A stretch of DNA of 46,056 nucleotides from a virus (Duplodnaviria > Caudoviricetes): positions 1 to 46,056 of IMG/VR virus record IMGVR_UViG_3300038315_001610; one strand, written 5' to 3'. The notes under the pieces are model-generated. The model was not told where the DNA came from. It saw only the letters and a program-made list of their open reading frames with translations, and made no database searches. This document shows, piece after piece, positions 1-46,056 of the stretch. Both the position numbers and the translations under genes were made by a program. Each line of letters begins with the position of its first letter. The first letter of the stretch is position 1.

Positions 1-98
1 AGAGTTGGAGGAGATGCTGGAAAGCAAAATGGGGTGCTCAGACTTTCAATAGCTTGTTAATTAATCACTTTTATTCCCATCCTTAATCGACTACCCTG
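1..98. repeat. Terminal direct repeat, left copy (circular-assembly overlap)
   Basis: nt 1-98 are identical to 45957-46054; position 99 mismatches and position 100 matches. Confidence 0.95.
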
Positions 99-124
99 AG
101 CACAACTCCCCTACCCTCTCCGCT

Positions 125-2173
125 ATGCCGATATATTCGACAGAATATTCTGTTCCAGTTGTGCCACAAGAGGCTTTTAAGAATAAATACCAGACATCCG
201 AAGAAGCGACCAAGAAAGTAACCACTTGGAATCCAACGGATAAGGAAGCTGAACGAAAGGGTATGATAGACAAGAGGATCGAGGATGAGATGATTGTCCA
301 CCGATTCCCTCACGAGCAGAAGTGGAGAAGGAATATTGAAAGATTCATGGGGCAGGTCTATGATGACCAAAAGAGTCCAAAGCGTTCTAGGGTTGTGACC
401 AAGGACGTTTTTGTTTACATTGATGCCAAGCTGGCAGAGAAGACAAGGTCTATGCCAAGGTATATAATCACACCAGTTGAACCAAATGATTCTTGGAAGG
501 CATGGGTGATGGAGCAGTCGAGGAATCATGCTGAGTCCACGATGGGATACCATGGCAAATACCACAGATGGGTGTTCCACAAGCTGTTGTTTGGCGTGGG
601 GATCATGCGCATTGGGCACAAACTGACATATAAGACCATCCGACTGGAGGCATCTGCAAACAGCGAAGACGGTGTAGAGGTGCGTGTGCCCGATTACGAC
701 GATTTGTTCTGTTACAATGTTTCCCCCTTCAAGTTCCTCGTCGATCCAAATGCGCTATCCCTGGACGATGCAGAGGACTGTGCTGAATTCAGGCTGGTTA
801 ACTGGAATGAGTTCCAGGACGATTACCACATGTCCCCATGGTATAAGAACACAGAGCATGTCATGCCAGGAGTGTGGCATTCTCTCGATCCAACGTTCCA
901 GAGACAGGCAAACATGGCTCCAACAGATCAGGTGCTTATCGTGGAGTACTTCAACAAGCGCAGAGACATGTGGGTAACGTACGCAAATGGAGTGGAAATC
1001 AGGTATTCCCCACTTCCAGATCAGCACAAACAACTTCCTTACGCAGATCTCCACAACAAACCGAACTTCGGAAGCACAGTTGGAAGGATCCAGACGGGAG
1101 AGTCCGAGTATATCTCGGTTGCAACAGAGGAGACGTTCTGGTCGCAGGGAGATGCGGATATCATTGGACAGGAACAAGACCAGAAGACCGCATTCCGCAG
1201 GGCACACTTGGATGGAGCGAAGAGAGCAAACACGAACATTATTGCCACCGATGGATTTGTCCTTGATTCCACAATGACAGACTGGTACCAGGGTACTCCA
1301 GTGGTTGGAGGAATGAACAGAATACAGGTGATGCCACTGGGAAGAACCGATCCAAGCTACGTACAGGTAGTGCAGGAGTTACAACAGGACATGACCAAAG
1401 AGGTTGGCGTGAATCCAGATGTCCTAATCAGCGAGAAGAAGCAGACTGCAACCCAAAGCGCAATCGAGAGGGAGTCGATGCTTACAAGGGTGCAGAGCGA
1501 CAACATAGTAGACGAGAACACAGGCATACGCAGACTTGGATTGCTCATGTCCAAGTTGATTGTGGAGAACTATCGCAAGAAACAACTGACCAGAATTACT
1601 GGAAATGAGAATATAGAAGAGTTCGAACAGGTGATACCAGATGCAAATGGAGAACCGCTGTATGGAGCACGAGACAGGCGCATTGTTTCCGAGCACAAGA
1701 TAAGAGAGATCACGACAAGCGATGGCAAATACGAGATAACGTTCAAGGATGGCAACAGCAACAGCTTCGCCATGCGACCAAATTATGTGATGTCCAGTCT
1801 GGGCTTTGACGTGCGAGTGGAACCAGAGTCCACTGTTGCGCCTTCCCGAGAACTGGAGAAGGCAAAGGCGATGGAGGCTATGCGGTTGGCTGCAGAGCTG
1901 ATGGCATATGTACAGCAGGGATTCTTGGCACCAGAAGATGTGCCAAATGTGAAGTATCTATCCAAGAGGTGGATGATGGCGATGGGCTACGATCTGCAGG
2001 AGGCGATGGGCAACCAGCAAGCACCGCAGGTTGGACAGGGTGTGCAGAACACAGTAGATACTGTCAACCAGTTCCGTGCAGGCAAGATGAGTGGCGGTGG
2101 CGGAGTGGGTGCGGGAGCAGGAGAAGGCGCACAGCAAATGGCAAGACAGTTGACATCAGCCATGGCCCCTTAG
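125..2173 (+). CDS. Portal protein (P22/podovirus-like)
   Basis: 682 aa; follows TerL across the join and precedes head genes; portal-like motifs (VSPFKFLVDPNA, VEYFNK, KQTATQSAIE) and a Gln/Gly-rich tail. Confidence 0.8.
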   Translation: MPIYSTEYSVPVVPQEAFKNKYQTSEEATKKVTTWNPTDKEAERKGMIDKRIEDEMIVHRFPHEQKWRRNIERFMGQVYDDQKSPKRSRVVTKDVFVYIDAKLAEKTRSMPRYIITPVEPNDSWKAWVMEQSRNHAESTMGYHGKYHRWVFHKLLFGVGIMRIGHKLTYKTIRLEASANSEDGVEVRVPDYDDLFCYNVSPFKFLVDPNALSLDDAEDCAEFRLVNWNEFQDDYHMSPWYKNTEHVMPGVWHSLDPTFQRQANMAPTDQVLIVEYFNKRRDMWVTYANGVEIRYSPLPDQHKQLPYADLHNKPNFGSTVGRIQTGESEYISVATEETFWSQGDADIIGQEQDQKTAFRRAHLDGAKRANTNIIATDGFVLDSTMTDWYQGTPVVGGMNRIQVMPLGRTDPSYVQVVQELQQDMTKEVGVNPDVLISEKKQTATQSAIERESMLTRVQSDNIVDENTGIRRLGLLMSKLIVENYRKKQLTRITGNENIEEFEQVIPDANGEPLYGARDRRIVSEHKIREITTSDGKYEITFKDGNSNSFAMRPNYVMSSLGFDVRVEPESTVAPSRELEKAKAMEAMRLAAELMAYVQQGFLAPEDVPNVKYLSKRWMMAMGYDLQEAMGNQQAPQVGQGVQNTVDTVNQFRAGKMSGGGGVGAGAGEGAQQMARQLTSAMAP

Positions 2174-2201
2174 TTCTTTCTATCATTTTCCCCCAATTTA
2201 T

Positions 2202-2522
2202 ATGCCAGTAACACTGGAGCCATTCGGCGACTTCATAATCCTGGAACCTGTGGAAGAGTCTGCACTCACTGAGATGGGACTCATCATTCCGGACAATGAA
2301 GCAAAACAAAAACCAAAAGTCGGTATCGTAAAAGCAGTTGGACCAGATGTCACAAGATGTGAGGCAGGAAACAAGGTGGTTTTCTCTCCGTTCACTGGCG
2401 AGAAGCTGGGCATGCAGGTCTCCCCAACTGATTATCGTGAGTACCATGTTCTCCGTGAGGATGCTTTAATTGCTAACTACCAAGAAACCCCAGATGCTGA
2501 AACTCGTAAAAAGGCTAAATGA
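2202..2522 (+). CDS. groES: Co-chaperonin GroES (Cpn10)
   Basis: LEPFGDFIILEP, mobile loop GLIIPD, KPKVGIVKAVGP, VLREDALIA. Confidence 0.9.
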   Translation: MPVTLEPFGDFIILEPVEESALTEMGLIIPDNEAKQKPKVGIVKAVGPDVTRCEAGNKVVFSPFTGEKLGMQVSPTDYREYHVLREDALIANYQETPDAETRKKAK

Positions 2523-2856
2523 ACGCCTTTACAATCACTGGCATAACTATTCCCCAGCACTCAAAGAAGACGAGCAGTTGACAGATGAAGAGTGTGATGG
2601 ATTGCAGGCAATTGTCGAGGCTCGTGGCTGGGATGCTCTAATCAAGGTAAAAGACAATGTGAACAAGATGCGCAATCGTAATGCCATCAGCATGTGCGAT
2701 GGTAGATCCCTCGTTGAATTTAAGAAAATGGAAGCGTTGGACGATCTCTTTGTTGTGGTAGATCACTTGGTGGATGCACACCGAGAAAGAACCAAACCTG
2801 TTGAGGATGAAGACAAAGAAACGCCACGTAAAATGCATGACTATGTTCCTCGATGA
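2494..2856 (+). CDS. Hypothetical protein (small helical portal-adjacent protein)
   Basis: ORF track 2470-2856; first ATG at 2494; position between portal and scaffold is typical. Confidence 0.6.
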   Translation: MLKLVKRLNERLYNHWHNYSPALKEDEQLTDEECDGLQAIVEARGWDALIKVKDNVNKMRNRNAISMCDGRSLVEFKKMEALDDLFVVVDHLVDAHRERTKPVEDEDKETPRKMHDYVPR

Positions 2857-3112
2857 GATTACACCAGAAGAACTTGGCTTTTCCGAAGAAGAATGGGACA
2901 GCATGTCCGTATTCGACCGCAGAGTGTGCGTGGCATTCTTCGTTAGGAGGACTCCAATTGCAACAAGCAGGGCATTAGGATTGAAAGATTCAAGTTTCTC
3001 CACAGTGCGCAGGAAAATAGTGGACTTGGAACTTGTTAAAAGATTTACGCAATTGCGTATAGATCAGCAAGAAGTGCCTGCACCCCAAGAGAGTTGTGCA
3101 CACAAACAATAA
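2837..3112 (+). CDS. Hypothetical protein, possible HTH
   Basis: Overlaps the previous stop; TSRALGLKDSSFSTVRRKI resembles an HTH. Confidence 0.45.
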   Translation: MTMFLDEITPEELGFSEEEWDSMSVFDRRVCVAFFVRRTPIATSRALGLKDSSFSTVRRKIVDLELVKRFTQLRIDQQEVPAPQESCAHKQ

Positions 3113-3240
3113 CAACCATATTGAGCTTACCTTTTCTGTTCCTTGAAACTATAGGCATTGGTTGGATGGCTGTGCGTTGCAGATGCCAAGATCGTCTGCA
3201 ATCCCTAGCCATCTGGCTACACTTCTTTCCCCATAATTAT

Positions 3241-4053
3241 ATGACTACTTCAACACAAGTTGGATCAGCACAGGCAGCGTCTGCAAAGGCAGCTGGTGAC
3301 AGTGCTGGCAGCAGCGATGCTGGACAATCCGAGTTCTCTTCGGATATCATCCCTGAAGGTGGTGCGACTGCCAAGCAGAGATCTGCTGAGGCTCCAGGCG
3401 CAGGACAACCTGCGATCCCAGGAGAAAAAACAGTCTTTGAGCAAGGTGCTCAACCGCCTGAAGAAACAAAAGAGGGCACAGCTAAAGAAGGCGCAGAAGC
3501 TCCTTCTAAATCTGAAGTTAACCAGCAAGCCAAAGGCGAGCGACAAGAGCAGGCTGGTTGGCAGCAAGTACAAGAATCCCTTACTTCCATTAACGACAGA
3601 CTCGATGGACTTGAGTCTGGCAAGGAGGAAGGGAAGAAAGAAACGAAGACAGAAGGCGGTAAAGAGCAAGCTCCTGCAGAGGCAGGGGATCTTGCCAATG
3701 TTGTCGCCGAAGCTCTCGAGCCTGTCGCTGCCGAACTGGAGAAAACACAATTCCAGCAGGCTCACCCCGATGTGCTGCTTCCGGAAAATCAGGAAGCATG
3801 GACAGCTGTTAATTCAGATCCCAAGTTCGACAAATTCTCTTTGCAAGAGAGATATGACCATATCATGAACAAGGAGAACAAAGCGAACCTCAGTGCTATG
3901 CAAGACCAACTCTCGAAAGCCGAAGGCTCTATGCCAGGAGGCTCTGGTTCTGGCAGTGCACCAAAAGGAGGTAATCCTAAGGTGGACGCAGACACAATTG
4001 AAGTTGGGAAAGCATTTGGTTTCACTCAAAAGGAATTGGAAGAGGAACTTTAG
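3241..4053 (+). CDS. Probable capsid scaffolding protein
   Basis: Acidic and low-complexity with coiled coils; C-terminal helix GKAFGFTQKELEEEL; upstream of capsid genes; ATG 3241 follows the TTCCCC motif. Confidence 0.7.
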   Translation: MTTSTQVGSAQAASAKAAGDSAGSSDAGQSEFSSDIIPEGGATAKQRSAEAPGAGQPAIPGEKTVFEQGAQPPEETKEGTAKEGAEAPSKSEVNQQAKGERQEQAGWQQVQESLTSINDRLDGLESGKEEGKKETKTEGGKEQAPAEAGDLANVVAEALEPVAAELEKTQFQQAHPDVLLPENQEAWTAVNSDPKFDKFSLQERYDHIMNKENKANLSAMQDQLSKAEGSMPGGSGSGSAPKGGNPKVDADTIEVGKAFGFTQKELEEEL

Positions 4054-4072
4054 ATAATTCCCAATCAATCGC

Positions 4073-4525
4073 ATGCCTAATTTCGTACTCGAAAGACCAT
4101 CCCCATTGCTAATGCATGTGGACTGGTCGAAGACTGCAAGCACTGCTTTTGCAGCAGGGCAGCTTGTTGAGGCAGACTCAGATAATTCTGGTGTCGGCTT
4201 TGACGCTGCTGACGCAACAAGCACAAAACACATTGGGATTGTACAGCAAACCATCGCCTCCGCAGATAGCGATTATGCTTCTGCCACGAGGCTTTCGCTG
4301 GAAGTAGACCTTATGGGTCTATATAAAGCAGAGGTCGGCACAGGAACTCCAACTGCCAACTACGAAGGCTACCCATGTGACTTAAATGCCAGTGGGCTGG
4401 TTAACGTTAGTGCCTCCGCAGTGGATGTGTTCTTGATCAACCGCAACTTAGGTCTCGGTGTTGATGGTTCGACGTACTTTGTCCTTGGATTTATTATCAA
4501 ATGGGCATACGTTAATCCTAACTAG
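4073..4525 (+). CDS. Probable capsid decoration/cement protein
   Basis: 150 aa, small-residue beta-rich, between scaffold and MCP. Confidence 0.6.
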   Translation: MPNFVLERPSPLLMHVDWSKTASTAFAAGQLVEADSDNSGVGFDAADATSTKHIGIVQQTIASADSDYASATRLSLEVDLMGLYKAEVGTGTPTANYEGYPCDLNASGLVNVSASAVDVFLINRNLGLGVDGSTYFVLGFIIKWAYVNPN

Positions 4526-4557
4526 ACCCTCTTATTTAATTCCTTCTCTTTGTTACC

Positions 4558-5535
4558 ATGGCTGTACAAACCACAGTATTAGAACCAGGAGCAGCTCTAA
4601 CGAAAAACGCTTTCGTGGCATGGAAGCGTGGTTTTCGGTCTGTTCCTGCAGCTGGGCGACTTGTATTCACAGTCTCAAGTGTGCAATACAAAACGTCCGA
4701 GCATGATAATATAGACTATTCTCCGATTGCGGATGAGACAGCAGAAGGCACAAACTATTCTGCCAGCAATCCAACGAAGGGAGATGCCTTGAATCTCACA
4801 CAAGGTAAAGTCACCTCATCTTTTGAGATTACTCAGGAGATGCTTAAATTCGATCGATATAGCATGATGCGTGCACTAAGAGGCATGATGAAACTCGGTC
4901 GAGCATGCCCAGAAAGAATGGAGCTTGATCTCCAACTCTTCCTGTTGTCAATGGGCTTCGGTTCAAGCTACACTGACAAAAACGGTAATTCTGTCGCAAC
5001 CACGACAGCAGATGGTGTTGCTGTTTACAATAACTCCCACACCGTAAATGGAACCAGCACTACTTACGATAACCTTGGCTCAACAGCGTTTGGCCAGACA
5101 GGACTTGAGGGAACTCAAGATCTTGCAAGATCATTCATTGACCAGCAAGGGAATATCGTCTATGTTGTGTTTGATTCCATCTTCACCACTTCTAAGAACC
5201 AGCTTGTTAATCTTGTCTGGGAGTATATGAATGGTGTGAACCACATTGAAGATGCAAACCGAGGTCCGAACTCCCAAAGGCGTTACGGCTATGAGCACAT
5301 AATCTTCCACAAGGGAGATTTCACTGCTCAGTCTGCTCGTGACAGCTCCAAGGATGACTACTGGGGAATGTATTCTTCAGAGAACCGTGAGCACGGTATC
5401 CTCGAGGTTTCTGGTAATCCTCGAATGGTAGATGCTGGAGTAATCCAGAGAAACCAGAATGTTCTTATGTTGACTGACTGCTTCTACGCATACGGTGTAC
5501 TGGGTGCGCAATGGATCGCAGCTAACAACGCTTAA
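4558..5535 (+). CDS. Major capsid protein (HK97 fold)
   Basis: 325 aa; E-loop-like TAEGTNY, FEITQEMLKFDRY, and C-terminal FYAYGVLG; position in head module. Confidence 0.8.
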   Translation: MAVQTTVLEPGAALTKNAFVAWKRGFRSVPAAGRLVFTVSSVQYKTSEHDNIDYSPIADETAEGTNYSASNPTKGDALNLTQGKVTSSFEITQEMLKFDRYSMMRALRGMMKLGRACPERMELDLQLFLLSMGFGSSYTDKNGNSVATTTADGVAVYNNSHTVNGTSTTYDNLGSTAFGQTGLEGTQDLARSFIDQQGNIVYVVFDSIFTTSKNQLVNLVWEYMNGVNHIEDANRGPNSQRRYGYEHIIFHKGDFTAQSARDSSKDDYWGMYSSENREHGILEVSGNPRMVDAGVIQRNQNVLMLTDCFYAYGVLGAQWIAANNA

Positions 5536-5554
5536 TTCTTTCCCCAGATAAATT

Positions 5555-6184
5555 ATGGCTTCAAATCTAAAAAATAGGCTGGAGAACTTCGTTATAGCAG
5601 CCTTAGGGACAACAGTCGTGCTGGGGTCATATATAGCTTGGTTTCAAGGTGATGTCCGCATCACTGGCGATGCTGTTGTTGGCGGTAGTGTTGTCCAGAG
5701 TGGAGGCTTGCTTCCTATCACTGGATCTTTGACATTAACGCCATCAGATGGAAGCGGAGGCATACTGTCCGTGCAAAATTCGATCGCTAGAGATCTAATC
5801 TGCAACAGTGTTGTTTTGGACGTAACCACTTCTCCAACCTCAGATACGTATATGGATGTTGGGACAGCTTCTGGTGCAGCCACTCAGGCTAATCTTGGAG
5901 CATGCGGAGGTCTTGCAATTGGACAATGTGGATCAGGAAGTAATATAGCAAACAACCTGTTCCTGAGCGCAGGCTCTGCGACTGGTGTTTACACACTTTC
6001 TGGCTCCGCATTGTATAACACTGTTGCCCAATCACCATTGGGTGCGAGTGGATCCTACGCAAAGAGCTTCAAACTTAATGCAACAGATGGCGTCACGGAT
6101 TACATTAATTTCGTGGCGACACGCTCTCAAAGCGGTTCAGGATTGGCAGGCAGATACTACTTCTATTGTATCAACGCCCAATAA
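5555..6184 (+). CDS. Virion-associated protein with N-terminal hydrophobic helix
   Basis: FVIAALGTTVVLGSYIAWF followed by a G/S/T-rich beta domain; immediately after MCP. Confidence 0.6.
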   Translation: MASNLKNRLENFVIAALGTTVVLGSYIAWFQGDVRITGDAVVGGSVVQSGGLLPITGSLTLTPSDGSGGILSVQNSIARDLICNSVVLDVTTSPTSDTYMDVGTASGAATQANLGACGGLAIGQCGSGSNIANNLFLSAGSATGVYTLSGSALYNTVAQSPLGASGSYAKSFKLNATDGVTDYINFVATRSQSGSGLAGRYYFYCINAQ

Positions 6185-6216
6185 CGCCTTGATTATTTTA
6201 TTCCCCCTAGTTAGAT

Positions 6217-6807
6217 ATGGCTAAACAAGCTGAAAGGGCAGCAAGACCCAATACCGCTGAATTAGTTCGGCAGGGTCGACTGACCTATAACAAGACACGT
6301 GGTCTTGATCCCAATCCAAATCCGGACATTGGGCATAACATGGATCCGGAAACAGGGATGCGCTATGGACTAACTCCTGAGAAATACCACAGGCTGGTGC
6401 TCAAGAGTGAAAAACAGCGCAAACTCAATAAGGAATGGGACTTCGTGCCAGAACTCGAAGATGCTGAGTGGGATGTTTATGTTGGCTGGCTGAAAGCAGG
6501 CGGTCCACAGAAGATGCGAGCAGAAGGAAAAGAATCTGTTCGTTCTCAACTGCGGGACGCTGCTGCCATGGCAAAGAAATTTGATGCCGAAGGCGCAGCA
6601 CAGTTAGCAAGCATTCCAGCAGCAGCCCCAGCCCAAGCAGCAGATGCTGACGAGGCTGTGGAATCTCAGGTAGAAACTGAAACTGAAGAGATAGCAGAAG
6701 ACATTGACGCAGAAGAATACGAACCAATTTCAGAAGAAGACGATAGCGAACCTGAGGTAGTTTCTGCCAAGCCGAAAGGTCGTGGCAGAGGCAAGAAGAA
6801 GAAATAG
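6217..6807 (+). CDS. Hypothetical protein with acidic tail and basic C-terminus
   Basis: 196-aa ORF with a TTCCCCC upstream motif. Confidence 0.7.
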   Translation: MAKQAERAARPNTAELVRQGRLTYNKTRGLDPNPNPDIGHNMDPETGMRYGLTPEKYHRLVLKSEKQRKLNKEWDFVPELEDAEWDVYVGWLKAGGPQKMRAEGKESVRSQLRDAAAMAKKFDAEGAAQLASIPAAAPAQAADADEAVESQVETETEEIAEDIDAEEYEPISEEDDSEPEVVSAKPKGRGRGKKKK

Positions 6808-6822
6808 TACCACTCAATCACA

Positions 6823-7686
6823 ATGTCAGGGCAGTCTCTAAATTATGTTACCGTCGGCGAAGCAATCGATGCAGCACTCGGCAAAACTGTCGGAGCAGCA
6901 AATCAACTTCCCACGGAACTACAGATGACTGCCCTGATACGTGAAATTAGCGACATTAACGCTGAGTTCTACGATCGTGGCGAAAAAGACATGAAAAAGA
7001 AATTCTGGTGGATGGAAGAGTTCCACAATTTCAACACTTATGCAGCAACAACCCTTGGTGCTGCTGCAGCTGCTAACGCAAGCGTCTTGACTCTCACTGA
7101 TGCTTCCAATTTCCCAGCAGGTGGAGGCAGGGCTTTCAAGCAACCATCTGGTGATGGGCATGTGGATTACTTCGACTTTGGAGCTTCAGATCAGTCAACA
7201 CAACTAACAACAGTAACAAACTTCCAACTTGCAGGAGTCTCAGGAGACAGGATCGAGCTGTTATATGCAACGCCAGCCGACTTCGGTGATGCAATAATAG
7301 TACATCTGGATCGTGTCCCCTATTACCACCAAGACCCCTTGCCCAACATGTTGCCCATTCGACCGTACTTTACGTTCAATGGTGCTTACATGCTGTTCCC
7401 GAGAGACACAGGAGCGCACAAAGGCACGCTGAGGTATTGGAAACAGGCAACCGACTTAACTACAAACGAAGACGATGCGGACAACAGGGCATTGTCGACC
7501 AATGTTCCAGACAAATACCGCAAATACCCGATCTTCCGTTTGGCAGCAGAGATTATGGTTGTCAAGAGAAGATTCGATTTAGTAGACAGATTTAATTTGG
7601 AAGCAGAGAAAGTTTACCAGAGGGCAATTCAAGCCGAGGTAAATGCTTCTGCTTCTCCTTACGATACCGTTGGACCATCATGGTAA
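6823..7686 (+). CDS. Probable head-tail adaptor
   Basis: Helical N and C termini (VPDKYRKYPIFRLAAEIM) flank a beta insert; position before the nozzle. Confidence 0.6.
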   Translation: MSGQSLNYVTVGEAIDAALGKTVGAANQLPTELQMTALIREISDINAEFYDRGEKDMKKKFWWMEEFHNFNTYAATTLGAAAAANASVLTLTDASNFPAGGGRAFKQPSGDGHVDYFDFGASDQSTQLTTVTNFQLAGVSGDRIELLYATPADFGDAIIVHLDRVPYYHQDPLPNMLPIRPYFTFNGAYMLFPRDTGAHKGTLRYWKQATDLTTNEDDADNRALSTNVPDKYRKYPIFRLAAEIMVVKRRFDLVDRFNLEAEKVYQRAIQAEVNASASPYDTVGPSW

Positions 7687-9683
7687 GAACTGCCACACCA
7701 GTGGAATACAAGAAAATATCTCTTAACTTCAAGGGGGGACTGGACATGACATCTGATCCACAGAATGTCAAAGATGATGTTGTTGTGATTTCTGAGAACA
7801 TGAGGATGTCAAGCAGGGGATTCTTATACACTCGCTACGGCATCGAATTGAAGACAGATTTCAGCACCAACAACGAGATAGAAGACATGGGTGTAAACCA
7901 CCAGAGAAATGTACTGTTTGCAAAATGCAACGCCACCATGTATGCTGGCGTCTCTGCAGATACGATGTACGATATAGGAGTGGTGAGAACTGCTGACACA
8001 GATGAAGTGTTGCACGATTTTGGAGATTACATGATTGCAACTAACGGAACAGATAATATGATAACATTTATCGTTGGTCTTGTCGGAACACAATTCATAG
8101 CCAGCGACACCACAATAGTTCTTGGTGCTGGGCATAACCAGAACTTCCGAACACCAAACACTGGCAATTGCACCGCCACCGCAGGAACAGATGTGATCGA
8201 TGCAGTTGGTCATGGATTGGTAAATGGGGACAGGGTTGCATTCTGGAGCGACGACACTCTTCCAGGAGGAATCTCTGAGTGGACAGAGTACTTTGTAATT
8301 AACAAGAACACCGATGATTTCCAGATCTCCACTACGTACGGTGGATCGGCTGTGGATATCACTGATGCTGGAACTGGCACACACTCCTTTACTGATGGCA
8401 TATGCTACTGCAAAGGAAAGATGTTTGTCTACACTGGCAAATCTGGCAACAATTTCACTGGCGCAAGAGTCCAGTCTGGCACTTACACTGTTGGATTGGC
8501 TGTCACCCAGAGCTTCGATCCCCTTTACGGAAAGAAGGGAACCTGCATGTATGATCTAGATGAGAAACTGTTGCTAGGGGGAGTTTCTGGTTATGAGGAT
8601 ATGTTGTATTACTCTGCGACATCTAGCGAAGCAAATCCAGAATATGTTGTAGACTTTACAGCTGGCGATGCATCTGGCAAGCGAATGCCATCTGCTATAA
8701 CTGCACTCATGAGCGGAAGCAAGACTGTCTTGATTGGCTTGAAGAAAGGCATCTATTATGCGCAGGGATTCAATGCAACCTCTGGTGCGCTGGAGAGCAA
8801 AAGAATAACAGACAACTTTGGTGTGCCGAATGCGCAATGCATCATATACATGGATCCGTACTACTTTGTGTTCACTGGCAAACGCATCTTGCAGATATAC
8901 GTGCAGGACGATGGCAGAGCACAGCTCATAGAACCAACACGTGAAAATGAATTTAGACCATTTGATCATCCAGTGCAGGGATTGCTTGCAAAATGTGACG
9001 CAGACCAGAGTGGAGCATTTGGCTACTATGATCCAAACACGAACCACATGATATGGAGCGTGGTTATAAATTCTATCAATCAGGAGGCGGTGTGGGATAA
9101 CAACAGCCACAAGTGGGTGAGCGTGGACAAAGGAAAGCCAGTTGCCTGCCGAGTGTCTTACAACAGCAGGACTTACAGTGGCGATGTTAACGCTGGGAAG
9201 ATTTATCTTGAGGATGAAGGGTTGGCAGATGATGGAATAACGATTGCCCACAGGGTGTTGACACGTGAATATGTTTATGATGACGAAAGGGCAACAATTG
9301 ATTTGACAGAGTTTTACCACGCTGGTTACTTAAGTGGTGCTGGAGATCTGAATTTGCATATCTATGCAAATGGAAAGAAGCAGAATACCATAAACATACA
9401 TGCGCTCGACAAGGAGAGTGGTGACGGATTAGTTACTCTGGGTCTTATGGATCTGGACAGTGGCACCCCTATTGGGGGAGGTGTCATCGGTGGCATCACT
9501 TTCTTGTCGAGCGGTGACGAAGAAGAAGTGTTTGATTATGATTATCCACTCGGATTGCTGGATAGTGCAACCACTTACCAATTCGAATTTGAAACAATTG
9601 AAGAAGGAACTCAATGGGCACTTCGGCAGTCCAAATTGATCGGAGAAACCACTGAGGAAAATGTTTCTGTACCCACTCAATAA
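7680..9683 (+). CDS. Probable tail nozzle/hub (P22 gp10-like) with inserted FCCH-like domain
   Basis: NFKGGLD..ENM start, beta-propeller-like body, GHGLVNGDRV..YFVI..FQISTT insert. Confidence 0.65.
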   Translation: MVRTATPVEYKKISLNFKGGLDMTSDPQNVKDDVVVISENMRMSSRGFLYTRYGIELKTDFSTNNEIEDMGVNHQRNVLFAKCNATMYAGVSADTMYDIGVVRTADTDEVLHDFGDYMIATNGTDNMITFIVGLVGTQFIASDTTIVLGAGHNQNFRTPNTGNCTATAGTDVIDAVGHGLVNGDRVAFWSDDTLPGGISEWTEYFVINKNTDDFQISTTYGGSAVDITDAGTGTHSFTDGICYCKGKMFVYTGKSGNNFTGARVQSGTYTVGLAVTQSFDPLYGKKGTCMYDLDEKLLLGGVSGYEDMLYYSATSSEANPEYVVDFTAGDASGKRMPSAITALMSGSKTVLIGLKKGIYYAQGFNATSGALESKRITDNFGVPNAQCIIYMDPYYFVFTGKRILQIYVQDDGRAQLIEPTRENEFRPFDHPVQGLLAKCDADQSGAFGYYDPNTNHMIWSVVINSINQEAVWDNNSHKWVSVDKGKPVACRVSYNSRTYSGDVNAGKIYLEDEGLADDGITIAHRVLTREYVYDDERATIDLTEFYHAGYLSGAGDLNLHIYANGKKQNTINIHALDKESGDGLVTLGLMDLDSGTPIGGGVIGGITFLSSGDEEEVFDYDYPLGLLDSATTYQFEFETIEEGTQWALRQSKLIGETTEENVSVPTQ

Positions 9684-9685
9684 TT

Positions 9686-11512
9686 ATGGACTTAGATAGA
9701 TTAATACCAAAGGCAACAATAGCAGGGCTTGCGCTGTGCTTCCTCTCACTTGCAGCGGTTGGTTACATAAATCCAGCTGAAGCGACTACAAGCTGGGATG
9801 TGCACAATGTGCCAAAGATGTACTTGTACAGAGGAATAAGCACGACGCAGACCACCAATATCCAGCTAACTGGACCAGTGATCAATGGCACAATTTCTGA
9901 CTTCCCAACACAGAGCGGTGGAATAATTGAATTGACACAGGGTTCCAAGGTGGAGAAGATTTACTACAGCATAGCAACAATCAATGCAACAACAAAAGTT
10001 GTGACGCTGACTGGAACTGTGGTGAGGGACATACCATGGAACAGCACAACCAGCTTTACCACTGGTGGCAATGGTCAGCAATTCCAGAGAGGCGCAACAG
10101 CCAAACTCTCCAATGATGCAAGATTGTTCAATCTGTCTGCCTACAGAGACAGGGTAGATACCATGATTGGCAGTGGTGCAATTCTTTGCGGTGCAACAAA
10201 TCAGCCTTGTCTTATTTCAAATGGTCTAACCACAGCGCAAATACAAGGATTCACTTATGGAACTGCAGCAGGATTGTATCCAATTGTGTTCGATACCACA
10301 AAAGGTTCTTATGTCTACTGGGATGGTTCAAAATGGGTGAACTTCGGATCAGGATCCATTGTTAATGCGCTGTTCGATGTCTCTGGTAAGGTGGAATTTG
10401 GATCAGGAAGCGAATTGTTGCAAAGGACAGTCAGTGGTTCCACGACTGCGAGACTTGCAGTTGGCACCACTTCTCTAACAATGACAGGTGGTATAGCCTA
10501 TGCAAATGGTTACATTCCAGTTCTAAACTCTGATGGTTTTATACCTACATCAGTTGGAGGTACAGGTACAGGATACAATCTAGGCACTGGTGGTGTAATG
10601 TTCACTCAAGGCACAGGAGCTATGGTTGAAATAAGTGGCACTCCTACATCTTCTACATTCGTAAGAGGAGATAAGACATGGGGAGCTCCACTAACACTAT
10701 TCGGTTCAGGTGGAAGTGGGGCTGTTACACTTTCGGCTGATACACAATATGACCCTGTTGGGAATTTTAACTTCACAACATTTACTCTTGATGCCTCAAG
10801 GACACTAAGTCTAAGTGCAAGTAATGCAGTCTTAAGAATAAATGCTACTAGTAATGTTACTATTAACGGTACTGTTGATCTAAATAATTCTGGTGGATCA
10901 GGGGGTACTATTGGGATTATAGGAGGAGCAGGGCAATCGTATATCAAAGGTTATGATAACGATAGTGGTGCGCCAGGCTCAAGTGCAGGAGGTGCAGCAG
11001 GTGGTGGTGGTGGAGGAGCATCATCTTTAGCCGATGGTACAGCAGGTGTAAATGGAAGTGGTACAGGTGGGGCAGGTGGAACAACTATTACAGATAGGCA
11101 ATTAGCAATGTTGCAATCTGCATCTCTAGCTTCTCCTGTTTGTGGAGGTGGAGGAGGTGGAGGAGGTAATGATACAAATGAGGTAGATGATAATGGGAAG
11201 GGTGGTAATGGAGGAGGTTGTTCACTTTGGTTTATAGGTGGTAATTTAACTCTTGGAGCTTCCTCTGCCATAACAGCGAACGCAGAAAACGGACAGGTGG
11301 GGGAAACTGCACAAGGAGGAGGAGCAGGCGGAGGAGGTGGAGGTCATGTAGTTATAATCGTAGCAGGAACAATAACCGATAACGGTGTCACCTTATCAGC
11401 AACAGCAGGTGCAGGTGGTGCAGGGGTTGGAGCGTCAGGGGCAGGAAGTGCAGGTGGGGCAGGACTTATAACAATCTACTCGCTAACAGATGGACGTATT
11501 ATTACCAATTAA
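9686..11512 (+). CDS. Tail fibre/spike-like protein, Gly-rich C-terminus
   Basis: GGGGGGG/GGAGG repeats typical of phage glycine-rich fibre domains; signal-peptide-like N-terminus. Confidence 0.65.
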   Translation: MDLDRLIPKATIAGLALCFLSLAAVGYINPAEATTSWDVHNVPKMYLYRGISTTQTTNIQLTGPVINGTISDFPTQSGGIIELTQGSKVEKIYYSIATINATTKVVTLTGTVVRDIPWNSTTSFTTGGNGQQFQRGATAKLSNDARLFNLSAYRDRVDTMIGSGAILCGATNQPCLISNGLTTAQIQGFTYGTAAGLYPIVFDTTKGSYVYWDGSKWVNFGSGSIVNALFDVSGKVEFGSGSELLQRTVSGSTTARLAVGTTSLTMTGGIAYANGYIPVLNSDGFIPTSVGGTGTGYNLGTGGVMFTQGTGAMVEISGTPTSSTFVRGDKTWGAPLTLFGSGGSGAVTLSADTQYDPVGNFNFTTFTLDASRTLSLSASNAVLRINATSNVTINGTVDLNNSGGSGGTIGIIGGAGQSYIKGYDNDSGAPGSSAGGAAGGGGGGASSLADGTAGVNGSGTGGAGGTTITDRQLAMLQSASLASPVCGGGGGGGGNDTNEVDDNGKGGNGGGCSLWFIGGNLTLGASSAITANAENGQVGETAQGGGAGGGGGGHVVIIVAGTITDNGVTLSATAGAGGAGVGASGAGSAGGAGLITIYSLTDGRIITN

Positions 11513-11536
11513 TATTGAATGCTAATCTATTAAATT

Positions 11537-14365
11537 ATGTTTACATTAAAAGAAAATCGGCTGATATACGCAACCAGAGGTACTGGCAAAGGACAACAGC
11601 GTTTGGGCAAAAGAAAGCCTGCACCCAAGCCTACTCCTAGAAGAGCAACACCAGTTACACCTAGAACAACAACTCAACGTAATGTTGGTGGCGTTGGTGT
11701 TAGGCGTGTAGGTGCTTCTTCTGGAAGACCAGCAGGTCCAATAACAAGCACCAGAAGAACAACAGGAAGAGTTAATCCGAATCTAACAGCAGGTGGCACA
11801 CCTGTTCCTATAGTTCCAACTCCTTTACCACAGCAAGAGAGAGAAGATGCGAGGTTAGCGAAACGCCCCAGAGGTAGTGGTCCAAGGGTATTTAGAAGCG
11901 TACAAGAGCTTATAGAAGTTAGAGATCAATTAACATCTGAACAGTTCCAGGCTGCCAAACTTCAGTTAAGTCGTGGTGCAGCAGGAGTTGACCCGTTTGC
12001 ATTTGGAGGAGAAGGTGCAAGGCGTGATGAAGAGGGTAACTTACTTGTAAGACCTATATCTACAGATCCAACGCCCTCACAAATAGCAGCAACCAGAGGA
12101 GATCCTTTCGGCAAAGGCATACCTTCAACACCATTAGGAGAAGGTGCAGGAGCAGGTGGTATGGCGGTAGCTAGGGCAGGGCAGACAGGATTTGGTGGTT
12201 TAGCAGATGCGCCAGGTGAAGGATTGAGTGTAGCCGAACAGTTTAAAAGAATTGATGATATTACCGCAGAAAGCATGGCTAGTATAAGCCCTGCACAAGA
12301 CTTTGAAACTCAACAACGAGCAAGAGAAAATGCAATACGAATACAGCAGCAGATGAAAGATGATGTATTGAATAAGGCACGAGCAGAGGCAGCATTGGCA
12401 CAAACGAAAGCTGCAGAAGCGGAAACAGGCGCAGCAGAAAGGCAGGCAGCAGGTGCCTTCGACTTTAAATTCGATGGTGTTGACATGACTGGCTTGGAAG
12501 GAAGTCAACACGAACAAAAAACTGGAACCAGTGCAGCGTCCAAAGCACCAATCGGCATACAACAAATGTTCGCAGACAACCCAGAGCTTGTCAGCATATA
12601 CGAACCATTGGTTAATGCGCTGATTGGTGGCACTGATCAACAGGCAAATGCTCTGTTGTCCACCATAATGCGAGCAGAGAGACAAGGGGACAAGGCTGCT
12701 GCTGTTGCGGAGAGTGCGATAACTGCAGCAAAGGATTTCCATGAATCAATATTGTCAGAGTTAACAGAGAGCAAGGACATTGCCCTTGATGTTGCAAAAG
12801 AGAAGAAGGCGCAGGCAGATTTCCAGAGAGCCAAGTTCGCAATGAAGCAGAACTTTGTGATTAACCAGCAGATGGAGAAGAACATAGACAATGAGTGGAT
12901 TCGCAGAAGGCAGGTTGCTTCGATGGGATTTGCCCACGATGGCAATGGCTTGGGCTGGATGCAGAGAGAGACAGCGAGGGCAAATGAAGCGTTGGCATTT
13001 CTACAGACTTCAACCAATATGGAGGTTGCAGAAATGGCAAGAACTGCATCAGAACAGTATTCAATATCGGTGAAGAGCGCACTGAACCAGTATGATATGA
13101 AACTGTTGCAATTGGATAAGAGTTTGGATGATGAAATAGATAGCATAATGCAAACGCTAAGCCTCGGTGACGAGAAGCGTGAAGAGAGAATCTTTGCTGC
13201 GTACAACAACTACCTAGCGTCTGTTACCAAGAATGACATCGAGATGGCGAAGATCCAGCGTGATGCTAACAAGTTGTTGTACGATAGTGCAACAAAGGTT
13301 CAGGATGCAAGGATCAAGTCCCAAGATCGCACGTTTGACTTTGAGCAACAGATGGTTGACAGAATCAAAGGCAATGATATCCTGAAAGATGTGAGAAGTG
13401 TTCAATCTGCGCTAGGAGTTGTGGAAAGTGCGAAAGTGAGATTCCAAGAACTTGTTGCAGCAAAAGAAAGAGGGGAACAGGTTAACTTTGGCGGTGTTCA
13501 ACAGGCACTTGGTGTAGCATTCCAGAAACTTCTGGATCCAGGATCTGTTGTTCGAGAAAGTGAGTTTGATCGAACAACAAAAGGACAACCGCTTTGGGAA
13601 ACCCTTAAAGGACAATGGGAAAAGCTCGAAGCTGGAGGTCTTGGCTTGACTGAGAAAGGATTTATGGAGATATACAACACAACAATGGAACTTGCAGCTG
13701 GGTATGATAAACTTTGGGATAGAGAAATACAGTCTGTGGAGAATGCAATCACTCGCTACAACAGCTTCAGCCCTGCGGTGCCAGCAGATCCCAAATCAAT
13801 CTTGCCTCAGGAGCTGATGCCAGAGAGAAAAGAATTCACCGACGGATTTGACAGTGCAAGTAACGACTACTTCGAGAGTCGTGACAGGTTTAATGGAGAT
13901 GGAACTGGGGGGGCAACACCACCGCCAACAACTCCATCTATCCAACCGCTTCCAGGAGGGGATATCCCAGGAGGCGCATTGGTTCCCACTTCTCTGGGTG
14001 GCGAACAAGCTGAAAATCCGTTGTCAATTGATCCATTTACAGTTGCATCTGCAGGATTACAAGAAGGTGTCGATTACGACGTTGATGAATCTGGTGAAGT
14101 GGGAGTGTTTGGAGATCCGCAGAAGTTCTACCGCAGGTTTGCCGATAAGGCTGGTTTCTATAATGAAAGAGGCGCAAAGAGATTCAAATCTCCTGCGTTG
14201 GCAAACATCAAATTCCCGAACAAGACTGAATGGGGCAAAATGAGCGAGACATCCAAGGGTGAATTCATTCGCCGATTAACAAGATCGAGTGCACGTGCGG
14301 AACTGGGCGCAACAGGGCAAACGTCCTTTTTTGATATCCCAGGATTACAATTTCTCAACCCATGA
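11537..14365 (+). CDS. Probable internal virion/DNA ejection protein
   Basis: 942 aa; basic disordered N-terminus, long coiled coils, KLLDPGSVVRESEF motif. Confidence 0.6.
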   Translation: MFTLKENRLIYATRGTGKGQQRLGKRKPAPKPTPRRATPVTPRTTTQRNVGGVGVRRVGASSGRPAGPITSTRRTTGRVNPNLTAGGTPVPIVPTPLPQQEREDARLAKRPRGSGPRVFRSVQELIEVRDQLTSEQFQAAKLQLSRGAAGVDPFAFGGEGARRDEEGNLLVRPISTDPTPSQIAATRGDPFGKGIPSTPLGEGAGAGGMAVARAGQTGFGGLADAPGEGLSVAEQFKRIDDITAESMASISPAQDFETQQRARENAIRIQQQMKDDVLNKARAEAALAQTKAAEAETGAAERQAAGAFDFKFDGVDMTGLEGSQHEQKTGTSAASKAPIGIQQMFADNPELVSIYEPLVNALIGGTDQQANALLSTIMRAERQGDKAAAVAESAITAAKDFHESILSELTESKDIALDVAKEKKAQADFQRAKFAMKQNFVINQQMEKNIDNEWIRRRQVASMGFAHDGNGLGWMQRETARANEALAFLQTSTNMEVAEMARTASEQYSISVKSALNQYDMKLLQLDKSLDDEIDSIMQTLSLGDEKREERIFAAYNNYLASVTKNDIEMAKIQRDANKLLYDSATKVQDARIKSQDRTFDFEQQMVDRIKGNDILKDVRSVQSALGVVESAKVRFQELVAAKERGEQVNFGGVQQALGVAFQKLLDPGSVVRESEFDRTTKGQPLWETLKGQWEKLEAGGLGLTEKGFMEIYNTTMELAAGYDKLWDREIQSVENAITRYNSFSPAVPADPKSILPQELMPERKEFTDGFDSASNDYFESRDRFNGDGTGGATPPPTTPSIQPLPGGDIPGGALVPTSLGGEQAENPLSIDPFTVASAGLQEGVDYDVDESGEVGVFGDPQKFYRRFADKAGFYNERGAKRFKSPALANIKFPNKTEWGKMSETSKGEFIRRLTRSSARAELGATGQTSFFDIPGLQFLNP

Positions 14366-15975
14366 CAATAAAAGAAATTAATCAGATGAGGCGAGATTCC
14401 GGAGACGAGACAGCGTTTACCAATCTGAGCAGGGATGACGCTGGTTTCAGAGACTATGTCCAATTTATGGAGGGCAGGCTGGGGGATGACATTAACTCTT
14501 TTGAAAAGGCGAGGATGCCAACTAAACTGATGGACAAGTACTATGGTGAAAAGAGAGTTACTCCTGAAAACAACAGGGCAGAATCTTTGCATCGCACGCA
14601 GAAGATTTATGACGAATCCCAACAGCGCAAGGAAGGCATGTTTGGCGACTTTGTTGAAGGAAGCAAAGACAAAGTTCTGGATGTCCTCGAAGGTGCCATG
14701 GGTGGAGTGCAAGAGTTCTTCTCAGATGCTCAGGCTGGTGAAAGATTTAAGCAATCATTTGCCCCAAGTGATGTGAGAGGGAAGAGGCAGGCGGGACTCA
14801 ATAAACCTGGATTTGACATTGGCGACATAACTGGAATGGGTGGTGATATATTGTCTGGAGGATTGGGTGCGCTAGGCGCAGGTGTTGGAGGAATTGCTAT
14901 CCCAGTTGCTGGTGCGCCCATTGGTGCTGGCATTGGTTTTGGCATCGGCGAAGTGGCGAGACAAAACATTGGAGAATTGATGGGAGTCCGTGAGGCGCAG
15001 CCTCAGGAATTTGGAGAAATAGGAGAACAAGCCGTCCTTGGTTTGGGAGCAGAGTTTGGGCTGGGCATATTGGCGAAGTTGATGAGACCATTTACGAAGG
15101 TTCTGCCGAGAAAGGTTATATCACGTTTGATAAGACCAGGAGCAAAAGAGCTTGAATTCGGAAAAGACCCTGCGCTTGCAATTGCAAGAGAAGGAATAAC
15201 AGCTAATACAATGAGGGGGCTGCAGGCTGGTGTCAACAAACGAAAATCCGAGATAGGAAAACAGATTGGCGAAAGGACTTTGCAATTCAGCAGAGGAAAG
15301 AAGGCTCCGCAGATAGACATTTCTTCTGCAGTGGCACCAATAGATGATGCGCTGAGAAAGGCAAAAGGCTTGCCGCGTGAAAACGCAGCACTGATAAAAC
15401 GATTGGAGGATCTGAAACAGGATCTGCTGGAGCAAGGCACGGTATACGTTCCGCATGGAGTTTGGGAGAAAAAGAGTTTTCTAAGCGAATCAATGCGATG
15501 GGCTGAAGACACAGACAACATTATGAACAAAGTGAAGAAGAAAGTTTACAGCAAGCTGGACAAGATGCATGACGATGCAGTCCCAGGAATTAAAGAACTC
15601 AACAGCAGATATGCCGATTTGGCTGGCGCAAAGACAGCACTCAAGCGAAGGATTGCGCAGATGGAGAGGTCTGGCGTTGGTGTTATGGATATTGGGCTGG
15701 CGATGCTTGGTGGAACATTAGGACAGGAGGGTGGTGTGCCAGAATGGGCAGAGTACTTTATCTTGCCGTTGACTGTTAGGGCACTGAGAAATCCTGCTGT
15801 GCGCACAAGATATGCAGCAGCGTTGGCTCGCAACCCATTGGCAAGGGATTATGTGAGATCAAACATCACCCCAATGCTTGAGGTTGCAGAGAGAGTAGCT
15901 GTCATGGAGCTTTTGGAATCTTTGGAGCCAGAAGAACTTAGCCCACTAGGAATAGATCAGCCAACTCGATTGTAA
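14362..15975 (+). CDS. Probable internal virion/ejection protein
   Basis: Glycine-zipper hydrophobic stretch GGLGALGAGVGG..GAGIGFGIG followed by a helical domain; ATGA overlap. Confidence 0.6.
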   Translation: MTIKEINQMRRDSGDETAFTNLSRDDAGFRDYVQFMEGRLGDDINSFEKARMPTKLMDKYYGEKRVTPENNRAESLHRTQKIYDESQQRKEGMFGDFVEGSKDKVLDVLEGAMGGVQEFFSDAQAGERFKQSFAPSDVRGKRQAGLNKPGFDIGDITGMGGDILSGGLGALGAGVGGIAIPVAGAPIGAGIGFGIGEVARQNIGELMGVREAQPQEFGEIGEQAVLGLGAEFGLGILAKLMRPFTKVLPRKVISRLIRPGAKELEFGKDPALAIAREGITANTMRGLQAGVNKRKSEIGKQIGERTLQFSRGKKAPQIDISSAVAPIDDALRKAKGLPRENAALIKRLEDLKQDLLEQGTVYVPHGVWEKKSFLSESMRWAEDTDNIMNKVKKKVYSKLDKMHDDAVPGIKELNSRYADLAGAKTALKRRIAQMERSGVGVMDIGLAMLGGTLGQEGGVPEWAEYFILPLTVRALRNPAVRTRYAAALARNPLARDYVRSNITPMLEVAERVAVMELLESLEPEELSPLGIDQPTRL

Positions 15976-16032
15976 TGGCAATCCCTATGAAAATTAACAA
16001 TTCCTGCACGATCTCATTAAACTCCTTTCTAC

Positions 16033-19000
16033 ATGGTTCGCAACCCAATTGATCCAACCTCACTCGGCAACCCTAAGACACTCACTGGAGCAGGATCCAC
16101 ATTGTTGAACCAATTGGAGGAAGAGGGTGTAGTTCCAGGGCAAGAACCTGAGAGGAATCCCATGGTTCCGGATCTCCCTGATCTCTCTCCACCAGAAGGC
16201 GCATTGGATGTAATTTCTAACCTTGGGCAAAGTGCGGAGCACTTTCTAACCCAAAGTGTTCCGCAGTCTGCGCAAGAGAATATTGCAGGACTGGCACAAA
16301 TGGTTGCACATCCAGTGCAAACAGGGCAATTTCTTGGAAGAGCTGCACTTGGAGGAGTTGAACATGGATTACGAGGTCTTGTTGGTCTTGGCGGAAGGTT
16401 CGGAGCCGATGAAGAAAAGGTTGCAAGGTTGCAGATGGGACTCAAATCCAGCCAGAATGAACTGAATCTGGAGTCAGCCAAACTGGTTGCAGATGTGTTC
16501 AAATCCCGTTATGGAAGCACTGAGTCGGCAATCAACACCATGTACAGTGATCCATTTGGATTCATGGGAGACCTTGCAATGACTTTGGGCATCTCAGCAG
16601 GTACAGCAAGGGGTGCTGCAAGGCTTGCAAGGATGGAAAGAATGGCTCACAGGCTTGCTCAAGTCCAAAGGGCTGCCGACGTTGTAGACCCCATTGTACT
16701 CGCATCCAAGGGAGCGTTAGAAGTGGCTCGCCCATTGTATCAGGTTGCTCAGGAGAATTTGACGACTAAGGTTCTGAGCAGGCTGGAAGGGCACAGAGAG
16801 GTCAAGCCACAGTTTATTTTGGATCAGGCGAAGAGGAGTGACATCAGACAAGCTGAAAGTCAGATGATTGAAAGAGTTCTTGCTGATATGGATGTTCCAG
16901 AAGGTGGAAGAATCGATGTGCAAGAGTTCAATGACAGGGTGCAGACAGAGCTGTTGCCACTGGAAGCGAGCGATGCCACAGAAGCGAAATTTGCACAGCG
17001 AGGACATGACAATGTTTTTACCAATGAATTGAGAAGACCAAGGTATGAAGAAAAGGCGACACTGCCTCAAGATGTCAGGGGAAATGTCGCCAATTACATA
17101 GAAAGGGTATATGAATCGCCAATCAAGACATCTGCTGGTCATATGGGGCTAGATACTGGCAATTATTTCGCCCACGCTCGTATCGAGGATATAGCAGACC
17201 AGTTGCCAGACAGAATAAATATGGATCCAGCGGAATATGCTGAAGCACTTAAAGATCCAACGAACATTCGCCTGCGTCGTATTATCGAAGTCCAAAGCGA
17301 TTTGTTTCAGAAGGGCAGGCTGAAAAAAGAGGCACTCCCCATTGGCAACATTCATTACAAAGATGTTGACGATGTTATTCATGTCGCCAGAAATAGAGAT
17401 TTAAGCGCAGATCAAATAGAAGATCTAATAGATAGACATTCGCTTAGCGAAATACATGCTGAGCCAATAAGAAAAAGAATTTCAGATGGCATTAGATCAG
17501 ATGGTCGACCGATACTGTTTACAGCGCAGGGGAAAGGGAGTCTTGAGAAATTGGCTAAAAGGCTTGAGGATGTGCCAAATGACACATTCAGGAAAAGGTC
17601 TGCCGAACTTGCTCCTCTCCAGCCCTACCGTAACACATGGCACGAGCGCATTTTACGTGAAGAGATTCAAAGAGCTGCAGCAGATGGCAAGACAAAGTTG
17701 CAATTGCCCACAGGAGAGACTGCAATGCAAATAGAAGGATTAGGCGGTGGTGTTGGCGACTGGCTTGACGAATCTGGCAGAACGGTAACAGATCTGCAAG
17801 ACCATGAACTGGGCATAGTTAGAAATGCGAGAACTGGAGAAGAGAGGGTTGTAATTGGAGAAGGTCCAGGAGACGTTTATTATTCTGTCCAAAAAGAAAA
17901 ATACGATGAAGTTTTTCAAGACGAATTTGTAGATTGGCTTGAAGATAATGATTATGATTTAGATCCATACAGCAACAAAGGGAATGCGAAACTTGCTAAG
18001 CTGGAAGAACAGTTTAGGGACAACGAATTTGAACCATTTGTACTAAGTGATCATTTTGAACAGATACAGACTTCATCAGGAATAGAAAATCATCCAGTCT
18101 ACAAATTCTACGAAGGTGACATTCCCAAATTTCTAAAAAAGATTCATCCTGAAATGCGCAGAGCCAAAGACGGTCAAGGCGTAGAATGGTTCGAGATTGA
18201 CTTAACCGAAGCAGATGCAACCAAACCAATCGAAGCATTTCAGCAAGCTCTTGCCGAGAATCCAATCCCTCCAGCAGAAGCTGAGTCTATGGTCAGGCAG
18301 TTCTTCGACGAGAAAGAAGTTCCCATTGAGTTTGTCGACAACATCCAGACTCCTGCAGCTGAGCAGGCTCTCGGAGTTTACTACGATGGCATGATTTCCT
18401 TCATCCAAAATCCCGATGCAACCACACCTGCGCATGAAGCTGTTCATGCTTATATGGACTTGTTTACTGCTGCTGATCGCAAGACAGCTATTCTTGCCGA
18501 AGTACAAAAGCGTTTCGACATTGCAGATGCCACCGCTGCAGAGGAACGACTTGCCGATTTGTTTGTTGAATATACCAGAGGTGGTAAAGTTACCCTCGGC
18601 ACCAAAATGAAAGCATACTTCGACCAAGTCATCCAAGGAATCAAGAGTTTGGTTGGCAAGGAAGACAAAGTGAAACAGCTGTTTGCAGATCTGGTGACAC
18701 GCAAGAGAGAAGTGGATGCTGACCTTGCTGACCAAGGAGTGTTTATCTCCCCAGAAGCGAGGGCATCTGGAGTGATGAAAGATGCTGCTATGGGCAGGCT
18801 GGGATCCGTTGATGAAGCGATACAGGCATACGGGCTTAAATCTGGCGATGTTGATGCACTTCGCAATGAAACCGCTGCACTTGAAGCTATGGGTGGAACG
18901 GATGAAGCGTTGGGCATGATGGATGAGGTGGCGAGACGATTGGAAGAGCAGAAGTTTCAGCCAGCAGATATATCCCAATCCTTGCTTGATGAAGTTGGGA

Positions 19001-20628
19001 AGTATAAGACTGCGGAGGAGTTTGTGAAGGCACAGCCAAAGGTGTTTCATGGAGGAAGAACAGAAGTTACGGAATTTAAGGGAGCAAAAATTAGTACATA
19101 TGCTGATGAAAGAGGGGCATTATTCGCATCTACTGATAAACAGGTTGCAGAAAGTTTTGGGGAAAAGACAACAGAGGTTTTTCCAAATTTCAAAAATCCT
19201 CTAATTGTAGATGCAAAGAAGAATAATTATTTTGAAATTCCAATTACTAAAGAATTACGAAAAGATATACACATCAGCCATAAAACTATAGACACTGACT
19301 CTATTGTGGAAATAGCACAACAGCGTGGACATGATGGGGTAATTATCAAGCGAGTTATAGAAGGAGCTGGAGAGTTTGACCCATCAGATGCAAGAGATTT
19401 ATATGTTGGACTTTCAAAAAACTCAATCCTTACCAAATCCCAACTCACCGACATCTATAACCAAGCAAAGAAGTCACCGAAGTTTCAACCAACTGCAAGC
19501 ACCCCTAAAGATCCTATGGCAGAAAAAGCAAAGGAGTATGGGAGTGCAGCAGAATTTCAAAAGGCATTAGACATAAACTACGAAGACAGTTGGCGTGGTG
19601 CTAAACATAAAAACGCTGACAAATTGAGCGAGGCATTTGATGGCTACTATTTCCATGGGACTGACAGTGTGGATAGTATAAAATCAACAGGCTGGCAAAA
19701 GAGGGGAGATTATTTCAACAGTGGTGTGTACTTTGCCAACACGCCAGATGAATCAATAAGGTATATGAAGCAACTCAGGGGAGGGGGAAAAGAAAAAGGT
19801 GTGATAGCTATAAAACTGGACGACTTAAGGATTAAAAGGCTGGACGACCCAGAAGGAGTAAGGCATGTTAGCAAAGTAAATCCAGGTGTAGAAGAAATGG
19901 TAGAGAAATTGAAAAGGCAAGGATACGATGGCATACGAGATGAATGGCAGACGCTGGTTTGGAATACAGATAAATTGCCAGAAGCTCAAACTCTTAAAGA
20001 CATCTACAACCAAGCAAAGAAGTCGCCAAAGTTTCAGAAGGCAGCAAAAGTGCCAGAACCTGGAGATCCAGACTTCCCATTCCCGCACATAAAAAACTTT
20101 GACGAGGATGCCCTGTTTGATGAAACTTACAGGAAAGGGAAGAAGAATTACAAACTCGTGCACACGACCAGCAGATCTGGTGCAGCTGGTGATGCTGGCG
20201 AAGGGGGAATGTGGTTTGATGTTGCTGGCGGTTTTTCTGACGAAATTTTCAGTAATCAGGGTGCGGAAGCAGGAGAGTGGATGACGCAGGGTGTGTACAA
20301 TGTTAAGCTGGATAATCCGCTAGTCGAGTATACCACAGCTGATGTGATACGCAAGCTATGGGGCAAGGGCAAAAAGAAGCCAAAGGAGATAAAAGAATAT
20401 CTTAAGCACCATGGCGACGATTTTGATGAGGATCTTGGCGATGGGTTTATTGCAGACGACGAATTTGCTGGTGAGATAGATGTTGCCATTGCAAAAGAAG
20501 CAAAGAAACAAGGTTATGATGCTGTGTGGTATGAAGACAGAGGGCATGGCGGTGAAGAGATCCAACTTTTGGATGGCAAAAAAGCAAAACTTGAACATGT
20601 GTTAGACGCTGAATACGGAGGCGACTAA
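16033..20628 (+). CDS. Large polyvalent protein with HExxH peptidase-like domain and three ART-fold-like modules
   Basis: 1531 aa; HEAVH at 18433-18447; motifs FHG..LFAST..KNPL..HDGV, FHG..GVYFA..GYDGI, LVH..MWF..DNPL..GYDAV. Confidence 0.7.
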   Translation: MVRNPIDPTSLGNPKTLTGAGSTLLNQLEEEGVVPGQEPERNPMVPDLPDLSPPEGALDVISNLGQSAEHFLTQSVPQSAQENIAGLAQMVAHPVQTGQFLGRAALGGVEHGLRGLVGLGGRFGADEEKVARLQMGLKSSQNELNLESAKLVADVFKSRYGSTESAINTMYSDPFGFMGDLAMTLGISAGTARGAARLARMERMAHRLAQVQRAADVVDPIVLASKGALEVARPLYQVAQENLTTKVLSRLEGHREVKPQFILDQAKRSDIRQAESQMIERVLADMDVPEGGRIDVQEFNDRVQTELLPLEASDATEAKFAQRGHDNVFTNELRRPRYEEKATLPQDVRGNVANYIERVYESPIKTSAGHMGLDTGNYFAHARIEDIADQLPDRINMDPAEYAEALKDPTNIRLRRIIEVQSDLFQKGRLKKEALPIGNIHYKDVDDVIHVARNRDLSADQIEDLIDRHSLSEIHAEPIRKRISDGIRSDGRPILFTAQGKGSLEKLAKRLEDVPNDTFRKRSAELAPLQPYRNTWHERILREEIQRAAADGKTKLQLPTGETAMQIEGLGGGVGDWLDESGRTVTDLQDHELGIVRNARTGEERVVIGEGPGDVYYSVQKEKYDEVFQDEFVDWLEDNDYDLDPYSNKGNAKLAKLEEQFRDNEFEPFVLSDHFEQIQTSSGIENHPVYKFYEGDIPKFLKKIHPEMRRAKDGQGVEWFEIDLTEADATKPIEAFQQALAENPIPPAEAESMVRQFFDEKEVPIEFVDNIQTPAAEQALGVYYDGMISFIQNPDATTPAHEAVHAYMDLFTAADRKTAILAEVQKRFDIADATAAEERLADLFVEYTRGGKVTLGTKMKAYFDQVIQGIKSLVGKEDKVKQLFADLVTRKREVDADLADQGVFISPEARASGVMKDAAMGRLGSVDEAIQAYGLKSGDVDALRNETAALEAMGGTDEALGMMDEVARRLEEQKFQPADISQSLLDEVGKYKTAEEFVKAQPKVFHGGRTEVTEFKGAKISTYADERGALFASTDKQVAESFGEKTTEVFPNFKNPLIVDAKKNNYFEIPITKELRKDIHISHKTIDTDSIVEIAQQRGHDGVIIKRVIEGAGEFDPSDARDLYVGLSKNSILTKSQLTDIYNQAKKSPKFQPTASTPKDPMAEKAKEYGSAAEFQKALDINYEDSWRGAKHKNADKLSEAFDGYYFHGTDSVDSIKSTGWQKRGDYFNSGVYFANTPDESIRYMKQLRGGGKEKGVIAIKLDDLRIKRLDDPEGVRHVSKVNPGVEEMVEKLKRQGYDGIRDEWQTLVWNTDKLPEAQTLKDIYNQAKKSPKFQKAAKVPEPGDPDFPFPHIKNFDEDALFDETYRKGKKNYKLVHTTSRSGAAGDAGEGGMWFDVAGGFSDEIFSNQGAEAGEWMTQGVYNVKLDNPLVEYTTADVIRKLWGKGKKKPKEIKEYLKHHGDDFDEDLGDGFIADDEFAGEIDVAIAKEAKKQGYDAVWYEDRGHGGEEIQLLDGKKAKLEHVLDAEYGGD
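19450..20036 (+). repeat. Intragenic 38-nt direct repeat pair (19450-19487 and 19999-20036)
   Basis: 35/38 identical; the three differences are synonymous; both copies encode DIYNQAKKSPKF(Q). Confidence 0.9.
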
Positions 20629-20716
20629 GCCTAAATTGAGGTGCACCAACCTTTGATAACTTTCTTTAAAATTCTTTCCCCGACATCCTGTTTCTGTTTC
20701 CCTACTCCCTTAAACT

Positions 20717-21013
20717 ATGAACATTGGAGGAATCAATACACCATTCGATGATTGCGATTCTGATTCGCAGTCCATCGATACAAGTGGTGGCACACTTGCA
20801 GCACTCTTTACAAATCTCACACTGACTAAGTGCAGAGGAGTTTCAATACAAAACAGGGGAAGCGCAAATGTGAGGATTGGAAGCACTGCCGCAACGGCAA
20901 GATTTAATATTCTGCCAGGAGCAACTTATACCGCTTATGCTAAGGATCTTGCTAAGATTGCAATTATTGCAGCATCTGGAACGCAGACAGTGGACATCTT
21001 TGTAGCTATTTAA
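20717..21013 (+). CDS. Small beta-sandwich virion-type protein
   Basis: 98 aa, IQNRGSANVRIG..ILPG pattern. Confidence 0.6.
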   Translation: MNIGGINTPFDDCDSDSQSIDTSGGTLAALFTNLTLTKCRGVSIQNRGSANVRIGSTAATARFNILPGATYTAYAKDLAKIAIIAASGTQTVDIFVAI

Positions 21014-21024
21014 CCCACTGAATT

Positions 21025-21846
21025 ATGCAAATGGGCAATACATTCTCGGCAATTGGCAGATTCGCAGCTGTTACTGCAGTCTCGTTGATGACTTTATATA
21101 CTGGTGCACACTTCATGGTGAAGGACGATGACACTGGCGTGGCTCTCATCGATTGTAGCGGGACTGGTTGTATCATGGGTGTTTCCCTTACAGTGCAAGG
21201 GACTAAATTGAGCACAGGAGCAACTTTAACACAGGCTTCGACAGATAATCGTTATATCAGACGTGCTGGTAATGCAGTTCAATCTCCATCAATGACTGGC
21301 GCACTTGTTATTCAGGGTGCGAATGTTGTAGCTTCTGGTGCGATAATAACTGCAAATGCGACAATAAGTGGTGTGCTCTCAGTAGATGGTGCCACCTCTT
21401 TCCAAGAAAATGTAACACTAAGTAATGGTGCTGATCTGTCTATGACTGGTGCAGCGGTTAGCGCAACAGGTTCTACAAGACGTTACGTTGTCTTACACTC
21501 TGGATCGGGCACTAGCGCAGCTACAGGTGTAAACGTACTAGGAGGATTCCAGTCGCCCATCGTTGGTTCGATTACTCAGGTTAAATGTTATGTTGGAGAG
21601 GCAGGGAATAACGGATTAACTTCGTTTGATGTAACAGCAGGAGGCACTAGCGTAACTTCGACCAACTGTACCGTAGATGCTACGGAGGTATCTAGCACAA
21701 CGGCAGCGACCCCACCCGTAGTGGACACAGCTAATAACTCTCTTACAGAAGGAGAATTGATTAAAGTCGATATGAACTCACCCTCAACCACATCCCCTAT
21801 TACTTTTGCCGTAGAGCTTACTATTGATGTAACCACCTTTCCCTAG
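21025..21846 (+). CDS. Fibre/structural protein with N-terminal hydrophobic helix
   Basis: T/S/G-rich; DNRYIR..MTGAL fibre-like repeat; C-terminal beta sandwich. Confidence 0.55.
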   Translation: MQMGNTFSAIGRFAAVTAVSLMTLYTGAHFMVKDDDTGVALIDCSGTGCIMGVSLTVQGTKLSTGATLTQASTDNRYIRRAGNAVQSPSMTGALVIQGANVVASGAIITANATISGVLSVDGATSFQENVTLSNGADLSMTGAAVSATGSTRRYVVLHSGSGTSAATGVNVLGGFQSPIVGSITQVKCYVGEAGNNGLTSFDVTAGGTSVTSTNCTVDATEVSSTTAATPPVVDTANNSLTEGELIKVDMNSPSTTSPITFAVELTIDVTTFP

Positions 21847-21849
21847 TGC

Positions 21850-22746
21850 ATGAAAAAGCTATCTATCTCACAGGCAAAGCGAATAACAGCCTCAATAGCT
21901 TTGGTAAGTTCATGCGTGTTCTTTTTTAATGTTGGGCATGTTACTGCGGCAACCGATCTACCTGCTAACGCTGACCTACCTCAGAATGGTAATATAGTTG
22001 GACGTTGGTATTTAGATGAAGCATCTGGAACGAGGGCTGACTATTCTGGTAATGGCTTCACTCTAACGGATAATAATACAGTTTTGGCAGCAACAGGTAT
22101 AAGTGAAAATAATGCAAGTGCGGATAACGCAGCACACTTTGAAGACTCTAATTCCGAATCTCTAAGTAGAGTAGATGAAGCAGAACTTTCTATTACAGGT
22201 GATCTATCACACGCCTTTTGGGTTAAGTTTGAGTCTTTCCCTACTGGAGGTAATCAAATGTATTTCGCAAGTAAATATGATGCCACCAATACCCGTAGCT
22301 GGTATGTACGATATGAAGAAGATAATGGAACGAATTATTTAACATTTTTTTGTTCATCAGCAGGAGTGGGTGGCACATTTGGCACAAGGGTCGCACATAC
22401 ATTATCATCTTTGGCAACGTGGTATCATATCGTGGTTGCGTATGATGCAAGTGCAGGTACAGCAGATTGGTATGTTGGTGGCTCAAGTGTTGGGCAAGCT
22501 ACTGGGCTTCAAAACTCAATAGCAGACTCTAATGCAGCTTTCTATCTTGGAGCATTTGGTTGGGGTCCGGGTAGATTTCTTGATGGAACAATGCAAGACC
22601 ACGTTCTATGGGATACTAAACTAACAAGCGCAGATGCTTTGTCTGATTATCAGGCTTACACAGTAGCAAGTGCAGGTGCGGCGACAACTCCAGCAGGGAG
22701 AGGGATTATTATTATTTTCCACATGGACACTAATAGATATGTATAA
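21850..22746 (+). CDS. LamG/concanavalin-A-like lectin-domain protein
   Basis: WYLDEASGTRADYSGNG, WVK, WYHIVVAYD, FLDGTMQDHVLWDTKL. Confidence 0.85.
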   Translation: MKKLSISQAKRITASIALVSSCVFFFNVGHVTAATDLPANADLPQNGNIVGRWYLDEASGTRADYSGNGFTLTDNNTVLAATGISENNASADNAAHFEDSNSESLSRVDEAELSITGDLSHAFWVKFESFPTGGNQMYFASKYDATNTRSWYVRYEEDNGTNYLTFFCSSAGVGGTFGTRVAHTLSSLATWYHIVVAYDASAGTADWYVGGSSVGQATGLQNSIADSNAAFYLGAFGWGPGRFLDGTMQDHVLWDTKLTSADALSDYQAYTVASAGAATTPAGRGIIIIFHMDTNRYV

Positions 22747-23170
22747 ATACCTAATCGCATTGGCAATATTAACAACTGGCGTGGTCTATGCTCAGGTGAC
22801 TGTAAAAGACGAAGTCAATACTGAGCTGGCTCCAATCTCTGCATCCATTGATCAGAAACAATCTGATTACTTTTCTCAGCATGGCAAATATTGGCAGGGG
22901 ATTAAAACACTAGATGAAGTTACAGAATTAGAGCAAGATTCCCAGAAGAATCGCAAGGCAGATGGCACTGAGGATTGGGTAGAAATGGGAATCCCTATTC
23001 CCAACAAGAGCAAGTATTCCTATCAAGTTGATAACTACAAATCTCCACAAGGTTGGGGCTACACGATCACCACTAAATACAAGGACAAGGGCAATGTTTA
23101 CATGAAAGTTGAAAATCATGGTCCAGAAACTCACAGAGCAAGAGATTGGGCACTTTACAACCCACCGTGA
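22739..23170 (+). CDS. Hypothetical protein with signal-peptide-like N-terminus
   Basis: MYKYLIALAILTTGVVYA|Q. Confidence 0.65.
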   Translation: MYKYLIALAILTTGVVYAQVTVKDEVNTELAPISASIDQKQSDYFSQHGKYWQGIKTLDEVTELEQDSQKNRKADGTEDWVEMGIPIPNKSKYSYQVDNYKSPQGWGYTITTKYKDKGNVYMKVENHGPETHRARDWALYNPP

Positions 23171-23175
23171 ATTTG

Positions 23176-23448
23176 ATGAAACCACCAGATTATCCGCAGG
23201 CAAACAGAAGGTTAGTGCAAATCACATGGCGAGAGCTTGCGGTTGCAGTCATCGGTTTGCTTATGGCAGGAGTCATGTGGTGGATGAGCCACATAGATGC
23301 CACTGTCGACAAGCACGCAGTTAAGATTACTGAGGTGACAACTAAACAAGACAACTTTGAAGCGTGGCTCAAGCGTGTAGAGGAGAAACTGGATGATGCT
23401 TTATTTCAAGGCTTCGGCATAGAATATGAGGAAAGTAAATCTGTCTAA
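23176..23448 (+). CDS. Membrane-anchored coiled-coil protein (lysis-associated)
   Basis: One TM helix plus a coiled coil, directly before the endolysin. Confidence 0.6.
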   Translation: MKPPDYPQANRRLVQITWRELAVAVIGLLMAGVMWWMSHIDATVDKHAVKITEVTTKQDNFEAWLKRVEEKLDDALFQGFGIEYEESKSV

Positions 23449-23965
23449 ATATACGGCTGAAAACTTTGCCAAAGTAAACACTTTGCTCCCGCAATTGCAG
23501 CCAGTGTTTAGGGAATTGCTCTGGCGGTGTGCAATCGCCAATGTGTATGTCCGTGTAGTCTGTGGTTATCGATCTGAAGAAGAGCAGGCTAACAAGTATG
23601 CGCAAGGCAGAACCATTCCAGGAAACATAGTCACCAACGCTAAGGCAGGATGGAGTTTCCACCAGTATAAATGTGCCATGGACATCGTGCCATTGATAAG
23701 GATCAACACCCTCAGGTACCTTGTGCCTTGGCAGGAGAAAGCCATGTTTGCTCAGATCGCCTATCTTGCCTCTGAACTCGGCATAGAACAGCCTATCGCT
23801 TGGGATCTGGGGCATTTGCAGTACGATGGAGGAAACACTATAGAGGAGGCAAAAGACGGGAACATAATCAAAGAACCAAATTTTGAAGCTGTTGCACTCC
23901 CGAAAGAACTTGCTCGTGCAAGGGAAAGGCTTCAGAATGATGGCATTATTCCATTACCCATTTAA
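23426..23965 (+). CDS. Endolysin, M15 (L-Ala-D-Glu peptidase-like)
   Basis: GYRSEEEQ..YAQGRT.PG.IVTNAK.G.S.HQY..AMD and D.GHLQ zinc-ligand motifs. Confidence 0.9.
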   Translation: MRKVNLSKYTAENFAKVNTLLPQLQPVFRELLWRCAIANVYVRVVCGYRSEEEQANKYAQGRTIPGNIVTNAKAGWSFHQYKCAMDIVPLIRINTLRYLVPWQEKAMFAQIAYLASELGIEQPIAWDLGHLQYDGGNTIEEAKDGNIIKEPNFEAVALPKELARARERLQNDGIIPLPI

Positions 23966-23968
23966 AAC

Positions 23969-24274
23969 ATGGACTTTTTAAATCCTTCTCACACATTTGC
24001 TATGGTAGATTTCGTTACTGACCCAGCAATTGCAGCCCTGTTTGCAACTTTTGCAGCAGGACTTACACAAATCGCCAAGGAGACATTCAGCCTGAAGAAA
24101 GCTCTTCACATTAGATTTGTTTCTGTCGCTGCTTTTGCAGGAGGCGCAATGCTCCACTACCTGCTTCCCGATGTCTGGCAACTAATGTTCGATCTTGTTG
24201 CAGGTGGTATCGGAACAACAGGAAGCATCGGGCTTGCTAAAGAATTTGTTCGTGGTGGTCGAAAAGAAGGCTAG
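23969..24274 (+). CDS. Probable holin
   Basis: 101 aa, 2-3 hydrophobic helices, basic C-terminus, follows the endolysin. Confidence 0.65.
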   Translation: MDFLNPSHTFAMVDFVTDPAIAALFATFAAGLTQIAKETFSLKKALHIRFVSVAAFAGGAMLHYLLPDVWQLMFDLVAGGIGTTGSIGLAKEFVRGGRKEG

Positions 24275-24633
24275 TCGCCTGCCCATTCTGTCACCGTGAC
24301 TTCCATATGTGGCTTCTCATCGGAGCCACATTTTCTTTGATCGAATGTTATTCTTGTCCAAGTCCGTGAATCCCGATAAATATGACCATAAGTCTGCAAA
24401 GCATCCACCAGATACTTGCAGCCAGCTGGCACGTTCTGGTCATCTATTAATCTTTTTGCTATTCTTACTATGCGCACTCGCTTTTTACTTCTTTCCGCAG
24501 GACGAGTCCCTGCTGCTTCCCTCACTAACCAAAACCAAAAATCCCTCGCCTCCGAGCGTTTCGTCCAATGCATACGCTCCCATGGATTTTGGGAAGGCGT
24601 CACTTCGTCAATGCATAGATGTAAATCTTCCAT
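24271..24633 (-). CDS. RusA-like Holliday junction resolvase
   Basis: PSQN..MHW, D..N...CKYLVDAL..G.I..DS motif. Confidence 0.7.
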   Translation of the reverse strand: MEDLHLCIDEVTPSQNPWERMHWTKRSEARDFWFWLVREAAGTRPAERSKKRVRIVRIAKRLIDDQNVPAGCKYLVDALQTYGHIYRDSRTWTRITFDQRKCGSDEKPHMEVTVTEWAGD

Positions 24634-24635
24634 AG

Positions 24636-24800
24636 TTAGTCTGGGGTATCTTGCTTGTTGAATTTCTTGAGCTGTTGCTTATTTGGTGGCTTCCAGCGAT
24701 TTGCACCACAGTGTTCACAGTCTGGCAAATTAGTTGTTAGCTCACACCACTGGTTGACTCTGCAATTTTGGCAGATGAGTGGAACAAGGTTAGTCATCAT
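24636..24800 (-). CDS. Small zinc-ribbon protein (54 aa, not in ORF track)
   Basis: Hand translation MMTNLVPLICQNC...DCEHCG; ends 2 nt before the next ATG. Confidence 0.6.
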   Translation of the reverse strand: MMTNLVPLICQNCRVNQWCELTTNLPDCEHCGANRWKPPNKQQLKKFNKQDTPD

Positions 24801-24854
24801 TAAGTGCAGAAACAAGAGCCTTACAACGAGGCTGTTGGATTATTTGGTCGTCAT

Positions 24855-25193
24855 TCATTTTTCTTTTGAAGGATCATACAATTCCATCCCCTTCTCAATC
24901 TCTTTCAATTTCTTGTACAATTCCTCGATCTTCACCATGTTCTCTGCGTACTTCTCAGACATTGCTTCGTATCTTGCTTCCCTTTCCTTCTTTGGTGTCT
25001 TGAAGAGACCATCCCTTCTCATGAGGAGATCATTGGTCTCGTCAATCAGCTCCTTGATTTCCTGTACAAGCTCTTGCCTGTTCTTGTCGGTCGGTTGTCC
25101 AGCCAAGTTAATTTCGAGCCTAGATGCCGATGTAAAGTCACGTTTCTGCACTAAGCGTTTAGACATGTTCTTCTTCGGGGTGAGGAGGGACAT
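24855..25193 (-). CDS. Hypothetical coiled-coil protein
   Basis: 112-aa ORF within the - strand operon. Confidence 0.6.
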   Translation of the reverse strand: MSLLTPKKNMSKRLVQKRDFTSASRLEINLAGQPTDKNRQELVQEIKELIDETNDLLMRRDGLFKTPKKEREARYEAMSEKYAENMVKIEELYKKLKEIEKGMELYDPSKEK

Positions 25194-25431
25194 TTAACAT
25201 CTTGTGCAGCCTGTCACAAATCATTTCCATTTGCTTATTGCTCAATTCAGTGGTTGATTTTTCAATCATCCCGAACATCTGCAAACATAGTTTGAACCCT
25301 GCTCGGAATGTGCTCGGGAATTCGTACACTGGCTTTGCCCCAGCATATGGCAACTTTCCTCTCGCTGATTCTTTGCAAGCCTGCACGAGCAGGACTTCGA
25401 AATGCCGACGGAGATCTAATTGATCTTTCAT
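25159..25431 (-). CDS. NinB-like recombination accessory protein (tentative)
   Basis: KSTTELSNKQMEMICD motif; recombination gene context. Confidence 0.45.
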   Translation of the reverse strand: MKDQLDLRRHFEVLLVQACKESARGKLPYAGAKPVYEFPSTFRAGFKLCLQMFGMIEKSTTELSNKQMEMICDRLHKMLNVPPHPEEEHV

Positions 25432-25805
25432 GCAATCTTAAGTGAGATATCCCTGTCTTTTAACTTAACCATTTTGCCATAAGGCTTGGATTCGGTGAAG
25501 GTGTCAATCGCACCTTCCATGGCTTTCTTGCTTACCGCATCGGTTTCAACCAAATGTCGGCAGATGGATTTCCAGTCTGTGGTCTCTTTATCCACCTTCT
25601 GGAACTGGAAGAACTTGCAAGCAAAATTGCCAACCTCAACTGCTCTAACACGCAGGAGTTTGGCACAGGCATCTTGTTTCGCCTTTGCTTCAAGGTAGTT
25701 TCTAAAACTTGGCTTTTCTTCGAAAGCCACAACTTCTTCCTGAAGCTCATCGACTGTTTCGACGAGTTCATCAGGAGACATTTCTTCTGGATCTAACGGA
25801 GTCAT
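25428..25805 (-). CDS. Hypothetical protein
   Basis: 125 aa; has its own promoter and a CCCCC upstream motif. Confidence 0.7.
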   Translation of the reverse strand: MTPLDPEEMSPDELVETVDELQEEVVAFEEKPSFRNYLEAKAKQDACAKLLRVRAVEVGNFACKFFQFQKVDKETTDWKSICRHLVETDAVSKKAMEGAIDTFTESKPYGKMVKLKDRDISLKIA

Positions 25806-25835
25806 GTTGCTCGGGGGTAGAAATTAAACAGGTTC

Positions 25836-25864
25836 ATTATGCCTGATAGGCACAGGGAAAGCAA
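25836..25864 (-). promoter_or_regulatory. Sigma70-type promoter TTGCTT-N17-CATAAT
   Basis: One of five near-identical intergenic elements; CCT-ATC-AGG in the spacer. Confidence 0.75.
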
Positions 25865-25865
25865 G

Positions 25866-26537
25866 TTATTTTTTGTAAGCTGGGCAAAGGTTCTTCCACG
25901 GACACCAGCGACAAGCATTGCATGGTGTTGCTGGGAACAGGTCAAGCTCAATCATATCGACTGCCCCAAGGAATTTGTCACGGTATCCTTGCACCGCTTC
26001 TGGAGTAACATCCAGAGTAATCACTTGGCATTGTGGATTCTTGTTGGTTGTGACCACGATGTACAGGAATCTTTTCACTTCACTTCTGCCGATCTCTCTC
26101 AATCCCAGTGTGTACGCAAGGTGTTGCTGTTGTTCTTCCACCTTTTCCTTAGTCCACGGTCTGCCACTTGTTTTGAAGTCGACAGCATACTGCACATCAT
26201 CCAACAGCAGGTCGACATAACCAAACAAAGTCTGGTTCCCGAGATCTGCTTTAAGTTGGTATTCACATGTCTTTCCTTCTTCCAACTGCGAATGTGGCAA
26301 TGCTTTAACATCGTGGTGATCGTACATTGCTCTCAGCATTTTGCACACCAGTGGGTCTTCGCAGTTCCCGATGTCTTGCAAGTGCCAAGTTTCGTACGCC
26401 ATGCTGTGGAATGCCTGACCGAGAGCTGCTGCTGGACCCATTGGATCTGGCAACTTCTCGACGTACTTAAAAGCGTATCTACGAGGACATTCACAATAAA
26501 TTGCAATGGAACTAGGTGATTCGGCTCTTCTTCTCAT
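25866..26537 (-). CDS. PD-(D/E)XK exonuclease, Cas4/RecB-like with Fe-S cysteines
   Basis: SPSSI..CPRRY, G.AFH, GYVDLL..VDFKT, C..C.WC.....C. Confidence 0.85.
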   Translation of the reverse strand: MRRRAESPSSIAIYCECPRRYAFKYVEKLPDPMGPAAALGQAFHSMAYETWHLQDIGNCEDPLVCKMLRAMYDHHDVKALPHSQLEEGKTCEYQLKADLGNQTLFGYVDLLLDDVQYAVDFKTSGRPWTKEKVEEQQQHLAYTLGLREIGRSEVKRFLYIVVTTNKNPQCQVITLDVTPEAVQGYRDKFLGAVDMIELDLFPATPCNACRWCPWKNLCPAYKK

Positions 26538-27619
26538 TTGGCTTCGAGTAATTTATCTAAAAAGGGATTCTCCTCTTCCTGTGGAGCTGGGGATTCAGGT
26601 GGAGGTGGAGTGTCTTCAGTCTTGTCTGCAAACTCCTCTTCGAGGATTGTGGAGATTCTCTGGGCTTTGTCCATGCCAGTGTAATCCACACCCAATTCCT
26701 CAAGGATTGGTTTCAAATCCACTGATTTCATTTTTTGCAATTCAGCCAGCCTGCCTTCTTTTGTTCCTGTGCCAAACACCTCCTCTGCAGCTTCTGCTGT
26801 ATCCACCACTTCTGGCTTGCCAGCTTTGAGCATCTTCACTTTGTTGGCATAAGCAGTTGACAGCTGTCTTGCCGCATGCGCTCCCCAGCTCTCGTTTGTT
26901 ATAGCTTCTCTGCATGCCTCCAAATCTTCCTCTGTTTCTGCGACATTCAGCATATCCAAGATGCCTTGAGCATCCTCTGGCAATACTTCTTCAGCTTCCA
27001 CCACTTCTGCCTTTTGCTCCTGTTTGGTCTTCAGTTTGTCGGGAACATCTTCTGCTGGTTGCACATCAACCACATCCCAAGCATCTCTCACCTCTGCCCC
27101 ATGCAAAACTTCTGGGCAATAGAATCTTCCTGCATCTTCCACCACTTTCCACATCAGCATGTTCCTTGGCCATTTCTTCCAGTTATCTTTGCCAAGCAGG
27201 CTGGTAAAATCCTGTGTGGTGAATTCAATTTTGTACTCTGGTCTATCTTTGTATTTGAATGTAGCTGATGCTTTCTCATCGGTTCTCTCGTGCCACTCTA
27301 TTTGCACACCTGCTTCCATCATCTTTTGCAAGTACACTTTGCCTTCAACTCCAACTCTGCCATTTATCAGGTAGAGAGAATTGATAGATTGCATGGGAGC
27401 CAATCCCATTTCTAATCCAGTTTGCACTACAACAATCGCTTTTGAAGCGTTGTTGATTGTAGAAGGCAAGGCTCCAGATTGTGCGAATTTCTGGCACATG
27501 AGTTCCATCGTTTGCCATGCTCCTTTGTCAAAGAAAAGATTCTTGACAGCTAACGTGCGGGAAACACGAGGATCATTGTCGGGAAGATCCTGCACCTTGA
27601 TATCAGTTTCATCTGCCAT
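26534..27619 (-). CDS. RecT-like single-strand annealing protein with C-terminal HeH-like domain
   Basis: GLEMGLAPMQSINSLYLINGR, NWKKWPRNML, FYCPEVLHG; adjacent to the exonuclease. Confidence 0.75.
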   Translation of the reverse strand: MADETDIKVQDLPDNDPRVSRTLAVKNLFFDKGAWQTMELMCQKFAQSGALPSTINNASKAIVVVQTGLEMGLAPMQSINSLYLINGRVGVEGKVYLQKMMEAGVQIEWHERTDEKASATFKYKDRPEYKIEFTTQDFTSLLGKDNWKKWPRNMLMWKVVEDAGRFYCPEVLHGAEVRDAWDVVDVQPAEDVPDKLKTKQEQKAEVVEAEEVLPEDAQGILDMLNVAETEEDLEACREAITNESWGAHAARQLSTAYANKVKMLKAGKPEVVDTAEAAEEVFGTGTKEGRLAELQKMKSVDLKPILEELGVDYTGMDKAQRISTILEEEFADKTEDTPPPPESPAPQEEENPFLDKLLEAK

Positions 27620-27749
27620 GTGAATTGGGGGAAGGTTGAGTAAAATGGATTATCCTCTTTCTAAACATTATGACAAGCACAATGGCTTCCACAGTTACAG
27701 CGACTGCAACACCGAGGATGAAGTGGAATAAATAAAGATACATTTCCAT
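27609..27749 (-). CDS. Small membrane peptide (46 aa, not in track)
   Basis: MEMYLYLFHFILGVAVAVTVEAIVLVIMFRKR...; TTCCCCC upstream. Confidence 0.6.
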   Translation of the reverse strand: MEMYLYLFHFILGVAVAVTVEAIVLVIMFRKRIIHFTQPSPNSHGR

Positions 27750-27767
27750 AGTTATTGGGGGAAAGAA

Positions 27768-28124
27768 TTAAATATCTTCTGGAATAGGATAGGGTTCGTC
27801 AACACAGAGAGTGTCGTTCTCTACATAACACAATTCGTAGACCTCTCCGTAGTAAGTTTCTGATATATTGTCCATGGCTCTCACAGCTTCGTCGCACACT
27901 CTTGGATCTTCATACTTAACGCAATGGATCATCCTCTCATGAAACGCTTTACATTGGACACATCTCAATTCAGTCATCAGGACTTCGTATTTGTCTCCGA
28001 GTTCTGCAACTGATTCATACATTTTGCCTTTTGCTCTGCTCTCATTTGGATAAATGAACAGAGTAACAACAAATAAAGTCATAAACATAATTAAGCCGAT
28101 GGTTGGTAACGTGTTTTTGTGCAT
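27768..28124 (-). CDS. Secreted/membrane-anchored Cys-rich protein
   Basis: N-terminal TM helix, six Cys. Confidence 0.7.
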   Translation of the reverse strand: MHKNTLPTIGLIMFMTLFVVTLFIYPNESRAKGKMYESVAELGDKYEVLMTELRCVQCKAFHERMIHCVKYEDPRVCDEAVRAMDNISETYYGEVYELCYVENDTLCVDEPYPIPEDI

Positions 28125-28145
28125 TTTTGTTTGGGGGGAAAAGAA

Positions 28146-28241
28146 TTAAATGCCATTGGATGCTAGACCTAGATTGAAAGCTAGGAATAGATACATACCT
28201 ATTATGATTATAGACATAATCAATTTTAGTGTGTTTCTCAT
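28146..28241 (-). CDS. 31-aa hydrophobic peptide
   Basis: MRNTLKLIMSIIIIGMYLFLAFNLGLASNGI; CCTCCCCC upstream. Confidence 0.55.
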   Translation of the reverse strand: MRNTLKLIMSIIIIGMYLFLAFNLGLASNGI

Positions 28242-28264
28242 GTTTGTTTGGGGGAGGAAATAAA

Positions 28265-28503
28265 TACCTCCAGATTGCGGGAGACTGTCTTCGACACCAC
28301 TCCTACTGGCTGAATGCCCAAGAGAAAATCCGTGGCATAGCGTTTGGTAGCTGGTCGGTTCGAGGCGCACAAGACGACCAGATGTTACCTCCTTCCAAAG
28401 AAGTTGGACTAGCCTGGCTTTAATCCGTTCTGCGAACGGAACCTCTCAGCCTCCCTGAATCTGGAGGCAGAAGAACCGATGGTGTCAAGGAACGATGCTC
28501 CTG
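28265..28503 (-). ncRNA. Candidate structured RNA / leader (RNA-A)
   Basis: Closing helix 28265-28287/28447-28469 plus four internal hairpins, directly downstream of a promoter. Confidence 0.6.
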
Positions 28504-28509
28504 AACTCT

Positions 28510-28538
28510 ATTATGCCTGATAAGGGTAAGGAAGGCAA
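28510..28538 (-). promoter_or_regulatory. Promoter TTGCCT-N17-CATAAT
   Basis: Member of the conserved promoter family. Confidence 0.75.
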
Positions 28539-28539
28539 C

Positions 28540-29505
28540 TCATTTTCTGGAAAGGAATTTTGTAGCCTCCACGAGTGTCTGTAACGGGAATGAGTGAAAG
28601 TCCCCTTGGGGGAATCCACCTCCGTCTCTCAGCTCTTTTTCTGCGCTGATCAACATCATTGCATCTTCGTACACATCTTCCAGTGATTTGCATTCTCCAT
28701 ATGGATAATCAATCTGAGGATCTTTGTGGTCTACATGTTCGTTGGAATCTAACAGTTTCTTTGCTTTCTCGATATGTTTATCGTAAATGTGCAGGCTGTT
28801 CGCCCTGTGAATATACCAGCCTACTGGCACATGCAACGCTGCAGCCATCGCTCTCTGCAGGAATGTGAACATCATCACATTGTGCGGAGTGCCATACCAG
28901 ATGTCATTGCTTCTCATTTGCCCAAAGCAGTGTAATTTGCCATCACGAATCAAGAATTGCAAATTGAGGGTGCAGGGAATGTCTTTGCTATTGCCATTGA
29001 CTACATCCCAAACTGGATTGTGGATTGTCAGCAATGCCCTACGGGAATCTGGGTCTTTTCTCAGAACATTGTAACAACGCTTGATCTGGCATTCGATCTC
29101 ACCATTGTCAAACACCACTTGATCTTCCAGTGGCGGATTGCGCAGGTGGATCCTGTCGCCATAGTTGCCATCAAATTCTTTGGTTTGTTCATTGTACGCC
29201 AGCTTCACCAGATTAGGTGCATACTTGATATGCGCAGTGGCAACATCTGTTTCACTTTGTGTCGTAAACAAATAGAATGGCTCTAACATCGCAAATGCAT
29301 AGCACAGCTTTCTCTCTTTCCAAGTGCACAAAGGCATGTTTGCAGGGATTGCAAAACCAGCATTGAGGATCTCTTTGGTTCCACCAAGAGAACTATCTGG
29401 TCTTGGGTGGACTATATCTCCATTGTGCACAATTGTTTGGATCATATCCTTGTATGCTTCGTTGAAGCTATCGTAAAATCTTGATGTTCCTAAGTAGTGG
29501 CTCAT
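28540..29505 (-). CDS. Thymidylate-synthase-family enzyme, probable dUMP hydroxymethylase
   Basis: DSRRA, DIPCT, MRSND, G.PHN (Asn = dUMP specificity), SLHIY; clustered with a 5hmdU kinase. Confidence 0.8.
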   Translation of the reverse strand: MSHYLGTSRFYDSFNEAYKDMIQTIVHNGDIVHPRPDSSLGGTKEILNAGFAIPANMPLCTWKERKLCYAFAMLEPFYLFTTQSETDVATAHIKYAPNLVKLAYNEQTKEFDGNYGDRIHLRNPPLEDQVVFDNGEIECQIKRCYNVLRKDPDSRRALLTIHNPVWDVVNGNSKDIPCTLNLQFLIRDGKLHCFGQMRSNDIWYGTPHNVMMFTFLQRAMAAALHVPVGWYIHRANSLHIYDKHIEKAKKLLDSNEHVDHKDPQIDYPYGECKSLEDVYEDAMMLISAEKELRDGGGFPQGDFHSFPLQTLVEATKFLSRK

Positions 29506-29508
29506 AGT

Positions 29509-29778
29509 TTAGAAGGGTAAATTGGGAGGAACTCCTCTTGTTTTTATCATAACTGATTCGTTTTCTTCGCTCAAATTTCTAATCTCTTCTGCCTTGAGAT
29601 ATTGCAGATACTTCTCGAGGTAGTGGATAGCCTTCTCAATGTCTTTGACAGGTGTGCCCTTGTGGCGGTGTCTTGCGATATACTTTGTGGCGCAGCCACA
29701 GAAATAATCCAGTCCCCAGTCAATGACCACATCCCAGTGCTCGTATTTGCCTTTGATGTAATGTGTGGGATTTTTCAT
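29509..29778 (-). CDS. DUF3310/SaV-like protein
   Basis: NPTHY..G.YE..D..G.A.KYI.R..HKG...DIEKA..YLE. Confidence 0.85.
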   Translation of the reverse strand: MKNPTHYIKGKYEHWDVVIDWGLDYFCGCATKYIARHRHKGTPVKDIEKAIHYLEKYLQYLKAEEIRNLSEENESVMIKTRGVPPNLPF

Positions 29779-29981
29779 TATTCTTGGGGAACTCTCATGT
29801 AAGGGTGGGCTGGCGTCGCCTTGCCATGTTTCTCCATGATGCAAGTGCAGGTCGTGTTAGGCTTGCCACATTCGCACCTGTCGGCTTTGTCAACAAGGGT
29901 GCGAAGATACTTGAGACGCTTCTTGTCTTTGCGCTTTTGCGCAAGACAAATCTGTGCGCCTAGGGAAAAGAGATTAACCAT
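29778..29981 (-). CDS. Hypothetical small basic Cys-containing protein
   Basis: CECGKP..TCTC; stop abuts the next ATG. Confidence 0.45.
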   Translation of the reverse strand: MVNLFSLGAQICLAQKRKDKKRLKYLRTLVDKADRCECGKPNTTCTCIMEKHGKATPAHPYMRVPQE

Positions 29982-30098
29982 GAGCAAAATTGAGGAATAA
30001 GTAAAACAAGTGTGTAAATTGTGAGAGGAATTGACAGAATTATAAACAGGTCTGTTGGCATCAGGCAAATGCCCATCCAATATGCTGGTAGTAACAAA

Positions 30099-31004
30099 TC
30101 ATGCAATTTCATCTTGTTTGAAGGGGGAATACAATGGGCGAAATCTGCCGACACCTTTTTTAATGTTGCAGTATTTTCCGTACTCGCACAAGCTATGTTC
30201 GATGTTTCTTAGTGTGAGATCTTTGCCTTCGTATTTGGGAAAATCCTTTGGAAGATAGTCCACCTGCGCATCACGCAGAAAATTCAGGAATAATGACAGG
30301 TCATTGTTCTTGGTTTTGTGGGTGAAATTTCTCTCTGGCGCAACATATTGCATCCCCACGACTGCTCCTGGACCGACGTTCACCCAATCATTCTCTGTCC
30401 ACATGTCTCCGCAATCTTCGTCTACGTTGATCATGTCGGTTGCAATCTCATAAGCGAGAAATGCTCCAACATGTTTTATTTGCTGTATCATCTTGTTGAA
30501 CTCTTCATACTCTGTGGCACTGGCGATGCTCAAAATTAAACACTCCATATCCATGTTATCCTCTTCCACAAATGGCTCCATCACTCTCCTCAGTTCATCT
30601 ATTCTTCTGTCTCCAGCTGGACAATTGCAGATTGTGCGATATGCTCCGCTGAATATCCTGACACCTTTGCTGTGCAGCCATTCCAACTTTGGAAAGAATT
30701 CATCCCAAGGGTCATCTATTGTTGGTATGCCACCAAGTGTTTCGAACACGCTAATGTTGTTGATAAATCTATACAACACAACTTGGTATATCTCGTTTGC
30801 AAACGAACCCTTTGGATCAATCCTCTCCCACAGGTACTGTGTCCCCTTATCCAACTCCCGATACACATTGGTAAACTTGTACAAACGAAGGATCATGTCA
30901 TCTGTCCATGGGTATGGCTCTTTCTCCACAAATCTGCGGTGCCACATCTTCTGGCGTTTGCCCACAAATTCGAAGAAGCCTTTGATGTCATTTGGTTCAT
31001 CCAT
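30099..31004 (-). CDS. 5-hmdU DNA kinase, helical type (aGPT-Pplase1 family)
   Basis: PWTDD.IL..YKFTNVYRELDKGT, YRFIN, G.FLAYEI.TD, GPGA..G, IEHSLCEY.KY. Confidence 0.85.
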   Translation of the reverse strand: MDEPNDIKGFFEFVGKRQKMWHRRFVEKEPYPWTDDMILRLYKFTNVYRELDKGTQYLWERIDPKGSFANEIYQVVLYRFINNISVFETLGGIPTIDDPWDEFFPKLEWLHSKGVRIFSGAYRTICNCPAGDRRIDELRRVMEPFVEEDNMDMECLILSIASATEYEEFNKMIQQIKHVGAFLAYEIATDMINVDEDCGDMWTENDWVNVGPGAVVGMQYVAPERNFTHKTKNNDLSLFLNFLRDAQVDYLPKDFPKYEGKDLTLRNIEHSLCEYGKYCNIKKGVGRFRPLYSPFKQDEIA

Positions 31005-31515
31005 GTCCTAAAGCAAGGGAACGTTCTTCTGCCCACTGTTCTCGACTTTTGGGGTGTTCATCCATTTCGAATATGAATTTAAGTTCTGGCTTCTTGCCAA
31101 CGTGGTGGTCATGCCACAAGCCATGGCTCATCGGTATAACCTCTCCTTCCAGTGTTGCGACACGATCGTAGACTGGCTTCTCCCCCCTGAAGAACTCTTC
31201 ACCGAGAACTGTAAGCACGTAGAGATCTGTCTTTCCTCCTCTTCTCGCATTGCCCAGTTTCCTCACAACCTTGAAGTATGCCAACTTGGCAAATTGGCTG
31301 TAAGAACTGGGATTGTCCCAACCGAATTTCTTCCACATCTGTCCTGTTGTCATCGGCTTCTTGTATTTGAACCAGTGCATGGCAAAGTCCACGAACTGAT
31401 CCCTCAACCTGAAGTTGAACAGGTGTTCGTACGGGACGATGTTCTTGGAAACCAATTGGGAATAGTTCTCGAAAGGCATTACAGCTGGGGGAACATGTTG
31501 CGAATAATGTGGCAT
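30997..31515 (-). CDS. Winged-helix-like protein
   Basis: SQFAKLAYFKVV...YVLTVLGEEF wing pattern; GGAGG precedes ATG 31515. Confidence 0.55.
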   Translation of the reverse strand: MPHYSQHVPPAVMPFENYSQLVSKNIVPYEHLFNFRLRDQFVDFAMHWFKYKKPMTTGQMWKKFGWDNPSSYSQFAKLAYFKVVRKLGNARRGGKTDLYVLTVLGEEFFRGEKPVYDRVATLEGEVIPMSHGLWHDHHVGKKPELKFIFEMDEHPKSREQWAEERSLALGHG

Positions 31516-31913
31516 TTCTTTGCCTCCTCTAGATCCAGATTCATTATGCCTGCGACTGCCCAAGCCCTGTCCAGCTGGGAAAGCGCAGAATCTATGTCTT
31601 CTTTCTTCTTTGGTTCTCTGCCAAACATTTTGTCTATCATCTCTTTTTCTTTCTCTTCGCCTTCAGGACTCATCTTTGGTTCGTATTCTGGTGCGGGATG
31701 CCCTTTGCCATTTATTACACCAACACTCACGAGGTATTCCTGAACTCTTGCAATGGTTGCCTCACGTGGTGTATTTTTCTTTTTGATAAAGCTGTAGAAG
31801 GTGGCAGGAGAATTATCAAATTTCATCAGCTGCATGAGCTGGTTCTTCCCCAGGCTTTCTTTGATCCTGTGCTTTTCAAGCATGTCAGCCAGCGCAACGT
31901 GTGATAACAACAT
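31479..31913 (-). CDS. XRE/Cro-like HTH regulator
   Basis: LGKNQLMQLM..SPATFYSFIKKKNTPREATIARV. Confidence 0.65.
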   Translation of the reverse strand: MLLSHVALADMLEKHRIKESLGKNQLMQLMKFDNSPATFYSFIKKKNTPREATIARVQEYLVSVGVINGKGHPAPEYEPKMSPEGEEKEKEMIDKMFGREPKKKEDIDSALSQLDRAWAVAGIMNLDLEEAKKCHIIRNMFPQL

Positions 31914-31918
31914 GAAAA

Positions 31919-32260
31919 TTAGGGGTAGTGAATAGAAACAACATCTTCAGCACGTACGCCCATGGTGAGCAGGGCTGAAGAGGGGTCAGGCGGTTTCTGG
32001 TTATGCCATTCTCGGATCCTCTCCTCTGGCACATTGACCTGCACAGTTGCAAGAATTTCATTTATTATTGCTCTTGCTATGTCTTGGTCACTCTTTGCAG
32101 CCATCTCATCCAAGAAACAGGGGATCATCCCTTTTGGTGGATAAATGTAACCATCGACTTTGTGCCAAGGATCAACGATGTCCTCGGGAAACAGATCTGC
32201 GCCACCATCCAGATCCTCAGCAGCATCCCTGTCCAAATTGATGTAAGCAGTTTTCTTCAT
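31919..32260 (-). CDS. Hypothetical acidic protein
   Basis: Start overlaps the glycosyltransferase stop. Confidence 0.55.
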   Translation of the reverse strand: MKKTAYINLDRDAAEDLDGGADLFPEDIVDPWHKVDGYIYPPKGMIPCFLDEMAAKSDQDIARAIINEILATVQVNVPEERIREWHNQKPPDPSSALLTMGVRAEDVVSIHYP

Positions 32261-33093
32261 CAGATTTCGGGGAAAAGAGATAATTGGTTTTCCATTTGTT
32301 GCTTCCATTGTTCAACTTGCTTAACAGAATGCAACCTCAACTGTATATCACTGCCCTCTGGTGTGCTTTTGTTCTTTTTCCAGCGGAACAGATTCGGGTA
32401 CTTGTCCATCAGTTTCAGGCACTCCTCTCTCCTCCTCTGCAATCTGGAATCAAGAGAACCCAAACCACCTTTCTCGTAATGTGGCGCACCTGGGAACAGA
32501 TACTTGTTGACCAGCACTCTGCCAAATAGTTTGAGATGCTCTGCTGTGAACAGAACCTCGTCTCTCATTGGGAACTCTGGATCAAATTTGATGCGGGAAT
32601 CTTTTTTAATGAGGCACAACTTGGTGCTGATGTAGCTCACATCGCTCCATTTGCGTCTGCCGAAGAAGGGATTGGAGTTGCTTCTGAATCCACAGAATTT
32701 GGCACCACGTTTGTCTGCCTCATGCAGCGTTTCAGCAAATACAGCCAAGCCCTGCGCAGAAGAAATGTCAACCTCTTTAGTTATGCCCTCCTCGTCCAGC
32801 TCTGGCATATCATACCAAGGCATGGAAATGCAACGATACTTGCGGATGTTGTCGTCAGCCATGGTAATCCACTCATCCTCCTCAACCAAGTTGTCTAATA
32901 TCCACTGCCTCTTCTTGGCAAGGTTGCCGACAATTCCTGACACAACGATATTGTATCCCTCCAGACTATCGTTCTTGGAGTATAGGTCGAACTGCTCCTG
33001 ATTGCTCAGAACGATGGTTGTGGAATCTGGGGGGAACAGCTTGTGTGTTCGTATTGTTTCGTGCCTATTGTAGGAGGGGATTATTGTTCGCAT
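32260..33093 (-). CDS. GT-A glycosyltransferase, TAGT/GREB1-like (DNA base glycosylation)
   Basis: IIPSYNR, KRQWILD, ADDN (DxD-like), RDE, GGL..R, KYP. Confidence 0.75.
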   Translation of the reverse strand: MRTIIPSYNRHETIRTHKLFPPDSTTIVLSNQEQFDLYSKNDSLEGYNIVVSGIVGNLAKKRQWILDNLVEEDEWITMADDNIRKYRCISMPWYDMPELDEEGITKEVDISSAQGLAVFAETLHEADKRGAKFCGFRSNSNPFFGRRKWSDVSYISTKLCLIKKDSRIKFDPEFPMRDEVLFTAEHLKLFGRVLVNKYLFPGAPHYEKGGLGSLDSRLQRRREECLKLMDKYPNLFRWKKNKSTPEGSDIQLRLHSVKQVEQWKQQMENQLSLFPEI

Positions 33094-33344
33094 GATTCAG
33101 CAAGTTCAAACATTTTAGCAACAACATTGCGCATAACGTTTTCATCTGTCCCATTTTTAATTTCACACATGAACAGATTCTCTTTTGAACCTGTTAGAGC
33201 ACAAACATACAGACCTTCCTCATCTTTTTTGAAGTTAATTGGGAAGGCATTAAGTAGAACACCGCATGATTTTGCAGCATCTGTGGCTTCTTTGCAGAGG
33301 AAGCATCCTCTATGCGGTTTCTTGGGATCGAAGGGATTTATCAT
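33081..33344 (-). CDS. Hypothetical Cys-containing protein
   Basis: First gene after the promoter; TTTTCCCCC upstream. Confidence 0.6.
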   Translation of the reverse strand: MINPFDPKKPHRGCFLCKEATDAAKSCGVLLNAFPINFKKDEEGLYVCALTGSKENLFMCEIKNGTDENVMRNVVAKMFELAESCEQ

Positions 33345-33370
33345 ATTGCTCGGGGGAAAATAACATGCCT

Positions 33371-33398
33371 ATTATGCCTCGTAGGTGTAAGGAGGCAA
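33371..33398 (-). promoter_or_regulatory. Promoter TTGCCT-N16-CATAAT heading the DNA-modification operon
   Basis: Conserved family; CCT-ACG-AGG in the spacer. Confidence 0.75.
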
Positions 33399-33402
33399 TC
33401 AA

Positions 33403-33624
33403 TCACTCTTGCTTTTCTTCTTTTCCATTGCCCTGCGTTCTTACGCTCTGGGAGAAATAAAACATCTCAGCTAACGCTTTCACTTGTTCCTCAGTTATTA
33501 TCTCAACATGCAAAGCTGTGGCTATTTGCCTCATAACGTGTTGCTCATCATGTTCTGCCTGAACCATTATTACTAATTGCCTGTAGTCTGTTATCTCATC
33601 TTGTTCCACGTTTGAATAGTTCAA
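33403..33624 (-). CDS. Hypothetical protein (start uncertain)
   Basis: Fills the operon gap. Confidence 0.45.
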   Translation of the reverse strand: MNYSNVEQDEITDYRQLVIMVQAEHDEQHVMRQIATALHVEIITEEQVKALAEMFYFSQSVRTQGNGKEEKQE

Positions 33625-33823
33625 GAAACAATTGCCATTTACTTGCCGAAATCCTCTCTATCCTTGCCATCATGTGCTGTGTTAGTTCGCTCTCCATTCC
33701 TCTTTGTGCCCAAAGCGCAATCATTGAGTTTATCCTTGATACAGCCTCAGCCTCGCTTTCCGGAGGCTCTTGAATTATATCTTCACGTCTGCACGTTCTT
33801 GGTGCTAGTTTCTTATCAGTCAT
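33596..33823 (-). CDS. Hypothetical protein
   Basis: ATG 33823 (MTDKKLAP) overlaps the upstream stop. Confidence 0.5.
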   Translation of the reverse strand: MTDKKLAPRTCRREDIIQEPPESEAEAVSRINSMIALWAQRGMESELTQHMMARIERISASKWQLFLELFKRGTR

Positions 33824-33956
33824 CGTCAGAATGAGGAATAGATTTAGCTGGTCTTCTTTCCATGTAATAGACAAATAAGCCAACCGCACACAGGAGGATG
33901 AATAGTAATGCTGAGATTAGCAATGTTATGCCGATGATGCCAATAACTTTGTCCAC
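33816..33956 (-). CDS. Small membrane peptide (46 aa, GTG start, not in track)
   Basis: MDKVIGIIGITLLISALLFILLCAVGLFVYYMERR... Confidence 0.55.
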   Translation of the reverse strand: MDKVIGIIGITLLISALLFILLCAVGLFVYYMERRPAKSIPHSDDD

Positions 33957-33970
33957 AACAGTTGAAAGAA

Positions 33971-34174
33971 TTAAACAGGTTTCTCTGCTTCTTCAAGTTG
34001 AACACCTAACGACTTATACGCTTCAAAGTCTTGCTTGTTCAGAGTCTTGCGACCTGCAAGCAATGTGTGCGCAACTTGAAATTCAGATTCCAAGGGGTAT
34101 ATCAAAGGGTTTCCGTAAACCTTATCGGAGTAGTAGTGGAATTTTTTCTGAGCTTTGGGTTTGGGGGATGCCAT
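33971..34174 (-). CDS. Hypothetical protein
   Basis: 67 aa; KVYGN.LIYP..L.G.KTL pattern; promoter and CCCCC motif upstream. Confidence 0.7.
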   Translation of the reverse strand: MASPKPKAQKKFHYYSDKVYGNPLIYPLESEFQVAHTLLAGRKTLNKQDFEAYKSLGVQLEEAEKPV

Positions 34175-34209
34175 AATATGCTGGGGGTAGAGGTGTTGTG
34201 GGTAACGGG

Positions 34210-34237
34210 ATTATGCCTGAGAGGTGTAGTAAAGCAA
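34210..34237 (-). promoter_or_regulatory. Promoter TTGCTT-N16-CATAAT
   Basis: Conserved family; CCT-CTC-AGG in the spacer. Confidence 0.75.
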
Positions 34238-34243
34238 GACAAT

Positions 34244-35230
34244 TTACATGCAACATTCTGTTATTTGCGGGCATTGTTTCAACATCATTTGATAAAACAA
34301 TTCTCGTTCCTCAATTCGGGTTAAATCAAAACGTAAAACAGAACCATCAGGAAATATGTAGTGATTGCAACACCCAATTTTTGTCGGATAAGGCAAGCCA
34401 TATTGTTTAAAAGCATATCTAGTGCCACCAAATCTGTCTACCAGGAGCGCAGCAATGCGCTTCCCCCTATTGTGCGCTCTGGGCAATTCTTTGTTCACTC
34501 TTATAAATTCCATGGTTCGATACTTTAGCTGAGCGGGGCAGGTTCCTTTTTTGTTCTGTTCGGCAAACTGTTTCTTCAATGGCTTGCCCTTTCTTGCCTC
34601 GGCACGTTTTCGTCTAGCTTCTTTTGTCCATTTGTAAATGGGCTTTTTTCTGCCTTCTAGGAATGTTTTAGTTGTTGCCAAAGAAAAGGCATCACTCACT
34701 AATCCCGAGGTTAAATTCAAGCCATAGCATTTTTTGTATTCTCGGGCTGTCATCCCAACACAAGATTTGACGTGCATCGGCGAAAGGCTTTTCATCCATT
34801 GTCCGCATTTGTGACATTGCACAAGTTGTCTGTCATCAGTTTGCACAAGCAATCCCCAATAGCCATGCTCCCCTTTCACTGGCATTAATGGTCTCTTGGC
34901 GACCCCAATGTATGCTTTTCCAGTTGGGCTTTCAGGATATTCGATTATTTTGTCAGCATAATGTTTTTCTTTGCCTTCAAATGAAGGTAAATCCATAGTG
35001 GTTTTTCTTTTTGCTTGGTGAGTTGCGCATTTACATCTACCTTTCACCGCATTATTGACACAACCAGCAAAATTGCATTTTTTGGTGGGTTGGTTGGCTG
35101 CCCAATTCTTCACATATTCCTTCCTACACTTTTTGCACATGCTCATGTATCCATCTCTGTATCTTTCATCTTTAGCAAACGAATGAATTGCCTTCTGCTT
35201 GCCACATTTGTTGCAAAGTTTTTTCTTCAT
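34244..35230 (-). CDS. Multi-zinc-finger DNA-binding protein with ROS/MucR-like domain (start uncertain)
   Basis: CNKC..CKKC, C..GC..C..H, CHKCG.WMKSL..H...GMTAREYKK.YGL. Confidence 0.65.
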   Translation of the reverse strand: MKKKLCNKCGKQKAIHSFAKDERYRDGYMSMCKKCRKEYVKNWAANQPTKKCNFAGCVNNAVKGRCKCATHQAKRKTTMDLPSFEGKEKHYADKIIEYPESPTGKAYIGVAKRPLMPVKGEHGYWGLLVQTDDRQLVQCHKCGQWMKSLSPMHVKSCVGMTAREYKKCYGLNLTSGLVSDAFSLATTKTFLEGRKKPIYKWTKEARRKRAEARKGKPLKKQFAEQNKKGTCPAQLKYRTMEFIRVNKELPRAHNRGKRIAALLVDRFGGTRYAFKQYGLPYPTKIGCCNHYIFPDGSVLRFDLTRIEERELFYQMMLKQCPQITECCM

Positions 35231-35254
35231 GGCACTCGGGGTAATAAATAAATT

Positions 35255-35462
35255 GGGAGCCTCGTGGGTATTCATTGGGGGAATCACCCCCCATTGCCTT
35301 CCAGACATACCTCTCCCGATGAAAATTCAGGTTCGGCTCCCGTGGGTGCTAGGAGATCACACCAAGTAGCAGTGTCCGCAAAGCTCAGAGCCATCTTCTT
35401 GGCACACTATCGAGAAGAGGTTGACCGCAGAAAAATCTGCACCACTGCTACTCACTATGATC
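35255..35462. ncRNA. Candidate structured RNA (RNA-C)
   Basis: 10-bp helix 35365-35374/35443-35452 enclosing two hairpins, plus further stems. Confidence 0.45.
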
Positions 35463-35473
35463 GAAAAGAACAA

Positions 35474-35626
35474 TCAGATAAGGGTATGACATGGGCATTC
35501 ACAAGGTTCATCGATTGCTCCATTCTCAACTGCTGTGCCCATGTCATCTGGTCGGCAGTCAAGCTCGAGACCGCAGTGCCTGCAGAGCATGTCACTGCAA
35601 CAGCCTTCGAAGTCGTATTCATCCAT
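35474..35626 (-). CDS. 50-aa acidic Cys-rich peptide (not in track)
   Basis: MDEYDFEGCCSDMLCRHCGLELDC...PCECPCHTLI; TTCCCCCTTTCCCC upstream. Confidence 0.55.
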   Translation of the reverse strand: MDEYDFEGCCSDMLCRHCGLELDCRPDDMGTAVENGAIDEPCECPCHTLI

Positions 35627-35653
35627 ATTGAATTGGGGAAAGGGGGAATAAAA

Positions 35654-35971
35654 TTATCTATCGCTTGGTGGGGAGTAGAATGACCAACCGTATTCTTTGT
35701 TGTAATCCATGATTGTTGAACCGTAGTATCCAACAGTAACGTATTCGCCTGTCTCGGAATCGTATTCCTGTTCGGACAACCCGATATAGGCTTGCCCAAC
35801 ACCTGAGGGCATGTGGTTTTGCACATGGTTCACAGCATTTATTACCGCTGATGCAAGGGATTGGTATTTTCCTATCTCTTCAAACTGTGCATCGCCATCT
35901 TTCGGGGGTGCACTGACCGTCACGTTAAATATTTGTTTGGTTGCCTTTGGTGTGGAAGTGGATTTCTCCAT
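35654..35971 (-). CDS. Hypothetical early protein
   Basis: First gene after the 36004 promoter; TTTTCCCCC upstream. Confidence 0.7.
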   Translation of the reverse strand: MEKSTSTPKATKQIFNVTVSAPPKDGDAQFEEIGKYQSLASAVINAVNHVQNHMPSGVGQAYIGLSEQEYDSETGEYVTVGYYGSTIMDYNKEYGWSFYSPPSDR

Positions 35972-36003
35972 AATGAATTGGGGGAAAATAAAAGAACACA
36001 CTC

Positions 36004-36031
36004 ATTATGCCTGACAAGCCTAAGAAAGCAA
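36004..36031 (-). promoter_or_regulatory. Promoter TTGCTT-N16-CATAAT
   Basis: Conserved family; start of the leftward transcription block. Confidence 0.75.
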
Positions 36032-36162
36032 CCAGATAGTCTTGCCTAATCAGTCAAATCCACGTAGAACATGCATTCATTCCACCTTTTAATGCAGTAT
36101 TAGCCCTTGTAGGGGCAAGCGCATCCTGTAAAAGTCAGGCATACTGCGCCAGTATGTTCTTT

Positions 36163-36342
36163 GACAATTCGATCTCAAGATGACATAGAGTGGAGAGTTG
36201 GAACGATGCCTCGGCAGAATTCCTATCTCGCTCGGGGTAGAGTGCAGCTTTTCTGTTCTTTAACATGACGTAAGTGATGTTGTAAAATGGCAAAAGGGTT
36301 AACTGCGCTGTCTCTCCACTCTGTGTTCTTTTGAACTTGTTG
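36163..36342 (+). ncRNA. Candidate rod-shaped structured RNA (RNA-B)
   Basis: 15-bp helix 36183-36197/36312-36326 and inner helix 36241-36247/36303-36309; G-U pairs favour the + strand; no credible ORF. Confidence 0.55.
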
Positions 36343-36648
36343 TGGAATATCCAACTTTCAACATTGGCGAAAGAATCGTAGTGCCACCTATTTGCTAACG
36401 GTGAGGCGACATGGGCTAGGCGTGAGTGTGCGACTCAAATGGATTATGAAAGATTTGAGTAGGGCAATAAGTGGATGCCAGCATAAAGAGGCAGATTGCG
36501 TTAATATCTGCGCTGGCAAGAGCTGATTCCTGTGCTCTCAATTTGCGATGGAAACAGATCTTCTTCTTTGATGATAATATATACAACTATCATTAAAGAG
36601 GAGAGACTGCACCTGTGCAACTCATTGCTCCGGAAACAGTAAAATGAC

Positions 36649-36677
36649 TTGCTTCCTACACCTGATAGGGGCAAGCT
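36649..36677 (+). promoter_or_regulatory. Rightward promoter TTGCTT-N17-CAAGCT
   Basis: Same -35 and TACACCT-N3-AGG spacer as the leftward family; precedes the + strand gene block. Confidence 0.55.
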
Positions 36678-36716
36678 AGGGTTGCCACAACAGGCAAAAG
36701 AACACCTTCTATCCCG

Positions 36717-36974
36717 ATGCAAACTTTACTTCCCACATTAACCATTGAGAAATTCTTGCTGAGTGACTTCGGCTTCCTCACCTCCGAACTAAAAGAAATG
36801 AATCGTTCCGGAAGAGAGCCAGTCTCCATTGATGTGGAAACAGGAACGATGGAACCAAACGATGTTCCAGTGGTTGTGTTGAAGAACGTAAAGATTACAG
36901 AGCATGGTTTGGAAGTGATTCGACCTGATGCAAAATCTCCTGAGGCACCTGCTCCAGAGATTGGCATGCCCTAA
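36717..36974 (+). CDS. Hypothetical protein
   Basis: First + strand ORF of the block. Confidence 0.6.
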   Translation: MQTLLPTLTIEKFLLSDFGFLTSELKEMNRSGREPVSIDVETGTMEPNDVPVVVLKNVKITEHGLEVIRPDAKSPEAPAPEIGMP

Positions 36975-36992
36975 TTCATTTCCCCCAAAGAC

Positions 36993-37265
36993 ATGTTAAC
37001 ATTCGAATACATGACACCGAAACAGAGAGTATTGTTTGTGTTGCGCAGATCCGCATGGCTTGTGCATGGAATCATAGTTGCAATTGCAGCACTATTGATA
37101 TTTGACCATTTTGACAAGACCATTAAGATATTTGAAATCAGGCATCCAAATGGAAATATCACCACGTTGCAGTGTGTCAAAGCTGACGAGAATGGACACC
37201 GAAGGCAACTCAGACATTGTGAACCAGAATACATGGCATTATCGATTATGATCCCTCCTAAATAA
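36993..37265 (+). CDS. Membrane protein
   Basis: One TM helix; TTCCCCC upstream. Confidence 0.6.
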   Translation: MLTFEYMTPKQRVLFVLRRSAWLVHGIIVAIAALLIFDHFDKTIKIFEIRHPNGNITTLQCVKADENGHRRQLRHCEPEYMALSIMIPPK

Positions 37266-37287
37266 TATTCCCTTCCCCCAATATATT

Positions 37288-37560
37288 ATGACAAAGAAGA
37301 CCCCAGCTGGAGATTTAACTTTCTGGCAAGATGTTGCGCTGAACGTTGCGCTGACTACAATGGTTCTCATTTTTATCATAGGGCTAATTACCACTGTTTT
37401 CCACGTTGGCAATTTCCTTATCGAGAAATATCCATACCACTCGCACGAGAAGTGCTCAGTGCACAGCCACCGTGCCAACTGTCGAGCTGAAGAGGCTTGG
37501 CGAGAGAAGTTGGAAGAGTTTGAGAAGAGGAGATTAGAAATACAACCTGTTACACGATAA
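37288..37560 (+). CDS. Membrane protein
   Basis: One TM helix; TTCCCCC upstream. Confidence 0.6.
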   Translation: MTKKTPAGDLTFWQDVALNVALTTMVLIFIIGLITTVFHVGNFLIEKYPYHSHEKCSVHSHRANCRAEEAWREKLEEFEKRRLEIQPVTR

Positions 37561-37564
37561 ATAT

Positions 37565-38299
37565 ATGCCCAGAACTAAAGGATCTAAGAACAAGGCTCCA
37601 GCCAAGAAACCACCTCCCAAGAAGAAGCGCAAGCAGACAAACCCAAAGATACCTGCAGACCAACTGGAGGACAAAGCAAAGAAACTGGAATCCAAGCTCA
37701 AAGGTCTCAAGCCATCTGACAAGATACAAATCAAGATGACCGTCAATCAATATAGAAAATATATAGCATGGTATAGAGACAGTAAGGGTGGTATGGGCGC
37801 ACCAACAACCTACAAGCCAGAATATTGTAAACAAATCGTAGACTATTTCGCAGAAAAATGCAAACATCCATTCAAATCTGTATCTATGCCTGTATTAGAT
37901 AGTAATTATAATATAACTATAGATGAAGATGGAGGGGAGGTGTATGAGAAGAAGACTATACCTAATACACCACCATACTTAGTAGACTTCGCTGTGGAGA
38001 TTGATGTATGGGTAGATACGTTGAGTGATTGGGCGGAGAAGCATGTGGAGTTCAACCGTGCTATCATGCATGCAAAGGAGATTAGGACTCAGATGATCGT
38101 GGATAACGGGCTTCTAGGTATTTACAACCCACACTCTTGGATCTTTGCTGCTAAGAACTTGTCTGGCATGACAGATCGTACTGACATCACATCCAAGGAC
38201 AAGGAAGTGTTTAATGTTAAGCTCCAGAGTTTTGAGAAACCTACTGATGAAGAACTTGAATCTGGCAATGTGCCTGCTTTACCTGCTCCGTTGAGATGA
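37565..38299 (+). CDS. terS: Terminase small subunit (P22 gp3-like)
   Basis: GAPTTYKPEYC, TLSDWA.KH.EF..A...AK, GL.G.YN...IF..KN..GM.DR.DIT. Confidence 0.75.
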   Translation: MPRTKGSKNKAPAKKPPPKKKRKQTNPKIPADQLEDKAKKLESKLKGLKPSDKIQIKMTVNQYRKYIAWYRDSKGGMGAPTTYKPEYCKQIVDYFAEKCKHPFKSVSMPVLDSNYNITIDEDGGEVYEKKTIPNTPPYLVDFAVEIDVWVDTLSDWAEKHVEFNRAIMHAKEIRTQMIVDNGLLGIYNPHSWIFAAKNLSGMTDRTDITSKDKEVFNVKLQSFEKPTDEELESGNVPALPAPLR

Positions 38300-38324
38300 A
38301 GATAGATCCCAAATCAATAGAGCT

Positions 38325-38555
38325 ATGAGTAACATCTGCGAAGCTCCCAATTGCAGGCTGAAGAAAGGAAGTATGCTGGGCTACCCAAGCAGATTCTGTG
38401 GTAAGCATGCAAGAGGCAATTACAGAGGACAGAAGGAGAAGTTCGAGAGCAAGCTGAGGGTCGAGAAGAATAACAATTATCTCGCTGGCGCCAAGAGCAA
38501 GACTACGTGGTTGCGTTATGAAGAATATGATGAGAAGCACCAACTGTCAGCTTGA
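38325..38555 (+). CDS. Small zinc-finger protein
   Basis: CEAPNC...FCGKH. Confidence 0.55.
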   Translation: MSNICEAPNCRLKKGSMLGYPSRFCGKHARGNYRGQKEKFESKLRVEKNNNYLAGAKSKTTWLRYEEYDEKHQLSA

Positions 38556-38637
38556 AAGTGCAGAAACCTCATCGCACTTGCCAAGGAGATTGCCAAGGAG
38601 GAGAACTAATTCAGTCTTAAATCTTCCCCCCAAACCT

Positions 38638-39012
38638 ATGTCCGGAACTGTAAAAGCAGGGATCGTGCGACCTCCCCAGATCAAAGAGAAATCGCACACT
38701 TACGAGTCTGTCTACACCACAAGCAAGGAAGGTGAAGATAGCGAACACCACGATGTCTGGAAAATCCAGATTGATGCAGTCGATAACAAGATCACAGACT
38801 TCCTCGCCAGATTGGTGTCTGGTGTTCTTCACACAAACAACCACCAGTTGCTCACTCTCGAAGAGGATGTCCTGAAGGAACTCGGGATTTGGCAAGAGCC
38901 AGAGGAACAGCTTTCCGAGGAGGAACAGCAGGATAAGGTGCCGATGCCGAGTGGCACCGCAGCAGGAGATACGCATACGACAGAACATGACACTCCGAAA
39001 GGAGACAAATAA
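38638..39012 (+). CDS. Hypothetical protein
   Basis: ATG 38638 follows TTCCCCCC. Confidence 0.65.
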   Translation: MSGTVKAGIVRPPQIKEKSHTYESVYTTSKEGEDSEHHDVWKIQIDAVDNKITDFLARLVSGVLHTNNHQLLTLEEDVLKELGIWQEPEEQLSEEEQQDKVPMPSGTAAGDTHTTEHDTPKGDK

Positions 39013-39036
39013 TTCTTTTTTTTTCCCACTATACCC

Positions 39037-39096
39037 ATGTTAGACAAATGTAAGAAAGGCGGTAAGAAAGGTCGCAAGAAGGGCAAAGGCAAGTAG
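39037..39096 (+). CDS. 19-aa Lys/Gly micropeptide (not in track)
   Basis: MLDKCKKGGKKGRKKGKGK; TTTTCCC upstream. Confidence 0.4.
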   Translation: MLDKCKKGGKKGRKKGKGK

Positions 39097-39224
39097 TATG
39101 AACCGCAACCGACCACGCTGGCGAACAACAGAAGTGAGAACTGTTACCGCTAGGGCTTCTCATATAACCAAGTCAGCAAAAGATATGAACTCTTACATGC
39201 CCCCAAATCCCGTGAAGACCTATC

Positions 39225-39452
39225 ATGTCAGTAGAACCGATGGATCAGAACGAGGCTGATCGTTGGGCACGAGAGAATCCAAAATTCAAGACATTGATGA
39301 AGGCGACTGTTGCTGCAAGATACCATAGCAGGGATAGCGAGCCTGTCGAAAGCCGAGCGGACAAGGCTCTGGAGGTTGGAGAAATAACCAGTGCCCAGCG
39401 TGCCATGCTCAAAGCAGTGCTGAATAGGCATGTGTTCCCACCGAAGATATGA
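39225..39452 (+). CDS. Hypothetical protein
   Basis: 75-aa ORF in the operon. Confidence 0.55.
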   Translation: MSVEPMDQNEADRWARENPKFKTLMKATVAARYHSRDSEPVESRADKALEVGEITSAQRAMLKAVLNRHVFPPKI

Positions 39453-39535
39453 TGTTTGTACTGCGTGGATTGTTCCAACAGGCAAGTCAGAATTTTTGCT
39501 AATGTGTGCTGACCGAGGCACAGTTCCCTGCGAAT

Positions 39536-39775
39536 ATGGAAAACAAGATAATTAACCGCATACTTCTCAAAGGCTCTCCGATGGTAGACACTGTTATCTC
39601 GGAGGTTGATTTCTGGGCTGCGTACAAGAAGGATCCCAAGCCAGAGGGAAGGATTATCGTGGAGGGTGTGTTCGGAGAGACCGTAACAGTGCTTAAATCT
39701 GCAGTAATTGGATTTGTCGACCGCACGAACATGCGGATGCCGAGTCCAGGACAACTTGGTCCACTTAATTCCTAA
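39536..39775 (+). CDS. Hypothetical small beta protein
   Basis: ATG 39536 follows TTCCC. Confidence 0.6.
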   Translation: MENKIINRILLKGSPMVDTVISEVDFWAAYKKDPKPEGRIIVEGVFGETVTVLKSAVIGFVDRTNMRMPSPGQLGPLNS

Positions 39776-39786
39776 CCCATTTTCAC

Positions 39787-40152
39787 ATGCCAAGACAAGA
39801 CCGTTATATCTCGGATGTTCTCATGAACCAGACACTCAAACCAGAGGAGGAGGTCGAGGTTCACTTCTTCCACGATGTGGGAGATTATGGTGGAGACAAA
39901 GACAATGTCGTCCTCGGATTTATGAGAGGTGGACATGTCGTCTCCCAAGTCTGTATCCTTATCTCCGAAGGCAACTACACCGTCAAGGAGTTCAAGGAAT
40001 ACCTCAAGAATGCGATTGCTTCTCCGCACTATCCCAAGTGCTCGTTTGATTTCGAAGAGGCAACCAAGGAAGAGATCGAAGAGCTTGCCGCAGAAGACAA
40101 GACACCAAGGGTTGTAGCTTTTAAGCAACCCAATTCCGAATGGAGTTACTAA
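39787..40152 (+). CDS. Hypothetical protein
   Basis: 121-aa ORF in the operon. Confidence 0.65.
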   Translation: MPRQDRYISDVLMNQTLKPEEEVEVHFFHDVGDYGGDKDNVVLGFMRGGHVVSQVCILISEGNYTVKEFKEYLKNAIASPHYPKCSFDFEEATKEEIEELAAEDKTPRVVAFKQPNSEWSY

Positions 40153-40379
40153 TGTCAGTCAACGATATCACTCTCAAGAAGGCAAAGAATGGCTTCATAG
40201 TCAGCTACTGGAAGTCCGCACCGAAGACAAAAGGACAACCAGGCAGCTGTTGCGGGATGGGTGAGCACATAGACGAGGTGTTCACGGACAAGACGAAAGC
40301 CTCCGAGCGCATGTCAGAAATTGTACCGCATTGGAGAAGACGTGAAAGCATTGCGAGGACTTTACCACCACCACAATGA
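40152..40379 (+). CDS. Hypothetical protein (KAKNGFIV family)
   Basis: TAATG coupling to the upstream gene. Confidence 0.6.
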   Translation: MSVNDITLKKAKNGFIVSYWKSAPKTKGQPGSCCGMGEHIDEVFTDKTKASERMSEIVPHWRRRESIARTLPPPQ

Positions 40380-40669
40380 GATATGTCCATTCGCTAAAAT
40401 CCATGAACATACAGCCTGCGCAGAACGGATATGTATTGCATTATTCGTTTTTGCAGGCATGCCCAGACCATACAAGCACAGCGGAATGCGAGAACTGTGC
40501 ATATTGTACGAAGATTTATATTTGTAAGACCTTCGAAGAAGCACTGGAACACATAGCCATGGAGTTCTGCGATGCCTTCGATGAAGGTTTGTTCCATATT
40601 ACACAAGAAAAACATGCCAGCAAAAAAGAAAGCCAAACCAAAGGCGAAGAAGAAGGTGACGAAGGCTAA
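40376..40669 (+). CDS. Hypothetical protein (PAQNGYVL family)
   Basis: ATGA coupling; resembles the upstream ORF. Confidence 0.6.
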   Translation: MRYVHSLKSMNIQPAQNGYVLHYSFLQACPDHTSTAECENCAYCTKIYICKTFEEALEHIAMEFCDAFDEGLFHITQEKHASKKESQTKGEEEGDEG

Positions 40670-40862
40670 GCGAAAGCCTGTTGCCAAGAAAAGGGCGAAG
40701 CCTAGAACATCGAACAAAGGTGCAACTCTCCATCCACATTGCGACCACGCTTGGGTTCTCGCCCACAGTACTGGCAGTTTCATAGTTGCGAAGGCAGTCT
40801 TCGTTTGCACCAAATGCTGGAAGCAGCAGTGCCTGAAACTGGGCATGGAACTAGAAGATTAA
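40614..40862 (+). CDS. Lys/Ala-rich basic protein with C-terminal zinc ribbon
   Basis: MPAKKKAKPKAKKK...CDH.W...CTKC. Confidence 0.55.
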   Translation: MPAKKKAKPKAKKKVTKAKRKPVAKKRAKPRTSNKGATLHPHCDHAWVLAHSTGSFIVAKAVFVCTKCWKQQCLKLGMELED

Positions 40863-40876
40863 TTCCCCCAATCCAA

Positions 40877-41359
40877 ATGCCCTCAGGAATAGACATCCCA
40901 GTTCACCCAGATACTCCAACTGGCAGACCAGAGAAATTCATTCTCGAGAAGGTGCAAATTGGGTGTCAGCAAGAAATCTCAGGCGACTTGGTACGCAAGG
41001 TAGAAGGAGATGGTGACGAAAGAATACGCATATTTTACAATCAGATGGTGGATCGTCTTGTCGCCCAGATTAAGACATTCATTATGGGAGAGAAGGCGCA
41101 CGAGGAAACAAGAACAGTGGTATTTGAATATCCTGCGAGCTGGTGGCAGCACTTCAAACAGGAAGTGTTCCCACGATGGTTGCTGAAGAGATATCCAGTG
41201 CGCAGGCAGAGGCATCAAAGGCTGGTTATTTTCAAACAAGTTGAAGTCCTGCCTAAATTTAATCGTTTTTTAAAGCCAGAGGAACAGGAATTGCATTTTC
41301 CAGTTCTTTCTGCTGAAGTTTCCCCCCAACATCCATGTCCACAGCCCCCAAGAACATAA
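40877..41359 (+). CDS. Hypothetical protein
   Basis: YPASWWQHFKQ..FP.W motif; TTCCCCC upstream. Confidence 0.65.
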   Translation: MPSGIDIPVHPDTPTGRPEKFILEKVQIGCQQEISGDLVRKVEGDGDERIRIFYNQMVDRLVAQIKTFIMGEKAHEETRTVVFEYPASWWQHFKQEVFPRWLLKRYPVRRQRHQRLVIFKQVEVLPKFNRFLKPEEQELHFPVLSAEVSPQHPCPQPPRT

Positions 41360-43017
41360 TATTCTCTAAAGAGGCAAGAGAGAAGACTCTTGCAGGTGTT
41401 CGCATACTCCGGAAGGCAGTTGCTGCCACACTTGGACCGAAAGGTCGAAATGCTCTGATCGAGAGAGGATACGGAGATCCGTTCGTGACCAAGGATGGTG
41501 TCTCTGTTGCCAAGGAGATAAATCTCAAAGATCCATTCGAGCAGATGGGCAACCTGATTGTCCGAGACGCTGCCAGTCGCACAAATAACAAAGCTGGCGA
41601 TGGCACGACAACATCGACAATTCTGGCTGCAGCCATCATGGAGGAAGGCATGAAGCATTTAGGCAAAGGTGCTAATCCAATTCTCATAAAGAAAGGGATC
41701 GACAGAGCAGTAAAACTAGTCGTAGAGGAATTACAGGAACATTCTAAACCAGTTGAATCTGTTGAGGATCTGGTCTCGATTGCGACCATTTCGTCCCAAG
41801 ATGAGGAGATCGGGAAGATGGCAGCTCAGGCAATCTGGGATGCAGGAGACCAAGGCATCGTGTCGATCGAAGAGAGCAAGGGAATGGGCATGGAAGTGGA
41901 CAAGTCTGACGGATTCAAATTCGACAAAGGGTATGTCTCTTCCTACATGATAACAGAACCCAAGAGGAAGGAGGCAATCTACGAAGATGTCCACATTCTG
42001 CTCTTGGAGAAGGATATGACTGCGAGCAGGGAGGTTATCCCAATTATGGAGAACCTGCTCAAAGGTGCGGAGGACAGGCAGAGCATCAAGCATCTGGTGA
42101 TTATCTGCGACAATGTGCTTAACGAGGCATTGTCCACAGTGGTAGTCAACAAGCTGAAGGGCAATTTCTTCACGCTTGCCATTCGTGCTCCAGCTTACGG
42201 AGACCTGAGGACAGACATTATGGAAGACATCGCAGCTTGGACAGGTGCAACGTATATCTCCAACACGACTGGAAGGAAGATTGATACACTCAAGTTCGAA
42301 GACCTTGGAAAAGCAAGACGTGTGATTGCAACGAAAGATGACACTGTGATTGTCGATGGAAGTGGGCAACTCGAGGATGTGCAGAAGAGGGTGACCGAGA
42401 TCGAGTCCCAGCTCAAGAAGGATAACACCGAACTTGTGGAGAAACAGCTGAAGGAGAGGTTGGCAGCACTAAGTGGATGTGCCATTGTATTGCGCATTGG
42501 TGCTGCGACAGAGGTGGAACAGAAGGAGAAGCAATACCGAGTTGATGACGCTCTCTGCGCTTGTCGTGCAGCCAAAGCGGAGGGTGTACTTCCAGGTGGC
42601 GGTGTCCCATACTTGCGTGCTGCACGCAATCTCGAGGAACTCAAGTTTGAGAACCGCCACGAAGACATTGGTCGAGAGATCGTTTGCGCAGCACTGCTCG
42701 AACCGATAAGGTATCTGGCAAGGAATGCTGGAATAAATGAGGAGCGGATGATCAAAGAATGTTCCAAGGTGGTGTTGCCAAGTGTGCTGTATTCTTGGGG
42801 GTACGATGCCCTGAAAGAAGAGTACTGCAACCTGTCCGCAGCACAAGTATTCGATCCAACCAAAGTGGCACGTGAGGCTCTTGAAAACGCAGCATCTGTG
42901 GCTTCCACGTGGCTAACTCTCGAGACAGCTGTCACCGAGATTGTACCAGAAGGGATGCCAAACTTCAATGTCATGGCTCCGACAGATGCTCCCCCTGAAG
43001 GTTATTCCCAAATGTAA
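41335..43017 (+). CDS. groEL: Chaperonin GroEL (Cpn60)
   Basis: TLGPKGRN, TKDGVSVAKEI, AGDGTTT, FDKGY, APAYGD, ERLA.L, EGVLPGGG, DPTKV. Confidence 0.97.
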   Translation: MSTAPKNIIFSKEAREKTLAGVRILRKAVAATLGPKGRNALIERGYGDPFVTKDGVSVAKEINLKDPFEQMGNLIVRDAASRTNNKAGDGTTTSTILAAAIMEEGMKHLGKGANPILIKKGIDRAVKLVVEELQEHSKPVESVEDLVSIATISSQDEEIGKMAAQAIWDAGDQGIVSIEESKGMGMEVDKSDGFKFDKGYVSSYMITEPKRKEAIYEDVHILLLEKDMTASREVIPIMENLLKGAEDRQSIKHLVIICDNVLNEALSTVVVNKLKGNFFTLAIRAPAYGDLRTDIMEDIAAWTGATYISNTTGRKIDTLKFEDLGKARRVIATKDDTVIVDGSGQLEDVQKRVTEIESQLKKDNTELVEKQLKERLAALSGCAIVLRIGAATEVEQKEKQYRVDDALCACRAAKAEGVLPGGGVPYLRAARNLEELKFENRHEDIGREIVCAALLEPIRYLARNAGINEERMIKECSKVVLPSVLYSWGYDALKEEYCNLSAAQVFDPTKVAREALENAASVASTWLTLETAVTEIVPEGMPNFNVMAPTDAPPEGYSQM

Positions 43018-43019
43018 CT

Positions 43020-43220
43020 ATGAAGAGGACAGTTAGATCCCGCATTGTGCTCAAAGATGGAACTTCTTACCTAAGCAACCTTACCCACGCAGAAGTAGAC
43101 AGGCGCAAGAAGAATGGTGCTGGATTGTTTGTCAGAACAGAGGAAGGATTGCTGAGAGGGATACCGCACTCGCAGGTGCAGACAGTCGAAGAATTTTCCC
43201 CAGCTGAAATTGATTACTAG
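43020..43220 (+). CDS. Hypothetical small beta protein
   Basis: Starts 2 nt after the groEL stop. Confidence 0.6.
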   Translation: MKRTVRSRIVLKDGTSYLSNLTHAEVDRRKKNGAGLFVRTEEGLLRGIPHSQVQTVEEFSPAEIDY

Positions 43221-43404
43221 AGTAATTGCCATTGGCGCCATAGCTGGTGGGGCATTACTTGCTGCCAGCCTGATGGGAGGCAAGGTTACAGAGGTTATTA
43301 TGCACAAAGTCCAATACGAAGAATGTGCGCTTGTTGAGAGAAGCAACGCTTGGGTCATAAGGTGTAGGAAGAAGGATCCTGTCCATTACCCAGAATACAC
43401 GTGA
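43210..43404 (+). CDS. Small protein with N-terminal hydrophobic helix
   Basis: Fills the gap to TerL; TTG start. Confidence 0.45.
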   Translation: MITRVIAIGAIAGGALLAASLMGGKVTEVIMHKVQYEECALVERSNAWVIRCRKKDPVHYPEYT

Positions 43405-43405
43405 T

Positions 43406-44833
43406 ATGGTTAAAGTCACCGAAATCGAAGACACCATGCAGTACACCCCGAGACAAAGGGAGTTTATGTACTACGCCATTGAGGATGACAGTATTAGTGA
43501 TCTTTATTTCTGTGGTGGTGTTCGTTCTGGCAAATCTGTCTGTGTCGTCAAAGCGGGATGGCACACTGCAATGCGTTTTCCTGAATCCCACGGATTACTT
43601 ACAAGGGCGACTCTCAAAGAGCTTAAGTCAGCAACTCTGGATAGTACAGTGTACGGGAAGGATGCCAACGGAGAACAAGTTATACCTCTTGACACCATTG
43701 CCGACCACAACAAAGATGCCCAGCAAATAATCTTTAAGAATGGAAGCAAATGGTCATACTTCGGCATGGATCAGATCGAGCGGTTCCAGGGTATGGAGTT
43801 CTCGTACTGGATGGGGGAAGAGGCGAACCGATACAAGATCAACGTCTTCAACTACGTCCGAAACACCAGAATCTGTAACCGAGTTGGACCACACAAGATC
43901 TTCCTCAATTCGAACACCGATACGGGACAGGATCATTTGTACCAGAGATTTTTTGAGGAAAATCGAGAAGGTCACAAAGCAATCGTCGTGTCAACACTTG
44001 AAAATGCAAAGCACCTCCCCCAGTCATTCCTCAAAGACCTTGAAATTCTCAAGAAGAGGGATCCTCTAAGCTACGCTGTGTACATTATGGCGAAGTTCCA
44101 AGGGTTGTCTGGGTTGGTTTATCCGCAGTTTAACTCCCTTATCCATGTCGTCGAACCTTTCGAAATCCCCAGAGAATGGAAACGAGTTAAAGGATTTGAT
44201 CATGGATTTGCTCACTACTGCGGAGCATTGGCAGTCGCTGTCGACTTTGAGGGAAATCTTTGGTGTTATGACGAATACGCAGAGAAGGGTCGCTCTATCC
44301 CTGAGAATGCCTCAGCTCTTACCAGCGAGAAAGGTTGGACAAAGTTTGAATATGCTGATCCAAGTGTCTATAAGCAATATACACAATCCTCAAAGATTCC
44401 AGGAAAAATGGTTTTCGTAGGTCAGGACTACCGAGACAACGGAATCGAGCTAACACCAGCCAACAATTCGAAGGCTGGAATCGAACGCATTCGTGCATTC
44501 CTTTACGTCGACCCAGAGAAGATACACCCAATATTGCAAACGAAAGGATCTCCCCGCATCTTCTTCTTCCGAGGTCGTGTTCCCACAACGATAAAGCAGA
44601 TAGCCAACTGGAAACTTCGGTCAGACAGCGACGGGATGGACACTGAGGAACCAGAGGATGGGGATGACGACCTGCCTGACTGTCTGAAGTATATTGTTAA
44701 TGGCAATCCCTGTGCCCACATCAAGGGCATGGCTGATGCGCCCAAAGAACCTTGGGAACTTGCCCCTTGGGAACGAGGAGGAGCGCAAGCCCAGCAGAAC
44801 TCTGATTTTATCTTCTCCCCCGAATTAGGATGA
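43406..44833 (+). CDS. terL: Terminase large subunit
   Basis: Walker A GGVRSGKS, Walker B-like WMGEE, nuclease GFDHG, ADPS, DDLPDCLKY. Confidence 0.92.
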   Translation: MVKVTEIEDTMQYTPRQREFMYYAIEDDSISDLYFCGGVRSGKSVCVVKAGWHTAMRFPESHGLLTRATLKELKSATLDSTVYGKDANGEQVIPLDTIADHNKDAQQIIFKNGSKWSYFGMDQIERFQGMEFSYWMGEEANRYKINVFNYVRNTRICNRVGPHKIFLNSNTDTGQDHLYQRFFEENREGHKAIVVSTLENAKHLPQSFLKDLEILKKRDPLSYAVYIMAKFQGLSGLVYPQFNSLIHVVEPFEIPREWKRVKGFDHGFAHYCGALAVAVDFEGNLWCYDEYAEKGRSIPENASALTSEKGWTKFEYADPSVYKQYTQSSKIPGKMVFVGQDYRDNGIELTPANNSKAGIERIRAFLYVDPEKIHPILQTKGSPRIFFFRGRVPTTIKQIANWKLRSDSDGMDTEEPEDGDDDLPDCLKYIVNGNPCAHIKGMADAPKEPWELAPWERGGAQAQQNSDFIFSPELG

Positions 44834-45258
44834 CAGAATTCAATATGCCATTATTCACCAGAGGCAGCAATCTCAAACTGGTAAAACAGATGATGTGGAC
44901 ATCGCCAATATTCCACATTCGCCAGATCTTCAAGAATGCCAAGAATCCAATGTTCTGGAAGTATGGGTTCAGGAAGCACCCAGCAGTGAAGCGCAAGAAG
45001 TTAAAGTATTGGAAATGGGTATCGCTGAACAGAGACCTTTTCGGGAACGAATGTCCTGGATGGCAGTGGTGGTACTACGAGTTGGAACATTACATTAAGA
45101 CACCGAGAGGTGTGCAGAAGATGAGCTTGCTTAATTATCGCAAGTTCCCAATAATTCATTCCGCTTTAGATCTTAAGTTCCAACACAATGGCAGATTCTA
45201 TACAATTTATCTCACACCAGAGGAAGCGAGGGATTCGAAAGAAATCATCCAAGATTAA
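44830..45258 (+). CDS. Hypothetical basic Trp-rich protein
   Basis: ATGA overlap with terL. Confidence 0.6.
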   Translation: MTEFNMPLFTRGSNLKLVKQMMWTSPIFHIRQIFKNAKNPMFWKYGFRKHPAVKRKKLKYWKWVSLNRDLFGNECPGWQWWYYELEHYIKTPRGVQKMSLLNYRKFPIIHSALDLKFQHNGRFYTIYLTPEEARDSKEIIQD

Positions 45259-45259
45259 G

Positions 45260-45601
45260 ATGAGCTCAAAGCATTCCAAGGTAAAGCGCACAGAGCGTAT
45301 CTGGAGACACAACCAGCGTAACTGCATGCATTGTGGCAGATGCGGTGGGCACGTGGATGGAACTATGAAGATAGAAGGTCCGAAATGGATGTTCTATTGC
45401 GATGGTGGACACCATGTCTACAAGGGATTGATCAACGACAAGAAGTTCCTGATCGAACAGGGGATTCTCCACGCTGGTGGAATGCCAGATCCAAGGAACG
45501 ATGCAAGGCGCAAGGCTGCAAGAGAGGAAGGGCTGAGGAGAAGAGAGGAGGCTATGTACGGAAAACAATACAAAGAAGTCGGTTCCCATCCATTTGTATG
45601 A
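45260..45601 (+). CDS. Zinc-ribbon protein
   Basis: CGRCGG...CDGGH. Confidence 0.6.
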   Translation: MSSKHSKVKRTERIWRHNQRNCMHCGRCGGHVDGTMKIEGPKWMFYCDGGHHVYKGLINDKKFLIEQGILHAGGMPDPRNDARRKAAREEGLRRREEAMYGKQYKEVGSHPFV

Positions 45602-46008
45602 CACCCATGTTTACTACCCCAGGAGAGAAGATCATTCTCTACGATGCTGGTCAGAAGATGTACGTTGGCATCGCATACGTTGGGCACAAGGGAACAGAGC
45701 CAGAGTTCGCCACTTATGCTTGCGGCATAAGCAAGACAAACTCTTACCTCGATTGCATGGAAGAGATTTATAAAGCACTGGATATTGCGCAGGACATGAG
45801 ATTGGGGGATGGCGCACCGATCTTCAGTGAATATTCCGCAATTGTGCACAAAGCAGATCGTGCTATGGTTACCGTTGAAGGAAATCATTACGCTGTTGGC
45901 GTGAAAAATGGTAAGTTCCACTTTGCGGTGCCAGAGGCAAAAGATGTGTCGGACGAAGAGTTGGAGGAGATGCTGGAAAGCAAAATGGGGTGCTCAGACT
46001 TTCAATAG
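45598..46008 (+). CDS. Hypothetical acidic protein
   Basis: ATGA overlap; ends inside the terminal repeat, upstream of the portal. Confidence 0.65.
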   Translation: MTPMFTTPGEKIILYDAGQKMYVGIAYVGHKGTEPEFATYACGISKTNSYLDCMEEIYKALDIAQDMRLGDGAPIFSEYSAIVHKADRAMVTVEGNHYAVGVKNGKFHFAVPEAKDVSDEELEEMLESKMGCSDFQ

Positions 46009-46054
46009 CTTGTTAATTAATCACTTTTATTCCCATCCTTAATCGACTACCCTG
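45957..46054. repeat. Terminal direct repeat, right copy
   Basis: Identical to nt 1-98. Confidence 0.95.
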
Positions 46055-46056
46055 GG

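Follow-up and report, generated by a model that had tools for sequence, protein, structure and literature searches.

A sharply spaced C-rich box upstream of start codons in a marine tailed phage of a probable Peribacteria host

Results and discussion

Which signal marks the start codons of a phage whose genes are preceded by runs of C instead of a Shine-Dalgarno (SD) site rich in purines, and what may read it? The window, the whole stretch of 46,056 nt that was analysed, contains a complete marine tailed-phage genome (46 kb, 1..46054), the opening 98 nt of which recur as a direct repeat at 45957-46054. Portal, terminase, endolysin and RecT families are among its ORFs. Two genes are referred to repeatedly below:

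4558..5535, + strand: probable major capsid gene (predicted-structure TM 0.93 to the Phage_capsid_4 cluster)
41335..43017, + strand: GroEL, closest named cellular relatives Peribacteria; the host assignment is built on this gene

The C-box and its position

A C-run, in its best form UUCCCCC, is located 6-11 nt 5' of the start codon in 47-65 % of the phage genes. TTCCCCC occurs 24 times, compared with 5.25 +/- 2.10 in 100 shuffles (largest shuffle 10); 14 of these copies end 6-10 nt 5' of a gene start, a fifteenth belongs to a leader that already has one, and the remaining nine are inside the chance range. In a motif-blind test the first ATGs of 58 ORFs (>=60 aa, block strand) were compared with 1,731 other ATGs. 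CCCC ended 5-11 nt upstream of 15 starts versus 28 of the other ATGs (odds ratio 21, p 5e-13), CCC upstream of 27 versus 89 (p 2e-18), hence the positional enrichment at starts that the initial annotation had anticipated was found. SD-like GGAG, GAGG or AGGA stayed at background, with 2/58 starts versus 145/1,731 ATGs (p 0.23). The C frequency was 0.62 and 0.59 at positions -11 and -10, respectively, and dropped to 0.14 at -6/-5; the box core is U/C, the spacer between box and start A/U-rich.

A list of 62 genes was curated by hand, and its box count is an upper figure because some starts were picked for their box: 28 genes had at least four C, 12 had three and 22 had none. Measured from its last C, the box was 6 nt (3 genes), 7 (12), 8 (15), 9 (5), 10 (4) or 11 nt (1) away from the start codon, with a mode of 7-8 nt; the proposed SD-like spacing holds, as 6-11 nt lies in the SD window. 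Among 27 strongly boxed genes, 17 start at most 35 nt from the upstream gene and nine overlap it. The strong boxes and one weak box are:

2188..2194, + strand: TTCCCCC, 7 nt 5' of groES (2202)
3227..3232, + strand: TTCCCC, 8 nt 5' of ATG 3241; reads CCCCAT
4058..4062, + strand: weak box TTCCC, 10 nt 5' of ATG 4073; intergenic gap 19 nt
5540..5545, + strand: TTCCCC, 9 nt 5' of ATG 5555; gap 19 nt
6201..6207, + strand: TTCCCCC, 9 nt 5' of ATG 6217
24643..24648, - strand: TACCCC, 9 nt 5' of a RusA-like gene (24633)
25177..25182, - strand: CACCCC, 10 nt 5' of ATG 25166; within upstream ORF
25813..25819, - strand: TACCCCC, 7 nt 5' of ATG 25805; in the leader of the predicted promoter 25836-25864
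27627..27633, - strand: TTCCCCC, 7 nt 5' of a RecT-like gene (27619); within upstream small ORF
27757..27763, - strand: TTCCCCC, 7 nt 5' of a 46-aa ORF (27749)
28133..28140, - strand: TTCCCCCC, 8 nt 5' of ATG 28124
28250..28256, - strand: CTCCCCC, 8 nt 5' of a 31-aa ORF (28241)
29786..29791, - strand: TTCCCC, 7 nt 5' of ATG 29778; within upstream ORF, stop/start overlap
30123..30129, - strand: TTCCCCC, 10 nt 5' of ATG 30112
31487..31493, - strand: TTCCCCC, 7 nt 5' of ATG 31479, the probable start, favoured over the GGAGG-led ATG 31515
31922..31927, - strand: TACCCC, 8 nt 5' of ATG 31913
32269..32274, - strand: TTCCCC, 8 nt 5' of ATG 32260; within upstream ORF
33352..33358, - strand: TTCCCCC, 7 nt 5' of ATG 33344; downstream of the predicted promoter 33371-33398
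34183..34189, - strand: TACCCCC, 8 nt 5' of ATG 34174
35238..35243, - strand: TACCCC, 7 nt 5' of ATG 35230
35635..35648, - strand: double box of a 50-aa ORF (35626); the nearer run ends 8 nt 5' of the ATG
35980..35986, - strand: TTCCCCC, 8 nt 5' of ATG 35971
36980..36986, + strand: TTCCCCC, 6 nt 5' of ATG 36993
37273..37279, + strand: TTCCCCC, 8 nt 5' of ATG 37288
38624..38631, + strand: TTCCCCCC, 6 nt 5' of ATG 38638
40863..40869, + strand: TTCCCCC, 7 nt 5' of ATG 40877
41320..41327, + strand: TTCCCCCC, 7 nt 5' of groEL; within upstream ORF
43196..43201, + strand: TTCCCC, 8 nt 5' of TTG 43210
44815..44821, + strand: CTCCCCC, 8 nt 5' of ATG 44830; within terminase ORF

All 14 sequence contexts quoted in the initial annotation, as well as the GGAGG context at 31515, match the sequence exactly. 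The motif is real across the genome, but the limits given for it were too narrow; it spans 125 to 44830. The GGAGG thought to precede a single start is present, but translation probably does not begin at ATG 31515, given that the in-frame ATG 31479 is boxed and has a 1-base overlap with the upstream stop.

Transcription or translation

Five predicted sigma70-type sites of the form TTGCYT-16/17-CATAAT were detected versus 0.08 expected, and four of them have a boxed ATG 26-35 nt downstream:

25836..25864, - strand: predicted promoter TTGCTT-17-CATAAT, sigma70-type; -10 end to ATG 25805 30 nt
28510..28538, - strand: predicted promoter TTGCCT-17-CATAAT, sigma70-type; next boxed start 268 nt off
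33371..33398, - strand: predicted promoter TTGCCT-16-CATAAT; -10 end to ATG 33344 26 nt
34210..34237, - strand: predicted promoter TTGCTT-16-CATAAT; -10 end to ATG 34174 35 nt
36004..36031, - strand: predicted promoter TTGCTT-16-CATAAT; -10 end to ATG 35971 32 nt

Because the C-box lies in predicted leaders behind separate promoter-like sites and also inside operons, it very probably acts at translation initiation; the translation-level role suggested at the outset is thereby backed. The box might instead mark transcription or RNA processing, for example by being the -10 element that an alternative sigma factor uses to give leaderless mRNA, or by being a nuclease or stability site. Leaderless starts are indeed widespread in the probable hosts (-10-led in 9-36 % of starts in nine host samples, versus 4/60 in the phage), the box is spaced as tightly as a -10 element, the box at 3241 with its CCCCAT would suit, and the heat-shock sigma -10 consensus includes a C-run. 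However, the promoter-like sites stand apart from the boxes, a -35-like partner (CTTGA or TTGA[AC]A) at fixed distance was not found, with the word present at 2/28 strong boxes, the majority of boxed genes are operon-internal, and no sigma factor family was found among the 65 phage ORFs searched. We consider such a mark very improbable. Nor did the 28 strong boxes share a conserved element in the region 15-55 nt upstream. The C-box does not fit a -10 box in the leaderless layout (group C), since the promoter-like sites are separate and upstream and no -35 partner was found.

The probable host

Among the best 120 GroEL matches, 23 rows named an organism, and 18 of these were Peribacteria/Peribacteraceae (14) or Peregrinibacteria (4). 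In the GroEL tree the phage clade falls within the 17-row Peribacteria set (SH-aLRT 100); placing the phage GroEL outside this set gave an AU p of 0.043. The host link is one gene, GroEL, whose stem is long and whose composition is unusual. A terminase profile search in 200 genomes of the order yielded distant matches only, in six of them. As further host evidence, 13 of the 16 top genomes out of 181 class genomes have the Peribacteria-type 16S tail.

Bacterial genomes were also scanned for the box, as had been proposed for finding a host. In a Peribacteria sample of 15 genomes, defined by the 16S tail, TTCCCCC-N-ATG summed to 414 sites at N 7-9 versus 134 at 12-14 and 123 at 2-4, and was higher at N 7-9 in every genome. 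TTCCC at 8-11 versus 20-23 nt had a ratio of 1.27, again with an excess in 15/15; four other groups of the class (55 genomes) had ratios of 0.91-1.00. The excess amounts to about 57 sites per genome, besides diffuse U/C tracts. TCCC preceded 2-13 % of first ATGs in nine host samples versus 25 % in the phage, and the C content of 318 host ribosomal-protein leaders was flat (0.29-0.51 from -22 to -1), with no box. Some Verrucomicrobiota have a similar motif density, by a density measure alone that carries no spacing control. Because the phage GroEL groups within those of Peribacteria and the TTCCC spacing excess is shared, the host is probably a member of the Peribacteria (CPR), of whose signal the phage would use a stronger version; the suggested CPR host is thus supported and narrowed.

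Candidate readers of the box

In the probable hosts the anti-SD is degenerate: CCUCC is intact in 3/15 Peribacteria, in agreement with the Amin 2018 supplement and with the loss of this core that the initial annotation had proposed to look for. The C-box does not fit the definition of an SD site, being not purine-rich, with tail pairing below that of internal controls and with so few hosts retaining CCUCC. Phage leaders avoid complementarity to the 13-nt tail: for two Peribacteria tails, 5-6/58 leaders reached <= -4 kcal/mol versus 100-111/257 internal ATGs.

A search of four Peribacteria 16S genes, one of them partly masked, did not find the segment GGGGGAA for which the initial annotation had suggested looking, nor GGGGAA. 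A single candidate RNA partner turned up, CCAGGGA(A/G), located just beyond the normal tail end; of the earlier choice between rRNA and a protein as reader, the rRNA side has thus gained a candidate, on which the tests were mixed. An extended 16S 3' end might pair with UUCCC through this segment, an SD interaction of reversed polarity in the same spacing window. Tail positions 8-20 are invariant in 15/15 Peribacteria while CCUCC is intact in three. Of the phage leaders, 42 and 51/58 pair with the 11 nt that follow the tail, versus 97 and 128/257 internal ATGs (mean -5.6 and -6.2 versus -3.8 and -4.3 kcal/mol), and a downstream pyrimidine stretch that can fold onto the G-rich segment in 12/15 genomes might act as a guard. 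However, C-rich leaders would pair with any G-rich 11-mer. The conservation of the segment is already accounted for by its hairpin with the relic anti-SD, with which it covaries (pair 7:21 is C-G in 8, U-A in 6 and U-U in 1), and similar hairpins are predicted in 9/9 other class genomes, which were picked for having one. Furthermore, the box fails to follow the tail sequence, as no box excess was seen in 21 genomes whose tail is followed by AGGGAG or TGGGAG (ratios 0.91, 1.00), and the perfect partner would end in CCCU, but in phage leaders TCCC is followed by C in 11 cases, T in 4 and A in 2. Pairing of this kind is unlikely, and a similarly low probability is given to its fuller form, in which the relic anti-SD would be a fold-back partner only and phage genes would be mostly tuned to the flipped interaction.

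The C-box might also have no reader, the leaders merely avoiding G to stay unfolded and free of tail pairing, so that the genome's base composition leaves C and U. Ribosomal-protein leaders are G-poor throughout in 82 Gracilibacteria-class genomes, with C content tracking genome GC, the C profile of these leaders in Peribacteria is flat, and phage start regions fold weakly with or without a box (means -1.2, -1.9 and -2.2 kcal/mol). Avoidance of G does not explain the phage C peak at -11/-10 followed by the C-poor spacer, the 40 boxes of the curated list versus 8.9 expected from within-leader shuffling (a comparison with an upward bias), the confinement of the host excess to a single spacing and a single clade, or the boxes kept within upstream coding sequence in nine genes. 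It is therefore quite unlikely.

We tentatively favour the C-box as a ribosome-binding signal of the Peribacteria host that would be read by a small-subunit protein and not by the 16S tail. Given a role in translation, the chances are about even that the reader is a protein site at the usual place of the SD helix, most likely bS1. The host ribosome would recognize the C-run on single-stranded mRNA; bS1, which prefers pyrimidine-rich RNA, would hold the U/C tract so that an AUG 7-8 nt downstream reaches the P site, and the relic anti-SD would take no part in start selection. C-runs of 4-6 exceed the available GGG, CCCC is used over CCCU against the prediction from tail pairing, and the probable capsid gene (long U/C tract, no CCC run) and host ribosomal-protein genes carry long U/C tracts and are unboxed; these points support a protein reader. 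So does bS1 in the hosts, 4/5 of which encode a multi-S1-domain ORF (open frame of 478-526 aa). The fixed distance of 7-8 nt would fit a protein and base pairing equally well. A bS21 match was present in only 5/22 host-group genomes.

Comparison with known systems

No description of a C-box of this kind was found in print. Close in layout is GeneMarkS-2 group B (Bacteroides, Flavobacterium), for which PMC6028130 describes a localized non-SD motif at about SD distance, before first and internal operon genes, on leadered mRNA (predicted for the phage) and without anti-SD complementarity; that motif is A-rich, whereas in the phage only the spacer is A/U-rich. In Bacteroidia, according to PMC13000453, bS21, bS18 and bS6 sequester an intact anti-SD, unlike the degenerate one of the probable hosts with their rare bS21. 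SD pairing shares with the C-box the window, the narrow spacing and the absence from many coupled genes, but its base composition is opposite, and phage leaders shun the tail.

C-rich non-SD sites directly 5' of AUG were recovered by ribosome display by Barendt 2012 (PMC3310771), which also mentions C-rich leaders in a few phages. Those sites are synthetic, spread over 18 nt and weak in E. coli cells, whereas the C-box is natural, sharply placed and found in a phage and one clade. They were sensitive to oligonucleotide competition, and pairing with an internal G-rich 16S stretch has been proposed for such C-rich sites, which were selected in vitro on E. coli ribosomes. Peribacteria 16S has G-runs unlike those of two outgroups, for instance around position 733 in the comparison sequence, but these are probably helical, GGGGAA was not found in the four genes, and the in vitro sites are dispersed; an internal partner of the C-box is scarcely probable. 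'SD-scarce' organisms without CCUCC include Ca. Peribacter riflensis, of the probable host's lineage and tail (GAACACTTCCTTA), with an SD use of 3-7 %; the C-box is not named in the available portions of these reports (PMC10783764, PMC6107228), and TACACT, the Tompa motif that they list for P. riflensis, is a -10 box.

Conclusions

Among the natural ways of finding start codons without SD sequences, those that have been defined are mostly A-rich. The sharp C-box tied to one clade with a decayed anti-SD presents a concrete, testable element and spacing, and frames two opposed mechanisms, a protein reader and the rRNA tail. As a possible marker, the C-box may allow phages to be assigned to Peribacteria, and it could help to correct start calls in Peribacteria genomes. 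Reading by the G-rich tail, if it takes place, would amount to SD polarity reversed in nature.

C-rich box upstream of the phage start codons

The 14 motif contexts quoted in the initial annotation, which had proposed a C-rich start signal in place of a Shine-Dalgarno (SD) sequence, were all present in the window. TTCCCCC occurred 24 times for an expectation of 5.25, and 14 of these copies ended 6-10 nt 5' of a start. A motif-blind comparison bore out the positional enrichment: CCCC ended 5-11 nt upstream of 15 of 58 first ATGs versus 28 of 1,731 other ATGs, CCC in the same interval upstream of 27/58 versus 89/1,731, while SD-like words preceded 2/58 versus 145/1,731. The C fraction in the phage leaders peaked with 0.62 at -11 and 0.59 at -10 and was 0.14 at -6 and -5. 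Among 62 curated genes, a list in which the box itself helped to choose some starts, 28 had at least four C, 12 three C and 22 none; the spacing between box and start was 6-11 nt, with a mode of 7-8. The typical layout is a U-rich run, then three to six C and an A/U-rich spacer. The single start noted earlier as preceded by GGAGG became doubtful, because ATG 31479 in the same frame is boxed and overlaps the upstream stop.

Gene content of the phage genome

The first 98 nt of the window are repeated at 45957-46054, hence the window is a complete phage genome. Its 65 ORFs were scanned with PHROGs and Pfam.

Annotated features of the window (PHROGs/Pfam, unless stated otherwise)
125-2173, P22/SU10-type portal
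2202-2522, GroES
4558-5535, probable capsid ORF (predicted structure against phage capsid clusters, TM 0.93)
41335-43017, GroEL
43406, terminase large subunit
within the window, endolysin, RecT-like protein, exonuclease, thymidylate-synthase homologue, 5-hmdU kinase helical domain

In the leader of the probable capsid gene there is a U/C tract but no CCC. GroES and GroEL are encoded at separate sites, on either side of the terminase-portal block. Clustered at 28540-33093 (minus strand) are the thymidylate-synthase homologue, the 5-hmdU kinase helical domain, a nucleotide-kinase/DUF3310 ORF and a glycosyltransferase-like ORF, a grouping suggesting that thymidine is hypermodified in this probable CPR phage. 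Residues 1003-1112 of a 1,531-aa virion-region protein (16033-20628) make up an ART-PolyVal (ADP-ribosyltransferase-like) domain. Rfam at gathering thresholds and ARAGORN gave no matches on the window. The phage DNA was present in nine listed runs, labelled marine metagenome, from three studies; five of these runs may be where the window itself came from, and no RNA run was among those listed. Contigs of four runs, with low and partial cover, contained no box variants in 33000-45000; compared with a Peribacteria 16S gene, four runs yielded short conserved pieces only.

Translational or transcriptional role

Five TTGCYT-16/17-CATAAT sites were located on the minus strand of the window, for 0.08 expected. 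At four of the five, the -10 element ends 26-35 nt 5' of a boxed ATG, therefore the box lies within a short predicted leader, downstream of the promoter. A conserved element 15-55 nt upstream of 28 strong boxes was not found. An upstream neighbour is present for 27 of the strongly boxed genes: 17 start within 35 nt of it and nine overlap it, so that the box is encoded within coding sequence in these nine. On such a layout GeneMarkS-2 calls a motif a ribosome binding site, not a promoter (PMC6028130, accessible text). The arrangement points to a role at the level of translation rather than as a promoter; that the box marks transcription or transcript processing is very improbable.

In all five promoter-like sites (25836-25864, 28510-28538, 33371-33398, 34210-34237 and 36004-36031, minus strand) AGG immediately precedes CATAAT. 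The palindrome CCTnnnAGG, perfect in three sites and with one mismatch in two, could serve as operator for a regulator of the phage. Further CCTnnnAGG-like sites occur at 35972-36992, about 1 kb between divergent gene blocks without a convincing long ORF and a probable control or origin region.

Probable host of the phage

The five nearest matches of the phage GroEL were at 59-65%, and together with it they form one long-branch clade. The 23 organism-named rows among the best 120 matches were Peribacteria/Peribacteraceae (14), Peregrinibacteria (4), Patescibacteria (3), 'bacterium' (1) and Kiritimatiellales (1). When Gracilibacteria-type class genomes were ranked by GroEL (181 of 201 with a match), one distinctive 16S tail, the 3' end carrying the anti-SD, appeared in 13 of the top 16, no tail being listed for the other three; two genomes with this tail ranked lower. 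With three tail-group members GroEL of P. riflensis shares 84, 77 and 75% identity, with two others 63 and 62%. The tail published for this species, GAACACTTCCTTA (PMC6107228, accessible text), matches that of four tail-group members. Both lines identify the tail group as Peribacteria. In a GroEL tree of 34 rows the phage clade fell within the 17-row Peribacteria set (SH-aLRT 100), and forcing it outside was 12.6 log units worse (AU p 0.043); owing to the long stem and the odd composition of the phage rows, the tree is support, not proof, of a Peribacteria host. Among the 200 genomes searched from the order, six gave distant matches to a terminase profile. In another phage with GroEL, L003, groEL is preceded by a C-rich leader, and the protein also nests in the Peribacteria, apart from the phage clade of the window.

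The box in Peribacteria

At least 20 copies of TTCCCCC-N7-9-ATG per genome were present in ten of 401 CPR genomes, all of the Gracilibacteria-type class and seven with the distinctive tail; genome G529, counted among the 401, stayed below 20. In the 15 tail-defined genomes of probable hosts TTCCCCC preceded ATG 414 times at 7-9 nt, 134 times at 12-14 nt and 123 times at 2-4 nt, with the maximum at 7-9 nt in every genome. TTCCC was counted 3,969 times at 8-11 nt versus 3,118 times at 20-23 nt (ratio 1.27; 15 of 15 genomes), an excess of about 57 sites per genome, and the ratios of four other groups were 0.91 (16 genomes), 1.00 (5), 0.95 (14) and 1.00 (20). Phage and hosts thus have a signal in common that is spacing-specific and, among the groups tested, clade-specific. 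The signal is weaker in the hosts than in the phage; TCCC stood upstream of 2-13% of first ATGs in nine host samples versus 25% in the phage. A -10 box immediately 5' of the start was found for 9-36% of starts in hosts versus 4/60 in the phage. Ribosomal-protein leaders, 318 in all from 16 genomes (the 15 and G124), had a high C content, flat up to -1; since even the Peribacteria profile is flat, these leaders are a poor test for the box.

The Peribacteria genomes G097, G116 and G056 each contain several copies of a palindrome TTCCCCC-(2-4 nt)-GGGGGAAGGGAATG, possibly a dispersed repeat element. Five genomes of a separate clade (G041, G095, G053, G028, G065) have AAGGAG after the 16S tail; their 87 ribosomal-protein leaders show a C peak of 0.64 at -8, which may be a related signal that lacks the initial TT.

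Possible recognition of the box by the ribosome

The host anti-SD is decayed: CCUCC is intact in only three of the 15 host genomes. P. riflensis is listed as SD-scarce in the accessible part of PMC10783764. Phage leaders avoid pairing with the 13-nt tail. The GGGGGAA segment proposed earlier as 16S partner was not found in four Peribacteria 16S genes, one of them partly masked. Tail positions 8-20 are invariant in the 15 hosts and end with CCAGGGA; the next base is G in eight hosts, A in six and T in one. This G-rich segment pairs with 42/58 and 51/58 phage leaders versus 97/257 and 128/257 controls, but any G-rich oligomer would pair with them. An inverted SD, in which the segment binds the box with reversed polarity, is in accordance with the invariance and with a second hairpin, present in 12 of the 15 hosts, by which the segment would be protected in the precursor; it is nevertheless rather unlikely, as the segment folds back onto the relic anti-SD (compensatory pair in 14/15), similar GGGAG segments occur in 21 other genomes without box, and the perfect partner would end in CCCU, whereas the phage has CCCC over CCCU 11 to 4. 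Pairing of the box with internal rRNA is still less probable, hardly to be expected, and a box with no reader at all is improbable.

Because three results count against the G-rich 16S segment, we tentatively favour, at slightly less than an even chance, a protein of the small ribosomal subunit as reader. The box would be docked there, with bS1 as candidate. bS1 binds pyrimidine tracts. A multi-domain S1 ORF was detected in four of five hosts, and bS21 was matched in 5 of 22 host-group genomes. For these lineages, bS1 with 3-4 domains and frequent loss of bS21 are described (PMC9297842, in the part available); 16S 3' ends are unmapped for most species (PMC6107228, accessible text).

In Gracilibacteria-class 16S tails (L302-L321) the anti-SD and the adjoining 3' sequence keep a hairpin via several different compensatory changes, and other members of the class have lost both. 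This suggests selection for the fold rather than for pairing with mRNA.

Search in other lineages and phages

A GTDB scan for TTCCCC 5' of rpsL-type starts retrieved 30 loci from cyanobacteria, PVC, Gemmatimonadota, CPR and one deltaproteobacterium; at no locus was the density phage-like. Motif counts covered one genome each of cyanobacteria and Gemmatimonadota and two of planctomycetes. Several of 251 Verrucomicrobiota genomes reached 25-33 motif matches per Mb, similar to the raw density of the hosts; seven high-density genomes had ribosomal-protein leaders with AGGAG-type sites and no box, and the Verrucomicrobiota were set aside rather than rejected. The terminase search for related phage DNA recovered identical copies only. 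Three close terminase relatives were at 52-71%, and at none of 80 distant terminase loci did the motif precede 20% of the genes. Three boxed groEL starts in a viral scan were all chance matches.

Comparison with known initiation signals

C-rich sites can function in vitro (Barendt 2012, PMC3310771, accessible text). The Tompa motif given for P. riflensis is TACACT (PMC6107228, same limitation). No description of such a box, for Peribacteria or for phages infecting them, was found in the open-access literature searched, and the available portions of PMC12641261, PMC10798248 and PMC13000453 name none. The box resembles the SD sequence in position but is not purine-rich; like the group-B sites of Bacteroidia, a GeneMarkS-2 class of non-SD sites, it is not complementary to the tail, and unlike them it is not A-rich. 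Apparently unpublished, it is to be seen as a real, clade-linked variant of non-SD initiation signals with a putative mechanism.
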